NCBI GenBank assembly: GCA_963717435.1
Contig: OY970332.1
Span: 384,001 to 448,000 of the forward strand
From: an uncultured bacterium
GTDB taxonomy: Bacteria > Babelota > Babeliae > Babelales > Babelaceae
Length of the DNA stretch: 64,000 nt
Direction of reading: 5' to 3'
Shown: positions 1-64,000 of the stretch, piece by piece
Position numbering within the stretch: position 1 is the stretch's first letter
Layout: each line of letters opens with the position of its first letter
Program-made: the position numbers and the translations under genes
Notes under the pieces: model-generated
What the model was told of the DNA's origin: nothing
Database searches by the model: none
Seen by the model: only the letters and a program-made list of their open reading frames with translations

Positions 1-142
1 AGCCACCTGGTTTGAACTTGCTAACGACGCTACCATAAAGATCTTGTAAATCTTTCTTTTGCTCGTCTGTTAAAACAAATACGTCATCAGAAAGCAATTC
101 GGATTTGCGAAATTGAGAAGATCTTATTAACTCTTTGGACAT
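1..142 (-). CDS. rpsA: 5' part of probable 30S ribosomal protein S1 (runs off window)
   Basis: Manual translation MSKELIRSSQFRKSELLSDDVFVLTDEQKKDLQDLYGSVVSKFKPGG with a strong AGGAGG SD; resembles the S1 N-terminus leading into the first OB fold. Confidence 0.55.
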   Translation of the reverse strand, partial: MSKELIRSSQFRKSELLSDDVFVLTDEQKKDLQDLYGSVVSKFKPGG

Positions 143-356
143 CAAGTCCTCCTATAGAAATACTTAAAAAACAAGAACTGTTTTTTAGTGTTAAGTTGGT
201 TAAACATATAAAATTACATGTTTTATTATAACAAACTGGAAATTATTTACAAATTGGCACAGCAAAAATATAGACAAATTTGCCAGGCAAATAGAACTTG
301 TTATAGTCTAGGTGTCGAAAAGACTTAGTACACAAGCTATAAGAAAGAGATTTGGT

Positions 357-854
357 GTGAATAAGCTAATAATTATAGTTCTTATAACAAGTTTTGGTTA
401 TTCCTGGAGCATGGAAAATGAGCAAAAGGGAGCTGGTTCTGGCAAACCAGCTTACAAATCTTTAAAAACAGAAGTTAGCATAAATAACGCTGAATCTTCT
501 GGCGAAGAAGACACAAGTGAACTCGACGACTTATCTGACAAGGGCAAGGGCAAGAAAAACAGTCGCAATAATAACAATAATAATAACGGTAATAAACACA
601 AAAGAGCCGGCAGTGATGCCGTGATAACGATACACCTGGAAAATGGGGATTTTTCTATAGAGCAAAATAAGATAAATACAGAAAAGCAGGGGAATTTGAA
701 ACTTAAAGCGGCTGGGGCGGCTTGGAAAGCCTATTGTACCCCCAAGGCATTCAGGGATGCCTCCTGCGGAACCTTGGCCATATTTATGGTCTTTTTCCTA
801 TATAAAATGGCTTTGGCGGCAGAAAGCATAGCCAATGCCACAATATCTGATTAA
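357..854 (+). CDS. Secreted/membrane hypothetical protein with Asn-run low-complexity region
   Basis: ORF 312..854; GTG at 357 gives signal peptide NKLIIIVLITSFGYSWS followed by MENEQ; hydrophobic C-terminal segment. Confidence 0.6.
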   Translation: MNKLIIIVLITSFGYSWSMENEQKGAGSGKPAYKSLKTEVSINNAESSGEEDTSELDDLSDKGKGKKNSRNNNNNNNGNKHKRAGSDAVITIHLENGDFSIEQNKINTEKQGNLKLKAAGAAWKAYCTPKAFRDASCGTLAIFMVFFLYKMALAAESIANATISD

Positions 855-1000
855 ATCAGCTAAAAATGGGCCCAAAATTGACCCAGAATAGGCAAGACAG
901 CTGAAATATAGGATCATGACTAATTGGGGCAAAAATCGGGTTTGAACCTGTTTTTTAATTAAAATTCAAATAACTTAAAATATACTGACTGAAAACATAT

Positions 1001-1029
1001 TTTACATTATTTAAAATACGTGCTATGAT
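1001..1029 (+). promoter_or_regulatory. Sigma70-type promoter with extended -10 upstream of deaD
   Basis: TTTACA-17 bp-TATGAT with TG at the extended -10 position. Confidence 0.6.
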
Positions 1030-1070
1030 TGATAGTAATCAAAAGTGCCTGCAGGTTCAAATAACCTGGA

Positions 1071-1133
1071 TCCCCCTACGCCAGCACAGTTCTTCAAAGT
1101 TTGCAGAACATAGTAAAGGCTCCGGAGGACAAG
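1071..1133. repeat. B-type palindromic repeat module inside the deaD leader
   Basis: TCC-CC-CTACG...AAAGG-CTCCG-GA-GGA-CAAG, same architecture as the modules nested in the A repeats. Confidence 0.5.
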
Positions 1134-1439
1134 ACTGAAATCCCATCTTTTAAAGATTTAAGCAAGGCACCCACAGATTGTGCGTTTACCCGTTTCGGGC
1201 TTGCTGTTTAATACCCTAAGTTTCATTAAATAGTTGACGTAGCTGATGTTTATAAGTGCCCCCCAAATATTAAAAATAAATGGGTAAATGGGCTCGAATA
1301 TACTAATTTTTATTTAAAATTTAGTTATTTTTGTTCTTAAATAGTTAAAACAAAAAAAGAGAGTTTAATAAAAAATTTAATAAATTTTATAACCCAATTA
1401 ATAATTAATCTAATTAATCTAAAAGGACGAAACAATTTT

Positions 1440-3083
1440 ATGAATAAATTTACAGATTTAAATTTGGATCCAATAATACAAAAGAGTTTAGAGTCTCTAG
1501 GTTTTACAGAACCTACAGAGATTCAAGCAAAATCTATCCCTATGTTACTTGAAAAAGAAAAAGTTGATTTTCTTGGTCAAGCACAAACAGGGACAGGTAA
1601 GACTCTTGCGTTTGGGATACCACTTTTACACAGAATAGATAAATCAAAGAATATTACACAGGCGCTTATTGTTGCACCTACAAGAGAACTTGCGGTTCAG
1701 ATATGTGAAAGCATAAATCCACTTGCAAAAGCTTTGGGTATAACAATAGAAGCTGTCTATGGTGGTGTTTCTATGGAAGACCAAATGCGCAAGCTAAAAC
1801 GTGGAACACAGATCGTTGTGGGTACACCTGGTCGTCTTAATGATCACTTAAATAGACGTACATTAAATTTAAGTACTTTAAAAACACTTGTTCTTGATGA
1901 AGCTGATATCATGCTTGATATGGGATTCAAAGAAGAGATCACAGAAATACTTACATACGCTCCAAAAGAACGTGAAATTTGGTTGTTCTCAGCGACAATA
2001 AAGGGCGGTATAGCTGATCTTATGAGAAGTCATATGACAGATACAGTTTCAGTTAGAGTAAGTAAAACACAAGTTGGAACACAGGCCGTTAAGCATTATT
2101 ACTGCTCACTGCCTTCAAGATCAAGATTAAATGCACTATGCAGATTTATCGATAGCGCACCAGAATTTTACGGAATCATATTCTGCCCAACAAAGATCAT
2201 GACATCTGAAATCGCTGAAAAGCTTTCAAAGCATGGATACCAAGTTGGCGCGCTTCATGGTGACATGAGCCAGTCTATGAGAAACGTTATGATTAAAAAG
2301 TTTAAGGACAAACAACTTAGTATTATCGTTGCAACTGACGTTGCGGCTCGTGGTATTGACGTTGCAAACTTAACTCACGTTATTAACTTCTCATTACCAG
2401 AAGACCAAGAAAGCTATGTTCACAGAGTTGGACGTACAGGAAGAGCTGGTAAAGATGGTATCGCTATAACATTTGTTGGAAGAAACGATACAAGAAATAT
2501 TCAAATGTTAGAACGTAAGTTTGGCATTGTTATTAAACCTATCGATGTCCCTTCAAAAGAGACAATCATGCAAGCACGTGCTGAACAAGCAAGTGAACTT
2601 GTTACATCACTTATATCTGATAAAAAAGAGTATAAGGGAATAGAGCTTGTTTCAGAGATTACAAAAAATCTTACACAAGAACAGCTACAAGTTTTAGCAA
2701 ACAAGCTACTACATGCTAAATTCTTAGAAAACGTTGCTACACAAGAGATACAAATTGAGCACTCAGTGCCTAACAATTATAACTCTTCTTCTAACTCAAG
2801 ATTCTCAAGAGGTTCAGGAAACTCAAGATTTGAGCGTGGAACACCTGAAAATATTCAAGAGATTTATATTGCTCTTGGTATCGATGATGGAATCGAAAAA
2901 GAAGATGTTGTTAATTACTTGTTGAGCTCTAAAGCGATTTCTGAATCTCAGATTCGTAAGATCAGAGTGATCAAAAGAAGAACATTTATCGAGATTCCTA
3001 TCGATTTAACATACAAGATAATAGACGCCCTTAAAGGCAAAAACTTAAACGGTAAAAGAGCGCGCTTAAACATAGTTAATTAA
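1440..3083 (+). CDS. deaD: DEAD-box RNA helicase DeaD/CsdA type with C-terminal DbpA-like RNA-binding domain
   Basis: Motifs AQTGTGKT, PTRELA, TPGR, DEAD, SAT, ARGID, HRVGRTGRAG; C-terminal RRM-like domain. Confidence 0.9.
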   Translation: MNKFTDLNLDPIIQKSLESLGFTEPTEIQAKSIPMLLEKEKVDFLGQAQTGTGKTLAFGIPLLHRIDKSKNITQALIVAPTRELAVQICESINPLAKALGITIEAVYGGVSMEDQMRKLKRGTQIVVGTPGRLNDHLNRRTLNLSTLKTLVLDEADIMLDMGFKEEITEILTYAPKEREIWLFSATIKGGIADLMRSHMTDTVSVRVSKTQVGTQAVKHYYCSLPSRSRLNALCRFIDSAPEFYGIIFCPTKIMTSEIAEKLSKHGYQVGALHGDMSQSMRNVMIKKFKDKQLSIIVATDVAARGIDVANLTHVINFSLPEDQESYVHRVGRTGRAGKDGIAITFVGRNDTRNIQMLERKFGIVIKPIDVPSKETIMQARAEQASELVTSLISDKKEYKGIELVSEITKNLTQEQLQVLANKLLHAKFLENVATQEIQIEHSVPNNYNSSSNSRFSRGSGNSRFERGTPENIQEIYIALGIDDGIEKEDVVNYLLSSKAISESQIRKIRVIKRRTFIEIPIDLTYKIIDALKGKNLNGKRARLNIVN

Positions 3084-3174
3084 TTATTAAGAAGTGCAAT
3101 TAAAAAACTGTGTTATTAAAGTTTTAATAACACAGTTTAGTTAAAATCAGAAGATATTATTTACTAGTTTATGG

Positions 3175-3211
3175 GTGGTTGATTTGAGTTTTCAGATCAA
3201 CCACTTTTTTT
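3175..3211 (+). terminator. Rho-independent terminator after deaD
   Basis: GTGGTTGATTTGA/TCAGATCAACCAC stem followed by T7. Confidence 0.75.
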
Positions 3212-3232
3212 GTGATTATTATTTTTTTAAAA

Positions 3233-3493
3233 TTATTTTGCTCTAGATTCTAGTTCTTTAACTATTTCAACGGCGCGTTCGCGCGGCAGAGAATCTACGA
3301 TTTTCTTGAGTCTATTGAACCTACTAATAACGTCGCAAACATAACTGTAATTAAAGTTTCTAAATTTCTTTATCTCTCTATATTTGCCAACAACTTCGTG
3401 GTAGTTTTCTCTTAATTCTTTCTCTAGTTGTTCAAGATTATTAGCTTTAAGCCCCATAAAAGACAGAAACAAAATTGTGTAAAATATTTTCAT
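3233..3493 (-). CDS. Small secreted hypothetical protein
   Basis: 86 aa ORF with signal-like N-terminus and helical charged body. Confidence 0.55.
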   Translation of the reverse strand: MKIFYTILFLSFMGLKANNLEQLEKELRENYHEVVGKYREIKKFRNFNYSYVCDVISRFNRLKKIVDSLPRERAVEIVKELESRAK

Positions 3494-3548
3494 GTTCGTA
3501 TTTCAAAATTATTTAAAAAAAATTTAATTATATTTAATTATAATTTAC

Positions 3549-3581
3549 AAAAAAAGAGGGGATTTTGAAATCCCCTCTTTT
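3549..3581 (-). terminator. Terminator after leuS
   Basis: AAAAGAGGGGATTT/AAATCCCCTCTTTT stem with A/T tails. Confidence 0.75.
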
Positions 3582-3586
3582 AATTA

Positions 3587-6042
<2,456 letters not shown>

Positions 6043-6273
6043 AATTAACCTAAATTTTTTAAATAATAACTATATAAATTATGTTAACAGTAAAATGGAA
6101 AAACTAAAAAAGATTTGTGTAGAAAAAGATATACTGCCCCTAAGGCAGGAGTAAACTTGGGATATTTACTGAATAGAATACTGGCAAAACTTGTAAAATA
6201 CAGCTTAAAATCTTCATATGTTATATTTTTGATGTTTTTTAGATTTTTGTCAAAAATTGATTTTGTATAGGGG

Positions 6274-6588
6274 TTATCGATCTATCAGAGTGCTATCGCC
6301 ATTAAACGATATCATAGTATTATCTTTAAGATTCTTATATTCAAATATTTTCCCACCCATTAGAACTAAAATTGCCTCGATGCCAGCTTCGTTAAAGTAC
6401 CCACACCTCTCAATTGTCCATCGACCAATTAGTTCCCTGCGTAAATTTGGGATTACCAACTTGTTTTTATAAACTATTTTTCTGATCTTCACCGGGACAG
6501 TAGATGTATTTACAAAGTAAACTGAGTTTAATGAATTAAAAAATAGTGTGAGAAAAAACAAAACAAACTTAAAATTATTTTTTACCAT
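6274..6588 (-). CDS. Secreted hypothetical protein
   Basis: 104 aa ORF with signal peptide. Confidence 0.55.
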   Translation of the reverse strand: MVKNNFKFVLFFLTLFFNSLNSVYFVNTSTVPVKIRKIVYKNKLVIPNLRRELIGRWTIERCGYFNEAGIEAILVLMGGKIFEYKNLKDNTMISFNGDSTLIDR

Positions 6589-6619
6589 AACCGGGTCTCT
6601 GTTTTTTAATATTCAAATT

Positions 6620-7645
6620 TTAAGCCTGGCGTGATTTCAATAATTCAATCAATTTTTTCAGAAAAGCTTTTGTGTCGTACAATCCTGTAGAAAGGTTTCT
6701 GGGGCCTCTACAAAACCAATTTAACTCTCCCCATGACAAATTATCTTTAATAACCTGTTCTTGAACCTTTTTATGCCACGCTTCTGCCCGACTTAATTTT
6801 TCTTCAACCAACTTTGACGCATTTTCAAAAAAATCTTTTGATATATTATTGGGTAATTTATTTAAAATAAGTTCCATAATGCTGATTAAATTGTTTTTTA
6901 ATTCATATCTAACGTTATAATAATCAAATTGTTTCATACCAGAAAGCAATAATTCACCGAGCTCTTCCAGGCTAAGATCTGTGCTAAATTTAAATAAAAT
7001 ATCAAAAAAGTTATAATCGTATTCTTCGATAGCAAATTTTAAATACGGGGCTGCACCTGCTCCTAAATTTAAAAATTCGCGAGCAATCCCAAAGTGATCC
7101 GGATTTGAAATATTTTTTGGTTTAAGCAATTTTCTACGAAAAAGGCTGTTTAAATATTTCAAGTATTCTGGATCAGATTGTATTTTGTTTTTTGACCAAT
7201 TATATGCCTTGAAATTATATGCCACATAGGGAAGATATGATTTGGTTTGAAATTTAGTTTGATATTTTTTAAGATGCGAATTCAAGATCTCGCCAACAAT
7301 ATAAAGCTTTAATTTTTTATAATTAAGCTCTAAAATTTCAGCAGATTTTTCTTGCACATATTTTTCTGTAATTTTCTTAAATTGGCTGTTGGATGTAAAA
7401 GAATCGAAAGCTGCAAGCAATTCTTCTTCAGATTCAAATCCGGGTTCTAGTACATTAATAAAAGCACAAATTGGATCTTTTATATATTCTGGCAAATCGG
7501 GCGTAGTTTCCGTCATGTTAAAAAAATCTGCAAGCACATATTCTTGCTCATTAATATTTCCCACAAGATCAGTCTCCATAGAGAAAATACCAGGGAAAAT
7601 ATTTGTAAATACTAATAATAAAATTATATAAAATTTAAGTTTCAT
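6620..7645 (-). CDS. Secreted hypothetical protein (helical, possibly degenerate ankyrin-like)
   Basis: 341 aa; signal peptide then METD; segment IAREFLNLGA..PYLKFAI. Confidence 0.65.
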   Translation of the reverse strand: MKLKFYIILLLVFTNIFPGIFSMETDLVGNINEQEYVLADFFNMTETTPDLPEYIKDPICAFINVLEPGFESEEELLAAFDSFTSNSQFKKITEKYVQEKSAEILELNYKKLKLYIVGEILNSHLKKYQTKFQTKSYLPYVAYNFKAYNWSKNKIQSDPEYLKYLNSLFRRKLLKPKNISNPDHFGIAREFLNLGAGAAPYLKFAIEEYDYNFFDILFKFSTDLSLEELGELLLSGMKQFDYYNVRYELKNNLISIMELILNKLPNNISKDFFENASKLVEEKLSRAEAWHKKVQEQVIKDNLSWGELNWFCRGPRNLSTGLYDTKAFLKKLIELLKSRQA

Positions 7646-7850
7646 AAAATCCCCAATTTTTAAGATTAAGCTAATAAGTTACTTATTCTTATCAATTTTA
7701 TATCTAATTTATATCTAAATCTTCTTTAAAACTATAGATGTTCTATTTTTTCTCAATTTTGTTATCCTGACAAAATATAATAATATTTAAAAACATGGCG
7801 AGTAGTAATCCAAAATTAAACCCCAAAAAATAATAAAAGAAAGATAATAA

Positions 7851-8501
7851 ATGAGTGTTCAACCTCAAAAAGTTACAGTGGTGCCAAACCCACTAATGGC
7901 CCAAGAAGATGAAAATATTTTAGTAGTTAAACGACAAGATCTTTTTTCAGCTGAGGGTGAATATGCGGCATGGCAGGGCCTAAAGGCTGTCGATTTTGTT
8001 AGTTATTTGAAAATAATAGATGAAAAAAAAGAGTTTAATCCAAGATCAAAAATGGAATCTGATGAGAACTACAAACAGATTATCCCATATTTGATTTTTC
8101 AATATGGCGACAAATATTTTCTAATGCAGCGCCAAGCAAAAGCAAGTGAAAAGAGGCTCCAAAGCAAATATTCACTTGGAATTGGCGGGCACATAAGAGA
8201 AGAAGATATCGCAAGTTCAGACGTTGTTGCTTGGTCAAAGCGTGAATTTGAAGAAGAAGTTAACTACTCAGGTAGTTATACGGTCGAGCCGCTAGGAATT
8301 TTGAACGACGACAGTAATTCTGTCGGGCGAGTTCATGTCGCATTTGTTTTAATTCTTAAAGGCGACTCAGATAAAATTACGGTTAATTCTGAACTTAAAA
8401 GCGGCGAGTTGCTTACACTTGAAGAATGTGAAAAGTTTTATGATCACATGGAAAGCTGGACGCAGATAGCTTTTAATTTTATCAAGAATAATTCTAAATA
8501 A
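7851..8501 (+). CDS. NUDIX-fold predicted phosphoesterase
   Basis: R..ME.DE.YKQIIPY, SLGIGGHI, REFEEEV, G.LNDD..VGRVH motifs. Confidence 0.8.
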   Translation: MSVQPQKVTVVPNPLMAQEDENILVVKRQDLFSAEGEYAAWQGLKAVDFVSYLKIIDEKKEFNPRSKMESDENYKQIIPYLIFQYGDKYFLMQRQAKASEKRLQSKYSLGIGGHIREEDIASSDVVAWSKREFEEEVNYSGSYTVEPLGILNDDSNSVGRVHVAFVLILKGDSDKITVNSELKSGELLTLEECEKFYDHMESWTQIAFNFIKNNSK

Positions 8502-8552
8502 ATTAGGGCCCGGTTTTTACGGGCCCTTTTTATTCTTAATATTTATAAATTA

Positions 8553-9188
8553 TTAATCCCAAATTTCAACAGTTGTAGTTTTTCTTACAGAATAACCAGA
8601 TTGCTGTCTCGGTTGAGAGTACTGATTTCTTGCAGCCTGTTCAAGTAACTTAGTTTGCCTTCTTGATTCATAAAGCTGACTTTCAGCCAACCTGCGTTGA
8701 TCTTTTGCCACACGTTGCTGCTCAATAAACTGAGATTCGTTAACGTACGTCTTTTGCTTTGCAAGAACTGGCAAAATCTCAAGAAGCACACGTCTTAGAT
8801 TTATAACTTTGTCATAAACTGGTCTGCTGCTTAAAAGTCTTGATTCAAGCGCATGAGCATGTCTTTCAAGCTTACGAATATCATTTTTGATAATATATTC
8901 AGCTTTATGTAGAGGCGCCCCCTCAGAAACAACCAAGTGTTCGTTGCCAATCAAAGATTGGCCCAAGCCTTCCCAAAAGCCTAAACCTGATCTTGAACCC
9001 AATAGGCGGGATTCTTCAACCAAATCTTTGTCGCTGGAATATGCTCTTATCATGTCTCTATAACGCATAGAAAGCACAGAAACTTCATTTTCTGCTTCGC
9101 AAAGTATATCCGTATCTGATAGTTGGCCGCAGCCTGAAAGTATTAGTAAACCTGGAAAAGCCAGAATATGACTTAATTTTTTTAACAT
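8553..9188 (-). CDS. Lipoprotein of unknown function
   Basis: Lipobox ILSGC; coiled-coil C-terminus. Confidence 0.65.
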   Translation of the reverse strand: MLKKLSHILAFPGLLILSGCGQLSDTDILCEAENEVSVLSMRYRDMIRAYSSDKDLVEESRLLGSRSGLGFWEGLGQSLIGNEHLVVSEGAPLHKAEYIIKNDIRKLERHAHALESRLLSSRPVYDKVINLRRVLLEILPVLAKQKTYVNESQFIEQQRVAKDQRRLAESQLYESRRQTKLLEQAARNQYSQPRQQSGYSVRKTTTVEIWD

Positions 9189-9216
9189 ATTTTACCCCTT
9201 TATATTATTTTTACCC

Positions 9217-10104
9217 TTAATTTAAGTCTAACAAAATATGCTGATCTCGCAATTGGGTGTCTTCCAGGCTCAAATGGTCCAAAATTACAATATTTAAGCT
9301 TGGGGACCCAAAAAACTGGGTAAAAAGCTCTGGTGTTTTAGCTGGGGGGAGATATATATTCTTGAGTCCATAATTTTTATGTAAAAATTTGGCTATATTT
9401 AGCGTTAATTTTGTTGGGCGCAAGATAATCAAATTATCGACATTAAAGCTACCCGTTTCTTTAATTAATTCTGGAATAAGCTTAAAGCTGACCCAAGATC
9501 CTGGGGAAAGTCTTGAAAATATTGGGGCATCAAAAATCACAGTTGTCTGATTTTTATGATTTATAATACGGGCCGATTTAGAGCCGCACTTAATATTTTT
9601 TATTAATTTTGCTGGCTTATGTAAATATAAAAGCGAAAAGCCCAAAATAAATATAGAGATAAATCCGCCAATTTTGTGCAACTTAGTTGAAAATAATTTT
9701 TTATTTTTTAAAACAAAAAACGTCAAAAATATTATTAATACTGAAAAATATACGGGCGGCCTGACTCCTGCCCAAAGAAAATAATCTGAACCGAATCCCA
9801 AAAAATATTCCCAAATATCTGTAGTCTTATCTAAAATAAAAACTAGAAAAAAGTTGGGAATATTTAATATCTCTGAAAAAAACAGTAAACCTGAAACTAG
9901 AATAAATACCAAAAAAATCGGCGCAAAAATAATATTACCAATTGGGCTCAGTATCGAAACTGGCAGACCCCAGTGAAGTAATATTGGCCACGAAACTAGA
10001 TTTAAGAAAATCTGAAATTCAAGAAACTTTAAAAATTTCTCAAAAGCCAGATTTGTATAATATTTAAATTGCTTGATAAAGCTTTTTGAAATGCCAAAAT
10101 TCAT
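9217..10104 (-). CDS. ComEC/Rec2-like membrane protein (partial, degenerate MBL tail)
   Basis: PILLHWG..SILSPIGNIIFAPIF competence-domain-like TM motif, then a soluble tail. Confidence 0.6.
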   Translation of the reverse strand: MNFGISKSFIKQFKYYTNLAFEKFLKFLEFQIFLNLVSWPILLHWGLPVSILSPIGNIIFAPIFLVFILVSGLLFFSEILNIPNFFLVFILDKTTDIWEYFLGFGSDYFLWAGVRPPVYFSVLIIFLTFFVLKNKKLFSTKLHKIGGFISIFILGFSLLYLHKPAKLIKNIKCGSKSARIINHKNQTTVIFDAPIFSRLSPGSWVSFKLIPELIKETGSFNVDNLIILRPTKLTLNIAKFLHKNYGLKNIYLPPAKTPELFTQFFGSPSLNIVILDHLSLEDTQLRDQHILLDLN

Positions 10105-10183
10105 ACTGTTTGTTTTTTGCGACTCACCCTAAATTTTCCCGTAAGTACAGTATAAACCGGCAGAATTATTTGTATATTAAGAC

Positions 10184-10324
10184 TTAAAGCCCAAGTTTTT
10201 TAAATAGATCTTTAGCGTCTTTAGCGCGAACTAAATTTTTGCCCTTTTTTACGTTCTCAATGGCTTTAAGTGTGCTTTTATTTGGCACGTGAGTGCGTTG
10301 ACACTTATTATTCTTAAAATTCAC
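10184..10324 (-). CDS. 46-aa ORF resembling the C-terminal half of RelB/DinJ antitoxins
   Basis: GTG start with AGGGA SD; manual translation ...HVPNKSTLKAIENVKKGKNLVRAKDAKDLFKKLGL. Confidence 0.5.
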   Translation of the reverse strand: MNFKNNKCQRTHVPNKSTLKAIENVKKGKNLVRAKDAKDLFKKLGL

Positions 10325-10474
10325 AAAAATCCCTATCAAAAATAAAATTATAAAGACTTATTTTTTGACAGGCTCTGAAAAGTTATCCCAAACCTGTACA
10401 CCTACACCACAAACCAGAATCACGCCCACGCAAATAATAATATTTCCCCCCGAATTTTTTTATTACGCCAATTA

Positions 10475-11134
10475 TTAGGCCTGAGCAAAGAAGCCTGCAA
10501 CAATTAAAACAAATAATGAACCATAAGCTACAATAAAAAGCGTGACTTCATTTTTATAATGGACTCCCCTTAGGCCTTCTCTTAATTCGTTCAATTCTTC
10601 TTCTTCTCTTTTTTGTTGGGAAAATTCGAGCGCCTCTTTTTCTGTTTGTTGCTTAGACAAGTCAAGAAAGAATAGCTTAAATTTTCTCAAATTCTCATCA
10701 CCCGCATCATAATGATTTATATGTCTTAATATTTCTGCCAAAGTCTTGTGTGAGATTTTTGCATCTTCTAAATCAATTATACATTTTAATGATTCTTCTA
10801 ATTCCTCTAGCTCATTTGGTTTATTTTTTAATTTTTCCAAGCTATTTAGGAATGATTCTGCGGCTTCTGGCTCAATATACTTGAATTTTTTCACCAGTTG
10901 CTCATAATCAACAACTGGTTTCTCATTTTTTGCAGGATCCTGTTTCTTAGAAAAAAAACTTCTTATCAAAGTATTCTTATTTAGCTTATTATTTAATAAT
11001 AAATTTTGTTTCAAAAAGCTTGAATTGCTAAGCTTTATCTTACTTAAATTTTTCAAAGCTTTTGGCCCAAACATGCTAAAAGTATTAAAACTTAAAAATA
11101 AACTCATAAAAAATAAAGATTTTGCAAAATTCAT
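10475..11134 (-). CDS. Secreted protein with mitochondrial-presequence-like mature N-terminus and C-terminal TM (paralogue 1)
   Basis: Signal ...LSFNTFS, then 45 acid-free basic residues including IRSFFS; shares IEPEAA/IIDLE core with 11181..11834. Confidence 0.75.
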   Translation of the reverse strand: MNFAKSLFFMSLFLSFNTFSMFGPKALKNLSKIKLSNSSFLKQNLLLNNKLNKNTLIRSFFSKKQDPAKNEKPVVDYEQLVKKFKYIEPEAAESFLNSLEKLKNKPNELEELEESLKCIIDLEDAKISHKTLAEILRHINHYDAGDENLRKFKLFFLDLSKQQTEKEALEFSQQKREEEELNELREGLRGVHYKNEVTLFIVAYGSLFVLIVAGFFAQA

Positions 11135-11180
11135 AACTGTTCCTAAAGTATATTTTTAACCAAATTTCTTGAACCCAATA

Positions 11181-11834
11181 TCAATTAGAAATAGATCTTA
11201 GTATTATTAAAAGGCTAAAACCGATCCAGACTCCATACCACCTCTCTCGGTTTTCGGCGCGTTTTTCTTCTTTCAATTTATTTGTCTTTTTATTCTCTTT
11301 TTCTTCTTCTAGTTGACGCTGAGCCTCTTCAGTCTGGTATTTTGACAACTCAAAAATGAATGTCCTAATTTTTCTCAGATTCTTATTTTCTGGGCAATCA
11401 TGTTTTATATATCTCAATATTTCTAACATATTTTTAGGCGATAGGTTTGCGCCTTCTTCCAAATCAATTATGTTTTTTAAATTTCTTAATGCTTCTAACC
11501 CATCTGGTTTATTTTTTATTTCTTCAAAGAAGGCGAGCAATTTTAATGCCGCCTCAGGCTCAATAGAATATCTGAATCTTTCATCTATTTCCTTATAAGT
11601 AATAAAATTTTTGTCTCTGTTAGACTTATGATTCTTAATAGTAGAAAAATCTCTTATTAAAATAAGTGGCTTGGGCCCGATAATATTATTTAAATTATTT
11701 TTTTGATTTAAATAACCTAGATTATTCAGTTTTAATTTATTTAAGCTCTTTAAAGCTTGTGGTCCCCTCAACATAGAAAAACTATTAAAACTTAAAAATA
11801 AACCCGTAAATAACAAAACTTTTGTAAAATTCAT
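11181..11834 (-). CDS. Secreted protein with mitochondrial-presequence-like mature N-terminus and C-terminal TM (paralogue 2)
   Basis: Signal ...LSFNSFS, then MLRG... 41 acid-free residues leading to IRDFST; TM tail. Confidence 0.75.
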   Translation of the reverse strand: MNFTKVLLFTGLFLSFNSFSMLRGPQALKSLNKLKLNNLGYLNQKNNLNNIIGPKPLILIRDFSTIKNHKSNRDKNFITYKEIDERFRYSIEPEAALKLLAFFEEIKNKPDGLEALRNLKNIIDLEEGANLSPKNMLEILRYIKHDCPENKNLRKIRTFIFELSKYQTEEAQRQLEEEKENKKTNKLKEEKRAENRERWYGVWIGFSLLIILRSISN

Positions 11835-11945
11835 AAAGTACCCTGAAGCTAAAAAATTTATTTAATTTAAGTAATTTTACTAGACATACATAATATATTT
11901 TTTCAATAATAAGCAAAGTTATATAGCTATTAAAAGTAATAAACT

Positions 11946-12034
11946 CATCCCTCGATACTTTCTACTTCGCCAAGGCTCCGTAGAATACTCCCAGGCTTCG
12001 TGCAAGACTTCGCCGGGCGCGGAGGGACGAGCGG
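11946..12034 (-). repeat. A-family REP-like repeat with nested B modules
   Basis: CATCCCTCGATAC...GGGACGAGCGG ends; insert CCAGGCTTCGTGCAAGACTTCGCCGG. Confidence 0.85.
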
Positions 12035-12089
12035 GGGAAATAAATTTTTAGTAATAAGTATGGTTAAAAAAGTTAATGGGAAAAAGGTA

Positions 12090-14018
12090 ATGGATATAAA
12101 TTTTTTAAAATATAAAGCTTATAAGTTAAGAGAGTTATCAATTAAAGCAACAACGCAAGCGGGCAGTGGGCACCCAACTTCATGTCTTTCAGCAGCAGAT
12201 ATAGTCGCAGTTTTATTTTTTGATGTCATGAAATATGACCCACAAAATCCCAAAAATATTAATAACGACAGATTTATTTTATCAAAAGGGCATGCGGCGC
12301 CGTTATTATATGCCGCCTGGGAACAAGTTGGTGTAATCACAGAAAAAGATCTATTAACTTTAAGACAGTTCGATTCAAATTTAGAAGGTCACCCGACGCC
12401 AAGATTTAAATACAACGAAGCAGCAACCGGGTCACTGGGCATGGGCCTATCAATTGGTGCGGGATTTGCTCTCAGCGCAAAATTAAATGGGTTAGACTTC
12501 AAAACTTATGTGCTTATGGGTGATGCAGAAATCGCCGAAGGACAAATTTGGGAAGCAGCAGAAATCTCTACGCATTATAAACTTGATAACTTAATTGGCA
12601 TTGTCGACGTTAACAGACTTGGTCAAAGCACAGAAAACTTAGACGACCATAATTTAAATAAAATAAAAAACAAATTTGATGCTTTTGGTTGGCAGACTTT
12701 TGAAGTTAATGGACATGAAGTTAAAGAACTGGTTGAAGTTTTTGCGGCAGCACAAAAAATTAAAAATAAACCCGTTATGATTCTTGCCAAAACTTTTAAG
12801 GGTCACGGGATCTCCGATGTCGAAAACAAACTTGGTTTTCATGGCAAAGTTTTCCCTCAAAAAGATCTTGCTAAGATTCTTGATGAACTTAAAAATAGAT
12901 TTAAAAAAGATTCTGAGTATCAGGAAAATAGTAATTGGGAGCCTGAGAAGCCCGACCGGTCAACCGGACAACTAACCGCTCGTCCCGAGTGTTTTCAGAG
13001 TGCAAGCGAAGAAAATGTATCGAGGGATGGCGGCAAAAACCATGGCGAGAGCGCGATAAAATTACCAAGCCCGGAATATAAAGTTGGCGAACAGATCCCA
13101 ACAAGAAAAGCATACGGACAGGCACTGGCGCAACTGGGCAAAGTTTGTGAGCAAGTTGTAAGTTTAGATGGTGATGTTAAAAACTCTACGTTTGCAGAGA
13201 TATTTGAGGCTGCATTTCCAAAAAGATTCTTTCAGTGTTTTGTGGCAGAACAAAATATGGTCAGCATGGCAGTTGGGCTTGCAAGCAGAGGCAAGTTGCC
13301 ATTTGTTTCGACTTTCGCAAGCTTTATAACCAGGGCGCATGACCAAATCAGAATGGCGGCAATTGGCAGATCCAATATAAAAATAGTCGGATCCCATGCC
13401 GGGGTTTCTATCGGGGAAGATGGGCCATCTCAAATGGGGCTAGAGGATATAGCTTTAATGCGCACTGTTCCTGAGTCTGTAATATTATACCCGTGCGATG
13501 CTGTGAGCACCCAAAATTGCGTAGAACTAATGGCAAATTACAATTCCGGAATTAGTTATTTAAGAACAACAAGAGGGGCAACTGCTTGCATTTATGACCC
13601 ATCAGAAAAATTTGAGCTTGGTGGGTTTAAAGTTTTAAAAAAATCGTCCCAAGATTTGGTTTGCATAATAGCAGCAGGAATTACAGTTTTTGAAGCTTTA
13701 AGGGCTCACGAACTTTTAGACAAGAAAGGGATAAAAGCACGGATAATAGATCTTTATTGTGTAAAGCCAATAAACGCGCAAACACTAGCAAAAGAAATTT
13801 CAGAATCATCAGGCAGGTTAATAACGGTCGAGGACAGCTATATTGAGGGAGGAATTGGGGAGGCTATATGCACGGCTCTAAAAAACAGATCTTTTTATAT
13901 AGAACACATGGCTGTAACCAAATTGCCAAGATCAGGTTCTCCTGAGGAACTATTGGCATTTGAGGAAATAGATCATCAGTCGATTATTAATATGACAGAA
14001 AGAATGGTAAAGCAGTAA
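12090..14018 (+). CDS. tkt: Transketolase
   Basis: SGHPTSC, SKGHAAP, EGHPTP, ATGSLG, GDAE..EG, GEDGPSQM; ATG 12090 preferred because the longer ORF start lies inside a repeat. Confidence 0.93.
   Translation: MDINFLKYKAYKLRELSIKATTQAGSGHPTSCLSAADIVAVLFFDVMKYDPQNPKNINNDRFILSKGHAAPLLYAAWEQVGVITEKDLLTLRQFDSNLEGHPTPRFKYNEAATGSLGMGLSIGAGFALSAKLNGLDFKTYVLMGDAEIAEGQIWEAAEISTHYKLDNLIGIVDVNRLGQSTENLDDHNLNKIKNKFDAFGWQTFEVNGHEVKELVEVFAAAQKIKNKPVMILAKTFKGHGISDVENKLGFHGKVFPQKDLAKILDELKNRFKKDSEYQENSNWEPEKPDRSTGQLTARPECFQSASEENVSRDGGKNHGESAIKLPSPEYKVGEQIPTRKAYGQALAQLGKVCEQVVSLDGDVKNSTFAEIFEAAFPKRFFQCFVAEQNMVSMAVGLASRGKLPFVSTFASFITRAHDQIRMAAIGRSNIKIVGSHAGVSIGEDGPSQMGLEDIALMRTVPESVILYPCDAVSTQNCVELMANYNSGISYLRTTRGATACIYDPSEKFELGGFKVLKKSSQDLVCIIAAGITVFEALRAHELLDKKGIKARIIDLYCVKPINAQTLAKEISESSGRLITVEDSYIEGGIGEAICTALKNRSFYIEHMAVTKLPRSGSPEELLAFEEIDHQSIINMTERMVKQ
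12976..13039 (+). repeat. A-family repeat inserted in-frame within tkt
   Basis: CCGCTCGTCCCGAGTG...GTATCGAGGGATGGCGGCAAAAA; ends match the copy at 54285. Confidence 0.85.
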
Positions 14019-14120
14019 TAAGAGCAAAAAAAATTTATAAATTAAGAAAACTATAAAACTATTGAAGTTAGCATTAACATAAGATCATACTTGTAATTAG
14101 AAAAGACTAGGAGTTTTGAC

Positions 14121-14555
14121 ATGGAAGATCAAATATTTTACTGGCTATCATTTTTTATATTTTTAGTAATATTTGAAATAGGTAAAACCAAAAAAAATCT
14201 GCGTCTTGCTATAATAATTTCAGCATTGGTGCCAGTTGTTGTCAGTTTTTGTGGATTTAAATTTGATCTGCAACTTGCAGCTTTTGTATTATCTACCGCA
14301 GTTACTTATTTTGTACTCAGAAGTCTTGAGAATAAAAACAAAATTGATAATAATTTTGAACTTTTAGAATTGCATGGAAAAAGGGGAATTGTCACAGAAC
14401 CATTAACGCCGTTTAAGTATGGATTTGTAAAAATTGATGGCCATGTTTGTCCTGCACAATCACTCAGAAATACGTCAATTGAAGTAGGCGCACTAGTTGA
14501 AGTTATAGGAGCTTCAAGCTGCCACATCGTGGTTGAAAAGATCCACGAGTATTAA
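14121..14555 (+). CDS. NfeD-like membrane protein with C-terminal OB fold
   Basis: TM helices followed by G.RGIVTE....GFVKIDG....A.S....IEVG..VEVI. Confidence 0.75.
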   Translation: MEDQIFYWLSFFIFLVIFEIGKTKKNLRLAIIISALVPVVVSFCGFKFDLQLAAFVLSTAVTYFVLRSLENKNKIDNNFELLELHGKRGIVTEPLTPFKYGFVKIDGHVCPAQSLRNTSIEVGALVEVIGASSCHIVVEKIHEY

Positions 14556-14571
14556 AAAAAGGGGAAAGTGT

Positions 14572-15543
14572 ATGTTTGGGGCAAGTTTTTTATTAAAAAA
14601 TAGATTTAGATTTATTACATGCTTAATAATTATTAATATATTTTTGTCAGATTTTAATAATATTATTGCAGATAAAATAGAACTGTCCCCAGAAAATCTT
14701 GAACAAAAATCTGTACCAGCAGTAACACAAGCAACATCAGTACCAGCAGCAAAAAGAAAAGCCAGAACAATAACAATATTTGTTCATGGCTCAATTTTAA
14801 AACTGCCAATCTTGTGGCGCGCAAAAAAGGGCTGCGTAAACGGGCTCGTGCAATATTCTGATATCTGCGACGAATGTGGTTACAAAAAAGTATTGAAACA
14901 TCTTAACGAAGTTGATCCCAATAATTACAGGGCAGAAGATAATTATATGTTCGGTTGGTCGGGTAGCTTGCGATCAGGACGAGGGGAAGAAGCTTCGATA
15001 CAACTTTATGATCAACTTGCAGGACTCGTAGAAGAATATAAAAATAAGTACGGCTATATACCAAATATAAGAATTATAACTCATAGTAATGGCGCCCGGA
15101 TCGCTTTATATTTGGGAAAAACTGCAAAAAGACGAAATAATAAAAACTTCAGGGTCCAAGAAGTAATCATGCTTGCGTGTCCAGTTCAACATATAACAAG
15201 TAAGCTAATACCACAAAGATGCTTCCGAAAAATATATTCGCTTTATTCACTTTCTGATTGGGTCCAAATAATCGCACCACAAAGCTATAAAAAATTTAAG
15301 AAAAAAGAATGCAAAAAATGCTTATCTCCATTCTTTTCAAGCAGATTCTTCCCTGATTACCCTAATTTAATTCAGGCAAAAATCAGGGTAAATAATCGTG
15401 GGATATCACACTCAGGATTCTTAAGACATAAGTTTATAAGAAAACTTCCACAAGTTATTAACGAGCTTGATAATTTGTGGGATAATCCAACACCAAGTTG
15501 TGAAAAAAACAAACCCTGCAGCGTAATAATGGTTAAAGTTTAA
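14572..15543 (+). CDS. Secreted alpha/beta-hydrolase-fold protein
   Basis: IFVHG, FGWSG, ITHSNG nucleophile elbow, SHSGF; signal peptide. Confidence 0.65.
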   Translation: MFGASFLLKNRFRFITCLIIINIFLSDFNNIIADKIELSPENLEQKSVPAVTQATSVPAAKRKARTITIFVHGSILKLPILWRAKKGCVNGLVQYSDICDECGYKKVLKHLNEVDPNNYRAEDNYMFGWSGSLRSGRGEEASIQLYDQLAGLVEEYKNKYGYIPNIRIITHSNGARIALYLGKTAKRRNNKNFRVQEVIMLACPVQHITSKLIPQRCFRKIYSLYSLSDWVQIIAPQSYKKFKKKECKKCLSPFFSSRFFPDYPNLIQAKIRVNNRGISHSGFLRHKFIRKLPQVINELDNLWDNPTPSCEKNKPCSVIMVKV

Positions 15544-15575
15544 AAAATCAATTTTTAAGGTTTAAGGGAAAGTTG

Positions 15576-17213
15576 ATGAATAGTTTTAAAAAAATATTAT
15601 TTTTAATAAGTTTAGCTGCAATAAATTATAACTTAAATGCTTGGATCGCTGAGCTAAGAATAGAAAATGAAACAGAGTATCCCATTGATGTCCATGTTGA
15701 AACTAAAACAACATTTAATGATTATAATATAGAGCATAATAGAATACTTGATCTAAAACCATTGGAATCGGAGAATCTTAAGAAATTCACAATCAAATAT
15801 TCACCTAAGTATTCATCATACTTGTCAGGCAAAATGAGCCCTCTTGATATAGCAAAAAACATTGAAGAGATAGTTGAAGAGCAAAAGAATATTCACGTCG
15901 ATAATAAGTTAAAAATTCAGATAAAAGAAAATAAAGGGTGGACGCCAAAGGTTGGAGGTTATGGCCTTGTCCCTGAAATCAGTACTAATCAATTAAATGT
16001 TGGCACCGTTTCAATAGACGCTGAGGTTACAATCGAGGGCTTCAACCAAAAAACAAGTTTAGGCCATCAAGATTATAAAATAGATCAAAATCTTAGGACA
16101 TTCAAAGACATTGTAAATCTTATCATCCAGGATTATAAAACTAAAAAACTAAATTCTTACTATTATACTGTCACAGTATATAAATCATCCGGAAAACTCA
16201 TGAGACTTAAGCAAGAAGATTTAAATAAAACTTTAAAGGAATTCGGTTTTATTTATCCGGATACCATTGATATTTATTTTCATGAGACAAAGGAAATGCC
16301 TTTAATTAATTTAAGGGCTTCCATCGTATCGTCAGATTACCCCAAAAAGCCAAAAACAGAACAAATTACTATAGATAAATGGGACAGCCTAGAAAAATTA
16401 ATAAGGGTTCTTTCGGATGCTCATCAGGGATTTGCCAGACTAAAAAAAGATAACAATTATCAAATTAAGTTTGGTGACAAGACATATAAAGGTCCACTAA
16501 ATAGGAGTTTAGGCGAATTAAAATTGAGTGACAATGATGTTATAACATTCATATACCCCTTTATAACTATAAAGTGCAATTTAGTTGAAGTAGAACAAGT
16601 CCCTTCTTTCAGACAACCGAATAAAACTATAAAAGATTCAATTTATATTGCTATTGAAGGTGATAAAACCTTTGGAGAATTAGAACAAAAAATTAAAAAA
16701 GAATCTAAGATTTTTTCAAAAACATTTAGTGAATTAAGATCATTAGACAAACTATATTATGTAGAATTTAATGGCAAAAACAGAGCAGAATATGAAATTT
16801 CAAGCGATGAGACATTATATTCGTTGGGCATAAAAGACAATTCTTTAATCATTTTTAACTATTATGTGGAACAAAAATCCACTTCCAAAACTCAAGGACC
16901 CCAAAAATCTGCGCAGCAATTAGCAAATAGCCCGTACTACATACTTGGCCTTCCTGACAAAGCGGATGATGCTCAAATACTTGGTTTAACTGAGGAACAG
17001 TTAAAAAATAAATCTGAAGTAAAAAAAGCATACTATAAATTAGCGGTGATCTGGCATCCCGATAAAAGAACAACTAATGAGATTGCAATAAAGCGTTATT
17101 CTGATCCAGAAGTTTTAAAAGCTATTGGACCCGATCCTGATGGCAAAAAAATTAAAGCTTTGTCAGAAGAAGTGTTTAAGCTTATTTCTAACGCTTATGA
17201 TCGTAACAATTAA
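15576..17213 (+). CDS. Secreted protein with ubiquitin-like repeats and C-terminal J-domain
   Basis: Signal peptide; three beta-grasp-like units ending KTLKEFGF, RSLGELKL, ETLYSLGIKDNSLI; PYYILG...KKAYYKLAVIWHPDK...FKLISNAY. Confidence 0.8.
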   Translation: MNSFKKILFLISLAAINYNLNAWIAELRIENETEYPIDVHVETKTTFNDYNIEHNRILDLKPLESENLKKFTIKYSPKYSSYLSGKMSPLDIAKNIEEIVEEQKNIHVDNKLKIQIKENKGWTPKVGGYGLVPEISTNQLNVGTVSIDAEVTIEGFNQKTSLGHQDYKIDQNLRTFKDIVNLIIQDYKTKKLNSYYYTVTVYKSSGKLMRLKQEDLNKTLKEFGFIYPDTIDIYFHETKEMPLINLRASIVSSDYPKKPKTEQITIDKWDSLEKLIRVLSDAHQGFARLKKDNNYQIKFGDKTYKGPLNRSLGELKLSDNDVITFIYPFITIKCNLVEVEQVPSFRQPNKTIKDSIYIAIEGDKTFGELEQKIKKESKIFSKTFSELRSLDKLYYVEFNGKNRAEYEISSDETLYSLGIKDNSLIIFNYYVEQKSTSKTQGPQKSAQQLANSPYYILGLPDKADDAQILGLTEEQLKNKSEVKKAYYKLAVIWHPDKRTTNEIAIKRYSDPEVLKAIGPDPDGKKIKALSEEVFKLISNAYDRNN

Positions 17214-17271
17214 GCAAATTAGTTTTAGTATTATAAACAAAACAAAGTTTTAGTTTAGTGAAAGAGGATCC

Positions 17272-18639
17272 ATGAAAAATATTAAAAAAATATTATTTTT
17301 AATAAGTTTTGTCCTGTTAAACACAAATATAAATTCAAATATAGACGTCACTGTTAAATTGCAAGGCATTACAGGTGAAGATATAGAGACAAAAAGTTTT
17401 CCAATCTCAGATACGAATACTTTGCAAAACTTCATAAACAAATTCTTTTCTCTATCCAAAAAACTTAACAAATTTGACAAAGATAATTTGTATTTTATGA
17501 AAATTGATGACAATGAAATAATGTACGATCATAGCAAAAATAAACCATTAGCAGATCTTGGTGTACGAAATAATTCTATAATAGTTTTAATATATAATTA
17601 TTCTAGATCAGACAGCTCGCAAAAACCAAAAGCCAAAACCTCTTTTGAAAGTAAAAATATCAAAAAGATAGACGTTACTGTTAAATTGCAACCCATTATG
17701 GGGCAAAATATAGAGACAAAAGTTTTTTCAATCCTACCTACGGATTCTTTGGAGACTTTGATCAATACATTCTTCTCGCTATCGGAAGCATTTGATAAAT
17801 TTGAAGAATATCTTTTGTATGATATTACAATTGATGGCAATCGAATAGATTATACTTATTATAACAAAAATAGATCATTAGCAGATCTTGGCGTACAAAA
17901 TGATTCTACAATAGTTTTAAAATATTATGATAATTCGAGATCAGGCAGCTCGCAAAAACCAAAAGCCAAAACCTCTTTTGAGAGCAGAATAACCGTTTAT
18001 GTAACATTGATAGAAAGAGTGGGGGCAGCCGCTGTAACAAAAGAGAATAAAATTTATAAAATTTCAAATCAAAAAAGCTTAAGGGATCTGCTTAATGCTT
18101 ACTCATCAAAATCTTCAATTTGGGATTATATAAAATCAGCAAACATGCCTTACTCAATTTATGTTGATGGCCGCCTAATAACTCAATATGATTACTCAAA
18201 AACTTTAGACGCTTTGGGTGTAGAAGACGATTCAAAGATAAATATTGAATATGAAGGCGTTTCCGAAAAACCGCGCGCCCAAAGACCTTATGAATATTAT
18301 CCTAAACAAGAACAGCCACAAAAAACTCAACAACCTGCGCAGCAATTAACAATTAGCCCATACTACATACTTGGCATTCCTGATAAAGCAGGTGATGCTC
18401 AAATACTTGGTTTAACACGAGAGCAGCTAAGAGATAAATCTGAAGTTACAAAGGCTTACAGAAAATTAGCGCTGATCTGGCACCCCGATAAAAGAACAAC
18501 TAACGAGATTGCAAACAAACGTTATTCTGATCCAGAACTTTTAAAAGCTATTGGACCCGATCCTGATGGCAAAAAAATTAAAGCTTTATCAGAAGAGGTG
18601 TTTAAGCTTATTGCTAACGCTTATGATCGTAACAATTAA
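17272..18639 (+). CDS. Secreted 3x ubiquitin-like + J-domain protein (copy 1)
   Basis: Units ending KPLADLGVRNNSIIVL, RSLADLGVQNDSTIVL, KTLDALGVEDDSKINI; HPD J-domain. Confidence 0.85.
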   Translation: MKNIKKILFLISFVLLNTNINSNIDVTVKLQGITGEDIETKSFPISDTNTLQNFINKFFSLSKKLNKFDKDNLYFMKIDDNEIMYDHSKNKPLADLGVRNNSIIVLIYNYSRSDSSQKPKAKTSFESKNIKKIDVTVKLQPIMGQNIETKVFSILPTDSLETLINTFFSLSEAFDKFEEYLLYDITIDGNRIDYTYYNKNRSLADLGVQNDSTIVLKYYDNSRSGSSQKPKAKTSFESRITVYVTLIERVGAAAVTKENKIYKISNQKSLRDLLNAYSSKSSIWDYIKSANMPYSIYVDGRLITQYDYSKTLDALGVEDDSKINIEYEGVSEKPRAQRPYEYYPKQEQPQKTQQPAQQLTISPYYILGIPDKAGDAQILGLTREQLRDKSEVTKAYRKLALIWHPDKRTTNEIANKRYSDPELLKAIGPDPDGKKIKALSEEVFKLIANAYDRNN

Positions 18640-18697
18640 GTAAATTAGTTTTAGTATTATAAATAAAACAAAGTTTTAGTTTAGTGAAAGAGGATCC

Positions 18698-20065
18698 ATG
18701 AAAAATATTAAAAAAATATTATTTTTAATAAGTTTTGTCCTGTTAAACACAAATATAAATTCAAATATAGACGTCACTGTTAAATTGCAAGGCATTACAG
18801 GTGAAGATATAGAGACAAAAAGTTTTCCAATCTCAGATACGAATACTTTGCAAAACTTCATAAACAAATTCTTTTCTCTATCCAAAAAACTTAACAAATT
18901 TGACAAAGATAATTTGTATTTTATGAAAATTGATGACAATGAAATAATGTACGATCATAGCAAAAATAAACCATTAGCAGATCTTGGTGTACGAAATAAT
19001 TCTATAATAGTTTTAATATATAATTATTCTAGATCAGACAGCTCGCAAAAACCAAAAGCCAAAACCTCTTTTGAAAGTAAAAATATCAAAAAGATAGACG
19101 TTACTGTTAAATTGCAACCCATTATGGGGCAAAATATAGAGACAAAAGTTTTTTCAATCCTACCTACGGATTCTTTGGAGACTTTGATCAATACATTCTT
19201 CTCGCTATCGGAAGCATTTGATAAATTTGAAGAATATCTTTTGTATGATATTACAATTGATGGCAATCGAATAGATTATACTTATTATAACAAAAATAGA
19301 TCATTAGCAGATCTTGGCGTACAAAATGATTCTACAATAGTTTTAAAATATTATGATAATTCGAGATCAGGCAGCTCGCAAAAACCAAAAGCCAAAACCT
19401 CTTTTGAGAGCAGAATAACCGTTTATGTAACATTGATAGAAAGAGTGGGGGCAGCCGCTGTAACAAAAGAGAATAAAATTTATAAAATTTCAAATCAAAA
19501 AAGCTTAAGGGATCTGCTTAATGCTTACTCATCAAAATCTTCAATTTGGGATTATATAAAATCAGCAAACATGCCTTACTCAATTTATGTTGATGGCCGC
19601 CTAATAACTCAATATGATTACTCAAAAACTTTAGACACTTTGGGTGTAGAAGACGATTCAAAGATAAATATTGAATATGAAGGCGTTTCCGAAAAACCGC
19701 GCGCCCAAAGACCTTATGAATATTATCCTAAACAAGAACAGCCACAAAAAACTCAACAACCTGCGCAGCAATTAACAATTAGCCCATACTACATACTTGG
19801 CATTCCTGATAAAGCAGGTGATGCTCAAATACTTGGTTTAACACGAGAGCAGCTAAGAGATAAATCTGAAGTTACAAAGGCTTACAGAAAATTAGCGCTG
19901 ATCTGGCACCCCGATAAAAGAACAACTAACGAGATTGCAAACAAACGTTATTCTGATCCAGAACTTTTAAAAGCTATTGGACCCGATCCTGATGGCAAAA
20001 AAATTAAAGCTTTATCAGAAGAGGTGTTTAAGCTTATTGCTAACGCTTATGATCGTAACAATTAA
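18698..20065 (+). CDS. Secreted 3x ubiquitin-like + J-domain protein (copy 2)
   Basis: Identical to 17272..18639 except DALGV to DTLGV. Confidence 0.85.
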   Translation: MKNIKKILFLISFVLLNTNINSNIDVTVKLQGITGEDIETKSFPISDTNTLQNFINKFFSLSKKLNKFDKDNLYFMKIDDNEIMYDHSKNKPLADLGVRNNSIIVLIYNYSRSDSSQKPKAKTSFESKNIKKIDVTVKLQPIMGQNIETKVFSILPTDSLETLINTFFSLSEAFDKFEEYLLYDITIDGNRIDYTYYNKNRSLADLGVQNDSTIVLKYYDNSRSGSSQKPKAKTSFESRITVYVTLIERVGAAAVTKENKIYKISNQKSLRDLLNAYSSKSSIWDYIKSANMPYSIYVDGRLITQYDYSKTLDTLGVEDDSKINIEYEGVSEKPRAQRPYEYYPKQEQPQKTQQPAQQLTISPYYILGIPDKAGDAQILGLTREQLRDKSEVTKAYRKLALIWHPDKRTTNEIANKRYSDPELLKAIGPDPDGKKIKALSEEVFKLIANAYDRNN

Positions 20066-20087
20066 GTAAATTAGTTTTAGTATTATA

Positions 20088-20129
20088 AATAAAACAGGGC
20101 CAAGAGATTTAACTTGGCCCTGTTTTATT
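20088..20129. terminator. Bidirectional terminator
   Basis: AATAAAACAGGGCCAAG/CTTGGCCCTGTTTTATT between convergent genes. Confidence 0.75.
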
Positions 20130-20136
20130 GTTTTCG

Positions 20137-20224
20137 CATCCCTCGATACATTTTTCTTCGCTTTCGCTCGAAAAACACTTCCAGGCTTCGTGCAAGACTT
20201 CGCCGGACACGGCGGGGCGAGCGG
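20137..20224 (-). repeat. A-family repeat with nested B module
   Basis: CATCCCTCGATAC...GGGGCGAGCGG; same CCAGGCTTCGTGCAAGACTTCGCCGG insert as at 11991. Confidence 0.85.
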
Positions 20225-20266
20225 GCGTGCTTGCCCTGTTAAAATTTATATAAACCCCTAGAGAGC

Positions 20267-21256
20267 CTAATTATTTAAAGATAGCTTATCGATCAAGATG
20301 TTAAAGTCTTCTGGCATATTTTCGGTGAATTTATAGTCTTGGCCCATAAAATTAAACTTTAAACTGTAAGCGTGAAGTGCTTGTCTTGAGATTAACTCTG
20401 ATTTAATTCCATAAACCGCGTCACCAATTAATGGGTGTGAAATCGCTGCAAAATGGACACGGATCTGATGGGTTCTGCCAGTAACTGGACTTGCTTCTAT
20501 TAACGATGCGTTATTAAGATGCTTTAAAGTTTTATAATTTGTTAAAGACTGTCGACCTGCGCCGTTAGTGTGGGTCATCTTGTGGCTGTGAACAGTATGT
20601 CTTTTAATATTAAAATCTATAGAAGATTCTAATTCTGTGTGGCCATTAACTACAGCTAGATACTTTTTGTGAATTAGCCTATTTTTGAACATATCTGAAA
20701 ATATTTCGTGTGAGTACCCTGAACGGGCGATAATCATGATTCCGGATGTGTCTTTGTCCAACCTATGAACTATGCCGGGCCTGTCGCCAATTCCAACAGA
20801 AGCGAGTTCTTTATAATTTAATAATAACCAGTCGACCAAGTTTGGAGAATTATCATCTTTGTTTGCTTTGTGGACTATTAATCCTGCAGGCTTAAAAACT
20901 ATTAAAAAGTGTTCGTGTTCAAACACTGTTTTGACGTTTATAAAAGCCGGATTATTAGTTTCTTGCTTAGATTCAGCAACCTGTCTTTCTGGAACACTAA
21001 CTGTGATATTATCTCCAAGTTTAACAGATGCGCTGTGTTTGGTTGCCTTACGACCATTAATTTCAACATGGCCATGGGTTATCAGCTTTTGAAAGAAGCT
21101 ACGAGAAGTACCTTCAAAATTTTGCGCCAAATAGTTGTCCAAGCGCATTACAGATATAATATCTGAGTTTTCTGAGCTTATGGATTCTTGGGATAGTGCT
21201 TGTAAATTTTCAACTTTGATGCCATAAGATTGGCCGGGTATGATGATAGACTCCAT
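20267..21256 (-). CDS. rluD: RluA/RluD-family pseudouridine synthase
   Basis: S4 domain RLDNYL..SRS, KPAGLIVH, RPGIVHRLDKDTSG, TGRTHQIRVH. Confidence 0.88.
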   Translation of the reverse strand: MESIIIPGQSYGIKVENLQALSQESISSENSDIISVMRLDNYLAQNFEGTSRSFFQKLITHGHVEINGRKATKHSASVKLGDNITVSVPERQVAESKQETNNPAFINVKTVFEHEHFLIVFKPAGLIVHKANKDDNSPNLVDWLLLNYKELASVGIGDRPGIVHRLDKDTSGIMIIARSGYSHEIFSDMFKNRLIHKKYLAVVNGHTELESSIDFNIKRHTVHSHKMTHTNGAGRQSLTNYKTLKHLNNASLIEASPVTGRTHQIRVHFAAISHPLIGDAVYGIKSELISRQALHAYSLKFNFMGQDYKFTENMPEDFNILIDKLSLNN

Positions 21257-21423
21257 TTTTGTCTCTCTTGTAGTTTATTTTATTGCTATAATTTCAGGGT
21301 AATTGCAGAATTTTACAAAGTCAAATGGACAGGCTAAAATTAATCGGTTACCCTTAGTCTTAAAATAGCTTAAATAAGCAGATAAATCCCAATTTTTAGC
21401 GCCTATAATTCGGAGTTTTTCTT

Positions 21424-22782
21424 ATGATAACCAATAAAATCTTTGAACAGATCAGATCACACATTGATGAAGTGGTTGAACGACAAACCGAGCTTGGCGT
21501 TTATCTTTGGCAAGAACTTTTAAAATCCCACCCTGCAGATATAGCCGAATTTCTGGGAAGTATTAATAGAGAAGATTGCAAAAAGTTGTTCTCAGAATTC
21601 CCTGAAATATTAAAAATTAACGTTTTTGAATATCTTTCAAACCCAACAAAAGTAACGTGCTTGTCATTCTTAAGCGACACAGACAGAAGTGCGATATTAA
21701 ACAAATTATCTATAGATGAGCTTACAGACTTCTTTGATGACCTATCTGATGACGAACTAAAAAATTATTTGAGACTATTACACAAAAAAGATAAAGAGCT
21801 TGTGGTCTCACTTTTGCAATTCGGACCAGATACCGCCGGTGGCATTATGGACACCCAAGTTATGACTTTAATGCAAGATTTTACAATCGAAAAAAGTATA
21901 CAGATACTCCAAAGACTGCAACCAAGTCGCGAACTTCACCAAGAGATTTATGTAACTGATCAGAATAACGAACTTGTGGGTCATATAAAATTAGAAGACT
22001 TGGTGCTAAAAAATCCCAAAGAAAGACTTTCTTCGATCTTGCGCCAAAACGAACTTGTAATTAACGTCGATGAAGACAAAGAAGCAATCGCTCAAAACAT
22101 GATCCACTACCACTTAATGACCGTTCCTGTTGTGGGAAATAATAATCAGTTTTTGGGTATAATTCCAAGTGAAACGCTTGTTGAAGTTATCGAAGAAGAG
22201 GCAGCAGAGGACGTATACAGAATTTCTGCTATGACAAATATTAAAGAGTCTTATTTTGAGACATCTTTTTTTAGTCTGTTTTGGCAAAGAAGTTCAATTT
22301 TATTAATACTTCTACTTGCACAGTCACTTTCAAGCATGATAATCAAAAGCTACGAAGCGATATTAATGGGCTTCAGTTTGTTTTCTTTTATTACAATGTT
22401 AACCAGTACAGGCGGCAACACAAGCAGCCAAACTTCAGCTATTGTTATCAAGGGGATCGCATCAGGAGAAATTAATAAGTCAAACACAAGCAAATTTCTT
22501 TTAAGAGAGTTTACAATGGCAGGTCTTATAGCTCTGTCGCTTTCTGTATTTTCGTTTGCCAGAATCTATTTTGTGTCCCAAAATCTAATAAGCAGCTTGA
22601 TAGTTAGCTCGTCACTTTTTGCAATTGTATTATGTTCTGTGGTTCTTGGCAGCTGCGTGCCACTATTACTTAAAAGATTTAATGTCGACCCTGCGCTATC
22701 AGCAGGACCATTCTTGGCTACATTTATGGACGTAATAGGCTTGTTTATTTACTGTTCTATAAGCCAACTAATTTTGGGTTAA
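21424..22782 (+). CDS. mgtE: Magnesium transporter MgtE
   Basis: HPADIAE, TAGGIMD, CBS pair, GGNTSSQ, DPALSAGPFLAT..DV.G. Confidence 0.92.
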   Translation: MITNKIFEQIRSHIDEVVERQTELGVYLWQELLKSHPADIAEFLGSINREDCKKLFSEFPEILKINVFEYLSNPTKVTCLSFLSDTDRSAILNKLSIDELTDFFDDLSDDELKNYLRLLHKKDKELVVSLLQFGPDTAGGIMDTQVMTLMQDFTIEKSIQILQRLQPSRELHQEIYVTDQNNELVGHIKLEDLVLKNPKERLSSILRQNELVINVDEDKEAIAQNMIHYHLMTVPVVGNNNQFLGIIPSETLVEVIEEEAAEDVYRISAMTNIKESYFETSFFSLFWQRSSILLILLLAQSLSSMIIKSYEAILMGFSLFSFITMLTSTGGNTSSQTSAIVIKGIASGEINKSNTSKFLLREFTMAGLIALSLSVFSFARIYFVSQNLISSLIVSSSLFAIVLCSVVLGSCVPLLLKRFNVDPALSAGPFLATFMDVIGLFIYCSISQLILG

Positions 22783-22857
22783 GTTTTTTACAAAATTAAT
22801 AATTTTTTTAAATTGGGTCACAAAATCAAAGTTTTTTGCAATATTACAGCATTTTTC

Positions 22858-22886
22858 TTGACAAATAAGCCCCTGATCTATACCTT
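22858..22886 (+). promoter_or_regulatory. Promoter of the tRNA pair
   Basis: TTGACA-17 bp-TACCTT. Confidence 0.6.
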
Positions 22887-22904
22887 ATTAATTACTTATT
22901 TTTA

Positions 22905-22980
22905 GAGCCGCTAGCTCAGTCGGTAGAGCAACAGCCTTTTAAGCTGTGGGTCGTTGGTTCGATTCCAACGCGGCTCACCA
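22905..22980 (+). tRNA. tRNA-Lys(TTT)
   Basis: GAGCCGC/GCGGCTC acceptor stem, ACAGC-CTTTTAA-GCTGT anticodon arm, GTTCGATT, encoded CCA. Confidence 0.97.
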
Positions 22981-23096
22981 TTCATTTCCAGTGGAAATGA
23001 ATGGCAGGCCAGTCTGAATTGAAAGACAGCCAAAAAAACCTGAAAATAAGCTCAGTTTGAAATCAAGATATTCTAAATTCATATAGAATAAATTCC

Positions 23097-23174
23097 GTCC
23101 CTATCGTCTAGCCCGGTCCAGGACGTCGCCCTTTCACGGCGAAAACAGGGGTTCGAATCCCCTTAGGGACGCCA
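23097..23174 (+). tRNA. tRNA-Glu(TTC)
   Basis: GTCCCTA/TAGGGAC acceptor stem, TCGCC-CTTTCAC-GGCGA anticodon arm, GTTCGAAT, CCA. Confidence 0.97.
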
Positions 23175-24632
23175 TACTTGATCATCCGAACATTTTAGGA
23201 TGAGATCGAATGGCGTTTGCGCGATGTAATCGATGTTTTCACCTTTCACCGTCAAGTTCGATAGTATAAATTTGATTAATTGCCTTTTTTCCTCAACTTC
23301 AGAACTCACAAAAAGATCATGCGCTTCGCTTGCTATCTTCAGCAGGCACTTTGTCGTAATATAATAGTTATCTTCTGCATCTTGTAATTGTTCAAGTCTT
23401 ATAGAAATATCTGTGATTTGATCTCTAAAGGTTTGGTAAAATCTGTCATACTCGCTATCAGTAATACGCCCTTTGAGTTTATCAAGATAAAGATTATCCA
23501 TCATTTTGCTTATTGTTTTTTGCTCCCTAGTGAGATTCTCAAACTGCTGAGTTTGAAATTCAACCTTGTTTTGATGGAGCTCGCTTAAAGTATCAATAAC
23601 CTGCTTTGCAATATCTTTGGGCATTTGAAGATTCTTAAAAACTCTTTCAAGTTGTCTGGTTATCTCTTCTTCTCGCAACCATGTTGCATCATGTTTGCCA
23701 TTATATTGCGTGCAATGGTAGTAAACAAATCCTTTATGCTTTTCTGGGGTTATGGCTAAACCACAATCTGCGCAACGCATAAGACCTCGATAGATATATG
23801 GCTTACCCGCATATTTAATTGGCTTCTTATTAAAACTTGTTTTAATTTTTTGAACTTTTTCAAAAAGCGCTAAATTAATAAGTGGCGGATATTTATGAGG
23901 ATAAGTTTTTCCTTTGACTACCATAATGCCATAGTAAAAGTGATTATTAAATACTTTATCAATATAGCTAACTCTCCAATCAAGACCATAATCTCTTTTA
24001 ATTTTTTGCATAATAAGAGCCATTGAATAAGCTCCAGTTGCATAAAGCTCAAAAGCATTCTTAACAATCTGCGATGCCATATTCATCAACAATAATATCT
24101 GTTTTATCACCGGTCAAGTAGCAATATTTTTATAGCCATAAGGAGCTTTGGCAAGCCATTCACCTTTACGAAGCTTTTGCTCCATAGCTCGTTTAACATT
24201 GTCTCTGATAGCATCTGAATAATATTTTGCTAATCCAAGACTGATCCCAAATTGAAATTTTTCTACAGCAGAAATTCTGCTATTAATTATTTGACCATCA
24301 GAAACAAAATGAAGTTCTATTTCATCATTTAATGCTTTTTCATAAAGAGTAGAGATACTCGTTTATCAAACATATTGCGTGAAAGTCTATCTACTTTATC
24401 GCAGCAAACAGCAATCTTTTCTTTTTGCTCGATTAATAAAATCAATTATCCGATCAAATTCTGCTCTGTTGATCTTTATAAGCACTTTCATCAAAGCTAC
24501 AAACTCTTTATAATATGTCAAAGCCTTTACTTTTGGCAATAATTTTCAAGTCTTGCTAATTTGAGCTGGTAACGAAAGCCCTGCTTCTTTTTGTTCTTCG
24601 GTACTAACACGGGCTATTATAATTGCTTGCAT
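23163..24632 (-). pseudogene. Large serine recombinase, 5' part frameshifted
   Basis: MQAIIIARVSTEEQ catalytic motif, DKVDRLSRN, APYGY, zinc ribbon RCADCG...YYHC, coiled coil; indels between 24110 and 24560. Confidence 0.85.
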
Positions 24633-24752
24633 GATGCAGCTTTCAGCAATGTTGTTGTGCAATTTTTATATCTATTATTATACCATAAAATGGGATATTT
24701 CTGGAGTAAAAAAGTGTGGAGTTTTGAATTTCAGAACTGTTAATTTTACGCA

Positions 24753-24786
24753 TTAAAATTCCCTCGATTTCTCGAGGGAATTTTAA
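24753..24786. terminator. Hairpin/terminator after cargo gene
   Basis: TTAAAATTCCCTCGA/TCGAGGGAATTTTAA. Confidence 0.6.
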
Positions 24787-24823
24787 GTTGCTCAAAAAAT
24801 ATTTAAATAATTTTGTATCGAAT

Positions 24824-25858
24824 TCAAACCTCGTTGTTGCTCTTTTCTAATATTCTATCAAGCTGGTCAGAGAGTTCTCTAAGATCTAAGCTATAAGAAT
24901 AGCTCGATAGGGATTTTTTTATCGGTAAATTGTCTAGTAAGGCAATTAATTCTGCATCAGAAAGATCACTTAATGTTTTTTCAAGGTAGGTAAAAATTTC
25001 TTTCGTTGAAGAAAGTCGCCCAATAAATCCATATTTATTGTAAAGCCCAATTGATTCAAATTTTTGTATTGCAGCAAATAATAATAATTTACAATTAGCT
25101 ATTGAAGGGACTATAAGAGTACCTTGCTTAATTGGAAGAGAAATTCTCGCAGATTGTAATGCAGAAGACTTAGTAGAAACCTTTCTGCAAAAAAGGTGTT
25201 TAGCATATAAATTTTGGGAATTGCGTATTTGATTACCAAAATATTCCAATATCTTTGGAGGAATTTGCTGAATATCTGGTGTATGTATTCCTGCTAATAA
25301 TGCATGCTCTTTTTTTTCAGGAGCAAATGTATGCAAATATTTGATAAATTCTTCGTCCGTTTCATTTTGTGGGTACAAATGTCCGAATTTGTATTTAAAA
25401 TACTCATACATAATTTTTAAATTACGAACAATAAGTATATATCGTGTTCTATTCACGTAATAATCCACCACATTCATTAACTTATTTGTATGAGTGCTAA
25501 ATTTTTTTGCTTGCGGCCCACAGTATATTATTTCTTCTGATAACAAATTTTTTATAGCCATAGCTAATACTAAAGGATTAACTTCTGCTTGCTCTTTATC
25601 ATCACACGACAATAAAATAATTGGATTTATTTCGTTCAAAGCATTATAGCAATCACATAGAGAATCTAATTCAGTTGATAAACAGTGTAATTTTTGAGCA
25701 CGATATTGCTCATCATCAGCTGGAAGTAATAATTTGGAGAATGCCGCTTCTTGTTCTTGTACTTGCAAATCAACGTTAGTTGTATTGTCTTGTTCCATGC
25801 AACAGCCTGTCCTTGCTGTACTTATTGCTATTAACGTAACCATAACAACATAGTTCAT
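24824..25858 (-). CDS. Secreted hypothetical cargo protein
   Basis: 344 aa; signal peptide then MEQD. Confidence 0.65.
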   Translation of the reverse strand: MNYVVMVTLIAISTARTGCCMEQDNTTNVDLQVQEQEAAFSKLLLPADDEQYRAQKLHCLSTELDSLCDCYNALNEINPIILLSCDDKEQAEVNPLVLAMAIKNLLSEEIIYCGPQAKKFSTHTNKLMNVVDYYVNRTRYILIVRNLKIMYEYFKYKFGHLYPQNETDEEFIKYLHTFAPEKKEHALLAGIHTPDIQQIPPKILEYFGNQIRNSQNLYAKHLFCRKVSTKSSALQSARISLPIKQGTLIVPSIANCKLLLFAAIQKFESIGLYNKYGFIGRLSSTKEIFTYLEKTLSDLSDAELIALLDNLPIKKSLSSYSYSLDLRELSDQLDRILEKSNNEV

Positions 25859-25971
25859 TAAAATATCCTTTTTAATAAATTATTAACACATGTTTTACTT
25901 AAAAAATCAGTATAAATCTACGAGATACAATTTCCAATATTATAAAATTTTTTTAAATTTATCCAACACGT

Positions 25972-27366
25972 TCAATTGCTAGAAATTTTTAATATCCTTG
26001 AATTCAACAAATACTCTCTTAAAATACTTAAAGGCGTGCTTGGTATTGACAATTTAATTTTATTGGCATCGGTCATAAGCCGGCTCCAGCTTCGTTGGCT
26101 CTGCTTAGAAAAAATTGCCCTTAATTCACGGGCATTAAAAGATTCTAAAGCTTTTTTTAACCCAAACATTTGCAAAATCTGCTTTGGGCTCAGTTCAGGA
26201 TTATTAATGATAAGTGTTGTAAGCAAAGATTTATCATTAGATGGTTTATAATCGAGCAAGACTGAACGTTTGCTTTCAAGCTCGTCAATATAATGCAAAA
26301 GTATTTTCTTTGAGATAGCAGGCTTAAAAAGGCTCTTAAGCGATAAATCTGATTTAATATTAAGTGTTTTTAAAAGTTGTTTTATCTTTTGTCGTTTGTT
26401 TAAACGCACTTCCATTCGTAAGATTTCTAATTTATTTCTTTTTTTAAAAGCATCAAAAAGTGAAAGCTGTAAAGCACTATCTTTTTCTAAAGATCTTTTA
26501 CTGCTTTGTTTAGCTTTTTCAAGATCTTTAATCTTGTCGTAAAAGACAACCTCATAGGAGTTGCAATGCCATCTATAACTGTGCCCGTCGTTGCGATAAT
26601 CAGTTTGATTAACATCAAGAGATAGCTTGATGTTTGCTTCTTTGATCTTATTAATAAAGTGATAAGGTATCGAGCCGTCATTTAACTGGATATTTTTTGA
26701 ATAATGAATAGCAGAGATAGGCGCTTTTGAAATGTTCTCCTGAGAGGTCTTAATGCCCATTGTTTCTAAGACCAGCACTAGTTTATTAAGAACTAATTTG
26801 AAATCTTTAAGCTGAAGCTCATTAAAATTGTTACCAAATAATAGCTTGGGCAATGATAACTCAACTTTTAAAAACATCTCAGGTTTACCAGCTAAATTAA
26901 CTCTATTAAAAAGTGTGAGTCGTGGCTTATAAATGCCTTTGAGAAGCTCTTTTCTTGTTGGATTTTGTTTTGATTGAAGACCCAAAACATACCCAGAATT
27001 TTCTTTTAAAGCCCATCTTGCGGACGGCAAAAACTTATCAGGATCGCTGATATCAAACGTGTCTTTGCTTAATGTTAAAACTACGGTGTCGATCATATAA
27101 CAAGTTTTTAGCGAGATAAATTTGGTAAAAAATATTTTGTAATTACTTAAAGATACAGGATTTATTAAGAAAAAATAAGCAAAAAAAGACTCGCGTTTTG
27201 CGAGTCGATCTCTAGGTTTTGCTTTTGTTTTTTTCGCCTTCCTAGCTTTAGATTTTTCCTTTTTTACACGGTTATTGACTTCAATAAGTATAATAAAAAA
27301 ATCTGCAAGTCGTTTACGATCAGCAAAAGACAAAACCATCGGAGCTGGTAAAGTCTTTTTAAGCAT
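25972..27366 (-). CDS. Phage/plasmid replication initiator (gene II/X, Rep_trans-like); domain begins MIDTVVL at 27096
   Basis: MIDT, ELSLPKLLFGNN, IHYSKNI, VFYDKIKD, ILRMEVRL motif order. Confidence 0.7.
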   Translation of the reverse strand: MLKKTLPAPMVLSFADRKRLADFFIILIEVNNRVKKEKSKARKAKKTKAKPRDRLAKRESFFAYFFLINPVSLSNYKIFFTKFISLKTCYMIDTVVLTLSKDTFDISDPDKFLPSARWALKENSGYVLGLQSKQNPTRKELLKGIYKPRLTLFNRVNLAGKPEMFLKVELSLPKLLFGNNFNELQLKDFKLVLNKLVLVLETMGIKTSQENISKAPISAIHYSKNIQLNDGSIPYHFINKIKEANIKLSLDVNQTDYRNDGHSYRWHCNSYEVVFYDKIKDLEKAKQSSKRSLEKDSALQLSLFDAFKKRNKLEILRMEVRLNKRQKIKQLLKTLNIKSDLSLKSLFKPAISKKILLHYIDELESKRSVLLDYKPSNDKSLLTTLIINNPELSPKQILQMFGLKKALESFNARELRAIFSKQSQRSWSRLMTDANKIKLSIPSTPLSILREYLLNSRILKISSN

Positions 27367-27680
27367 ATAAATACCTTATGGTCTTAAATTCATAAAACCA
27401 AAAATAAATTATTAAAAAAATTATTAACTAGATTTATTAAACTGGAGAAGCTTACTTACTGAGTAAGCCTAAATTTAGATATAGACAAATTTCAGTAGAG
27501 TTGCTTTTCACAAGCTTATCGGAGAATGTTTGATTCAGGCTCGTTGTCCTGAGGAGTTGTGTGAAAGTCATGATACTCTTCTTAATTATTAAAAAATGTT
27601 TTATTAACATCGTGGATACTATATATACAAAATAAATAATTGCAAGAAAATATTTCAATAATCGCCTCTATCGCCGGCTT

Positions 27681-27698
27681 GGCGAGCTTCACCCTACT
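27681..27698 (-). repeat. GTAG-tagged REP-like hairpin, inverted partner of 28531..28549
   Basis: Reverse complement AGTAGGGTGAAGCTCGCC. Confidence 0.6.
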
Positions 27699-27800
27699 CA
27701 AAACACTATTATTAGATTAATTACTAGTCATAGCTTAAAATTAGTTCGTTAATTTTTGAGATTCTTTAAACATTAAATTTATTTTTTAGGATAAAAGATT

Positions 27801-28535
27801 ATGAGAGATTCATTTAAAAAAACGGCTGAGACAAATACACAATATGTAAATGAAAATATGCCTGAATTAATCACAGGCGCTTGGCAATTGGCCTCTAGAG
27901 TCAACGGGCAAATAGACATTTGCTCAGGATTAGTGGCCCATGATAAAAGAAAGTCAGATTTGATGATTATGATGAGCAACTCAGTTTCTGACATATGTTG
28001 TTGTTTAGATGGATTGGAACGGGGACATGATAGGACCATCGAAAATAATTTGCGTATGATATTTGAGGATTTTTACAGCGTCCTATACATGAGTGAAAAC
28101 GAAAAGGCATATAATGATTTTGTTAAAAGCGATCTAACTCTAAATGATGCTTTATTATTTTCCAAAAGGCAGCCTGGTTTCGAAAAATTTGGTTCTCTTT
28201 ATGGCTTACAATCCAAAGTAGCGCACCATTACCAAAACTATAATTTATTGGCACGACAAATTGTTTCTATTAATGAAAATGGCGAAGTGCTATTTTCACA
28301 TTTAAAATTAATTCAACACATAAAACTCACTGGTTTTTTATCAAAGCTTTTATCTATAACCTTTTTTTTGCGAGCCATTGGAGAATTAGCTGAAAAAATT
28401 TCTATCGACATACTAAAAGATCCTTATTTTTGGATAAAATCTGAAAATAATCTTGAAAGGAATTTTAATATAGAAGAACAACCCTTTTTAGAGGCACTTA
28501 TATCTAAATGGGAAGACAATTTTAAGGCAAAGTAG
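27801..28535 (+). CDS. Hypothetical protein
   Basis: 244 aa ORF; LRMIFE and LYGLQSKVAH motifs loosely recall HEPN-like helical families. Confidence 0.65.
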   Translation: MRDSFKKTAETNTQYVNENMPELITGAWQLASRVNGQIDICSGLVAHDKRKSDLMIMMSNSVSDICCCLDGLERGHDRTIENNLRMIFEDFYSVLYMSENEKAYNDFVKSDLTLNDALLFSKRQPGFEKFGSLYGLQSKVAHHYQNYNLLARQIVSINENGEVLFSHLKLIQHIKLTGFLSKLLSITFFLRAIGELAEKISIDILKDPYFWIKSENNLERNFNIEEQPFLEALISKWEDNFKAK

Positions 28536-28549
28536 GGTGAAAGCTCGCC
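28531..28549 (+). repeat. GTAG-tagged REP-like hairpin
   Basis: AGTAGGGTGAAAGCTCGCC; a related copy lies at 36520. Confidence 0.6.
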
Positions 28550-28596
28550 GGAGGCATTTTCTTACTCCGGCAGTTATTGTTCTTTAATTTTAGTTT

Positions 28597-28926
28597 TTAT
28601 TTTTTTGATGACTTATTAATATTTGATTTTGATTTTGGGATACTCACCAAATTCATGTTAACCTTTTTTCCCAAAACAGAAGCTGCGCGATCCAGGGTCA
28701 AAAGCGTAACAGAATAATTTTCTGGATCGAGTAATCTTTGAAGTCCAGAACGACTAGTTTTAAGCTGTTGGGCCATTTCTGTTTGAGTGATATCCATCTT
28801 TTCCATATATTGTCTTAAATTTCTAGAAATTACAGCTTTAACGGCTGCAACATTTACTTCTTCAAGAATACCTTCTTGTTCAAGGAAGCTTTCAAAACTT
28901 GATCCAATATGTTTTTTTTTATTCAT
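28597..28926 (-). CDS. XRE-family HTH antitoxin
   Basis: HIGSSFESFLEQEG, TQTEMAQQLKTSRSGLQRLLDP..SVTLLTL.RAA..LG. Confidence 0.85.
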   Translation of the reverse strand: MNKKKHIGSSFESFLEQEGILEEVNVAAVKAVISRNLRQYMEKMDITQTEMAQQLKTSRSGLQRLLDPENYSVTLLTLDRAASVLGKKVNMNLVSIPKSKSNINKSSKK

Positions 28927-28933
28927 AACTCAC

Positions 28934-29272
28934 CTATAAATTTTTAGCTCTTTTTCTTGCTATTTCAATATCTTGCGCTGGCGTTTTTTGTGTTTTTTTT
29001 ATAAATCCATGAAGTAAAATTATTGCACCATCATCAAACACAAACAGTATACGTGAAATACGATTTTCTAAATTACTTCTAATTTCCCATAAGCCCTTGC
29101 TTAATGGACTTACCAAAGGGTAACCTACAGGCCAATCTATTTGTACAATTCTAATATCACCGCCAATAATTTTTCTATCTTCTTTAGATAACTCATAAAG
29201 CCATTTGCGAACAGGCTCATTGCCCGATTCTTCTTTGTAAAAATATACAGGGATTGTTTTTATAAATTCCAT
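28934..29272 (-). CDS. RelE/HigB-like toxin (Gp49/DUF891 type)
   Basis: FYKEESGNEPVRKWL, GLWEIRS, ILLHGFIKKTQKTP; toxin-first order. Confidence 0.88.
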   Translation of the reverse strand: MEFIKTIPVYFYKEESGNEPVRKWLYELSKEDRKIIGGDIRIVQIDWPVGYPLVSPLSKGLWEIRSNLENRISRILFVFDDGAIILLHGFIKKTQKTPAQDIEIARKRAKNL

Positions 29273-29304
29273 CAAAACCTACCTTTTTAATTTTAGATAT
29301 TATC

Positions 29305-29328
29305 TATTGTACCAATTTTGGTACAATA
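29305..29328. promoter_or_regulatory. Palindromic operator of the TA operon
   Basis: TATTGTACCAA-TT-TTGGTACAATA just upstream of the toxin start. Confidence 0.6.
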
Positions 29329-29543
29329 TCGCAAGTTTATATTTATATTTTTTTATCACTCTGGGAATGGCATTTTAAAGGATCTAAAAATGGTTTGTGT
29401 ATGCTGTAGACTCACTGTAAACTGAACTTTAGTATTTCGGAATGTTTCTACTATGTGACGCCATTCATTTTCTGCGAAAATGAATGGCAGGCCATCCTTA
29501 AATGACTTTTATCTAGCGACCTTCGTACTTAATTTTTTCAATT

Positions 29544-29792
29544 ATGTTTTATACATATTATCTTCGTTCCATTAATACTCCAGAAAAAACTTATATTGGT
29601 TTCACTAAAAACATTAAAGATCGATTAGCTGCTCATAATGCAGGGCGTTCTGTTTATACCAGCGATTATCGACCTTGGAGGTTGGAAGCATTTTTTGTTT
29701 TTGATACAGAATCAAAAGCTTTACGATTTGAATCATATCTTAAGACAAATGCCGGCAAGATTTTTTTAAAGCGTTATGTTATTGCGGAATAA
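29544..29792 (+). CDS. Small stand-alone GIY-YIG nuclease
   Basis: FYTYYLRS...TYIGFT..IKDRL..HNAG...YT..YRPW.L...A..FE.YLK. Confidence 0.88.
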   Translation: MFYTYYLRSINTPEKTYIGFTKNIKDRLAAHNAGRSVYTSDYRPWRLEAFFVFDTESKALRFESYLKTNAGKIFLKRYVIAE

Positions 29793-29917
29793 ATAATTGT
29801 TGAATTAAGCTGGGAGCTTGTTATTCATATTGATGTAGTGATATGAATAAAGCATTTGCTAAGAAAAGACTCTGGTAGTAAAATTTGTTATACAATCTAA
29901 ATATATCCATACTAAAT

Positions 29918-30676
29918 ATGATCAAAATGATACAAAAAATTTCTTTTTTTATAATATTTGCCACAAATATATCAATTATCGCATTAGAATCTGGCGATGA
30001 TTTTACGCCTGATATATCCAATATTAGCTATCCAATAGTTTTAAAAGCCCAAGAACTTATTAAATTCAAAAAAAAGAGTAATTTGGGAACGCCGATTATA
30101 TCAATCGCTGGATGTTCTGCTGCAGGAAAAACTGAATTTACTAAAGCATTAAAGAAGGAACTTAAAAAAGCAGATATTAATGCTTTGATCCTTAAACAAG
30201 ATGACTTTATGAATCCCTTAGAAATCATTCCTGATTATATATTGCATCCTCATCTTGACCATAAAAAGATACACGAGGTTATGAAAAACATAAAAAATGG
30301 TGTATTGAAAATAACAAAACCCAAATTTGATTGGAAAAAGCGAGCTGTTGTTTATGAGAATATTGATCTAAGTGATATAGATATCATTTTATTTGAAGGT
30401 CTTTATGTTATCACAGGACTATCTTACGGCTTTGTTGTATATAGTGATATTCGTATATTTATTAATGCAAAAGAAGAAGACATTATAGAGTGGAATTGGC
30501 AACGAGAAAACTCAGGTAAAGTAAGTCATACTCCTAGAAATAGAGAAAAGTTTGATAAAGATATTGCATGGGATATGGAAGACTACCGAAAAAATATTTT
30601 AACTACAAAAATCAATGCTGATTTTGTCATAGAAAAAGATAAGAATCACACCTATTCACTTACTGTAATTAGATAA
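29918..30676 (+). CDS. Uridine-kinase-like P-loop protein with signal peptide
   Basis: IISIAGCSAAGKT, QDDF, P.FDW, IILFEGLY, D.RIFI, ADFVI. Confidence 0.75.
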   Translation: MIKMIQKISFFIIFATNISIIALESGDDFTPDISNISYPIVLKAQELIKFKKKSNLGTPIISIAGCSAAGKTEFTKALKKELKKADINALILKQDDFMNPLEIIPDYILHPHLDHKKIHEVMKNIKNGVLKITKPKFDWKKRAVVYENIDLSDIDIILFEGLYVITGLSYGFVVYSDIRIFINAKEEDIIEWNWQRENSGKVSHTPRNREKFDKDIAWDMEDYRKNILTTKINADFVIEKDKNHTYSLTVIR

Positions 30677-30825
30677 TTAAAATTATTAAAAATAAAATTA
30701 GTTCTAAAATAGTCCTCTGTACCACGCCAGCCTTCGCTCCAATTCTATTTTGATTTTTTTCTTTATTAAAAAAAGAAGATATTTATACTTAACTAAAATA
30801 TTTTAATTTAAACTTTGGGCAAAAA

Positions 30826-31515
30826 ATGAAAAAAATTATTTATCTACTTATTTTTAACGCCTTAAATTCAATTGCTATGTCTTCTCAAGATAAATATCAA
30901 AAATTTACAGATGCCATAATCAATAACCAACAAGACAAAGCTAAATCCATGCTGGAGGGTTCAATTAAGCCCAACGTCTGTCTGAGTTATCAGGGCAAGT
31001 TATTGCTATGCATCTCGGTTGCATTAAAAAATAAAAATATCGATATGGCCCGCCTACTAACTAAAGTTTTAACAGACAAAATAAGCACACAAGAAGAGCG
31101 TTCCATATGGGAGAATCCATTTACATCAGCATTTCAAGATGCTGCTAACGAGGGAAATATAGAATTAATTGATCAATTAATGTTGCTACCAATTCCTGAT
31201 CGCATCAAAAAAATTGGGTGCGGCATTGCATATTCTTTAAGTATTTCCCAAAATCATTCTTCTGTAATTAAAAAATTGTTTGATAACTATGAAGATTATT
31301 TAGAAGACCCATGTTTTTGTGCCTCATTTGAATGGGCCGCTATATGTTTTCCCGAAAAGCACAATGAAATTTTAGATATTATATTAAGCAATTATAGTGG
31401 ATTATCTAACTTTAAGGAGCTGATAAAATCCGGCCGCTTAAATTATCCCGATAGAAAACAGCAATATATAGATTTATTAAATCGATATGAAAAAAAAGCC
31501 GCACAGGAATTATGA
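30826..31515 (+). CDS. Secreted degenerate ankyrin-repeat protein
   Basis: Signal then MSSQ; AFQDAANEGNIELIDQLM, KNIDMARLL. Confidence 0.65.
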   Translation: MKKIIYLLIFNALNSIAMSSQDKYQKFTDAIINNQQDKAKSMLEGSIKPNVCLSYQGKLLLCISVALKNKNIDMARLLTKVLTDKISTQEERSIWENPFTSAFQDAANEGNIELIDQLMLLPIPDRIKKIGCGIAYSLSISQNHSSVIKKLFDNYEDYLEDPCFCASFEWAAICFPEKHNEILDIILSNYSGLSNFKELIKSGRLNYPDRKQQYIDLLNRYEKKAAQEL

Positions 31516-31534
31516 TTAAAGATTATTTGTAAAT

Positions 31535-32215
31535 CTATATAAAATTTTCTAGTACAAGCAAGTTCTTCAACTTTTCTGCTTGAATACAAGCATCCCCAAA
31601 TTCTTGTTTAAAATTAATAAGCTTTATAGAATGCTTTTTGCAATGTTCTATGGTTGCGTCTGCGATATATTTTTTATTAAAAGCATACGATTCCAAAAAT
31701 CCTGGAAGTTTATCCCAATCTCTTCCTCTTGCTTTAAGAAAAAGTTTCCAATCACTAATATCTATATCAAGAAGAACTACGCAATCAGCATCTGGAAAAA
31801 CATTTTGATCTAATTTATTAATTTGCAAAAGTATATCTAAATAGGGATCATTCAAGGGGACGAGCCATTCCATTCCGGGCTTATTTAAATAGTAACCAAA
31901 AATTTTAAAGAAATAAGTATCTATAAACACGATTTTATCTTTTGCTAAATCTGCTGCATCAAGATACATTTTGGCCCACATTTGGCGAAACTCCAACATC
32001 GCTGTAGACGCACCATAAAAATCTCTTTTTAAGATTATCTCCGTCCAATTGCATTCCTCAGGCTCCTCAACGCAAGAAGCATTTATTGTTTTCGAAAGCG
32101 CTCTTGCCATTGTGGACTTTCCACTTCCTGAGAGTCCGGAGAATGCTATAATTTTGCCCTTATTTGCACTTATTTGATTTAAAAATAAAATAAGAAATAT
32201 AGCTATTTTTTTCAT
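31535..32215 (-). CDS. Deoxynucleoside-kinase-like P-loop protein with signal peptide
   Basis: IIAFSGLSGSGKSTMA, VEEPE, FIDT, PDADCVVLLD, LKARGR. Confidence 0.7.
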   Translation of the reverse strand: MKKIAIFLILFLNQISANKGKIIAFSGLSGSGKSTMARALSKTINASCVEEPEECNWTEIILKRDFYGASTAMLEFRQMWAKMYLDAADLAKDKIVFIDTYFFKIFGYYLNKPGMEWLVPLNDPYLDILLQINKLDQNVFPDADCVVLLDIDISDWKLFLKARGRDWDKLPGFLESYAFNKKYIADATIEHCKKHSIKLINFKQEFGDACIQAEKLKNLLVLENFI

Positions 32216-32360
32216 TTTTAATCCTCACTGATTCTTACTATATAAAATTATATTTATTTTATTCTTTAAAAATAAAGTTGTCCCGAAATATTGAATTTTA
32301 AAATTACAATAATGTAGACTTATATTTGAGTCGACCAATACGTTCTAGGATGGGGATATT

Positions 32361-32861
32361 ATGATAAGAAAAAAATATTTAATAATAACTATTTTAATAA
32401 CTATATTTTTCACTTCTTCAGTGAAAACTTTGACAATTCTTAACTATACAGACTTTGAAGGCTCCATAAAATTACAAGAAGTTAAATCTGGGTTTAATAC
32501 TATTGAAAAATCAGAAAATTTATCTCAGCAGCTGTTCATTAAACCGAATTCTAAAATTTCCATAGAGATCGTCCCTAGTAAAATTCTTAAATTTGATGCC
32601 TCTTTTCAAAAGAAAAGAAAGTGGGTTATAGGGTTTTTAGCTTACATACTCAATCCAATTAGTGATGAATTTGATATGACGGCAACAATTGGAAAAGATG
32701 ATAAAAGTATAAATTCTCCAACGATAGATAATAATTGGGCATTAGCTTTAATAGAAAATGAGACTACCGGTGGAATAACCATCTTGGCTTTAGATCCTGA
32801 AGCGAAAGAATTTTATCTCAAAAAATTTAGTCCGCTCACTGAGACATCAATTAAAACTTAG
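32361..32861 (+). CDS. Secreted hypothetical protein
   Basis: Signal peptide; beta-rich body. Confidence 0.6.
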   Translation: MIRKKYLIITILITIFFTSSVKTLTILNYTDFEGSIKLQEVKSGFNTIEKSENLSQQLFIKPNSKISIEIVPSKILKFDASFQKKRKWVIGFLAYILNPISDEFDMTATIGKDDKSINSPTIDNNWALALIENETTGGITILALDPEAKEFYLKKFSPLTETSIKT

Positions 32862-32966
32862 CAGAAGAAATATCGTCAGGCACCCAATTTCTATGTTTTT
32901 TTAAAAATAATCTTTTCATGTTATTATAGAAACATAAACTAATTAAAATAATTATTTGGGTGAATT

Positions 32967-33314
32967 ATGAAAAAACTTTTTATAGTAACTATCTTGTTTT
33001 CACTTTCAACACAAACGGTAAAACTACAATCTATAGAAATGTTAGTAATTCAATTCCGACAAGAAAGAATAGATTTCCCTGAGGGAACTGTAATTTATGG
33101 GTTCATAAATGAATTAGCTGATAAAGATTTAACACCAGAAGAGATGGTTAAGGAATTTAAAAATCATTGCAACCAAACAATGCCTTCGGATGTTCCATTG
33201 TCAACAAAAGTAAGTTTTACAAGATTATTTCTTAAAATACTAATTTCAAAAAATGGGACTCAAGAAGAGCTTGTTAAAATCCTTACACCAGGATGGATTG
33301 ATAAAAATTGGTGA
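32967..33314 (+). CDS. Secreted hypothetical protein
   Basis: 115 aa with signal peptide. Confidence 0.55.
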   Translation: MKKLFIVTILFSLSTQTVKLQSIEMLVIQFRQERIDFPEGTVIYGFINELADKDLTPEEMVKEFKNHCNQTMPSDVPLSTKVSFTRLFLKILISKNGTQEELVKILTPGWIDKNW

Positions 33315-33318
33315 AGTT

Positions 33319-33945
33319 CTAAAACTCATAGGCAAGACCGGCTCCAAATGTGAGGCCGCTAATTTGTACGCGAGCGCCCTGAGAATTTGGTATAGTGCTC
33401 TTGTAGCACAGTCGCCCGTATGAGTATTCACCAAACAGGTCCAATTTAAGACACTCATGTAGACTAAACATAAATCCTGTATTAACAAAAAGTCCCCAGC
33501 CATTAGAGCGCATATTTGGTGATACGTAAGTCGAATTATTATGCACTCTTGTAATAAAATATCGAGGTCCAAAAGTAAAATAATAACTGCTGGTTTTCTC
33601 ACAGTTTAGGTCAAACACAGGTTGCAATCCCAGACTTAATGGGACCGCCCATATGGATGTGTGTTGATTTCCCGCTAAAGAGCAACCTGATTTTTTAAAA
33701 TATTCTACGCTTCCATAAATACGTAAATAATTGATTATAGGGTATCCCCCGGAAACTTGAAAATCAAAACCGTCGCGATTATAAACTTTGGACATTGGAG
33801 AAGTGACGAAGAAAAAATATCCAAATTTAGTTTCTACATACGGATCCGGCTTGTTGCAAATTACTGCAGATATGTGAAAAAAATATGAACAAAAACAAAG
33901 TAGAGAAAAAAAATTAAGTTTAATTATATTATTTTTATTTTTCAT
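33319..33945 (-). CDS. Outer-membrane beta-barrel protein
   Basis: Signal peptide, alternating aromatic beta-strands, C-terminal GLAYEF. Confidence 0.8.
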   Translation of the reverse strand: MKNKNNIIKLNFFSLLCFCSYFFHISAVICNKPDPYVETKFGYFFFVTSPMSKVYNRDGFDFQVSGGYPIINYLRIYGSVEYFKKSGCSLAGNQHTSIWAVPLSLGLQPVFDLNCEKTSSYYFTFGPRYFITRVHNNSTYVSPNMRSNGWGLFVNTGFMFSLHECLKLDLFGEYSYGRLCYKSTIPNSQGARVQISGLTFGAGLAYEF

Positions 33946-33970
33946 TATTATCTCGCTTTATAATTATTGT

Positions 33971-35266
33971 TTATAATTTATAATTTACAGTAACTGAGGG
34001 TGCATAGCTTGTGCTGCCTGCATTATTAAAAGCTTGTAATGTATAAGTACTGTTTTGTTTAAGTGGTTGATTATGATCCTGATAGGTGACAGCTGTTGGA
34101 GCAAGCGTCGAAATAACCTGACCATTTCGTGTTAAGGTGTACCCATTGATCTCTGAAACAGAAGATCCCCATGAGAGAGCATTAAAATGTTCTTGCGCAA
34201 CTCCAAAATTATTAATTTTTTGTACGCCTGAAAAATATAATGGCTGAAACAAAGGTGCGATTGTAACTCCCTCCGGACATGGGGCGTTCCCATTTATTCC
34301 GGGTATGGAAATTGTACCTACCTGTTGATTAGATTGCGTGCTAATTATTCCAATAAGTCCTGGAATTGTTCCAAAATTTCCTGAAAAATAGGCATAATTA
34401 CCATCGGGAGTGATACCGATTGCTTGAAGACCTCCAAAAGTAACCGGAATGGTAGCGACAGTTTGACCATTTCTGGTGTCCACAACAAAAACATAAGAAT
34501 TAAGAACATCTACCGTATAAATATAAAAACCATTTGGAGTAACAGCAAGCCCACCAAGTGAGTCGCCAGCACCAGGGCCTGTCAGATTAATCGAAGAAAC
34601 TGCATACGAAGCAGTGTTTATAACAGTTATTGTAGCCGGAGAGCTTTCATTTGACACATAGGCGTAATTCCCATCAGGACTAAAGACGATTCCAAATGGA
34701 TTATTAAAAATACCGGTAACAGTTTTTACGATCGAATTTGTTTGCGTCGAAACAACATATAAATTACCATCATTTCCCATAGCATATGCGTACTCACCAT
34801 TGGGCGTAATGGCCACATTAAAGGGGTAACTATTGGATGGAAAATTAATAACTGCCACAACAGTATTAGTAGCCGTGTTAATCACTGTTGCATTATTTGT
34901 TGTATTATCGCCACATATAACAACATACGCATACTTTCCATCAGGAGTGATTGCAACATCTTGAGGGAAAGAGCTGCCTGTAGCTGGTAAAGATATTGTT
35001 GCATAAGGAACATTATGTACCGCGTCAATTACGCTTACAGTATATTCACCAGAATTGGTAACATATAAATATTTTCCATCAGGTGTAAGCGCAGATGAGC
35101 TTGGATTTGCCCCAACGGGAATCGTGGCCACAATCGCATTTGATGCCGTGTTAATTACGCTGATTGTATTCGTGCCAAAATCGCATATATAAGCCATCGG
35201 AGGAATAGCAGTTAATACAGAACTATAAAAAAGCAATAAGAAAGACAATATTACCTTGTGATACAT
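33971..35266 (-). CDS. YVTN/YncE beta-propeller repeat protein with FN3-like tail
   Basis: Repeated P..VAITPDGKYAYV....TVSVI.T.TN.VVATI; tail LSW...GY...RNG...Y.D...YTLQA. Confidence 0.85.
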   Translation of the reverse strand: MYHKVILSFLLLFYSSVLTAIPPMAYICDFGTNTISVINTASNAIVATIPVGANPSSSALTPDGKYLYVTNSGEYTVSVIDAVHNVPYATISLPATGSSFPQDVAITPDGKYAYVVICGDNTTNNATVINTATNTVVAVINFPSNSYPFNVAITPNGEYAYAMGNDGNLYVVSTQTNSIVKTVTGIFNNPFGIVFSPDGNYAYVSNESSPATITVINTASYAVSSINLTGPGAGDSLGGLAVTPNGFYIYTVDVLNSYVFVVDTRNGQTVATIPVTFGGLQAIGITPDGNYAYFSGNFGTIPGLIGIISTQSNQQVGTISIPGINGNAPCPEGVTIAPLFQPLYFSGVQKINNFGVAQEHFNALSWGSSVSEINGYTLTRNGQVISTLAPTAVTYQDHNQPLKQNSTYTLQAFNNAGSTSYAPSVTVNYKL

Positions 35267-35458
35267 AATTTTTTATTCCCTCAAAAAAATTTCAAAATAT
35301 TGACGAAGCATAGCTCGAAAACATAACTAAGGCAATGCCCTCGTTTTTGCATAAAAACTTTCTGCTATACTCTATTAACGCGCCAATTTTCAGAATATAA
35401 TAGTATTGTTTTCAAAAGTTATAATCGAAAAGCTAAAAAACAACAGCGAGAATTTTTC

Positions 35459-36529
35459 ATGAAAAAAGTAATATTGATTTTTAGTTTAGTTATCCCGACT
35501 AGTTCGATCAAAAGTATGGATAGACTTACCAATATCAATAACAAAATAGAATCTAAAAAAACAAAAGTTTTAGCTATTCCAGATGCAAATGACATGGGCA
35601 GTGAAGCCGATTATATCGCAGAGATCTTGGGTGAAAATCAAGTCAGAGTAAAAAAAGTGTACAACCCAAAATGGCCTGACTTGGGGCAAGATAAATGCAT
35701 AAAATATTTGAAATATGAAATTGACACTTCTAATAAAACAGAAAAAATTATAATTCATGCAACGGGACAAGGCACCGCCACTGCTTTAAATTATCTTGGA
35801 GACGATAAAGATGCACATAAAATTGATGGGTTAATTTTAGAATCTGTAATCGCAAGTGGCAATCAATATATAATAGATCTTCTAAAGTCATCCAACTCTA
35901 CATTTGTAAATTGGCCGTTGGCATATTACTGGTTGCCATATATTTCAATGGTCAGATGCTTTGTTCCATCATATTCACCATCTGGCAAACAGGCTATCAA
36001 ATCTATTAGGTCGATACCAATAAATATACCCGTTATAATTATCAACACCAAAAGAGATACTCAGGCATATGATGCCGCATCTGCGTTATATTATGGTCTA
36101 AAAGAACATGGTAACTATGTATATTTAATTGGCGACTCAAAGACAAGAAGTGTACGACTTATCGAATCTCTTGAAGAAAAAAATCTTATTCAAAGTATTT
36201 TGAAAAATCATAAATTAATTAAAGGCAAAAAGAAGCAGGAAGAAACAGATTTAAGCGTGACTAAACCAGACCGCAGACTATCCAAAAAGATTTATGATGA
36301 TCTGCTTTCTAAAGAATATAAACATGAAGGAATAAAGCTCCTGGTTATTTCTGCCATCGTTGTCATTGTCGGGTCAGTTTTAATAATAATAGTTTGTAAA
36401 GTTTTAATAAAAGTAATGGAAGAAGATACATTTCCAGATCATATTGATTCGACAACACTTGATGAAAAATTCTTAGAACAAGAAAAACTTTTAGATCAGT
36501 CTATTCTATTTTTAAAAAAGGTGGGGTGA
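35459..36529 (+). CDS. Secreted degenerate alpha/beta-hydrolase-like protein with TM segment
   Basis: IIIHATGQGTATALNY, IDGLILES, IPVIII; no Ser in the elbow. Confidence 0.65.
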   Translation: MKKVILIFSLVIPTSSIKSMDRLTNINNKIESKKTKVLAIPDANDMGSEADYIAEILGENQVRVKKVYNPKWPDLGQDKCIKYLKYEIDTSNKTEKIIIHATGQGTATALNYLGDDKDAHKIDGLILESVIASGNQYIIDLLKSSNSTFVNWPLAYYWLPYISMVRCFVPSYSPSGKQAIKSIRSIPINIPVIIINTKRDTQAYDAASALYYGLKEHGNYVYLIGDSKTRSVRLIESLEEKNLIQSILKNHKLIKGKKKQEETDLSVTKPDRRLSKKIYDDLLSKEYKHEGIKLLVISAIVVIVGSVLIIIVCKVLIKVMEEDTFPDHIDSTTLDEKFLEQEKLLDQSILFLKKVG

Positions 36530-36550
36530 AGCCCGCCGGAGGCACTTTTT

Positions 36551-37330
36551 ATGAAAATACCATTAACAATTTTGATTTTTGCTATCAGTTTAAACTTAAT
36601 GGGAATGGATAATAATGTTTCTAAAAATCAACAAGAAATAGTTAATTCTACTTCTGATCAGTTATTTACAGATATTAACCGTCTACACAGCTATGCGCAT
36701 ATACCCAAAGAGCTTAAGAATTTAAAGAAAAAATTAAATTCTGAATTTATGAAAGAAGCTAAAATTAACGATTTAGTTTCATACATTTATTATCCTAGTA
36801 TAGTTATCGGCGGCCATTCTGAAGTAGAAGCGGAAGGAATTTGTGCTGATATTGATTTTTTTAAAAAAACAAAGTTATTAGACCACAGATTGCGTAAAAT
36901 TCGTAGAGCAGCGTCTTCAGAAATGAATTTCCCATTTTTTCGTTATGTTATTGCAGTAACTCCAGAACAACTGGCAAAATTAAGAGAAAATATCAGCGAA
37001 AGCACTCCAGGCCATTGTGCTTTTGCTTCGCTTACAAAACTTTCAAAAAATTGTAATTATAATGTGCCATTTTTATTTAAACTACCGCCGCCATTGGCCT
37101 CTGGGTTATACCTACACTGTGCAAAAGCCTTGGGATCAAAAAGAATTTCCAAAATAGAATTTTACGGCAATGAAAATCGGATAAAAAATCTAATAATATT
37201 ACCAGGAGTTCTTACAGACTCTATTGTTATATTAGGAGTGACAGGCATACTAGTAGTAATAATTGTTACTACTGTGTTATTAAGCAACATAGATACAAAT
37301 AGTACTTGCTCAATCGAAGAATATCAATAA
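36551..37330 (+). CDS. Secreted hypothetical protein with C-terminal TM
   Basis: Signal then MDNN; hydrophobic tail. Confidence 0.65.
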   Translation: MKIPLTILIFAISLNLMGMDNNVSKNQQEIVNSTSDQLFTDINRLHSYAHIPKELKNLKKKLNSEFMKEAKINDLVSYIYYPSIVIGGHSEVEAEGICADIDFFKKTKLLDHRLRKIRRAASSEMNFPFFRYVIAVTPEQLAKLRENISESTPGHCAFASLTKLSKNCNYNVPFLFKLPPPLASGLYLHCAKALGSKRISKIEFYGNENRIKNLIILPGVLTDSIVILGVTGILVVIIVTTVLLSNIDTNSTCSIEEYQ

Positions 37331-37491
37331 ATTATTTAGATATTAAATTAAGTAATATATTTCAAAAAACAACAGGAAATCGCATGAAAAAATTTATTTC
37401 AATATTACTTTAAAAAAACGCATATGATATTTATAAAAAATTTAGCAAAATATTGTTATCATCAACACACAAGAATTGGAAGGACAATTTT

Positions 37492-38016
37492 ATGTTCAAA
37501 AAAATATTTTTACTGGGAAGTTTTATTTTTGTAAATTCGGCCGTGCCAATGGAGAATCAAATCAATAGCCGAAATGTTTTTGGCCATACTCCTCTGCATT
37601 ATTGCTCAATGTTGCCTGAAGAAATAATTAATTGCTATTTGCCGCATAAGGATGAGCCCCTGGCGGCATTATTGATAAGCCACCAACAGTCGCTTATAAA
37701 TGATTTACCAAAGCGTGACGCGGCTTCGTCAAATTTTGCTGGGAAGGGATATTGGATGGGAGCAGATATTTATATTAAAGATAATTCAGGATTAAGCGCT
37801 TGGGATTATGCCCAAAAAAATAAAAACAAGCTACCTAATGTATTTAAAGTATTTAATGCGGTGAATATTATTAATACTGCAAAAGGCAAGTTGCCTAAAA
37901 CGGATAGCAATGGTGCATATTCTTGGGACCAACTTGCAAATATGCACCCCATGTCAGATCAAGAACTTATTCAATGGGCAGAGGCAGAAGCTGTACTAGC
38001 TCCTTATAAAAATTAA
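37492..38016 (+). CDS. Secreted ankyrin-like protein
   Basis: Signal then MENQ; INSRNVFGHTPLHY, GADIYIKDNSGLSAWDYA. Confidence 0.7.
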   Translation: MFKKIFLLGSFIFVNSAVPMENQINSRNVFGHTPLHYCSMLPEEIINCYLPHKDEPLAALLISHQQSLINDLPKRDAASSNFAGKGYWMGADIYIKDNSGLSAWDYAQKNKNKLPNVFKVFNAVNIINTAKGKLPKTDSNGAYSWDQLANMHPMSDQELIQWAEAEAVLAPYKN

Positions 38017-38020
38017 AATT

Positions 38021-38139
38021 GCTCTTGTAGCATAGGCGCCCACAAGAGTATTCACCAAACAGGTCTAATTTAAGACACTCACGTAGAGTAAACATAAATC
38101 CTGTATTAACAAAAAGTCCCCAGCCATTAGAGCTCATAT
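38021..38139 (-). pseudogene. Diverged internal fragment of the beta-barrel gene (copy of 33397..33515)
   Basis: Co-linear 119-bp match with scattered substitutions. Confidence 0.8.
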
Positions 38140-38185
38140 GCGCTGATATGTAAAGTGTTTCGATTTTTTAAATTAAAAAAATAAG

Positions 38186-38893
38186 TTACTTACTATTTAA
38201 GCTAATTGCCTCAATCTCAACATGATCTTGATAATTGTGCTCGTTTATTGCCAGCTCAATATATGGTGGATATTTTTGTATCGTTGTTACGCCACAGGAT
38301 ACTAGAAAACTTTTTAAAAATCTTATCCCATCAAGATAAGACTTAGCAGGAGATTTAAGCTCTACTTCTATAAAAGTGCCCATTAATTTCATGTGTTCCG
38401 GTTCTGAAAATGTATCAAAAACCATCTCTATCTTTGATCCTCCATGTAAAATATCATATTTAATTCGTCGTTTTTTTAATTTAATTTTTTCACTGGAAGT
38501 TGTCCCGTATCCCAGATTTTGTAAAATCGCATCCATAGTTTCTGTGTTTTCTATTTTCACTTCATGTTCAATAACTGCGCCTGCAGATCGCTTTTTTAGA
38601 GTAATAAACGAACCTTTTGGCGTTTTGCGCAAGCGAAGATAATTGGACATTTTTTTATATCCGTCCAATTCTATTTTGGGTATGCAACTTGGCCCCATAA
38701 AATATGTTTCGGACATCTCAACAGTTGTGGGTTCATTTGCTTCTAATATTTTTTGCAGCGTGGCCGATTGGCCAGGCAAAATCTTAAATTTTAGTTCTAT
38801 TTCCTGGGGTTCATTAGAGTTATTGGGCTCATTTAAATCCATGCAAAAAGACGAAGTAGAACAAACTAAAAGCGAGAAAATATATTTTTTCAT
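38186..38893 (-). CDS. CYTH-domain (class IV adenylate cyclase/triphosphatase family) protein with signal peptide
   Basis: EIELKF, LRLRK, ITLK, EHEV, LGY, KKRR, FIEVE. Confidence 0.8.
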   Translation of the reverse strand: MKKYIFSLLVCSTSSFCMDLNEPNNSNEPQEIELKFKILPGQSATLQKILEANEPTTVEMSETYFMGPSCIPKIELDGYKKMSNYLRLRKTPKGSFITLKKRSAGAVIEHEVKIENTETMDAILQNLGYGTTSSEKIKLKKRRIKYDILHGGSKIEMVFDTFSEPEHMKLMGTFIEVELKSPAKSYLDGIRFLKSFLVSCGVTTIQKYPPYIELAINEHNYQDHVEIEAISLNSK

Positions 38894-39125
38894 GTGGGTC
38901 CTAAAAAATCTGTAATTTTTTTAATTTTTAAATTAAAGTTTTTTGATAATTATATACAAAATATAACAAGCAGCCAGCTTGAATTTTAAAGTTTGTCCGA
39001 AAATTAAATTAGCCTTTTCAAAGGGCGAGTTTTTCAGTTCAGAACTGTTTATTTTTAAATTGTGATAATATAATATATTTGTTATATTTATATGGTAACT
39101 TTTTTATTCTTAAAGTGAGAGTTTG

Positions 39126-39437
39126 ATGAGTAAAAGACCAACTTTTGATGAATTCAAAAAAAGAATGTTAAAAGATAAAGAAATTAAAGCAGAATATGAT
39201 TTACTAGAAGAAGAATTTGCCTTGCTTGAAAAATTCATCAAAGCAAGAAAAAAAGCTCGTTATTCTCAATTAGAACTTGCAAAGAAACTTAAACTTCAAC
39301 AACCATCTATTGCGCGCTTGGAAAAGGGCGGTTACTCAACAACCACTGTTGGTAAATTAGCTAGAGTTGCAGATGCCTTAGGCTATAAAATTAAAATTTC
39401 TTTATCGCCTAAAAAAGAATTGAAGAAAAAGTTGTAA
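39126..39437 (+). CDS. Orphan XRE HTH antitoxin-like regulator
   Basis: IKAEYDLLEEEF, SQLELAKKL...QPSIARLEKG. Confidence 0.8.
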   Translation: MSKRPTFDEFKKRMLKDKEIKAEYDLLEEEFALLEKFIKARKKARYSQLELAKKLKLQQPSIARLEKGGYSTTTVGKLARVADALGYKIKISLSPKKELKKKL

Positions 39438-39451
39438 TTTAAGCTAGCAAC

Positions 39452-39504
39452 TTAATTTTATTGGCATCGGCCGTAAGCCGGTGCCAATTTCATTGTTCTG
39501 TTTA
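39452..39504 (-). pseudogene. Remnant of a Rep gene homologous to 26054..26107
   Basis: First 19 nt identical (TTAATTTTATTGGCATCGG), remainder co-linear. Confidence 0.65.
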
Positions 39505-39506
39505 TA

Positions 39507-40898
39507 CTAATCCAAATCAAAATAATCTTCATATTTGGGGATAATCACAGTAAATCCAAAACGTTGTTCGATTTTTTCTTTTAAAGATTCAGCAGAAGCA
39601 GGTTCGCCGTGTGTGAGAAATATTTTTTTAGGTTTTTGCTCAAAACCGGACAGCCACTGCAATATATCGTTATAATCAGCATGAGCCGATAGCATGCTAA
39701 GTTTTTTTATCTGCGCTTTAACAATATGGGGGACGCCATAGATTCTTATCTTTTTTTCGCCGGAAATCAAAGCGTTACCGAGCGTGCCTTCTGCTTGATA
39801 GCCAACAAATAAAATCGTATTTTTCGGATCTGAAACAAATTTTTTTATATGATAAACCACTCGTCCACCGTCTGCCATACCGCTACCAGCTATAATTATC
39901 GCCGGATGCGTAAGATTATCTATTTCTTTCGATTCTTCGACAGTACGGATATATTTTGCAGTAGAAGTTAAATCTTGGCACAAAGACTGCTCCAAAAGGT
40001 GCTCTTCTTTGAATTTACAAAATAAGTTTGTTACTTCTATCGCCATCGGGCTATCCAAATATATTGGCAGATCTGGGATAGATTTATTTTTTTTCAGCAT
40101 ATAAAGACAATAAAGAAGCGTCTGAGTTCTCTCAACAGCAAAAGATGGGATCACAAGAACGCCATTTTTCTTAAAAGTACTGCTTATCACCTGCGCCAAC
40201 TCTTTAAATATGTCAGATTTGTCATGGACCCTGTCACCATAAGTTGATTCTAAAACTAAATAATCTGTCTGTTTAATATATGGCGGAGCTTTCATGAGCA
40301 ACTGGTGCTGCTGCCCCAAATCGCCCGAAAAAGTTAGCTTTTGATTGCCACCTGAAACTTCAACAAATGCTGAACCAAGAATATGGGATGAAAAAATCAA
40401 ATTAACAGTTAATGGCCCAATATTAATCGGGGAATTATAATCTATTGGATGAAAATATTGTAGAGACTTTTCAGCGTCTTCTATCGTATAAAGCGGCTTA
40501 ATTTCATGTGTATTATTTTGGTCCTGATTTTTGTGTCTGCTTTCATGCTTATTAATTAAATATGCATATTCTTCTTGCAAATTCCCACTATCCCGCAAAA
40601 CAATGGCGCTCAGCGCAGCTGTTGCCTTTGAGCAATAAATTGTTCCCTTAAAGCCATTTTTGATCAAAACTGGGATATATCCTGTATGATCCAGATGCGC
40701 ATGGGTCAAAACTATAGCATTGATTGTTCTAGGGTCCACTGGAAATGGGTCCCAATTCCGTTTGGCAATATGCCTTCCCTGAAACAGCCCGCAATCAACC
40801 AAAATTTTTGTATTTTCATGCTCAACTAAGTGTCTTGATCCTGTTACAACGCCATTAGAGCCCAAAAAGGTTATCTTCATTGTGATTGTCTTTGACAT
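39507..40898 (-). CDS. MBL-fold beta-CASP ribonuclease (Ysh1/CPSF-like)
   Basis: VTGS, DCGLFQG, THAHLDHTG, HILGS, FSGDLG, ESTYG, SAHAD, LTHGE. Confidence 0.9.
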   Translation of the reverse strand: MSKTITMKITFLGSNGVVTGSRHLVEHENTKILVDCGLFQGRHIAKRNWDPFPVDPRTINAIVLTHAHLDHTGYIPVLIKNGFKGTIYCSKATAALSAIVLRDSGNLQEEYAYLINKHESRHKNQDQNNTHEIKPLYTIEDAEKSLQYFHPIDYNSPINIGPLTVNLIFSSHILGSAFVEVSGGNQKLTFSGDLGQQHQLLMKAPPYIKQTDYLVLESTYGDRVHDKSDIFKELAQVISSTFKKNGVLVIPSFAVERTQTLLYCLYMLKKNKSIPDLPIYLDSPMAIEVTNLFCKFKEEHLLEQSLCQDLTSTAKYIRTVEESKEIDNLTHPAIIIAGSGMADGGRVVYHIKKFVSDPKNTILFVGYQAEGTLGNALISGEKKIRIYGVPHIVKAQIKKLSMLSAHADYNDILQWLSGFEQKPKKIFLTHGEPASAESLKEKIEQRFGFTVIIPKYEDYFDLD

Positions 40899-41019
40899 AA
40901 AAAACCAGTTTATTTTTACTCATCAGGGAGTTTTACATTTTTGGGATCCCATTGTAAATAGTTCTTGCAATCAACATGATCAGAGCATTTAAATTGGCAC
41001 TAAAGGGAATCTCGTGTGG

Positions 41020-41204
41020 CCGCTCGCCCCCAGGCTTCACTAAAGTTTCGCCGGGCAGGCTGAGTGTATCGACTGCGTCCGTCGTAGTTTTAACGTAGAC
41101 GGAAGGGTCGGCCAGAAAGTTAATTCTGTATTTTTTCCCGGCGCACCCATTCGATACATTTTTCTACGCTCTAAAGAGCTACGAAAAACACTCAGGGCGA
41201 GCGC
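41020..41204. repeat. Convergent pair of A repeats; first copy has two nested B modules
   Basis: 41020..41107 (+) and 41144..41204 (-). Confidence 0.8.
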
Positions 41205-41362
41205 CATCTTGGATCTCGTGCAAATCCAGCTTTTGCAACAATTAATCTATCTGCTATACTGGCTAATATATTGAATTATTTAACTAGTTGGAATTTTTAA
41301 GACTTATTCTAAGTTCAATAAAAGTTAAAAACCAAAACAATTAAACAAAGATAAATCAAAAA

Positions 41363-42574
41363 ATGACCAATTATAAATCAAATAAGCCCCAAAAAACTAC
41401 TAGCAGTTTTAATAGAAATAAATCATCAGGGCCACGACGCTTTGGCAGATCAAATCAGCCAAGAAGAGCCGTCAAGAAATTTGACCCTTCTATGTTTATA
41501 AAAAAAGTAGAAGAACAGGTTGCATCTGCGCCCTATATTTCTAAGCATAAATTTTCTGATTTTCCAATCGAAGATCAAATCAAGCAAAATATAATTAATA
41601 AGGGCTATACGACCCCAACGCCAATCCAAGATGAAGCGATCCCATATTTACTAGAAATGCGAGATATTATTGCTACCGCAAATACGGGCACAGGCAAAAC
41701 AGCTGCTTTTTTAATCCCTCTAATTCACAATATTGTCACTAAAAAAACCCACAAGGTGTTAATTATTGCCCCAACAAGAGAGTTGGCCAATCAGATAAAC
41801 GAAGAGCTTAAAAGCTTTAAAACAAAATTGGGCCTTTATTCTACAGTATGTATTGGTGGATCAAGTATTTATTTCCAAGAAAAAGAATTAGCCAAGGGCC
41901 CGCAATTTGTAATCGGGACACCTGGAAGATTAATAGATTTAGAAAGAAATAGAATTATAAATTTTGGTAAATTTGACTCTATTGTTTTAGACGAAGTTGA
42001 TACAATGCTTGATATGGGATTCATAAGAGATATTAAGTATATTATCAATAAATTGCCGGCAAAAAGGCACTCTCTGTTTTTCTCTGCAACCATACCCCAA
42101 ACTCTAAAACCCTTAATGGATTCTTTTTTACGAAATCCAGTATCAGTAAGCGTAAAAACACGTCAATCTGCTGAAAATGTAAATCAAGATATTATAAAAA
42201 TAGAACATAAAAACAAAATAGATGTTTTGCATGACCTTTTGATTAAACCAGACGTTAAAAAAAGTATAATCTTTGTAGCAACTAAAAGATCTGCTGACAA
42301 ACTAGCCAAAGCGCTAAAAGAACGTGGATTTGATGTAGCCGCTATTCATGGCGATAAGACTCAGGCACAAAGAAACAAAGCGCTAGCTGCGTTTAAAGAA
42401 GATAAAGTTAATATTCTTTTGGCAACAGATGTTGTTGCACGTGGAATTGATATCGATGATGTATCTCACGTTATTAATTATGATCTTCCACAAACTCATG
42501 AAGATTATATTCATAGAATTGGAAGAACTGGACGTGCTGGAAAAATTGGCCAAGCAATAACGTTTATTGAGTAA
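41363..42574 (+). CDS. DEAD/DEAH-box RNA helicase (RhlE-like)
   Basis: TPTPIQ, TGTGKT, PTRELA, DEVD, SAT, HRIGRTGRAG. Confidence 0.9.
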   Translation: MTNYKSNKPQKTTSSFNRNKSSGPRRFGRSNQPRRAVKKFDPSMFIKKVEEQVASAPYISKHKFSDFPIEDQIKQNIINKGYTTPTPIQDEAIPYLLEMRDIIATANTGTGKTAAFLIPLIHNIVTKKTHKVLIIAPTRELANQINEELKSFKTKLGLYSTVCIGGSSIYFQEKELAKGPQFVIGTPGRLIDLERNRIINFGKFDSIVLDEVDTMLDMGFIRDIKYIINKLPAKRHSLFFSATIPQTLKPLMDSFLRNPVSVSVKTRQSAENVNQDIIKIEHKNKIDVLHDLLIKPDVKKSIIFVATKRSADKLAKALKERGFDVAAIHGDKTQAQRNKALAAFKEDKVNILLATDVVARGIDIDDVSHVINYDLPQTHEDYIHRIGRTGRAGKIGQAITFIE

Positions 42575-42588
42575 AAAGTCTGTAAAAA

Positions 42589-43188
42589 TTAGAGTGCAAA
42601 GTAGCTTTTACCATAAGCTAATTCCAACTCTGTCATTTTATTTTGTGTAAATTCTTGAGCCGTTTTTTCTCTTGCTTCAAAAGTATCTGGTATAAGATTC
42701 AGTCTTACATGTTCTCCTGCAAGACATTTTCCATATTTTAACATTGCATCATAAGCCGCTTGGGGATTTTTAATATACTGCTCTTGTCGGATAGTTAATC
42801 GTTCTTCTTTGGTTAAACATTGAGAAAATACAAACATTCTAGCAGCAACATATTCTCGTATTTTTATTAAAGTATGGGCTATCATTTCTTCGTTATATTT
42901 AAGCGGGACATTAAGCGCGCGGGCTTTTTGGCAAAATCCTGCAACAAATCTTCCTAAAAGTTCTGTTACAGTTTCCATATTATTCACATAAGAACCATCT
43001 TGATTAAAAACATTTTTATCTTCTTCTGACAAATCTTTAAGTCCCCAACTAATTGATGTTTTTGTAATTTCAAACCATTTAAGACAATCCCCCTCTTCTT
43101 GAGTTAAGAGCTTTAAACTTTCTTGATTCATAGAAATTAGGGATGAGAAGCAAACTGATATTAAAAATATTTTTTTTATTATGTTCAT
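42589..43188 (-). CDS. Secreted hypothetical protein
   Basis: Signal then MNQE. Confidence 0.65.
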   Translation of the reverse strand: MNIIKKIFLISVCFSSLISMNQESLKLLTQEEGDCLKWFEITKTSISWGLKDLSEEDKNVFNQDGSYVNNMETVTELLGRFVAGFCQKARALNVPLKYNEEMIAHTLIKIREYVAARMFVFSQCLTKEERLTIRQEQYIKNPQAAYDAMLKYGKCLAGEHVRLNLIPDTFEAREKTAQEFTQNKMTELELAYGKSYFAL

Positions 43189-43319
43189 TTTTGTTTCCTG
43201 TATAAATTTGTAAAATTTTATACACATTAGATAAAAATTATTTTCTCAAGTCAAGATATACTTAATGCTTGCATAATATGAGAAATGGCGCGCTAGAAAA
43301 AAAGTTGTGAGAATACGGC

Positions 43320-44069
43320 AAAAATTTTAAATTATGTTATTATTAATATAATTATTTAATAACTAATAAAAATTAAACATCATGCAAGAATTTCAATCAC
43401 AAGACATAGATCACTTATTAGCGAAATATAATTTATGAAAAAACTTTTCTTAATACTTACTCTTATGTTTTTAAATTGCGCGGCGACGGGTGGGTTTGAT
43501 GCCAAAGTTTGGAGGTCTATTAATTCCCATGATAAATATCAAGAAGAGAGTATAGAAGAACTTAAAGAAGCAATTAGCAACGGGTTTGACATAAACTCTA
43601 ATCTACTTGCTGGGTTTACCGCATTGCATTATGCAGTTCTTAGAGACAAACCTCTTGTTTGTAAGTTTTTAGTTGAAAATGGAGCTAATCCACACATTGA
43701 AAACTGTGATTGTGATACACCTTATGATCTTGCATGCGGAAATGGAAAACAGCAGTTTAGAGGCAAACGCAAAAATTTAATGGATATTTTGATATTAAGT
43801 AAATGCAACGTTTTTCGACCTGGCATGAACAGCAAAAATTATTGGGGCGGGGATGAATCAATTGATGCTCTTAAATCATATAATAGTAGATATAATTTAA
43901 ACCTTGAAATGGGCAAAGTTTTTGAATAATACTCTGTTTTATCTGCCTTTATTTGTTCTTCTTTAAATCACGATAAAAAATTTTAAATTATGTTATTATT
44001 AATATAATTATTTAATAACTAATAAAAATTAAACATCATGCAAGAATTTCAATCACAAGACATAGATCA
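43320..44069 (+). repeat. 94-bp direct repeat (43320..43413 and 43976..44069) flanking an ankyrin gene
   Basis: Identical upstream region plus first 10 codons of the ERF gene. Confidence 0.9.
43435..43929 (+). CDS. Secreted ankyrin-repeat protein
   Basis: GFTALHYAV...VCKFLVENGANPHIEN...TPYDLA. Confidence 0.85.
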   Translation: MKKLFLILTLMFLNCAATGGFDAKVWRSINSHDKYQEESIEELKEAISNGFDINSNLLAGFTALHYAVLRDKPLVCKFLVENGANPHIENCDCDTPYDLACGNGKQQFRGKRKNLMDILILSKCNVFRPGMNSKNYWGGDESIDALKSYNSRYNLNLEMGKVFE

Positions 44070-44649
44070 ACTTACGCTCGCACTAATGGAGCTGCACAAA
44101 GAATTTGGTGTTGTTGTCGGCAAAGATCGCAAGGGACATAAAGGAACCTACGCTTCGTTGCCATTAATTTTAGACTCAATACACAAAATGTGTTCCAAGC
44201 ATGGGCTAATTTTAACTCAAGCATCCCGTATTATTAACGGCCAGCCTGCACTTGAGACAATATTGCGCCATCCAAAAAGCGCACAATGGATCTCCTGCCA
44301 ATCACTTCTTACTCCTAATGCTGAAGTTCAAAGTTGCGATCAAGCCTGGGGTGGTTCAAGCACGTATCATAGGCGCTACGATGCCATGATGTTGCTTGGA
44401 ATATTTTCTGAAGATGATCCGACTGATAACGACGGGGATATAAATAATACAAGAAGTTTAAATTCAAAAACCAATTCTCTTATTAATGCAAAACAACTTG
44501 CGCTCTTAAATGCAAAAATATCTGGCGATAAAAATATTGAAGCCAAAATTCTTACGACACTAAAGATAAATAAACTTGCTGATATTCCATGGAAAGAGTT
44601 TAATAAAGTTTTGCAGTACGTTGAAACTTCAAAACCAAACAATAATTAA
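44038..44649 (+). CDS. ERF-family single-strand annealing protein
   Basis: YASL..I, HGL.LTQ, QAWGGSSTYHRRY...LLGI..EDD..DNDG. Confidence 0.85.
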   Translation: MQEFQSQDIDQLTLALMELHKEFGVVVGKDRKGHKGTYASLPLILDSIHKMCSKHGLILTQASRIINGQPALETILRHPKSAQWISCQSLLTPNAEVQSCDQAWGGSSTYHRRYDAMMLLGIFSEDDPTDNDGDINNTRSLNSKTNSLINAKQLALLNAKISGDKNIEAKILTTLKINKLADIPWKEFNKVLQYVETSKPNNN

Positions 44650-44758
44650 TCAAATTTTAAGCCCATTTGCATGCCGCTTGCCTAATAATAACAAAAGAAG
44701 TAAAATCATCCCGCATTTAGATTTTTGAAATCCAGTTAATTTTAAAAGGGAGAGCTTA

Positions 44759-45724
44759 ATGAAGTCAAAAATATCACTTCTACTAATTTCTACGCTATAT
44801 TATTCAAATTCAAATAGCCTGTTGTCTGAAGAAAATTCACCTAAGCCACAATTATCATTATTAAAGCCTTTAAAGCCAAGAAACATAGACATTATATACG
44901 CATCTTCGTTTTTAAAAGAGGATCAGAATACAGCAACAAACTCGCCTGAGGTGATATCTGCACTAATAAAGTCAAAAGTTGATGACGATAAATATATAGA
45001 ACAAATAAACTCTCTTATGACTTTGTTTTCTTTTGAAAGTGGTAGTAGTAGCAGTAAAGATTTGAATGAACCGGCTAAACCTAAAACAAGTAAACTTTAT
45101 GCGGAACATGTTTTTCCAAATTTAATCGATACTATTTGTAAAACAGAACCACAAAGTTTAATTCTAAAAACTGCCTGGCAGATATTAAACACTATGCCCA
45201 GTTTATATGATACATTTGACGCTAAGGGTGGGATGGAAGGATCTCTTACTAACGGGAAGCAGATAGAAGACTATATAAACTTAATTATAAAAGTTGTTCA
45301 AACAGAATTTCACGAAAAAGCTATGCTCTTACCCAGACTAATTATCAACCTCGGGCCTGAAAAAGATGTTCTTTTAACCAGATTAATTAGAAACTTGGGG
45401 ACCGACGAAGACTTTTTAGATTTGATCGATGAGAAGATTTCAGAACATGAAATTTTCAAGAACCAGATTAAAAATGTAGCAGATGAATATAAACAGCTTG
45501 CAGATCTGTCCGAAGATACTTTTAAACACGATGGGCGCGTGCTAGAAATAGCAGGGCAAATAAATTTAATTCATAAAAAAATAGTAGAATTCAAACATGA
45601 AATAGAAATGGAAAAATTAGAACAAAGACTTAACAAAAAAATCGTGTTAAAAAAGACTTTTGGCGCCTCAAGTTCTACAAAAGAAGAAAAAGAAGAAGTT
45701 GATAGCGCAAAGCAAGAAGACTAG
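44759..45724 (+). CDS. Secreted coiled-coil hypothetical protein
   Basis: 321 aa; signal peptide. Confidence 0.65.
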   Translation: MKSKISLLLISTLYYSNSNSLLSEENSPKPQLSLLKPLKPRNIDIIYASSFLKEDQNTATNSPEVISALIKSKVDDDKYIEQINSLMTLFSFESGSSSSKDLNEPAKPKTSKLYAEHVFPNLIDTICKTEPQSLILKTAWQILNTMPSLYDTFDAKGGMEGSLTNGKQIEDYINLIIKVVQTEFHEKAMLLPRLIINLGPEKDVLLTRLIRNLGTDEDFLDLIDEKISEHEIFKNQIKNVADEYKQLADLSEDTFKHDGRVLEIAGQINLIHKKIVEFKHEIEMEKLEQRLNKKIVLKKTFGASSSTKEEKEEVDSAKQED

Positions 45725-45732
45725 AAAGTAGT

Positions 45733-46110
45733 TTATTTTTTGCTGACCTTTTTGGTTGCCCCAGGCTTTTTGGAACTCGCCGCTTTATTACGTTTTGCAG
45801 CGTCTACAGACTTTTTTATCCACAAATCAAGTTCTTCAGAATTATTTAATATCTCTTCTGGCAGTTCAAAATATGGCAAAGACACTGTTTTGGGGCCAGC
45901 AGAATAGACAAATGGTTTTGAGTCATGCGCAAGATAATCTAGGCGATTTTGATCATCGACGCGAAAATATAGAATATTTTCTGCTATAAGACCAAACATG
46001 ACATCGCCAAAATAAATACCATATCCGCCAAACATAGCACGTGACCTGATCGGCCCATGGGATTCCAGATAAGAGAGAACGTAATCAAGAAACTGTTTTT
46101 TATTTTGCAT
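45733..46110 (-). CDS. TfoX/Sxy N-terminal domain protein
   Basis: RAMFGGYGIY...MFGLI....LYFRVD..N, PFVY. Confidence 0.85.
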   Translation of the reverse strand: MQNKKQFLDYVLSYLESHGPIRSRAMFGGYGIYFGDVMFGLIAENILYFRVDDQNRLDYLAHDSKPFVYSAGPKTVSLPYFELPEEILNNSEELDLWIKKSVDAAKRNKAASSKKPGATKKVSKK

Positions 46111-46201
46111 TATTTTACCAGTTATTTGCCTTAAAATTTTTGAAATAAAAAAGTGGGTTATAATTTAACAGTTTAAATTATAACCCACAAATCTTAATTA
46201 C

Positions 46202-47302
46202 TTAATTTCTAGATTTACCAAAAAGCATATTAATTAGCGCTTCTTTCTCATCTGAAGAATTAAAGCGCATCTTCTCGATATAATCAAATGGTGTATATCC
46301 CAAATGATCGGTAATTGATGTATCAAGTTTGCCCGACATTTTTAATGTGGCAATAAAAGTGATCACTTTGCGATTATCAAGAATAAAATCTTTAGACTTA
46401 TCCATATATTCACCAATAGACTGGAAGTTAGATCTGGTCCCTTTGTGATTGCGCAAGACTATATGCAATGGGGTATGTTCAATTTTAAAGCATTGCTTAT
46501 TAACATCTGCGCCATTTTTTATAAGCTCAAGAGCCATGCGCCAATTTGCATTTACAGCTGCATAATGCAGAGGCGTTTCTCCCTCACGATCACCAGCATT
46601 AATCAACTCTGCTTTCTGTGAATCTGTAAGGGCACCAAGAATAGCCTTAAGACAATCTAAATTCTTGCCCCATACCGCACAATGGATAGGGTTGCGCTTT
46701 GATTTATCGGTCAAAAATTCAGCTCCATTTTCAAGCAAAATATTAACCATCTCAAGATTTCCAGCTACAAGAGCTGTATGAAGTGGTGATATTCCTTGGT
46801 TGTTTTGACAGTTAATTTCTGCTTTATGGGCGATTAACTTCTTTGCGCAAAAATTATGAAATTTGAAAATGGACCAATGTAAAGCCGTATCACCTTTTTC
46901 ATCCGCCAAATCAGGATCCGCACCATATTCAAGCAACATTTTTGCTATAGTATCATGTCCATTACCACATGCCCATTGCAACGGGGTTTTTCTATTGTTA
47001 TCACGAACATCAACCGTTGCGTCATTTTTTAGCAAATAATTTACTATATCAAAATAACCGGCGTAAGAAGCCCAATGCAAAGCAGTTGACCCCCTTTTAT
47101 TTCTTACGTCTATATCAACTAACCCAGAAAGTCTTTTTACGCTCTCAAGATCATTTTGGCTTGCAAGGTAAATGAAGTCTGCTTCATTTCTTGATAATAG
47201 AAAGCCTGTCTCACTTGTGATATAAGATTCTTGCTCCATGGCATTTATGCCACCGAAACATGAAAAAATAGTTAAAAATAGCTTATTTAGACTCTTTGAC
47301 AC
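46202..47302 (-). CDS. Secreted ankyrin-repeat protein
   Basis: About 7-8 repeats (GSTALHWA, TPLQWAC, GETPLHYAA); signal then MEQE from GTG 47302. Confidence 0.9.
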   Translation of the reverse strand: MSKSLNKLFLTIFSCFGGINAMEQESYITSETGFLLSRNEADFIYLASQNDLESVKRLSGLVDIDVRNKRGSTALHWASYAGYFDIVNYLLKNDATVDVRDNNRKTPLQWACGNGHDTIAKMLLEYGADPDLADEKGDTALHWSIFKFHNFCAKKLIAHKAEINCQNNQGISPLHTALVAGNLEMVNILLENGAEFLTDKSKRNPIHCAVWGKNLDCLKAILGALTDSQKAELINAGDREGETPLHYAAVNANWRMALELIKNGADVNKQCFKIEHTPLHIVLRNHKGTRSNFQSIGEYMDKSKDFILDNRKVITFIATLKMSGKLDTSITDHLGYTPFDYIEKMRFNSSDEKEALINMLFGKSRN

Positions 47303-47554
47303 TGTAACCCCACTAGTTTTTTGATTATTATTTTGGTAGATATTTATCATACTAAATATTATCTAATTGTCAATAATAAGCAGATATTGCAGGTCCAAAT
47401 GGGATAATCCAGTAGCCCAAACTGGGCTATATGAAACAAAATAAAAATAGTTAATTTAAAATTAATTAGCAGGGGTCTTGTATTTTACGGGACCCTAATC
47501 TTAAACTAATAGTAGTTTTAAATATTTTCGTACAATTAATCAGGGGTAATCTGT

Positions 47555-48313
47555 ATGAATAAACTATTTTTGGTATCTATTATTTTGTTAACTATTCTTA
47601 ATTCACAAACAGCTTCAAAAGTGTCAAAAAAAACAATAATCGTCGGGCATCGTGGTGCAAGCGGGTATGAACCAGAAAATACACTGCGTTCGTTCAAGCG
47701 CGCTATTAAAATGGGCGCACCCATGATAGAACTTGATGTCTTTCAGTGCAAATCTGGCGAGATTGTTGTTATGCATGACGAAACTGTTGATCGCACAACA
47801 AATGGCAAGGGCTATGTTAAAGATTTAAACTGGGGTTATTTAAAAAATCTTGATGCAGGTAGCGGCGAACATGTCCCGTTATTGTCTCAGGTATTTGATT
47901 TGGTTAACAAGAAAGTTACGATAAATATCGAGATTAAAGATCCTGAGGCAACAAAATCTGTTGCAAACTTAATTCGTGAATATATTAAGAATAAAAACTG
48001 GTCGACTGACAACTTTATTGTGACTTCTTTTAATTTAACGGCTCTAAAAGATTTTCATAAATATTGCCCGGAAGTGAAAACCGGCGCATTGTTTGAAGAT
48101 AAATTAAATAATTATATAGAACTAACAAAGCAAATTGGCGCGCAATATTTAGTTTTAGATTATAAGCTGGTTACAAAAAATATAATTAATCAGGCACATG
48201 AGTCCAATTTAAGCGTCTTTGTTTATACTGTTAACGACAAAAAATTGGCAAAAAATCTTGCCCTACTCGGCGTTGATGGGATAATCACAAACTACCCTGA
48301 TATTTTAAGCTAA
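47555..48313 (+). CDS. Glycerophosphodiester phosphodiesterase with signal peptide
   Basis: GHRGASGYEPENTL, IELDV, HDETVDRTTNG, NIEIK, GVDGIITNYPD. Confidence 0.92.
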   Translation: MNKLFLVSIILLTILNSQTASKVSKKTIIVGHRGASGYEPENTLRSFKRAIKMGAPMIELDVFQCKSGEIVVMHDETVDRTTNGKGYVKDLNWGYLKNLDAGSGEHVPLLSQVFDLVNKKVTINIEIKDPEATKSVANLIREYIKNKNWSTDNFIVTSFNLTALKDFHKYCPEVKTGALFEDKLNNYIELTKQIGAQYLVLDYKLVTKNIINQAHESNLSVFVYTVNDKKLAKNLALLGVDGIITNYPDILS

Positions 48314-48927
48314 GCTTTTTTAAATAATTTTGTAAAAATATAATGGGTCGGAAAGAAAATCAGTAATGGGAAGCAGATAAATAAAGTTACGACCCACATC
48401 GGTTCTGAAATATAGTTCACAGAATAAACTTGGGACCAGAAAACCCAGCTGATATTTTCTTTTGGATCCGTAAAAAAATATATAAAAATCAAACTTGCCC
48501 AATAAAGAGCAGTAAAATAATATATCGCACGTCTGTTGTAGCCGTATTGCATAAGATATAAAACCCAGATAATTGGCGTGAAGACGTGAAATAAAGATAG
48601 CCCGCGAAGAAGAACGGGGTAAGAACAGTCAAACATGTAATCTGAAAGATGAATCAAGTTAACTTTAAAAAATATATCAATAAAATAATCGACGTTCCAA
48701 GCAAGTTCGACTGCCATAACACCAACAGCTGCCATGCTGATTAATAGACCAGAATTGAGCCATAGACCAATTGTAGTTAAAAATAGACCAAAATCAGAGA
48801 GCCACAAGAAATTTTGTGGGCCATAATGGCACCAATAAACTGGAATTAAAACTGCTAGATAAATTACCAAAAACCGTTTTAATATTGACCAAAATAGTTC
48901 TGAGTTAATAAATATTTTTTTAGACAC
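48310..48927 (-). CDS. Integral membrane protein
   Basis: Multiple TM; YGPQNFLWLSD, LSLFH, NISWV. Confidence 0.75.
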   Translation of the reverse strand: MSKKIFINSELFWSILKRFLVIYLAVLIPVYWCHYGPQNFLWLSDFGLFLTTIGLWLNSGLLISMAAVGVMAVELAWNVDYFIDIFFKVNLIHLSDYMFDCSYPVLLRGLSLFHVFTPIIWVLYLMQYGYNRRAIYYFTALYWASLIFIYFFTDPKENISWVFWSQVYSVNYISEPMWVVTLFICFPLLIFFPTHYIFTKLFKKA

Positions 48928-48956
48928 TAGAGATCCCCGATTTTTAAAACAAATTT

Positions 48957-49385
48957 TTAAAACTCTATTTTTTGACTGCGCAGCTTTTTGATCATACCCC
49001 GGTGGGACTTTGATTTCAACCGTGCTTCTTTGACAGATTTTGATATACGCGTGGCCATGCGTTTTTTGGAGACATATAAAGCTTTTTTGAGTTCATCGGC
49101 AAGCTTATCTAATGCAAGTTTTCTATTCTGATCCTGACTTCTTGTAGAACTGTTACTTACAATTAAATCACCATCTGAAGTTAATTTGGCTTGTAGCTTT
49201 TCTAATATTCTCGACTTTTGCTCGTCACTTAAACTATTACTAGATTTTACATTAAACCTAACGGTTATTTTTGAACTTGTTTTGTTAACATGCTGCCCGC
49301 CCGGGCCACCGGATCTACTTGCTGTTATCTCAAGTTCGTGTTCAGGGATTATTATCCCATTTTTTATATGCAAATCTTGTTTCAT
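48957..49385 (-). CDS. arfB: Alternative ribosome-rescue factor B (peptidyl-tRNA hydrolase)
   Basis: RSGGPGGQHVNKTSSK, RSQ..N, basic tail. Confidence 0.92.
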   Translation of the reverse strand: MKQDLHIKNGIIIPEHELEITASRSGGPGGQHVNKTSSKITVRFNVKSSNSLSDEQKSRILEKLQAKLTSDGDLIVSNSSTRSQDQNRKLALDKLADELKKALYVSKKRMATRISKSVKEARLKSKSHRGMIKKLRSQKIEF

Positions 49386-49544
49386 AAACTCTCTTTTATT
49401 TAAAAGTACAAAAACAGGTTAAAGAGAGTTTAATAAATTTTAAACTTAATTTTCACCAGTTTTATTTATTTTTAAAATATTATCTTAAATATGTTATCAT
49501 ACGATACATTGTTTATTATCTTTTTAACGAAAAACAGTGTATTC

Positions 49545-51152
49545 ATGACAAAATTTATTTTCATCACGGGCGGGGTATTATCAGGAATTGGAAAAGGGTT
49601 AAGCGCTGCGTCTATTGGCACGCTTTTGGAAAATATGGGTCATAAAATATCTTTCTTAAAATTGGACCCGTATTTAAATGTCGATCCTGGGACAATGAGC
49701 CCACATGAACATGGCGAAGTGTTTGTAACAGAAGATGGTGCCGAGACTGATTTAGATTTGGGCCATTATGAAAGATTCACGAACGTAAAATTGAAAGATC
49801 ATAATAGCGTTGCCGCAGGAAAGCTTTATGCGCGACTTATTGAGCGGGAACGCAGGGGCGATTTTTTGGGCCATAATATCCAAACGATTCCACATCTTAC
49901 TGATGAAATTAAGCAAACTATTAACAATGCATCAGAAAATAATTCTGGTCGTGTCGATTTTTTAATTGTTGAAATTGGCGGTACTGTTGGGGATATAGAA
50001 ATATTGCCATTTATCGAAGCAATAAGGCAAATGGGGTTGCATCAGGGTAGAAAAGACTGCTTGTATATTCACTTAACATATGTCCCATTTCTTGAGTCAT
50101 CAGGAGATTTAAAAACAAAACCCACTCAGCATTCAGTAAGACATTTATGCTCACTGGGAATTCAGCCAGATATTTTAATTTGCAGATCAAAATATAAATT
50201 ATCGCAAGATATAAAAAAGAAAATTTCACTGTTTACTAACGTCGAAGAAGCATCGATTATATCGGCGCCTGATCTTGGAATAATTTATGAATTGCCGTTG
50301 GTTTTTGCACAAGAGAAACTTCCTGAAACTATAGTTCGAAATTTTAATATTACTTATAAAGAACCCAATCTTGATAGCTGGCAAAATATTGTCGACACTC
50401 TAAAAAATTTAAAACAAGAAGTTAATATTGCAATTGTTGGAAAATATATAGAATTCAAAGACGCGTATAAGAGCTTGTATGAGGCGCTGACGCATGCGCA
50501 GATTCCAACAAAATCAAAAATTAAATTAACGCTTATAGATTCTCAAGATTTAACAGAAGATAATATAAATTTAAAACTTGAAAAAGTTGATGGGATAATA
50601 GTCCCGGGTGGATTTGGAGATCGAGGCATTGAAGGCAAAATTTTTGCTGCACGTTATGCAAGAGAAAATAAAATACCATATTTGGGAATTTGTTTGGGGA
50701 TGCAGGTTGCGGCTATAGAATTTGCAAGAAATGTTTTAAACATGAAAACCGCAAATTCGACTGAGTTTTGCGAAAGTACAGAATATCCAGTTATTGATTT
50801 TATGGAAGAACAAAAAAATATAACAAACAAGGGCGGCACCATGCGACTTGGCGCCCAAATTTGTGGTTTAAAACAAGATAGCAAAGCTTTTAATATTTAC
50901 GAAAATAATAAAATTTCTGAAAGACATCGGCACAGATTTGAGCTTAATTTAAAATTTAAAAACGAATTTGAAAAAAACGGCTTTATGATATCTGGATCGC
51001 ACGAGACAAATAATTTGCCGGAAATAATTGAACTTACGGATCATAAATTTTTTATCGGCTGTCAGTTTCACCCGGAATTACAGAGCAAGCCCTTTGCGCC
51101 ACATAAATTATTTGTAAACTTTGTCCAAGCCGCACTAAAAGAGAAGATTTAG
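49545..51152 (+). CDS. pyrG: CTP synthase
   Basis: TKFIFITGGVLSGIGKG, DPYLNVDPGTMSP, GICLGMQ, QFHPE. Confidence 0.97.
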   Translation: MTKFIFITGGVLSGIGKGLSAASIGTLLENMGHKISFLKLDPYLNVDPGTMSPHEHGEVFVTEDGAETDLDLGHYERFTNVKLKDHNSVAAGKLYARLIERERRGDFLGHNIQTIPHLTDEIKQTINNASENNSGRVDFLIVEIGGTVGDIEILPFIEAIRQMGLHQGRKDCLYIHLTYVPFLESSGDLKTKPTQHSVRHLCSLGIQPDILICRSKYKLSQDIKKKISLFTNVEEASIISAPDLGIIYELPLVFAQEKLPETIVRNFNITYKEPNLDSWQNIVDTLKNLKQEVNIAIVGKYIEFKDAYKSLYEALTHAQIPTKSKIKLTLIDSQDLTEDNINLKLEKVDGIIVPGGFGDRGIEGKIFAARYARENKIPYLGICLGMQVAAIEFARNVLNMKTANSTEFCESTEYPVIDFMEEQKNITNKGGTMRLGAQICGLKQDSKAFNIYENNKISERHRHRFELNLKFKNEFEKNGFMISGSHETNNLPEIIELTDHKFFIGCQFHPELQSKPFAPHKLFVNFVQAALKEKI

Positions 51153-51235
51153 TTAATTTGAAAAAATCCAGAAAATAATGTTAATGTAAATCCTGTATTC
51201 AAAAAAACAATCTAAAAAAGAAAGAGTATATTTTT

Positions 51236-52609
51236 ATGAGGATTACAAATACTTTATCGAAGAATCTTGCGTTAACTTTACTTGTGTTTGCGCCGCAATT
51301 ATTTGCAATGCAAGGCACGCTGGACACATCATTTAATCCAACTGGAACACCTCCCGGCTCAGTCGTCACACCAATTCCCGGCAGTTCAAGTAGCCAAATA
51401 AACTCAATAGCAATACAATCCAATGGGCAAATTGTCGCAGGGGGATCTGCGCGCATAAGTAGCAACCCTGAATTTACACTAGCAAGATATAACACCAATG
51501 GAACTCTGGACACCAGTTTTGGCAGTAACGGCATTGTTATTACCGCAATTGGCATTGGCGGCAGTGAGATATTCTCAATATCGATACAATCTAATGGACA
51601 AATTGTCGCAGGGGGACAGGCAAATATAAGTGGGGCACAAACATTTGCATTGGCTAGATATAACACCAATGGAAGTTTAGATAATAGTTTTGGTACCAAT
51701 GGCGTTGTCACCACTCAGATTAGTGGAAACACAGGTGGCTCAATATCCTCAATAGCGATACAAGCCAATGGGCAGATTGTTGCCGGTGGATATGCAACCA
51801 TAGGCGGCAATCACGAATTTGTACTAGCAAGATACAACACCAATGGAACTCTGGACACCAGTTTTGGCACTAATGGCATTGTCACTACAGAAATTGGCAG
51901 TTCAGATAGCAATATATATTCAGTAGCAATACAATCTAATGGGCAAATTGTTGCTGGCGGAGATGCAAACCCAGGCGGCAACTTTGAATTTGCACTAGCA
52001 AGATATAACACCAATGGCAGCTTGGACACGAGCTTTGGCACTAATGGTATTGTCACTACCAAAATTGGCAGTTCAGATAGCATAATACATTCAATAGCTA
52101 TACAAGCCAATGGTCAAATTGTTGCTGGAGGAGGTGCAACCATAGGCAGCAATGACGAATTTGCATTAGCAAGATTTAACAGCAATGGCAGCTTGGACAC
52201 CAGTTTTGGCAGCAATGGAACTGTTACCACCCCAATAGGCGGATCTAGCATCGACATAGCTTCAATATCCATGCAATCGGATGGCAAAATTGTCGCTGTC
52301 GGATATAATATAGACTTTGGCTCAACGCCTTGTGCATTGGCACGATACAATACAAATGGCAGTTTGGACACCAGTTTTGGTACCGGCGGGATTGTGACAA
52401 CTACTAATGAGCCTTTTGGGAAAATGACTTCGATAGCAATACAATCTAATGGACAAATTGTTGCCGGCGGAGTGGACTCAACAGGAAGCAATTTTGCACT
52501 GGCTAGATACAATGCAAGCACAAGTTTGACACAAAGTTCGCTGACGCTTGCGCTAAAAAACAAGTACTACGCTAATGGTAGTGGAGCAAAACAAGGCCCC
52601 GTATTTTAA
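51236..52609 (+). CDS. Secreted delta-60-repeat (beta-propeller) protein
   Basis: About 7 repeats of SIAIQSNGQIVAGG...FALARYNTNGSLDTSFG.NG.VTT. Confidence 0.88.
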   Translation: MRITNTLSKNLALTLLVFAPQLFAMQGTLDTSFNPTGTPPGSVVTPIPGSSSSQINSIAIQSNGQIVAGGSARISSNPEFTLARYNTNGTLDTSFGSNGIVITAIGIGGSEIFSISIQSNGQIVAGGQANISGAQTFALARYNTNGSLDNSFGTNGVVTTQISGNTGGSISSIAIQANGQIVAGGYATIGGNHEFVLARYNTNGTLDTSFGTNGIVTTEIGSSDSNIYSVAIQSNGQIVAGGDANPGGNFEFALARYNTNGSLDTSFGTNGIVTTKIGSSDSIIHSIAIQANGQIVAGGGATIGSNDEFALARFNSNGSLDTSFGSNGTVTTPIGGSSIDIASISMQSDGKIVAVGYNIDFGSTPCALARYNTNGSLDTSFGTGGIVTTTNEPFGKMTSIAIQSNGQIVAGGVDSTGSNFALARYNASTSLTQSSLTLALKNKYYANGSGAKQGPVF

Positions 52610-52679
52610 GTTTGAACGAAAAGAAATCGCGTATACTTATTTATAACAAACAGCCCTGGGATTTAAATATCCCGGGGTT

Positions 52680-53306
52680 TTATTCGCCAATAATTTTAAG
52701 CAAATCATGGGCGTGGTTGATTATATAATCGGGTTTGTGTTCTTCTAACTTTTCACGGCTATTAAACCCCCAAGTTACCGCTACGCTTGTTATATTATTG
52801 GCTTTCGCAGCTTCAACATCTCGAGCCTCATCGCCAATATAAACAACTTGCGCGGGGTCGAGTTTATGAGTTTTTATGATGTCTGCAATAACTCTGCCTT
52901 TACCAAAAAGACGCGATTGGCCATGAATAAAGTTAAAATAATTTAAATTATTTTTTATTAAAAATTTTTCTACGTTCTCTTTTGAGTTACTCGTAACTAT
53001 CCCGATTTGAAAGTTGTGATCATGCAGATATTTTATGACTCTGTCTATTCCCGGATGGGGCTTAATTTCGCCTATTCGCTCATTTAAATTTTTTCTTATA
53101 GTGCGTACAACAAAAGGCAACTTAAATTGTCCAATGCCCAACTCTTTAAGAATATCTCTGATATGTTTTTTTCTTAATGACTCATGATTTTCAATTTTTT
53201 TAAATTTATAAAAGTCTGCGACGTCGTTAAGACATTCGATAATTACCGGCAATGAGTCGGCCAATGTTCCATCAAAGTCGAAAATAAAAACAGTTTTTTT
53301 AATCAT
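52680..53306 (-). CDS. HAD-family hydrolase (phosphoglycolate-phosphatase-like)
   Basis: FDFDGTLADS, IVTSN, YIGDE.RD, VTWG. Confidence 0.88.
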   Translation of the reverse strand: MIKKTVFIFDFDGTLADSLPVIIECLNDVADFYKFKKIENHESLRKKHIRDILKELGIGQFKLPFVVRTIRKNLNERIGEIKPHPGIDRVIKYLHDHNFQIGIVTSNSKENVEKFLIKNNLNYFNFIHGQSRLFGKGRVIADIIKTHKLDPAQVVYIGDEARDVEAAKANNITSVAVTWGFNSREKLEEHKPDYIINHAHDLLKIIGE

Positions 53307-53337
53307 AGTTATAAGCTGTTATAAAAATATTATAAAA

Positions 53338-54210
53338 TTATTTTATGGAGTTATATTTTGCCACGCGGTTTACTATATCAGTTTCGCGCCAATATGCAGC
53401 ATACTTGTCACCATAAGAAAAATGCCAGAATTCGTAAAGATAATTTATGAGCCCGGCTTTTGTTGCGGCAATTAAAAATAATAATCTAGTTTTTTGTTGT
53501 TCTTGTGTGAGGCTTGGTGAATCGGAAAAAGTTGGTGCAGCAGGCCCGCTGGTATTAAATCTTCCCATGTCACAAAATTTTTCAGCTTTTTTGCTATAAA
53601 GCGCGATATCGACCGCTGCGCCTGTTGAATGGGTCGGGACATTATTGATGTATGGTGAAACCCATTTACTAGTTTCTTCATAAAGCTGCTCTTCTGTTAA
53701 TTCTGGATTTTTTTTACGCAATTCTTCTAATTTAAAATCAAAAAGTTGTTTTTGAGTAGACAAATCTCGCAATCCCTCAAAAAGTTTTATTTGAAGTTCA
53801 TGAACTTCGTAGCCAAAACTTGGAGCAAGATTATCCAGTTCTTTAACCATGCGACAGAGTGCGTCATAAACGCTTTTGCGAACAAAAGAATATTTTTCAC
53901 CCCTTGGATCTATATCTTCTTTGCAGCTATGCGCTTTGAGTAGCAGATCGTCTTCCATGACCCCTATACGGGCATTATTTACAGATTTTATGTCAACAAG
54001 TGGCTCACCACACTCTATAATTTCTATTTCTTTAATTAAGGGATTTGCTATCGCCGGAGATTTGCCAGAGATAAACTCTTTATATTGCTTATTAATAAGC
54101 TGGTAAGTCTCTTCGCCCATTAGTTTACGATTATCTTGCAGCAAATTTTCCCAATTTTTAGCAGACAAACAAAAGTTAAACATGAGTGTTAGTGTAAGTA
54201 GTTTTTGCAT
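53338..54210 (-). CDS. D-Ala-D-Ala dipeptidase-like M15 metallopeptidase with signal peptide
   Basis: ECGEPLVD, EGLR, HSTGAAVD, EFWHFSYGD. Confidence 0.8.
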   Translation of the reverse strand: MQKLLTLTLMFNFCLSAKNWENLLQDNRKLMGEETYQLINKQYKEFISGKSPAIANPLIKEIEIIECGEPLVDIKSVNNARIGVMEDDLLLKAHSCKEDIDPRGEKYSFVRKSVYDALCRMVKELDNLAPSFGYEVHELQIKLFEGLRDLSTQKQLFDFKLEELRKKNPELTEEQLYEETSKWVSPYINNVPTHSTGAAVDIALYSKKAEKFCDMGRFNTSGPAAPTFSDSPSLTQEQQKTRLLFLIAATKAGLINYLYEFWHFSYGDKYAAYWRETDIVNRVAKYNSIK

Positions 54211-54284
54211 ATTTTGCTCCAGAAAAAATAAGTAAAGAGTATAGGTCTGTTAAGTTTTACATAAATTGCATGGGTAAGCAAACC

Positions 54285-54453
54285 CCGCTCGTCCCGAGTG
54301 CCCGGCGTAGCTTTAGCGTAGCCTGGGTGTATCGAGGGATGGCGGCAAAAAATAATATTATATAATAATTTATCTATTTTATAATCGAAAAAAATGCTCA
54401 TCCCTCGATACGATCACCTTCACTACGTTTCGGTGATCACTCGGGACGAGCGG
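54285..54453. repeat. Convergent pair of A repeats
   Basis: 54285..54341 (+) and 54399..54453 (-) with different internal hairpins. Confidence 0.85.
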
Positions 54454-54509
54454 ATCAAAGTAAAACAAGCTTATCACATGCGGGTAATCAATTATTTTTA
54501 ATTATAAAA

Positions 54510-54716
54510 TTAGTCTTTTAAACTACTTGCCCACCAAAGAAGTGCCGCCGCTATTACAGAGCCTACTATAGCCCCGTAAAAATTAAGATTTTGATCTAGT
54601 TGAATAGAGAAAAACATCAAAGGCAAAGTGCCGGAAAAAATTAATAATATATGCGTTAATGCATGAAATACTGCTGCACCAGATAAAAACATAGCTATAT
54701 TTTTTTTTGAAAACAT
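54510..54716 (-). CDS. Small two-TM membrane protein
   Basis: CAGGAG SD; two hydrophobic helices. Confidence 0.6.
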   Translation of the reverse strand: MFSKKNIAMFLSGAAVFHALTHILLIFSGTLPLMFFSIQLDQNLNFYGAIVGSVIAAALLWWASSLKD

Positions 54717-54852
54717 AAAAATCTCCTGAAAAAATTTTAATTGATTACCCAACAAGCAAGTTAAAAAATTAGTTAGAAACTAATCAAGATTTGGTCAACT
54801 TGAATTTTAATTTCAAGATGATAATGTTATAAAAACAAAAGGGAGAAGGTTC

Positions 54853-55245
54853 ATGATTATCTCTATATTAATTTTATCAATAATAGGCTTTGCCTGTTCA
54901 CTATATCTTTTTATTGTCGAACAAAAAATCAAAGTTGACCCGTTATACAAAGCAGGATGCGATCTATCTGATGGATTCTCTTGTTCAAAAACAATTTTGA
55001 GCCAATACGGAAATCTATTTTTTATCTCAAATTCGATATTGGGCATGCTTTTATATGCAGTTATAGGCTCACTGGCGATTTTAAATCAAGCAAATTTAAT
55101 TTTTTATATATCTATTCCGGCAATATTAGTTGCAATATATCTTGCATATATAAGTTATTTTAAAATTGGGGCCTTTTGTCCAGTATGCACAGCAACTTAT
55201 ATTATAGATTTTATTATTTTAGCAATTAGTTTTTTTAGTTTGTAA
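54853..55245 (+). CDS. Vitamin K epoxide reductase family protein
   Basis: CD.....SC..IL.S.YG, NSILG, CPVC. Confidence 0.85.
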   Translation: MIISILILSIIGFACSLYLFIVEQKIKVDPLYKAGCDLSDGFSCSKTILSQYGNLFFISNSILGMLLYAVIGSLAILNQANLIFYISIPAILVAIYLAYISYFKIGAFCPVCTATYIIDFIILAISFFSL

Positions 55246-55273
55246 TCTTAAAAAAAATATTTTGGGAGAAACT

Positions 55274-55705
55274 ATGTTTAATATCTTTAACTGGCTTTTT
55301 GCAAGTAATATAGCAACAAAAGACCTTGGTTTGTTTGTAATACGCGTAGCAGTTGGCACGCTATTTGTTATATTGCACGGGTTTCCCAAAATAATGGGAG
55401 GCAACCAACAATGGATCTGGCTCGGTGGGCAGATGAAAAATTTTGGAATTACGTTTTGGCCAATGTTCTGGGGCCTGGCCGCAACATGTGCAGAGTTTTT
55501 TGGTGGAATCTGTTTAATATTGGGACTTGGAACAAGAATAGCGGCATTCTTTATGTGCATTGTTATGCTTGTTGCGCTTAGATATCATTTTGCAAATGGG
55601 GACACCAGCAAAGTATACGAGTATCCACTTGCATTATTTTTTATACTTCTGGGATTATTGATATCTGATGGCGGAAGCTACTCTTTAGATTATTTTTTAA
55701 AATAA
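55274..55705 (+). CDS. DoxX family protein
   Basis: GL..IR..VG....HG..K, AEFFGG...LG..TR.AA, G.YSLD. Confidence 0.88.
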   Translation: MFNIFNWLFASNIATKDLGLFVIRVAVGTLFVILHGFPKIMGGNQQWIWLGGQMKNFGITFWPMFWGLAATCAEFFGGICLILGLGTRIAAFFMCIVMLVALRYHFANGDTSKVYEYPLALFFILLGLLISDGGSYSLDYFLK

Positions 55706-55805
55706 ATTTTTGAGAAAAATTTTGTAGCTATAAAGATATATTTTTTTGTAGAGTTTAAAAAACTTAGTTACAACTTAATTAAAAATTACTGGGAGAGAAA
55801 TAGTT

Positions 55806-56528
55806 ATGTTTTCTTTTTTAAAATCGATATTCAGGAAAATTTCTGGCAAAGACAAGGTAGAAGAGATTAAAGCAGAACCAAAAGTAGGACCGACAGCAAA
55901 GCCTATGACGACGGCAAATAAAGTAAAAGAAATTAAACCGGAACAAAAAATAGCGCCAAAAACTGTCGAACCAAAAAAGACAGTAGAAAAAACAGCAATC
56001 AAATCTCAAGAGCCAATTAAAGCAGTCGAGCCAAAGCCTAAAGAAAAGGCTAAAGAAGCAAAAGCTATAAAGCCAAAGCGCGAAACGCCTGCTCCAAAAA
56101 AGCGCGTTTTAAAACCTCAAGTCAAATTACCGGCAGAAGGTAGTTTTTCTGTGAATAAACCAAATATAGAAGTAGTAAAACAGCCGACTAAGCAACCTGC
56201 CCAATCTAGCCAATCTGCTGATTGGAAAACAAAAGCTGATGCTGCTGAAAAAATAAAAAGGGCGTTTCAGGGTTTTTTTTATGACGTTGCCAGCTTGGAA
56301 AGTTTAAACGGGCAACCTGAGCTTAAGAAAACTAATTTTGAGAATTATAAAAAAACTTTTAAAGCAAAACTTGATCAAAATCTGCCAAAACTCGATCTAC
56401 TTGATCAGCAAATTTTACTGCATATAAGTAATAGTTTGCTTGAAAAAGATATTAAAAATATTACTGAGACCCTGGAAAAAGATACTTTGGAAAAAGTTAG
56501 CAAAATCCCAGACAAATATATTAGCTAA
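55806..56528 (+). CDS. Lys/Pro-rich hypothetical protein
   Basis: Amphipathic MFSFLKSIF start, low-complexity linker, helical C-domain. Confidence 0.65.
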   Translation: MFSFLKSIFRKISGKDKVEEIKAEPKVGPTAKPMTTANKVKEIKPEQKIAPKTVEPKKTVEKTAIKSQEPIKAVEPKPKEKAKEAKAIKPKRETPAPKKRVLKPQVKLPAEGSFSVNKPNIEVVKQPTKQPAQSSQSADWKTKADAAEKIKRAFQGFFYDVASLESLNGQPELKKTNFENYKKTFKAKLDQNLPKLDLLDQQILLHISNSLLEKDIKNITETLEKDTLEKVSKIPDKYIS

Positions 56529-56582
56529 AAATTAATTTTTTAGATTCAAATTCTATTGATTTTTTGTCTAGATTCGAGAAAT

Positions 56583-56705
56583 CCGCTCGTCCCGAGTGAT
56601 CACCGAAACGTAGTGAAGGTGATTGTATCGAGGGATCGAGCAGAACCGCCATCCCTCGATAAATTTTTCTTCGCTGCCGCTACGAAAAACACTCGGGACG
56701 AGCGG
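56583..56705. repeat. Convergent pair of A repeats
   Basis: 56583..56636 (+) and 56650..56705 (-). Confidence 0.85.
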
Positions 56706-56729
56706 GTAAAAAAACTCAAGTAAATCTAA

Positions 56730-58919
56730 CTATATTTTAGATTTGGCCAGATCTCGCAGTTCAAGCTGCTGCTCAAGAAAAGTTTTCGGCCATTCAGCAG
56801 AAACATCAGCTATATTATTATTCGAATCTAGAGCAGGAATAAGTCTTGGAAAAATTTCGGCAACCTCTTTAATATCCCCAATCACGGCTTTTCTATTAGC
56901 CTTGAGTATTTTTATGTATTCAGGATGCCTAACACATGTTCCATAAGCTTTCATTAGATTCTCAACATCCTGCCCATCAGCCGTAGATTTTATTTTTTGA
57001 ACTCTTATAACTAAATCTTTAACGGCCCCCATAGCCAATTTTAAATCAGTGATTTTTAGGCCCAAGACTGTGTGCGAGAGATTATTTACATCTATTTTTT
57101 CTTCAACAAGTTCCAAGCCGCCATGATCCAACAAATAATTTAATATTGTTGTGTTTGCTCGCGCATGGGCCTGTGAAATCTCTTTTGCATCATCAGCTTG
57201 CGAAACTAGCCTGTATAAGCCAGCCTCTGCCATATGCAAAATTAGTTTTTCAGTAATTTTGTCTTTGGTTAATTTTGTTGGCCAATCTTTAAATACGTTA
57301 TTTTCAGCAAGTTCATCAAAACAAAAAATACTGATATATAAAGCTATAATTTCAGCTCGAAGTTCTTCAAGACCCGACATGTACCCGCCAATAAACTCGT
57401 TTATATTATCGCTAGTAACCTGAATTTTATCGCCAACAGAGTAAGTTTTCCCGGATATGGTTAACTGGTCGCCATCGATAAATATATGCTCCGCAGGGGC
57501 GCCACTGGCATGACCAATAGTTTCATGTAAAGTTGTTAATATATCTGAAAGATCGTGATCAAGTTTATTTTCCGGGTCATATTTATTTAGCCACTCAAGA
57601 TTATCTTTAATATTAAATAATTTTTTATTTAATTCTGGGTTTATTAACTCGCCCAACCCCTTGCCCATCTGATACATAATCTGCTTTGAGCCATACTGGG
57701 ATCTTATTTCATCATAGTTTGGCAAGCAGTAGGCAGCCGTAAATTTTACTGGCCCAGCGCCGCCTGAACCGAAAAGTTTTGCATTAACAGATGCGTTTGG
57801 AATCGCGCCCGATGCATGTAGATTTTGTCTTTTAAATTCTGCAGGAAATGGCAACTTATCTTCTAATACTGGGAACAAATTATTAAGCTTTTCCATGTCT
57901 ACTGCTTTGATTGTCACGTCTGCCTCGAAAGAACCTCTATATTGCTTTGGATCTTCGTAAACCTCAACAAAACCAAAATTGTAGTCTATTTTACTTTTAG
58001 TTTTTAGCCATTCGATACAAAATTTTTTAAAGTCTTGCTCGTCGCCAGATTCTAAGAATTTAGTCATAAGATCTAAGCTATTTTGGATATTAATATCAAA
58101 AATAGCTGGGTATTTTTTTACATGCTCCAAAGCTTTATTGAGCCAATAATGGGCGACTTCGAGTTCTTGCGAAAATTTATCACCTATTTTATAGTAGCTG
58201 ACTTTTGGTACGCGCGCGCCATTAACAATTTCTATTTCAAAATACCCGTTGATTGCGGTTTTTTGGACCGGATCAAGTTTTTCAAAATCTGCATCAGTAA
58301 ATCCGGGACCATACATATTAGTGGCACTTTTTTCGATACTGCCCTCAACTGTCAAAGTTGGTTCAACAGAAGCATTAAATATAGAGTCTCTTAATTTTGA
58401 GATAGTATTTTTTGCATCAGTTTCACCCAGAGCTTCTAGCGCCAAAATTAAATTATTTTGTGTTAATACAAATAAATTAAGATTTTCTGGCGTGCGCTTA
58501 TTATTTTCAAACTCTTTTAAAAAATATTGGCCATGATTTGCAAGCAAATATACCAAATATATTTCTGATTGTTTTATGAATTGTTCAGCGTCAAATAATT
58601 TAGAGCAGTTATCAATTATAGTTTTTTTGTTTTTTATTATTTTTTCGAAAATATCTATTATTTGAGTTGCATCCCTGTGGGTTTGACCGGCTAAAATATT
58701 ATTTCCAGGGATACTTGCTCGATACATGTAATAAGCAAAAATGCGCTCTTCTGGCTTTAAATCGTTCCATAATTTTGGAAGTTGGTCGTTATATTGGGTG
58801 GCGATTTCAAAATACTGTTCAATATTATTTGGAGCTATTTCTAATTTTTTCATTTGTATCTTACTCGATTGACAGGTCCCTAAACCTAATAACAAAAACA
58901 AACTTGACAACTGCTTCAT
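56730..58919 (-). CDS. Dipeptidyl-peptidase III (M49 family), exported
   Basis: GFVEVYEDP, LPNY..IR..YGSK, HETIGH, EELRAE, QAH.RA. Confidence 0.88.
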   Translation of the reverse strand: MKQLSSLFLLLGLGTCQSSKIQMKKLEIAPNNIEQYFEIATQYNDQLPKLWNDLKPEERIFAYYMYRASIPGNNILAGQTHRDATQIIDIFEKIIKNKKTIIDNCSKLFDAEQFIKQSEIYLVYLLANHGQYFLKEFENNKRTPENLNLFVLTQNNLILALEALGETDAKNTISKLRDSIFNASVEPTLTVEGSIEKSATNMYGPGFTDADFEKLDPVQKTAINGYFEIEIVNGARVPKVSYYKIGDKFSQELEVAHYWLNKALEHVKKYPAIFDINIQNSLDLMTKFLESGDEQDFKKFCIEWLKTKSKIDYNFGFVEVYEDPKQYRGSFEADVTIKAVDMEKLNNLFPVLEDKLPFPAEFKRQNLHASGAIPNASVNAKLFGSGGAGPVKFTAAYCLPNYDEIRSQYGSKQIMYQMGKGLGELINPELNKKLFNIKDNLEWLNKYDPENKLDHDLSDILTTLHETIGHASGAPAEHIFIDGDQLTISGKTYSVGDKIQVTSDNINEFIGGYMSGLEELRAEIIALYISIFCFDELAENNVFKDWPTKLTKDKITEKLILHMAEAGLYRLVSQADDAKEISQAHARANTTILNYLLDHGGLELVEEKIDVNNLSHTVLGLKITDLKLAMGAVKDLVIRVQKIKSTADGQDVENLMKAYGTCVRHPEYIKILKANRKAVIGDIKEVAEIFPRLIPALDSNNNIADVSAEWPKTFLEQQLELRDLAKSKI

Positions 58920-58940
58920 AAAACTTTCTTAAATTATACT

Positions 58941-59465
58941 CTATTTTTTTTGATAATACCCAATAAGCCGCGTTTGAGAAATTACATGATTTTCTATGGC
59001 GCTTAATAACTTTTCTTTGTCAACATCACCAGCTAAATCCAGTTTAATATCAAGTGCATAAAGTGTAAAAACATATTCATGCTTCCCAGTTGGTGGGCAT
59101 GGGCCACCCCATTCTTTTTTGCCAAAATCTGTCAGCCCTAAAGAAAAATCCCCTGATTTTATATTTTCAGGCAAGCTCTTTATATTAGAGCCTATATTAT
59201 AAACAACCCAATGCACCCACACTTTACCTGCTACTTTTTGGGCATCCGGGTCGTCGACTATAAGCGCAAAAGATTTTGTGTTTGCCGGGGCATCTTTCCA
59301 ACTTAAGTCTGGGGATATATCTGCGCCCTGACAAGTATATTTTGCCGGTATTTCTTGCCCATTCTGAAACGCTGAACTTGATAACGTAAATTTTCTCATA
59401 AGTTTACTCTCCAGATAAGTAACTGACAAAAAAGTTAACCCGAAAAATAATAATACTTTTTTCAC
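58941..59465 (-). CDS. YbhB/YbcL family PEBP (Raf kinase inhibitor-like) protein
   Basis: DISP.L.W, DDPDA, WVHWV, GPCPP, H.Y.FTLYALD. Confidence 0.88.
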   Translation of the reverse strand: MKKVLLFFGLTFLSVTYLESKLMRKFTLSSSAFQNGQEIPAKYTCQGADISPDLSWKDAPANTKSFALIVDDPDAQKVAGKVWVHWVVYNIGSNIKSLPENIKSGDFSLGLTDFGKKEWGGPCPPTGKHEYVFTLYALDIKLDLAGDVDKEKLLSAIENHVISQTRLIGYYQKK

Positions 59466-59540
59466 ACCAACTCTCCCTATATATTTTCTAAAACAAAATG
59501 GCCCAGAAAAATTCTGAGCCATTTTTATAATAGCAAAAAA

Positions 59541-59747
59541 CTATTTTTTCTTTCTTAGCATTGGAAGTCCGGTACGCTTGTTTTCCATAACTTCGTAACC
59601 AGCTGGCAATGCATCAAGAGAATTAGGTTTATCAACTTCCCCTGCAAAATAATAGATCTTTTGCAAACGATCGCCTGCAAGTTTTACTTGCTTTGTGTGC
59701 AAGTAGTACATTTTGCCGCTTTTTTTGGATTTAACACTATATGCCAT
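59541..59747 (-). CDS. Small basic conserved-type hypothetical protein
   Basis: AAGGAG SD, downstream hairpin; YYLH...IYYF...LPAGYEV.EN.RTGLP.LRK. Confidence 0.75.
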   Translation of the reverse strand: MAYSVKSKKSGKMYYLHTKQVKLAGDRLQKIYYFAGEVDKPNSLDALPAGYEVMENKRTGLPMLRKKK

Positions 59748-59893
59748 GGTATTTAACTCCTTGTTACCATTATTTTACATATTTTTGTTCTATAATTTGT
59801 AGATACTTAAGACAAAGTAATAGAACAATAAAAAAAAATCCAGAGATAATTGTAATTTTATTCTTGGGACCGAAACAGAATTTAGGTTCTTGG

Positions 59894-60006
59894 CCGCTCG
59901 CCCCGAGTGAAATTCCGTAGGAATTTAGTATCGAGGGGTCGGCAAAAAAACAAATCTTACATCCCTCGATACATTTTTTCTACGAAAAAACACTCGGGAT
60001 GAGCGG
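59894..60006. repeat. Convergent pair of A repeats
   Basis: 59894..59938 (+) and 59960..60006 (-), each with a single cGTAg-loop hairpin. Confidence 0.85.
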
Positions 60007-60150
60007 GTGCAAATTATTCTGTTTGTGAAATTTGTCAAAATTTAAAAACTCAACAGAGCCTAGTTAAAACTCAAAAAATTGTTATAATAATTTTCAGATT
60101 TAAACTATAAATTACAAGTAAAATAAAAAAACAATAATCAGGAACAAATC

Positions 60151-61356
60151 ATGCAATCAAGACCCAAAATTTTATTATATGCGCTTATAACTATTTCAGT
60201 AGCGTGGTTCAGCTGGAACTCCTATAAATATTTTTTCTATAAATCTGCACCAGATTTAACAGTTTCTGGAATAGAAGATAACGGCTACTATTCAGGTGAT
60301 GTGCAGTGTATTGTAACAGGACATGACGCATATAAAGTTGCAAATATTTCTGCCTGGCTAGATGGCAAAAATTTGGTAAACAAGCATAAAATTAGCAGAA
60401 AATATTTTGATTACACAGTGCCGATTTCAACAAAAACTATAACCAACGGCAAGCATATTTTAAAAATAGATATCGAAAATGGAATCTACAATCGAAAATC
60501 AACAAGCAAAGAGATCGTCTTCTATGTGGACAATCTCCCATTGCAGGCGGCATTTGTAAAATCTGAATCTGATTACAAAGTTTTCCAGGGCCGCACGCTG
60601 CACATTCAGTTCCAAACAAATAAAGAGATTAAATCAGCTCAAGTTAATGCTCTTTCAAAAACATACGACTGCTTCCCAGAATCACAGGGCGCATTAATAT
60701 ACGAGTGTTTTATTCCGATATCTTGCGAAGAGTCGCCTAACGAATATCTGGCATCTATCGATATTCAAGACAAAGTTGGAAATAGCTTAAATTTAAATCT
60801 AAAATTTCATGTCGTTGCGTTCCCATTTAAAAAACAAATTGTAAAAATTACCCCTGAAAAATTGAGGCTTGAACAAGAAGCGGGACAAAGTGAAAAAGCT
60901 CTTGATGATGCCATTGAAGAAGTTACAAAAAATTCTCCAAAGAAAAAATTATGGCAGGGAATGTTTTACGCCCCAACAGATATTAAAGCAGTAACTACAG
61001 ACTTTGGCACAGTAAGAACAACTCAGCACAGAGGCCTATATGCGCATAAAGCTGTTGATGTGACAAATACCCCAAGATCTGTTGTTTGGTCAACCCAAGA
61101 TGGCATCGTTGTCTTAAAAGACAGATTTGCGCATAGCGGCAACACAGTTGCGGTCGATCATGGCTACGGAATAATTTCTCTTTTCTTTCACTTGGATAAT
61201 TTTGCTAACATTAATGTTGGTGACAAAATCAAACGCGGCAACCCTGTCGGCACACTTGGCATGACGGGTCATGCTACTGGTTATCACTTGCATTGGGAAA
61301 TGCGCGTAAATAATATAGCGGTTGACCCTCTACAATGGATCAAGCCTGGGTTTTAA
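60151..61356 (+). CDS. M23 family metallopeptidase with N-terminal anchor and Ig-like domain
   Basis: HKAVD, GNTVAVDHG, ATGYHLHWE. Confidence 0.88.
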   Translation: MQSRPKILLYALITISVAWFSWNSYKYFFYKSAPDLTVSGIEDNGYYSGDVQCIVTGHDAYKVANISAWLDGKNLVNKHKISRKYFDYTVPISTKTITNGKHILKIDIENGIYNRKSTSKEIVFYVDNLPLQAAFVKSESDYKVFQGRTLHIQFQTNKEIKSAQVNALSKTYDCFPESQGALIYECFIPISCEESPNEYLASIDIQDKVGNSLNLNLKFHVVAFPFKKQIVKITPEKLRLEQEAGQSEKALDDAIEEVTKNSPKKKLWQGMFYAPTDIKAVTTDFGTVRTTQHRGLYAHKAVDVTNTPRSVVWSTQDGIVVLKDRFAHSGNTVAVDHGYGIISLFFHLDNFANINVGDKIKRGNPVGTLGMTGHATGYHLHWEMRVNNIAVDPLQWIKPGF

Positions 61357-61380
61357 TTTAAAAAAAGAGAAAGATAATTT

Positions 61381-61872
61381 ATGTTGAAAAAATTACTCTT
61401 ATTTGCGACAGTTTTTATTTCAGCACAAGTTTATGGTATGACTGGCAGCACTTGCTGTGAGTGCAACAAATTCTTTACTGACATAGACAAGTTTGAAAAA
61501 CACTTTGAATATACCTCAATTTGTTTCGAAAATTATGTCAAAAAAATGGAAAATCGGTTCGCTGATTGGTTTGGTCCAAACTCAAAAGAAGTGCAGGAAT
61601 TTCGACAAAATATTGAAAACTATAAGAAAGACCCTAGTCAAAAGAGGACTGGCGGTACCTGCTGCGAGTGCAACAAAAAATTTGCTGACAACGACAAATG
61701 GGCAAAACACTTTGAATACCCATCGATTTGTTCCGAAAATTATCTCAAAAGAATGGAAATTTTGATAGTAGATAATTGGGATCCAAATTCACAATATATG
61801 CGGGAGTTTCGACAAGATATTGAAAACAAAAAGAAAGCCTACAATCAACAAAAAGAAAGTAGTAAAAATTAA
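61381..61872 (+). CDS. Secreted protein with two C2H2/C2HC-like zinc-finger repeats
   Basis: CCECNKFF.....F..H......C present twice; signal then MTGS. Confidence 0.7.
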   Translation: MLKKLLLFATVFISAQVYGMTGSTCCECNKFFTDIDKFEKHFEYTSICFENYVKKMENRFADWFGPNSKEVQEFRQNIENYKKDPSQKRTGGTCCECNKKFADNDKWAKHFEYPSICSENYLKRMEILIVDNWDPNSQYMREFRQDIENKKKAYNQQKESSKN

Positions 61873-61924
61873 GTAAAAAAGAGAGATTAGTAAAAAAGCA
61901 TGTTTAAAGAGGGAGTAGTAAGGC

Positions 61925-62524
61925 ATGTATTTTTCATCAAAAGGGTCAAGATTATATCTTAATCTAATTTCACGCCCTAAATATATTTGGTATTTGTTAA
62001 CGGCAAGCGTCTGTTTATTGTTTTTTTCTTGTTGGTGGGTATTTTTAAATAAGCCCTTAAATAAAATAATTAAATCACAAGCGACAATTCTTAATAATCT
62101 AAAATCTGAATCTGATAAAAACGGGGATAATGGTGCTAGCGAAAATAATATAGATAATAGCGGGCCCGTTAATAATTTTGAAAAAAGAAACTTGCAAGAA
62201 AGATTGGCCAGACTTAAGGCAGAATTTAAAAATCTTTCTGGCATAGATAATATAGTCAAAATTATAGAAGAAGCTTCAAAATCTGGGTTAAAAGTTAAAT
62301 TATTTGATTTTAAGCCGGAACTTAAAAAAACTTGGTACTCAAAATATATTTTCGAATTAGATATTATTGGAAACTTTGAGAATTTAACAAAGTTTATGGA
62401 AAAAATTAACGATCCAAAGTTTAGGTTAAAATTTTTCGATTTTGTTGCAAAACAAACTACAAATGGGTTAATAAATTTAAAAATGACAATCCAAATGTTG
62501 GACCTAAAAAATGAAAAATCTTAA
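61925..62524 (+). CDS. PilO-like type IV pilus/T2SS inner-membrane protein
   Basis: TM, coiled coil, I.E.ASKSGL....F.P......Y....ELDIIGNF.NL.KFM..I. Confidence 0.65.
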   Translation: MYFSSKGSRLYLNLISRPKYIWYLLTASVCLLFFSCWWVFLNKPLNKIIKSQATILNNLKSESDKNGDNGASENNIDNSGPVNNFEKRNLQERLARLKAEFKNLSGIDNIVKIIEEASKSGLKVKLFDFKPELKKTWYSKYIFELDIIGNFENLTKFMEKINDPKFRLKFFDFVAKQTTNGLINLKMTIQMLDLKNEKS

Positions 62525-62753
62525 TCTTGTATTTATAATTTCGATCTTATTCTCTTTAAATTCAAAAGCATCAAATCTAAAAACAGGTCGTGATCCATTT
62601 CAATTTCAACAATATATGGCGCCAACTGGGCCGCGATATAGCATAGTCGGATATGGCAAATCTGGTGACGGAACAAGATTTGTTATTGTTAACACTGGCA
62701 TGAGGACAGAAACAATAACCGAAGATGATCCTAACTGGAGTTTATATTCTTAA
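62511..62753 (+). CDS. Short PilP-like exported protein
   Basis: Signal peptide, RDPF motif, overlaps the pilO-like stop. Confidence 0.5.
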   Translation: MKNLNLVFIISILFSLNSKASNLKTGRDPFQFQQYMAPTGPRYSIVGYGKSGDGTRFVIVNTGMRTETITEDDPNWSLYS

Positions 62754-63082
62754 ACTAAGTTAAATTAATTATGCAAAAAAAATTTTAAAAGAAAAAGCCC
62801 TTCAACTTAGGACAAGCTGAAGGGTTAGGGGGTGAACAACACTATGACGTATTGCTCGTTTAGGGACGTTTTAAAATTTTTTAACTGCTCATGATCGTAA
62901 CAGCCCAAGAACCAGTTGTCAAGATAAAGCAGGGTCTTATATTTTTGGTGCTGGATTACAGAGTTATTAGAGATAAAAAAGCTTAATAAATATTATTCAA
63001 ATTAAAATATTGACTTGTGGCAACCCGAAATATGAAACTCTAATTAATAAAAACTATTTAAATAAAAAAGCGAAAGCTTCTT

Positions 63083-64000
63083 ATGATGCCAGAAGTAAAA
63101 ATTAAAAGTTATATAAGCCCCAGTTATCAATTTGTTAATATGGCGCTGAGCTTCATGATCTTAATATTTTCTATGTTTTATGGAATTCAAAACGACGTTA
63201 TAACGGACGCGCAGCCTGAATTTTATCCACTTACTCCACAAAAAATTAGTGAATTTGGAGGGAATCCTGGAATAGTTAAAGTTGGCCTATCGATAAAAGA
63301 TTTTCCAGAATTTGATATGAACAAAGACAGCTTTATATTTGCAGGGCAGGTTTCATTTGAATTTGATCCCAGCTTGATATCGCTTGAAACATTGGGGAAA
63401 TTCTATTTTGAAAAGGGTGAAATTCTTTACCTGTCCGCACCAACTACCAAGCTTTTACAGGGAAAACTATTTGTTAAATATGATATACGTGTAAGATTCA
63501 CGACCAATTTAGACTATGAATATTTTCCCCTGGATAATCATAAGTTATATTTGATATTTTCAAACTTATCTTTATCCCCAAATGAAGTGATATTTGAATC
63601 TTCTTATAACAGGTTTATTATATCTGATAAAATACTAATCTCAGGGTGGATACAACCGATACGCAATGTGGTCAGTGGATACAACGTATCCTCTCTTGAT
63701 AAAGCGGACAGCACAAAAAACATATATACACCGCTCTTATTATTTTCGATGGAATATCAACGCCTGACAACCAGAAACGCTGTTACGATTTTCCTACCAC
63801 TTTTACTTTTATATTATATATCTCTGTTCTGTTTTTCTCTTGATCCTGAAAAACACTTAAGAACCATAATGTCACTAAACGGCGCAAACATAGCGGCCCT
63901 TTTGTCATACAGATTCGTTATTGAGAGCTTATCTCCAAAAGTGGGATACTTCATGCTTTCAGATTATATTTTCTTTTTGTTTTTGGGATGCTCATGCCTC
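63083..64000 (+). CDS. Prokaryotic pentameric ligand-gated ion channel-like protein (runs off window)
   Basis: Manual translation, open for 306 codons: VKVGL, LDYEYFPLDNHKL loop, GW, QR...IFLP (M1), LSPKVGYFMLSD (M2-M3). Confidence 0.7.
   Translation, partial: MMPEVKIKSYISPSYQFVNMALSFMILIFSMFYGIQNDVITDAQPEFYPLTPQKISEFGGNPGIVKVGLSIKDFPEFDMNKDSFIFAGQVSFEFDPSLISLETLGKFYFEKGEILYLSAPTTKLLQGKLFVKYDIRVRFTTNLDYEYFPLDNHKLYLIFSNLSLSPNEVIFESSYNRFIISDKILISGWIQPIRNVVSGYNVSSLDKADSTKNIYTPLLLFSMEYQRLTTRNAVTIFLPLLLLYYISLFCFSLDPEKHLRTIMSLNGANIAALLSYRFVIESLSPKVGYFMLSDYIFFLFLGCSCL

Follow-up and report, generated by a model that had tools for sequence, protein, structure and literature searches.

The Dependentiae are widespread parasites of protists that send at least a third of their proteome out through Sec, and the locus described here may bear on how their effectors are told from resident envelope proteins. 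Within a 64,000-nucleotide stretch of a Babelaceae genome (contig OY970332.1, positions 384,001 to 448,000; hereafter the window), a preliminary description had listed 14 predicted Sec substrates in which methionine directly follows the apparent signal-peptide cleavage site. Why should a methionine stand at this position? Literature searches returned no description of a Met-after-signal-peptide trait, and in the text of PMC6561590 and PMC4378268, supplementary tables apart, the word "methionine" occurs 0 times, as do "cleavage" in the former and "cleavage site" in the latter. The trait looks like an undescribed tag on proteins that are probably sent to the host.

All 14 genes have the arrangement attributed to them, a signal-peptide-like stretch with a small-x-small end followed by Met, with flanks matching the preliminary description exactly, and 10 of them carry ME, MD, MN or MQ at the junction as had been claimed (5 ME, 3 MD, 1 MN and 1 MQ). 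Each opens with an M/V-(K/N)-rich, hydrophobic stretch of 17-24 residues, with K or R among the first 8 residues in 13 of the 14 (none in the gene at 25858), and residue -1 is S, A, G or C in all except the gene at 37492, which has P. The coordinate by which each gene was listed is its upstream start and not the Met codon, which lies 17-24 codons further in; this led us to reject the Met as a plain start codon with an in-frame leader. Purine-rich Shine-Dalgarno-like motifs lie 6-10 nt 5' of the first start of the window genes, and not of the inner Met.

On the forward strand, the gene at 357..854 (no Pfam match) has a GTG start and a predicted signal peptide at 357-410 ending in YSWS, followed by the Met codon at 411-413 and then ENE. 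The gene at 30826..31515 has its signal peptide at 30826-30876 (ending NSIA) and its Met codon at 30877-30879, then SSQ. Three genes follow in close succession: 35459..36529, a member of a large secreted alpha/beta-hydrolase-like family (signal peptide 35459-35515, ending SIKS; Met codon 35516-35518, then DRL); 36551..37330 (36551-36604, NLMG; Met codon 36605-36607, then DNN); and 37492..38016 (37492-37548, SAVP; Met codon 37549-37551, then ENQ), where Pro at -1 makes the site the least canonical. The DUF5122 beta-propeller protein at 51236..52609 (51236-51307, QLFA; Met codon 51308-51310, then QGT) and the gene at 61381..61872 (61381-61437, QVYG; Met codon 61438-61440, then TGS) complete this strand. 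On the reverse strand, the gene at 6620..7645 (signal peptide 7580-7645, ending GIFS; Met codon 7577-7579, then ETD) has no Pfam match, and a homologue search of 5.8 billion proteins returned only the query itself. The genes at 10475..11134 (11075-11134, NTFS; Met codon 11072-11074, then FGP) and 11181..11834 (11775-11834, NSFS; Met codon 11772-11774, then LRG) are paralogs. The others are 24824..25858 (25799-25858, TGCC; Met codon 25796-25798, then EQD); 38186..38893, a CYTH-domain protein (38843-38893, SSFC; Met codon 38840-38842, then DLN); 42589..43188 (43132-43188, SLIS; Met codon 43129-43131, then NQE); and 46202..47302, an ankyrin-repeat protein with a GTG start or an ATG at 47350 (47240-47302, GINA; Met codon 47237-47239, then EQE).

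The preliminary description had proposed comparing the +1 residue genome-wide. We scanned the 1.2 Mb genome (1210 genes from our own gene caller) with a heuristic signal-peptide filter; all cleavage sites are predictions of a home-made rule, the primary version of which never considers the +1 residue. Met occupied the rule-predicted +1 position in 45 of 363 signal-peptide-like proteins (12.4%, against a background of 1.6%; 7.8-fold, binomial p=6e-26) and was the commonest +1 residue, so that +1 Met stands far above background throughout the genome and not just in the window. With a looser filter, a small residue followed by Met was found in 130 of 1176 proteins, approximately one in ten. The strict filter is conservative: it assigned 7 of the 14 window genes to this type, 1 to an "other signal peptide" class that includes false positives such as Rossmann-type N-termini, and 6 to "no signal peptide". 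Paralogy is ruled out as the cause of the excess, as the 98 carriers are spread over 74 unrelated BLAST families. A signal-peptide cassette spread by recombination also seems unlikely, the signal peptides of unrelated carriers being diverse by eye.

The sequence around the junction is patterned on both sides. Among 120 proteins with a Met no more than 12 residues after the hydrophobic core, residue -1 is S, C, A or G in 90 and residue -3 is I, L, S, A, V, C or T in 108. Signal-peptide-like proteins have Lys (53%) or Asn (14%) at position 2; the n-region charge is partly by construction, since the strict filter demanded K/R, and the hydrophobic core was likewise a condition of the filter. Glu or Asp follows the Met in 52 of the 98 carriers (53%) compared with 62 of 716 ordinary starts (9%; p=8e-24). 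By residue, the position after Met is E in 41%, D in 12%, Q in 6% and N in 4% of carriers, and a bulky hydrophobic residue stands there in 11%, versus 27% after inner Mets. Acidic residues are likewise frequent at +4 and +5 (26-29% versus 13%), and the net charge is -1.24 versus -0.23.

Several known signals were considered and set aside. A type IV prepilin leader, which is short and charged, is cut after Gly before Phe/Met and is followed by a hydrophobic helix with Glu at +5, was rejected: in the carriers the hydrophobic part precedes the cut, and what comes next is polar and acidic (mean hydropathy -0.94). The sites do not have a lipobox, +1 being Met, and Cys is found at -1 in 21 of 120 proteins, mostly outside a Leu-x-x context; one entry (G000 148653, with ILPGC before the cut and MD after it) is probably a true lipoprotein miscounted by the filter. 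The junction Met is not Kozak-like, because the nucleotide at -3 is T in 52%, which eliminated a eukaryotic start context. N-myristoylation after Met removal was discarded as well: of the 11 Met-Gly proteins, inspected by eye, just 1 carries the Ser/Thr that the consensus calls for.

The trait is confined to part of the Dependentiae. Relatives were sampled as single 100-200 kb stretches from one to three genomes per family, and kin are not independent. Within these samples, Met occupied the rule-predicted site in 19 of 69 (G004), 4 of 41 (G011), 9 of 64 (G027) and 14 of 64 (G034) signal-peptide-like proteins, and more weakly in 7 of 71 (G061); it was absent from the samples of two other Dependentiae families (0 of 65 in G029 and 0 of 21 in G062) and from the outgroups Fusobacterium (0 of 14) and Bdellovibrionales (0 of 32). 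By family, f1, f10 and f14 are positive, f5 is weaker, and f11 and f12 are negative. The alpha/beta-hydrolase-like family follows this division: its signal peptide precedes a Met in f10 and in two genomes of f14, but in f11 it has HG before and AAN after the cut. Applied to the two outgroups, the same filters ranked Cys first at +1; lipoproteins would be expected to give this result, and it supports the method. An ortholog comparison within the relatives' 200 kb samples yielded too few true orthologs, most of the matches being repeat proteins.

What kinds of proteins carry the Met? A Pfam scan of 94 carriers gave no match for 64, ankyrin repeats for 13, WD40 for 5, LRR for 1 and DUF5122 for 2. 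Ankyrin, WD40, LRR or propeller repeats are present in 21 of these 94 but in 4 of 133 other signal-peptide proteins (the 133 scanned out of 267 referable non-Met proteins), in keeping with the association with eukaryote-like, effector-like proteins anticipated in the preliminary description. The non-Met class holds most of the envelope housekeeping proteins (amidases, M23, S49, FKBP, TamB, an OMP barrel and a periplasmic binding protein), the depletion of such proteins among carriers being not significant (3 of 94 versus 12 of 133, p=0.11). The split between the two classes is not clean: of 29 ankyrin proteins, 9 carry a signal peptide but lack the Met. For the ankyrin proteins of the isolate in PMC4378268, signal-peptide predictions are listed in that paper's Additional file 9. 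Carriers are clustered: they form 24 adjacent pairs, where 7.8 would be expected and 2000 shuffles gave at most 18.

The Met is real, and several features suggest that it is under selection. It was the best-kept column across 46 paralog pairs of at most 70% identity, being identical in 72% versus 13-52% for flanking columns, in alignments that may favour Met-Met matches. The alpha/beta-hydrolase-like family comprises 285 clusters; among representatives of at most 50% identity, 53 of the 94 signal-peptide-bearing members have a small residue followed by Met, with Glu or Asp next in 36 of the 53, and the linker from junction to domain varies, mostly from 9 to 23 residues. Another 16 of 110 members lack a signal peptide and start approximately at the junction Met, several with ME. 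Counter to this, in the CYTH family the junction Met is kept in only 3 of 11 orthologs, the others having T, V or different residues.

These observations bear on whether the Met could be a start codon, past or present. It might be an evolutionary scar, left where genes gained a signal peptide by upstream extension of the frame and the old start codon lingers unselected. Signal-peptide proteins are indeed unusually many in Dependentiae (44% of coding sequences in one isolate according to the text of PMC6561590; 31% signal-peptide-like here by our own filter), some of them usually cytoplasmic enzymes; the carriers are young or orphan genes; the first conserved strand of the CYTH proteins begins 6-13 residues beyond the Met, which 8 of 11 orthologs have lost; and the signal-less hydrolase-like proteins just described have the form such a history would leave. 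We nevertheless consider this reading, the unselected leftover named in the preliminary description, quite unlikely: an acidic residue follows the Met far more often than it follows this genome's start codons, the Met is the best-conserved column in diverged paralogs and persists in more than half of the highly diverged hydrolase-like proteins that retain a signal peptide, it stands exactly after a small-x-small site in 75-90%, and sister families with equally many signal peptides show no junction Met. Nor is there a remnant ribosome-binding site: Shine-Dalgarno motifs of at least 4 bases precede 3% of junction Mets, compared with 9% of inner Mets elsewhere and 48% of genuine starts. The same depletion weighs against an inner ATG serving as a second translation start, giving an exported form and a signal-less cytoplasmic form of each protein, and the second start raised in the preliminary description was thus not borne out as one driven by a Shine-Dalgarno motif. 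A second start would fit with the junction Met always being encoded by ATG, with about half of this genome's genes having no Shine-Dalgarno motif of 4 or more bases, and with the signal-less ME forms among database hydrolase relatives, which could equally be gene-calling choices. We regard it as very improbable given that no -10-like box stands at the distance typical of leaderless starts (A makes up 2% at position -8), that the tight -3/-1 pattern and the acidic run would have no role, and that cytoplasmic copies of some hundred host-directed repeat proteins would make little sense. Hardly credible is an artefact in which AT-rich leaders that stay untranslated are mistaken for signal peptides through lying in frame, translation truly starting at the Met alone. 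In-frame AT-rich DNA does yield Phe/Ile/Leu/Lys-rich peptides, and our own gene caller chose the inner ATG for the gene at 357; against this, a Shine-Dalgarno motif precedes the upstream start in 47% of carriers, as in all genes, the Lys and Asn at position 2 fit an n-region, the hydrophobic stretch and first Met align across the 11 CYTH orthologs with independent gene calls, and Cys emerges as the top +1 residue in both outgroups.

A different possibility, put forward in the preliminary description, is that cleavage yields host-like N-termini. Met-Asp, Met-Glu, Met-Asn and Met-Gln are substrates of eukaryotic NatB, and Met is a stabilising N-terminal residue, so an effector with such an end in the host cytosol would resemble an untrimmed new host protein and might be stabilised by NatB acetylation, by escape from N-degron recognition, or both. 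In 62 of 98 carriers the Met is followed by E, D, Q or N, a class enriched as a whole, bulky hydrophobic residues are rare there, and the wealth of eukaryote-like repeat proteins and orphans among carriers is the class association that this reading predicts as well. Its foundations thus hold, in that Met stands at the predicted cut, is enriched and occurs on effector-like proteins, but specificity for NatB is weakened. NatB accepts Met-Asn as readily as Met-Glu, yet Asn falls below background (4%, where it makes up 6-7% of residues) while Glu alone accounts for 41%, which indicates that charge is preferred and not membership of the NatB class. The ordinary +1 residues Ser, Ala, Thr, Gly and Val are stabilising too, which leaves the choice of Met unexplained. 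NatB is mainly a nascent-chain enzyme, and it is, to our knowledge, universal in eukaryotes, whereas the trait is absent from two Dependentiae families rich in signal-peptide proteins. We think host mimicry improbable, though less so than the start-codon readings. That the Met belongs to an export or sorting code, the other proposal of the preliminary description, would fit the facts at least as well, judging from sequence.

Export machinery is encoded in the genome. Signal peptidase I has one match (TIGR02227, 115.6 bits), and SecA_DEAD was matched, although this assembly breaks the SecA gene into at least 4 pieces in different reading frames. There is also a type II secretion core of GspC/GspD-like kind; type II secretion was rejected as the reader of the tag, because a GspC-like gene is found in 60 of 61 Dependentiae genomes and does not track the trait. 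Our search for a candidate reader of the Met-acidic tag found none.

Under the sorting reading, which we favour, the leaders would be genuine Sec-type signal peptides, and the sole detected signal peptidase I would most likely cut directly before the conserved Met. The junction of S/C/A/G followed by Met and Glu/Asp would be maintained by selection in one Dependentiae clade, tagging approximately a tenth of the proteome. Most of the tagged proteins are orphans that evolve fast or repeat proteins of eukaryote-like kind, encoded in clusters, and are likely to be host-directed effectors. Once exposed by cleavage, the Met-acidic end would act as a sorting or maturation mark that separates carriers from resident periplasmic and outer-membrane proteins, and would most plausibly be read when these next leave the periplasm, whether secreted or loaded into vesicles. 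We put this whole account forward tentatively, with slightly more doubt than confidence. The bolder form, in which the Met-Glu end constitutes a novel signal in bacteria for host targeting or for a second export step, by which a machine in one clade picks the hundred or more effectors due to leave the cell from among the many exported proteins of the periplasm, is possible but rather unlikely; such a signal would be the bacterial counterpart of PEXEL or of the Bacteroidota lipoprotein export signal (LES). If true, a two-residue mark at the mature end would provide a simple sequence rule for the effector repertoire of the clade, as well as a handle on the machine that reads it, whether bacterial or host. 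Signal-peptide predictors trained on model bacteria may misplace or underscore such sites.

The proposed mark resembles several known systems and coincides with none of them. Like ordinary Sec/signal peptidase I substrates, the carriers have a positively charged start and a hydrophobic core, with small residues occupying -3 and -1, and both signal peptidase I and SecA are encoded here; however, ordinary sites take almost any +1 residue and Met is rare (0 of 46 in the two outgroups), whereas here Met is commonest, with Glu/Asp at +2. After cleavage most carriers would begin with a dipeptide like those of eukaryotic NatB substrates, but Asn is nearly unused, and the ends would arise post-translationally, outside the host ribosome. 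Under the proteobacterial lipoprotein +2 rule, Asp at +2 keeps a protein in the inner membrane. One or two residues after the cut would set the final compartment in both cases, although that rule concerns lipoproteins of the Lol system and not Met-first soluble proteins. In the Bacteroidota LES, a short negative stretch right after the cut is described as sorting proteins to the cell surface and outer-membrane vesicles (PMC5080379, PMC10319031). The acidic residues at +2, +4 and +5 recall this arrangement, but the LES follows a lipidated +1 Cys and signal peptidase II, while the present carriers, presumably soluble, have Met at +1 and lack a lipobox, so that the likeness is one of analogy, not membership. 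In Plasmodium PEXEL proteins, the mature end has E, Q or D as its second residue and is acetylated. Cleavage after ER entry exposes a mature N-terminus that is needed for export into the host cell (PMC10653839, bioRxiv 10.1101/2023.07.12.548774). The Met-acidic motif would likewise mark a whole effector repertoire; PEXEL, however, is a eukaryotic motif located downstream of the signal sequence and cleaved by plasmepsin V, whereas in this bacterium removal of the signal peptide would in itself be enough to expose the end.

The preliminary description listed 14 genes of the window in which Met directly follows the apparent signal-peptide cleavage site, and the sequence bears this out. Each listed coordinate is a gene start, from which the product begins with Met, or with Val from GTG in two genes, with Lys or Asn next and a hydrophobic stretch after it; a small-x-small ending and the Met are reached after 17–24 residues, and the residues flanking the junction are identical to those first reported. 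Purine-rich ribosome-binding motifs lie 6–10 nt upstream of the first start codon. The pairs ME, MD, MN or MQ, claimed for ten of the genes, were seen in 10 of the 14. With a signal-like stretch, a small-x-small ending, Met and matching flanks at all 14 gene starts, the observation is present in the sequence as described.

We extended the count to the whole genome, a single contig of 1,198,203 bases (35% G+C) on which our own simple caller placed 1210 genes that together span 89% of its length. Its CTP synthase is no more than 56% identical to those of named genomes from several other phyla, and the 60 genomes drawn from the phylum all belong to one order; both fit a placement in Dependentiae (Babeliales). 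Cleavage sites throughout are rule-based predictions, made with a home-written filter and rule in place of a signal-peptide predictor. The strict filter accepts a hydrophobic core free of charges if Lys or Arg precedes it, if the uncharged run is no longer than 28 residues and if the protein has no further membrane segment, and the cleavage rule scores only positions -1 and -3 and nearby charges. This filter is conservative, recognizing 7 of the 14 window genes, and passes 377 proteins (31%), in line with the 44% of signal-peptide proteins that PMC6561590 gives for one isolate by Phobius. At rule sites Met occupied the first mature position (+1) in 45 of 363 proteins (12.4%, versus a background of 1.6%), with Asn and Ser as runners-up (30 each), so the excess first noticed by eye holds genome-wide. 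In 120 proteins a Met lies no more than 12 residues past the core; of these, 90 have S, C, A or G at -1 and 108 have I, L, S, A, V, C or T at -3, and the Met is followed by Glu in 40 and by Asp in 12. Under a looser filter, Met after a small residue was found in 130 of 1176 proteins.

Normally cytoplasmic enzymes with hydrophobic N-terminal extensions of 25–60 residues also pass the filter at many loci (for example L121, 300–320 kb), including sugar-nucleotide epimerases and dehydratases, UDP-glucose dehydrogenase, thioredoxin-reductase-like proteins and AhpC. The secA gene, outside the window at G000:C1:532188-534754, lies in at least four reading-frame pieces (104, 268, 71 and 189 aa), an odd finding in a genome where Sec signals are present on a third of the proteins; taken with a completeness of 88.8%, the pieces point to assembly indels. 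Within the window, the leucyl-tRNA synthetase gene (3587-6069, minus strand) is in more than 10 pieces over all three frames between intact neighbours, and is either decayed or affected by local indel errors in the assembly.

The same pipeline was run on one 100–200 kb stretch of each of a set of single genomes from relatives and outgroups. In the same family (f1), Met was at +1 at 19 of 69 rule sites in G004 and at 4 of 41 in G011; the counts were 9 of 64 in G027 (family f10), 14 of 64 in G034 (f14) and 7 of 71 in G061 (f5). Most of the weaker signal in G061 comes from one ankyrin-type paralog family (L096-L105) with its own junction, S/MYA within VMS/MYAAQE (slash, cut). None was seen in G029 (f12; 0 of 65), in a 100 kb sample of G062 (f11; 0 of 21), in Fusobacterium (0 of 14) or in Bdellovibrionales (0 of 32). 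The Met junction is a trait of part of the phylum and not of every bacterium with heavy protein export. Under the looser filter, Cys was the most enriched +1 residue in both outgroups, as lipoproteins predict, which speaks for the method.

Proteins bearing the junction (carriers) differ in kind from other signal-peptide proteins. Of 94 scanned, 64 had no Pfam match at E 1e-4; the domains found were ankyrin (13), WD40 (five), DUF5122 propellers (two) and LRR (one), with PP2C, CYTH, NADAR and AAA among the singles. For comparison, the first 133 of 267 referenceable signal-peptide proteins lacking the Met gave Pfam matches in 54, among them cell-wall amidases, M23, S49, FKBP, thioredoxins, TamB, an outer-membrane barrel and a periplasmic binding protein, and only 4 ankyrin proteins. 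Eukaryote-like repeat proteins were enriched (21/94 carriers versus 4/133, p=6e-6); depletion of envelope housekeeping proteins was not significant (3/94 versus 12/133, p=0.11). Across the genome, about 14 of 29 ankyrin proteins and 5 of 8 WD40 proteins have the junction; the filter picked nine and four of these, respectively, and the remainder were recognized by eye. Nine of the 29 ankyrin proteins start with a signal peptide but lack the junction. Carrier genes are clustered, with 24 adjacent pairs versus 7.8 expected. Two tandem 455-aa genes of the window (17272-18639 and 18698-20065), identical over their first 45 residues and with near-identical Pfam scores, both code for a DnaJ domain at the C terminus and for a signal peptide that lacks the Met; a longer gene at 15576-17213 is a third relative.

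Could the junction arise trivially? Paralogy is ruled out as its source, since BLAST sorts the 98 carriers passing the strict filter into 74 families. An inner translation start is unlikely, because a Shine-Dalgarno match of at least 4 bases precedes only 3% of junction Mets; such matches precede 48% of all starts, 47% of carriers' own starts and 9% of any inner Mets. Were the Met a plain scar, a leftover start codon, the residue after it should resemble position 2 of signal-peptide-less proteins, yet it is acidic in 52 of 98 carriers versus 62 of 716 (p=8e-24), and about 11% of inner Mets are followed by an acidic residue. Positions +4 and +5 are acidic in 26–29% of carriers versus 13%, and net charge over the first 15 mature residues averages -1.24 versus -0.23 in other signal-peptide proteins. 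Of 46 paralog pairs of at most 70% identity, 72% match at the Met column, versus 13–52% at the 24 neighbouring columns; retention is also visible directly in family alignments. Of the ways in which the preliminary description might have failed, a background frequency of +1 Met is contradicted at the rule sites, and a second start and a plain scar appear unlikely. Some share of junctions may still reflect scar or start-switching history, as the CYTH gene (38186..38893, minus strand) suggests: the Met is present in just 3 of 11 orthologs, so the mark can be lost.

The gene at 35459-36529 offers a closer view. Its product, predicted to be secreted, has no Pfam match at E 0.001; a search of cluster representatives at 50% identity gave 285 relatives. 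It is alpha/beta-hydrolase-like. The family conserves the motifs PGQNG and ATSQG as well as an Asp and a His that hardly vary or do not vary at all, and of 40 members 30 have a weak match to Peptidase_S9 and 27 one to Hydrolase_4. Among 110 listed members with a placeable PGQNG, 53 have a signal peptide that ends in a small residue and is followed by Met (Glu or Asp next in 36), 41 a signal peptide without that Met, and 16 no signal peptide. The spacer from Met to PGQNG is mostly 9 to 23 residues and not alignable; the Met is retained amid drifting surroundings. Among family-labelled genomes, two from f10 and two from f14 encode members with the junction, which is absent from the members of a further f14 genome and of the f11 genome. 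The family itself is patchy, being present in 10 of 61 phylum genomes.

The junction exists, coincides with the predicted cut and is clade-specific; it also appears to be under selection, and we read it as marking the mature N-terminus of proteins probably directed to the host. Such a mark might mimic a host-made N-terminus, which the protein class of the carriers fits, but mimicry leaves unexplained the near absence of Met-Asn (4%), the absence from sister families and why Ser or Ala would not serve equally. More plausibly, the Met-acidic mature end would be read for onward sorting out of the periplasm, a use that fits both the clade restriction and the preference for charge over the NatB class (the Met-Asp/Glu/Asn/Gln N-termini of eukaryotes). 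We found no reader of the junction: the genome has a type II secretion core, but this is phylum-wide, with a GspC-like gene in 60 of 61 genomes. The cluster at G000:C1:586445-595275 encodes two secretins, one of them GspD-like, along with a PilM-like protein and a GspC-like one that contains a PDZ domain. For onward sorting, possible precedents are the acidic LES export signal of Bacteroidota lipoproteins (PMC5080379, PMC10319031) and the PEXEL-derived end of Plasmodium proteins (PMC10653839).

What the first reader, a model, noticed from the sequence alone, without database searches (positions are those of the whole stretch)
10475..11834. Bipartite targeting: Sec signal followed by a host mitochondrial presequence
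Seen: both paralogues have a 20-aa signal ending FS, then Met and 41-45 residues rich in K/L/S/N with no D/E, ending IRSFFS or IRDFST, then an acidic helical core and one C-terminal TM. The presequence-like parts have diverged but keep their composition. Established: mitochondrial presequences are basic, acid-free, amphipathic and cleaved at R-x-[FLY]-[SA] (R-2/R-3) motifs by MPP/Icp55. Inference: effectors exported by the bacterium, then imported by host TOM/TIM23 and anchored in the inner membrane. This is the best candidate here for an undescribed system.
Basis: partly seen in the sequence, partly recalled or inferred. Interest (0 to 1): 0.85.

Follow-up and report, generated by a model that had tools for sequence, protein, structure and literature searches.

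The report
Secreted proteins with presequence-like leader
Two neighbouring orphan genes of an uncultured protist-infecting (Dependentiae) bacterium encode exported proteins whose new front end, once the export signal is cut off, resembles a mitochondrial import signal; this fits delivery into host mitochondria but does not prove it.

Summary
Two tandem minus-strand paralogues (219 and 217 aa, 42% identical) each have a 20-residue signal peptide ending FS, then Met, then 45 or 41 residues without D/E (net +8/+6) ending IRSFFS/IRDFST.

The genome is a 1.2 Mb Babeliales (Dependentiae) chromosome.

- **The signal|Met junction is not special to these genes.** About 110-134 exported proteins here share it, mostly as signal|ME or MD, and so do two relatives. 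The class is enriched in ankyrin and WD40 proteins, so it looks host-directed.
- **The basic acid-free leader is rare.** Only 5 of 134 such proteins have one: this pair and an unrelated tandem trio elsewhere in the genome.
- **The leader is the best conserved part** in both groups, and it ends in [RK]-x-[FY].

Points against a presequence:
- Amphipathicity is no higher than in shuffled leaders.
- Lysine far outnumbers arginine.
- One paralogue has a C-terminal membrane segment that should stop Sec release.
- No presequence predictor could be run.

Verdict: probable Sec-exported, host-directed effector candidates with a functional second leader. Host mitochondrial import is the leading specific reading (about 0.3) but is unproven.

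The parts
11181..11834 (-). Upstream paralogue P0002 (217 aa plus stop)
   Evidence: ORF and translation. 42% identical to P0001.
10475..11134 (-). Downstream paralogue P0001 (219 aa plus stop)
   Evidence: ORF and translation.
11906..11933 (-). Promoter-like site (TTAATA, 16 nt spacer, TATTAT) 72 nt upstream of P0002. No terminator-like site between or after the genes, so the pair is probably co-transcribed.
   Evidence: Consensus scan only. This is a weak basis: 15 promoter-like sites were found against 9.0 +/- 2.9 in shuffles.
11841..11844 (-). SD-like AGGG before the P0002 start codon
   Evidence: Sequence. Class-wide SD statistics.
11141..11144 (-). SD-like AGGA before the P0001 start codon
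   Evidence: Sequence. No SD-like word precedes the Met21 codon.
11775..11834 (-). P0002 signal peptide, residues 1-20, ending S-F-S before Met21
   Evidence: Matches the genome-wide junction: -3 I/L/S, -2 F/L/Y, -1 S/C/A/G, +1 Met. 70% identical to the P0001 signal.
11075..11134 (-). P0001 signal peptide, residues 1-20, ending T-F-S before Met21
11652..11774 (-). P0002 Met21 plus basic acid-free leader, residues 21-61
   Evidence: 41 residues without D/E, with K5 R2.
10940..11074 (-). P0001 Met21 plus basic acid-free leader, residues 21-65
   Evidence: 45 residues without D/E; residues 21-62 are net +8.
11640..11657 (-). P0002 I60-R-D-F-S-T65: R-x-F-S at the end of the leader
   Evidence: It is the only [RK]-x-[FY] in the leader. 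Chance in shuffles 0.07.
10949..10966 (-). P0001 I57-R-S-F-F-S62. R58 is the only Arg of the leader.
   Evidence: It is the only [RK]-x-[FY] in the leader. Chance in shuffles 0.16.
11238..11651 (-). P0002 charged helical core, residues 62-199 (residues 64-199 net +3)
   Evidence: Composition. Conserved blocks shared with P0001.
10559..10939 (-). P0001 charged helical core, residues 66-192 (residues 63-192 net -7)
   Evidence: Composition. AlphaFold2 gives helices at low confidence, pLDDT 46-74 for residues 91-219. No Pfam, NCBIfam, PDB or Atlas match.
11184..11237 (-). P0002 short C-terminal hydrophobic tail, residues 200-217
   Evidence: Detected only with a 15-residue window, not with 19.
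10478..10558 (-). P0001 C-terminal membrane segment, residues 193-219
   Evidence: Mean Kyte-Doolittle value of 1.6 or more over 19-residue windows.

Best explanation
The two genes encode fast-evolving, lineage-restricted proteins of an uncultured Babeliales (Dependentiae) intracellular parasite. I read them as members of its host-directed secretome.

Proposed mechanism, step by step:
1. Translation starts at residue 1. This is shown indirectly, by SD statistics and by conservation.
2. The 20-residue signal takes the protein through Sec (inferred).
3. Signal peptidase I cuts at the order-wide junction [I/L/S]-[F/L/Y]-[S/C/A/G] | Met (inferred from the motif).
4. The exported protein therefore begins with Met21, followed by a 41-45 residue basic, acid-free leader. 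This leader is conserved better than the rest of the protein, so it is under selection as a signal in its own right (shown).
5. The protein leaves the bacterium by the only envelope-crossing machinery found, two secretins of a type II/type IV-pilus-like system, or by vesicles (inferred).
6. In the host the leader acts as a second sorting signal. The most likely specific target is the TOM/TIM23 import route of host mitochondria, with processing near the conserved R-x-F/Y. The hydrophobic C-terminus serves as a membrane anchor (hypothesis).

My odds:
- Sec export with cleavage before Met21: about 0.8.
- Host-directed: about 0.6.
- Leader functional: about 0.75.
- Whole chain ending in mitochondria: about 0.3, which is the confidence given for this explanation.
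For: Taxon and biology:
- Transketolase next door has its best matches (60% identity and below) in Dependentiae/Babeliales MAGs.
- The genome is 1,198,203 bp at 34.6% GC.
- It has two secretins, one intact T2SSE ATPase, one signal peptidase I and no VirB4.
- Published relatives: type II secretion was the only secretion system found, and 79 of 126 ankyrin proteins carry signal peptides and were judged secreted into the amoeba (PMC4378268, passages).
- Two gspD copies occur in all TM6 genomes studied (PMC4776705, passage).
- Chromulinavorax makes the host mitochondrion wrap around it, and 44% of its CDS carry signal peptides (PMC6561590, passages).

The signal is real:
- An SD-like word precedes residue 1 in 60 of 134 class members. 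It precedes the internal Met in 4 of 134. For comparison, 417 of 1032 other starts and 140 of 1653 random internal Met codons have one.

The class:
- The strict signal|Met class holds 109 of 613 ORFs with an h-region. The relaxed class holds 134.
- Met scores 109 at a background frequency of 0.016, against His 17 at the same frequency.
- The junction is also seen in relatives G004 (41 of 171 h-region ORFs in 400 kb) and G040 (37 of 213).
- Ankyrin occurs in 15 of 123 class members scanned, against 4 of 150 signal-like ORFs without the Met (Fisher p 0.003). WD40 occurs in 9 of 123.
- Both secretins, two Omp85 proteins and two periplasmic binding proteins fall in the no-Met class.

The leader:
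- 5 of 134 class members have 32 or more acid-free residues with net +6 to +8 (over the first 35 residues) after the Met. These are this pair and a tandem trio at genome 705090-706786.
- Identity for signal / leader / rest is 50-70 / 37-50 / 21-38% in this family. In the trio it is 52-70 / 47-74 / 26-30%, where the rest is not alignable (blastp E above 0.07).
- All 7 leaders (4 family members plus 3 trio members) end in [RK]-x-[FY].
- The only two outside relatives found among 1.84 billion representatives keep the same layout.
- The six proteins with a net charge of +4 in the first 18 mature residues are this pair, the trio and one Arg-rich thioredoxin-domain protein. They break the class norm, whose mode is -1.

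C-terminal anchors do not exclude host exposure:
- 9 of 109 class members have a C-terminal anchor. One of them is an AAA ATPase, which needs ATP, and one is an LRR protein.
Against: - The maximal hydrophobic moment of the leaders is not above shuffles of the same composition. The fraction of shuffles reaching the observed value is 0.14-0.80 for P0001-P0003; only P0004 stands out.
- K:R is 7:1 and 5:2, N+Q make up 19-31% of the leaders, and Ala is nearly absent. From recall, this is unlike textbook Arg/Ala/Ser-rich presequences, though AT-rich protists are said to use Lys/Asn-rich ones.
- The R-x-F/Y ending has a 7-24% chance in each leader and occurs in 10% of background 11-mers.
- The leader is better conserved than the cargo. 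From recall, this is the opposite of ordinary mitochondrial presequences.
- A net charge of +4 just after the signal should hinder Sec export by the positive-inside rule (recall).
- The 27-residue hydrophobic tail of P0001 should act as a stop-transfer in SecYEG. Type II substrates are normally soluble.
- A second T2SSE-type ATPase gene is in pieces.
- A relative grows in a vacuole, which would add another membrane to cross (PMC4378268, passage).
- No such leaders occur among 55 and 62 signal|Met proteins sampled in G004 and G040.
- AlphaFold2 gives no confident structure (mean pLDDT 48; residues 1-94 below 50).
- No presequence or signal-peptide predictor was available.
Confidence: 0.3

Rival explanations
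1. Bacterial envelope protein. The signal is cleaved and the C-terminal hydrophobic segment stops transfer. The protein stays in the bacterial inner membrane as a type I protein with its N-terminal domain in the periplasm. The basic leader is a flexible spacer that binds anionic envelope material and never meets the host.
For: - P0001 and the relative P0003 have clear C-terminal membrane segments.
- From recall, type II secretion substrates are normally soluble.
- The leader region is predicted with very low confidence and only short helices, as expected for a disordered spacer.
- 84 of 109 class members have no membrane segment, so the anchored ones may be a different functional group.
Against: - The signal carries the junction of the ankyrin/WD40-enriched class, whereas housekeeping envelope proteins (2 secretins, 2 Omp85, 2 binding proteins) lack it.
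- The relative P0004 has no anchor, and the P0002 anchor is marginal.
- A plain spacer would not be the best conserved part, nor would it keep a distal R-x-F/Y.
- Another anchored class member is an AAA ATPase, which would be useless in an ATP-free periplasm.
Confidence: 0.25
2. Host-directed effector whose leader has another job. It could be a second-step export or translocation signal for crossing the outer membrane or the vacuole membrane, in the manner of the conserved leaders behind the signal peptides of oomycete RxLR or Plasmodium PEXEL effectors. Or it could be a basic membrane- or lipid-binding region that places the protein on some host membrane together with the C-terminal anchor.
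For: - A conserved leader with fast-diverging cargo, seen in two unrelated tandem clusters, is the signature of modular effector leaders. [quoted passage not shown]
- Amphipathicity is not above chance.
- Lys-rich stretches bind acidic lipids (recall).
Against: - Only 5 of 134 proteins in the class carry such a leader. It therefore cannot be the general export signal of this secretome.
- The two leader families share no significant sequence similarity (HMM E 0.16), so no common recognition motif beyond composition and [RK]-x-[FY] is evident.
Confidence: 0.25
3. Not exported at all. Because the flank after the hydrophobic N-terminus is far more positive (+4 in 18 residues) than the flank before it (+1), the segment inserts as an N-out anchor. 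The basic stretch and the helical domain stay in the bacterial cytoplasm. In P0001 the C-terminal segment then spans the membrane back outward.
For: - The charge distribution, together with the positive-inside rule (recall).
- The six +4 proteins are outliers in a class whose early mature regions are mostly neutral or negative.
Against: - The hydrophobic core is short and fails the 19-residue membrane-segment threshold.
- The c-region matches the cleavage-type junction of more than 100 other proteins.
- P0004 would then be anchored by this weak segment alone.
Confidence: 0.08
4. No specific function. The acid-free stretch is low-complexity Asn/Lys/Leu drift of an AT-rich genome in young orphan genes.
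For: - The genome is 34.6% GC, with K, N, L, I and S abundant.
- Orphan status.
- Across the whole proteome there are 32 hydrophilic acid-free runs of 41 or more residues.
Against: - The stretch is conserved above the rest of the protein in four family members from at least three genomes.
- The same design recurs independently in the trio.
- It is rare at this position, in 5 of 134.
Confidence: 0.05

Closest known systems
Helicobacter pylori VacA, p34 subunit
   Same: It is made with a Sec signal and leaves the bacterium by a Sec-dependent route. The N-terminus exposed after signal removal then directs the protein through TOM to the mitochondrial inner membrane (PMC2861713, listing abstract; PMC10458073, passage).
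   Different: - The VacA signal is 32 uncharged residues, not a basic presequence-like stretch.
- VacA is an autotransporter toxin that enters cells from outside.
- There is no sequence similarity: nothing was found by Pfam, PDB or profile searches.
Mitochondria-targeted injected effectors: EPEC Map and EspF, Anaplasma Ats-1
   Same: These are bacterial proteins that carry N-terminal mitochondrial targeting sequences and use the host import machinery (PMC10458073, passages).
   Different: - They are delivered by type III or type IV secretion directly from the bacterial cytoplasm, so they need no Sec signal in front.
- This genome shows no VirB4.
- No homology was detected.
Sec-delivered effectors with eukaryotic sorting signals behind the signal peptide (phytoplasma SAP11-type, Liberibacter Sec-delivered effectors)
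   Same: The layout is a Sec signal peptide followed by a mature N-terminal region that is read by the host cell. This rests on recall; only listing abstracts of phytoplasma and Liberibacter effector papers were seen.
   Different: Phytoplasmas have no outer membrane, so Sec export is enough for them. Here an outer membrane, and perhaps a vacuole, must also be crossed. The sorting signals described for those effectors are mainly nuclear (recall).
Signal peptide plus conserved leader of eukaryotic pathogens' effectors (oomycete RxLR, Plasmodium PEXEL)
   Same: A signal peptide is followed by a conserved leader of tens of residues, then by a rapidly diverging cargo, and the genes sit in tandem families (PMC3207932, listing abstract; the rest is recall).
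   Different: - The producers are eukaryotic.
- Those leaders have a defined short motif.
- Here the shared features are composition and an [RK]-x-[FY] ending.
Toxoplasma gondii MAF1-type mitochondrial tether
   Same: It is a secreted parasite protein with a signal peptide and a membrane anchor. It engages the host mitochondrial import machinery to hold mitochondria at the parasite compartment (PMC7999873, listing abstract only).
   Different: It comes from a eukaryotic parasite, has a different architecture and has no presequence (recall). The tether reading for the present proteins is speculation.

Membership tests
Sec-type (signal peptidase I) signal peptide | A short basic n-region, a hydrophobic core of about 7-15 residues, and small residues at -1 and -3 before the cut | tested here: met
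   - Both proteins have K5, an uncharged hydrophobic core, and T-F-S or S-F-S before Met21.
- This matches the genome-wide junction statistics.
- The test was heuristic only; SignalP was not available.
Sec-type (signal peptidase I) signal peptide | Translated from the upstream start codon, not an annotation artefact | tested here: met
   - An SD-like word precedes residue 1 in 60 of 134 class members and the internal Met in 4 of 134.
- The signal is 50-70% identical among four family members.
Sec-type (signal peptidase I) signal peptide | Neutral or negative early mature region compatible with export (recalled rule for Gram-negative bacteria) | tested here: not met
   Net charge is +4 in the first 18 residues after the cut for both proteins. 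The class mode is -1.
Mitochondrial matrix-targeting presequence (TOM20/TIM23, MPP-processed) | Net positive charge with no acidic residues over 20-60 N-terminal residues | tested here: met
   45 and 41 acid-free residues, with net charges of +8 and +6 over the stretches counted (residues 21-62 and 21-63). This holds only if the signal is removed first.
Mitochondrial matrix-targeting presequence (TOM20/TIM23, MPP-processed) | Amphipathic helix | tested here: inconclusive
   - The best 11-residue window has a hydrophobic moment of 0.71, just above the background 75th percentile of 0.66.
- It is not above shuffles: the fraction of shuffles reaching it is 0.14 (P0001) and 0.25 (P0002). The 18-residue windows are at or below the shuffle mean.
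- AlphaFold2 shows short helices at pLDDT about 30.
Mitochondrial matrix-targeting presequence (TOM20/TIM23, MPP-processed) | Arg at -2 or -3 of a processing site, R-x-(F/Y/L)-(S/A) (recalled consensus) | tested here: inconclusive
   - R-D-F-S in P0002 is an exact match. R-S-F-F-S in P0001 is a near match.
- All 7 leaders of the two groups end in [RK]-x-[FY].
- The chance per leader is 0.07-0.24.
Mitochondrial matrix-targeting presequence (TOM20/TIM23, MPP-processed) | Positive call by trained predictors (TargetP, MitoFates), and import in cells or in vitro | not testable with these tools
   No such predictor and no eukaryotic reference set were available.
Type II secretion substrate | Sec- or Tat-exported soluble periplasmic intermediate, with the secretion machinery present | tested here: inconclusive
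   - Machinery is partly present: two secretins and one intact ATPase, but a second ATPase gene is fragmented.
- P0001 has a C-terminal membrane segment, which argues against a soluble intermediate. P0002 is marginal.
Known mitochondria-targeted bacterial toxins and effectors (VacA, Map, EspF, Ats-1) | Sequence homology | tested here: not met
   - No Pfam or NCBIfam family.
- No PDB sequence match below E 0.18.
- Only two anonymous relatives among 1.84 billion representatives.
Babeliales signal|Met secretome class (defined here) | h-region, then -3 I/L/S, -2 F/L/Y, -1 S/C/A/G, +1 Met | tested here: met
   The junction is T-F-S|M in P0001 and S-F-S|M in P0002. P0002 is in the strict class. P0001 is only in the relaxed class, because the residues after its Met are less hydrophilic.
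Babeliales signal|Met secretome class (defined here) | Acidic or amide residue at +2 (E 52, D 16, Q 7 of 109) | tested here: not met
   +2 is F in P0001 and L in P0002. F occurs at +2 in 2 of 109 class members and L in 3 of 109.
Complex-plastid bipartite leader (signal peptide plus transit peptide) | Aromatic residue at +1 of the signal cleavage site (recalled rule for heterokont-type plastids) | tested here: not met
   +1 is Met. Phe or Leu comes only at +2.

The most novel reading that the evidence does not exclude
Babeliales may mark their host-directed secretome with a Met at +1 of the signal-peptidase site. Every Sec-exported effector would then enter the host with a eukaryote-style Met-X N-terminus. 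Most begin Met-Glu, Met-Asp or Met-Gln, as cytosolic proteins do, and this may spare them from N-degron recognition of a raw cleavage end.

Within this system a small subset begins Met-Phe or Met-Leu followed by a conserved basic leader. This subset is the present pair and the trio at genome 705-707 kb. These would be true mimics of nuclear-encoded mitochondrial precursors, engaging TOM/TIM23. With their C-terminal anchors they might even act as arrested-import tethers that pull host mitochondria around the parasite, as seen by microscopy in a cultured relative.
Probability: 0.15. Interest if true: 0.85.

Novelty: new variant of a known kind. Interest (0 to 1): 0.55.

Why it matters
Dependentiae are a widespread phylum of energy parasites of protists. 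Nearly half of their proteins carry signal peptides, yet no effector has a known target and no route into the host is established. One cultured member visibly reshapes the host mitochondrion with no known factor responsible.

If the leader is a working presequence, these would be the first Sec-dependent bacterial effectors with a classical mitochondrial import signal. They would also be concrete candidates for that remodelling.

Independently of that, the signal|Met junction is enriched on ankyrin and WD40 proteins and missing from housekeeping envelope proteins. It gives a simple sequence rule for picking out the host-directed secretome of this phylum. It also raises a testable idea about why a cleaved effector should begin with Met.

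Tried and rejected
Family and homologue searches:
- Pfam and NCBIfam on both proteins gave only sub-threshold noise.
- The word-indexed search of 5.8 billion proteins returned only the query itself.
- A search of 40 relatives' genomes with P0001 found none.
- The exhaustive profile search found two anonymous relatives, at E 4e-9 and 4e-4.
- Locus searches with the four-sequence alignment in genome and metagenome contigs found none, so no genomic context for the relatives could be obtained. Cluster look-up gave short, unnamed contigs.
- A word-indexed search with the trio's leader returned only itself.

Structure:
- AlphaFold2 on the four-sequence alignment gave pLDDT 48, too poor for a fold search, so none was run.
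- The ESM Atlas look-up and the PDB sequence search gave nothing usable.

Ideas tested and rejected or left open:
- The leaders of this pair and of the trio being homologous is not supported (HMM E 0.16 and above; cargo blastp E above 0.06).
- Met21 as an alternative start codon is rejected by the SD statistics.
- The signal|Met junction as an artefact of over-long ORF calls is rejected for the same reason, and by its presence in two other genomes.
- By eye only, with no tool: there is no twin-arginine motif, no lipobox Cys at +1, no PTS2-like nonapeptide and no classical K-K/R-x-K/R nuclear signal in the leaders.

Additional file 9 of PMC4378268 lists the signal-bearing proteins of a cultured relative and might already show the junction.
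- Complex prediction, sequencing-run tools and RNA tools were not used, because no question here needed them.
Full report
**What is there.**
On the minus strand lie two ORFs: 11181-11834 (P0002, 217 aa) and 10475-11134 (P0001, 219 aa). They are 46 nt apart. Each is preceded by an SD-like word. One promoter-like site lies upstream of the first gene, and no terminator-like site lies between or after them. They are 42% identical, E 5e-42.

Each protein has these parts:
- A 20-residue hydrophobic N-terminus ending TFS or SFS, followed by Met21.
- A stretch of 45 (P0001) or 41 (P0002) residues without D/E. Its net charge is +8 / +6 over residues 21-62 / 21-63, and it is rich in K, N, L and S.
- An ending of IRSFFS or IRDFST.
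- A highly charged helical region, net -7 in P0001 and +3 in P0002.
- A hydrophobic C-terminus that is a clear membrane segment in P0001 and a marginal one in P0002.

**Whose genes.**
The window is positions 384001-448000 of a single-contig genome of 1,198,203 bp at 34.6% GC. The adjacent transketolase has its best matches, at 60% identity and below, in Dependentiae/Babeliales MAGs.

The genome has two secretins, one intact and one fragmented T2SSE-type ATPase gene, one signal peptidase I and no VirB4. This agrees with published Dependentiae genomes:
- Type II secretion was the only secretion system detected, and two gspD copies occur in all genomes studied (PMC4378268 and PMC4776705, passages).
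- In one cultured member, 79 of 126 ankyrin proteins have signal peptides and were judged to be secreted into the amoeba.
- In another, 44% of CDS carry signal peptides, and the host mitochondrion wraps around the replicating bacterium (PMC6561590, passages). The present genome differs from that strain in size and GC.

**The Met after the signal is a hallmark of the lineage, not of these two genes.**
I made a crude proteome from the longest ORFs of 80 aa or more with overlaps removed, giving 1166 ORFs. Of these, 613 have an N-terminal hydrophobic core.
- Met frequency rises to 0.042-0.060 at 4-8 residues beyond the core, against a background of 0.016.
- 109 ORFs fit 'small residue, then Met, then a hydrophilic stretch'. 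For His, which has the same background frequency, the count is 17.
- The junction reads -3 I/L/S, -2 F/L/Y, -1 S/C/A/G, +1 Met, +2 E (52) or D (16).
- A relaxed hydrophilicity filter gives 134 ORFs.
- This is not a start-codon artefact. SD-like words precede residue 1 in 60 of 134 and the internal Met in 4 of 134. Controls are 417 of 1032 other starts and 140 of 1653 random internal Met codons.
- The same enrichment appears in 400 kb samples of two relatives. In G004 (same family) Met scores 41 among 171 cores. In G040 (another family of the order) it scores 37 among 213.

To see what the junction marks, I ran Pfam on both classes.
- Signal|Met class: 123 members scanned. These came from the 129 (of the 134) with at most one membrane segment; 6 were dropped because they cross a 20 kb locus border. 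Ankyrin appears in 15 and WD40 in 9.
- Signal-like ORFs with no Met nearby: 150 scanned of 213 (226 before 13 border drops). Ankyrin appears in 4. This class also holds both secretins, two Omp85 proteins and two periplasmic binding proteins.
- The Fisher test for ankyrin gives p = 0.003.
- Only the 25 commonest families per class are reported by the tool, so single housekeeping members in the Met class cannot be excluded.

I found no mention of this junction in print:
- 'methionine' has 0 occurrences in PMC4378268 and PMC6561590.
- 'signal peptide' has 0 occurrences in PMC4776705.
- Full-text searches turned up nothing. Supplements could not be read.

**The basic leader is what is unusual.**
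In the class, the acid-free run after the Met has a median length of 1 residue. Only 5 of 134 have 32 or more acid-free residues and a net charge of +6 to +8 over the first 35 residues. These are P0001, P0002 and three tandem genes at genome 705090-706786. Weaker cases are a 100-aa protein (24 residues) and an Arg-rich leader on a thioredoxin-domain protein (19 residues).

Conservation points to function:
- In this family, identity for signal / leader / rest is 50-70 / 37-50 / 21-38%.
- In the trio it is 52-70 / 47-74 / 26-30%, and the cargo is not alignable (blastp E above 0.07).
- The only relatives among 1.84 billion representative proteins are P0003 (E 4e-9) and P0004 (E 4e-4). Both keep the signal, the Met, a 35-40 residue acid-free basic leader and a K/R-x-F-S ending. 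P0003 also has the C-terminal anchor and P0004 does not.
- The leaders of the two clusters are not demonstrably homologous (E 0.16), so the design has arisen or been kept at least twice.
- All seven leaders end in [RK]-x-[FY], and in five of them this is the only such triplet. The chance per leader is 0.07-0.24, which gives roughly 0.03 jointly for two independent families.

**Does it look like a mitochondrial presequence?**

For:
- Its position at the new N-terminus, its length, positive charge, lack of acid, hydroxylated and Leu-rich make-up, and a distal R-x-F/Y-S.
- A Met-Phe or Met-Leu start, where the rest of the class has Met-Glu or Met-Asp.
- The biology of a relative that remodels host mitochondria.

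Against or undecided:
- Helical amphipathicity is ordinary. The best 11-residue window is 0.71, against a background 75th percentile of 0.66. The fraction of shuffles reaching the observed value is 0.14-0.80 for P0001-P0003.
- Lys dominates Arg, Asn/Gln are abundant and Ala is scarce.
- The leader is more conserved than the cargo.
- AlphaFold2 is uninformative.
- No trained predictor could be run.

**The route is also a problem.**
- A +4 charge right after the signal runs against the recalled rule for Sec substrates.
- The hydrophobic tail of P0001 should arrest it in the bacterial inner membrane.
- Type II substrates are normally soluble.
- A vacuole membrane may intervene.

On the other hand, 9 of 109 class members combine the signal|Met junction with a single C-terminal anchor. 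They include an AAA ATPase and an LRR protein, which make sense only on the host side. Whatever carries this class outward therefore seems to cope with anchors.

**Verdict.**
- The pair most likely encodes Sec-exported, host-directed effector candidates (about 0.6).
- They carry a selected second leader (about 0.75).
- Host mitochondrial import is the best specific proposal for that leader. I put the whole chain at about 0.3.
- Rivals: a bacterial envelope protein (0.25), an effector whose leader serves another step or target (0.25), an N-out inner-membrane anchor (0.08) and no function (0.05).

It is not a member of any known effector family. It would work like the presequence-bearing injected effectors (Map, EspF, Ats-1), and like VacA p34 in being Sec-dependent. 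If true, it is a new variant of a known kind.

Noticed in passing
Genome-wide. In the window, for example, 6620-7645 (-), 24824-25858 (-), 35459-36529 (+), 36551-37330 (+), 38186-38893 (-), 51236-52609 (+), 61381-61872 (+): About 110-134 exported proteins have Met as the first residue after the predicted signal-peptidase cut, usually followed by Glu or Asp. The class is enriched in ankyrin and WD40 proteins. The junction is missing from the secretins, Omp85 proteins and binding proteins. It is also present in two relatives' genomes. It was not found in the three Dependentiae papers searched.
   Followed up: yes
L133:5090-6783 (-), which is genome 705090-706786, outside the window: Three tandem genes share a well conserved signal|Met-Phe plus basic acid-free leader of 32-35 residues ending R-K-Y or R-R-F. 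Their remaining sequences are not alignable to each other, and they have no Pfam family.
   Followed up: yes
L110:13858-14796 (-), which is genome 253858-254799: This is a signal|Met protein with an Arg-rich, acid-free 19-residue start and a thioredoxin domain. It is another presequence-like candidate, of a more textbook Arg-rich kind.
   Followed up: partly
L155:1531-2583 (-), which is genome 1141531-1142586: The layout is signal|Met, then an AAA ATPase domain, then a single C-terminal membrane segment. An ATPase behind an export signal makes sense only where ATP is available, that is, on the host side.
   Followed up: partly
Window 15573-20065 (+): Three tandem ORFs of about 455-546 aa each have a C-terminal J (DnaJ) domain. 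The two that could be classified have signal-like N-termini. They are possible secreted co-chaperone mimics aimed at host Hsp70.
   Followed up: partly
Window 10187-10339 (-): A 51-aa ORF just downstream of the pair matches only the C-terminal end of the RelB antitoxin family (E 5e-4, below the cut-off). It is probably a remnant of a toxin-antitoxin gene.
   Followed up: partly
L112:17400-19146 (-), which is genome 297400-299146: The second T2SSE-type secretion ATPase gene is split into at least three ORFs of 282, 86 and 150 aa, with stops in the family match. It is either a pseudogene or an assembly frameshift. This bears on whether type II secretion is intact.
   Followed up: partly
Window 51236-52609 (+), and genome 497478, 1057017, 1060209, 1061756: This is a multi-copy family of proteins of about 460-480 aa. 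All begin, after the signal, with the same Met-Gln-Gly-Thr/Ser-Leu-Asp-Thr-Ser/Thr-Phe-Asn-Pro/Gln-Thr-Gly stretch.
   Followed up: no
Genome 618258-619286, 638304-639332, 349531-350544: Two identical copies and one near-identical copy of a basic segment of about 340-aa ORFs turned up in the acid-free-run scan. They are probably copies of an insertion sequence.
   Followed up: no
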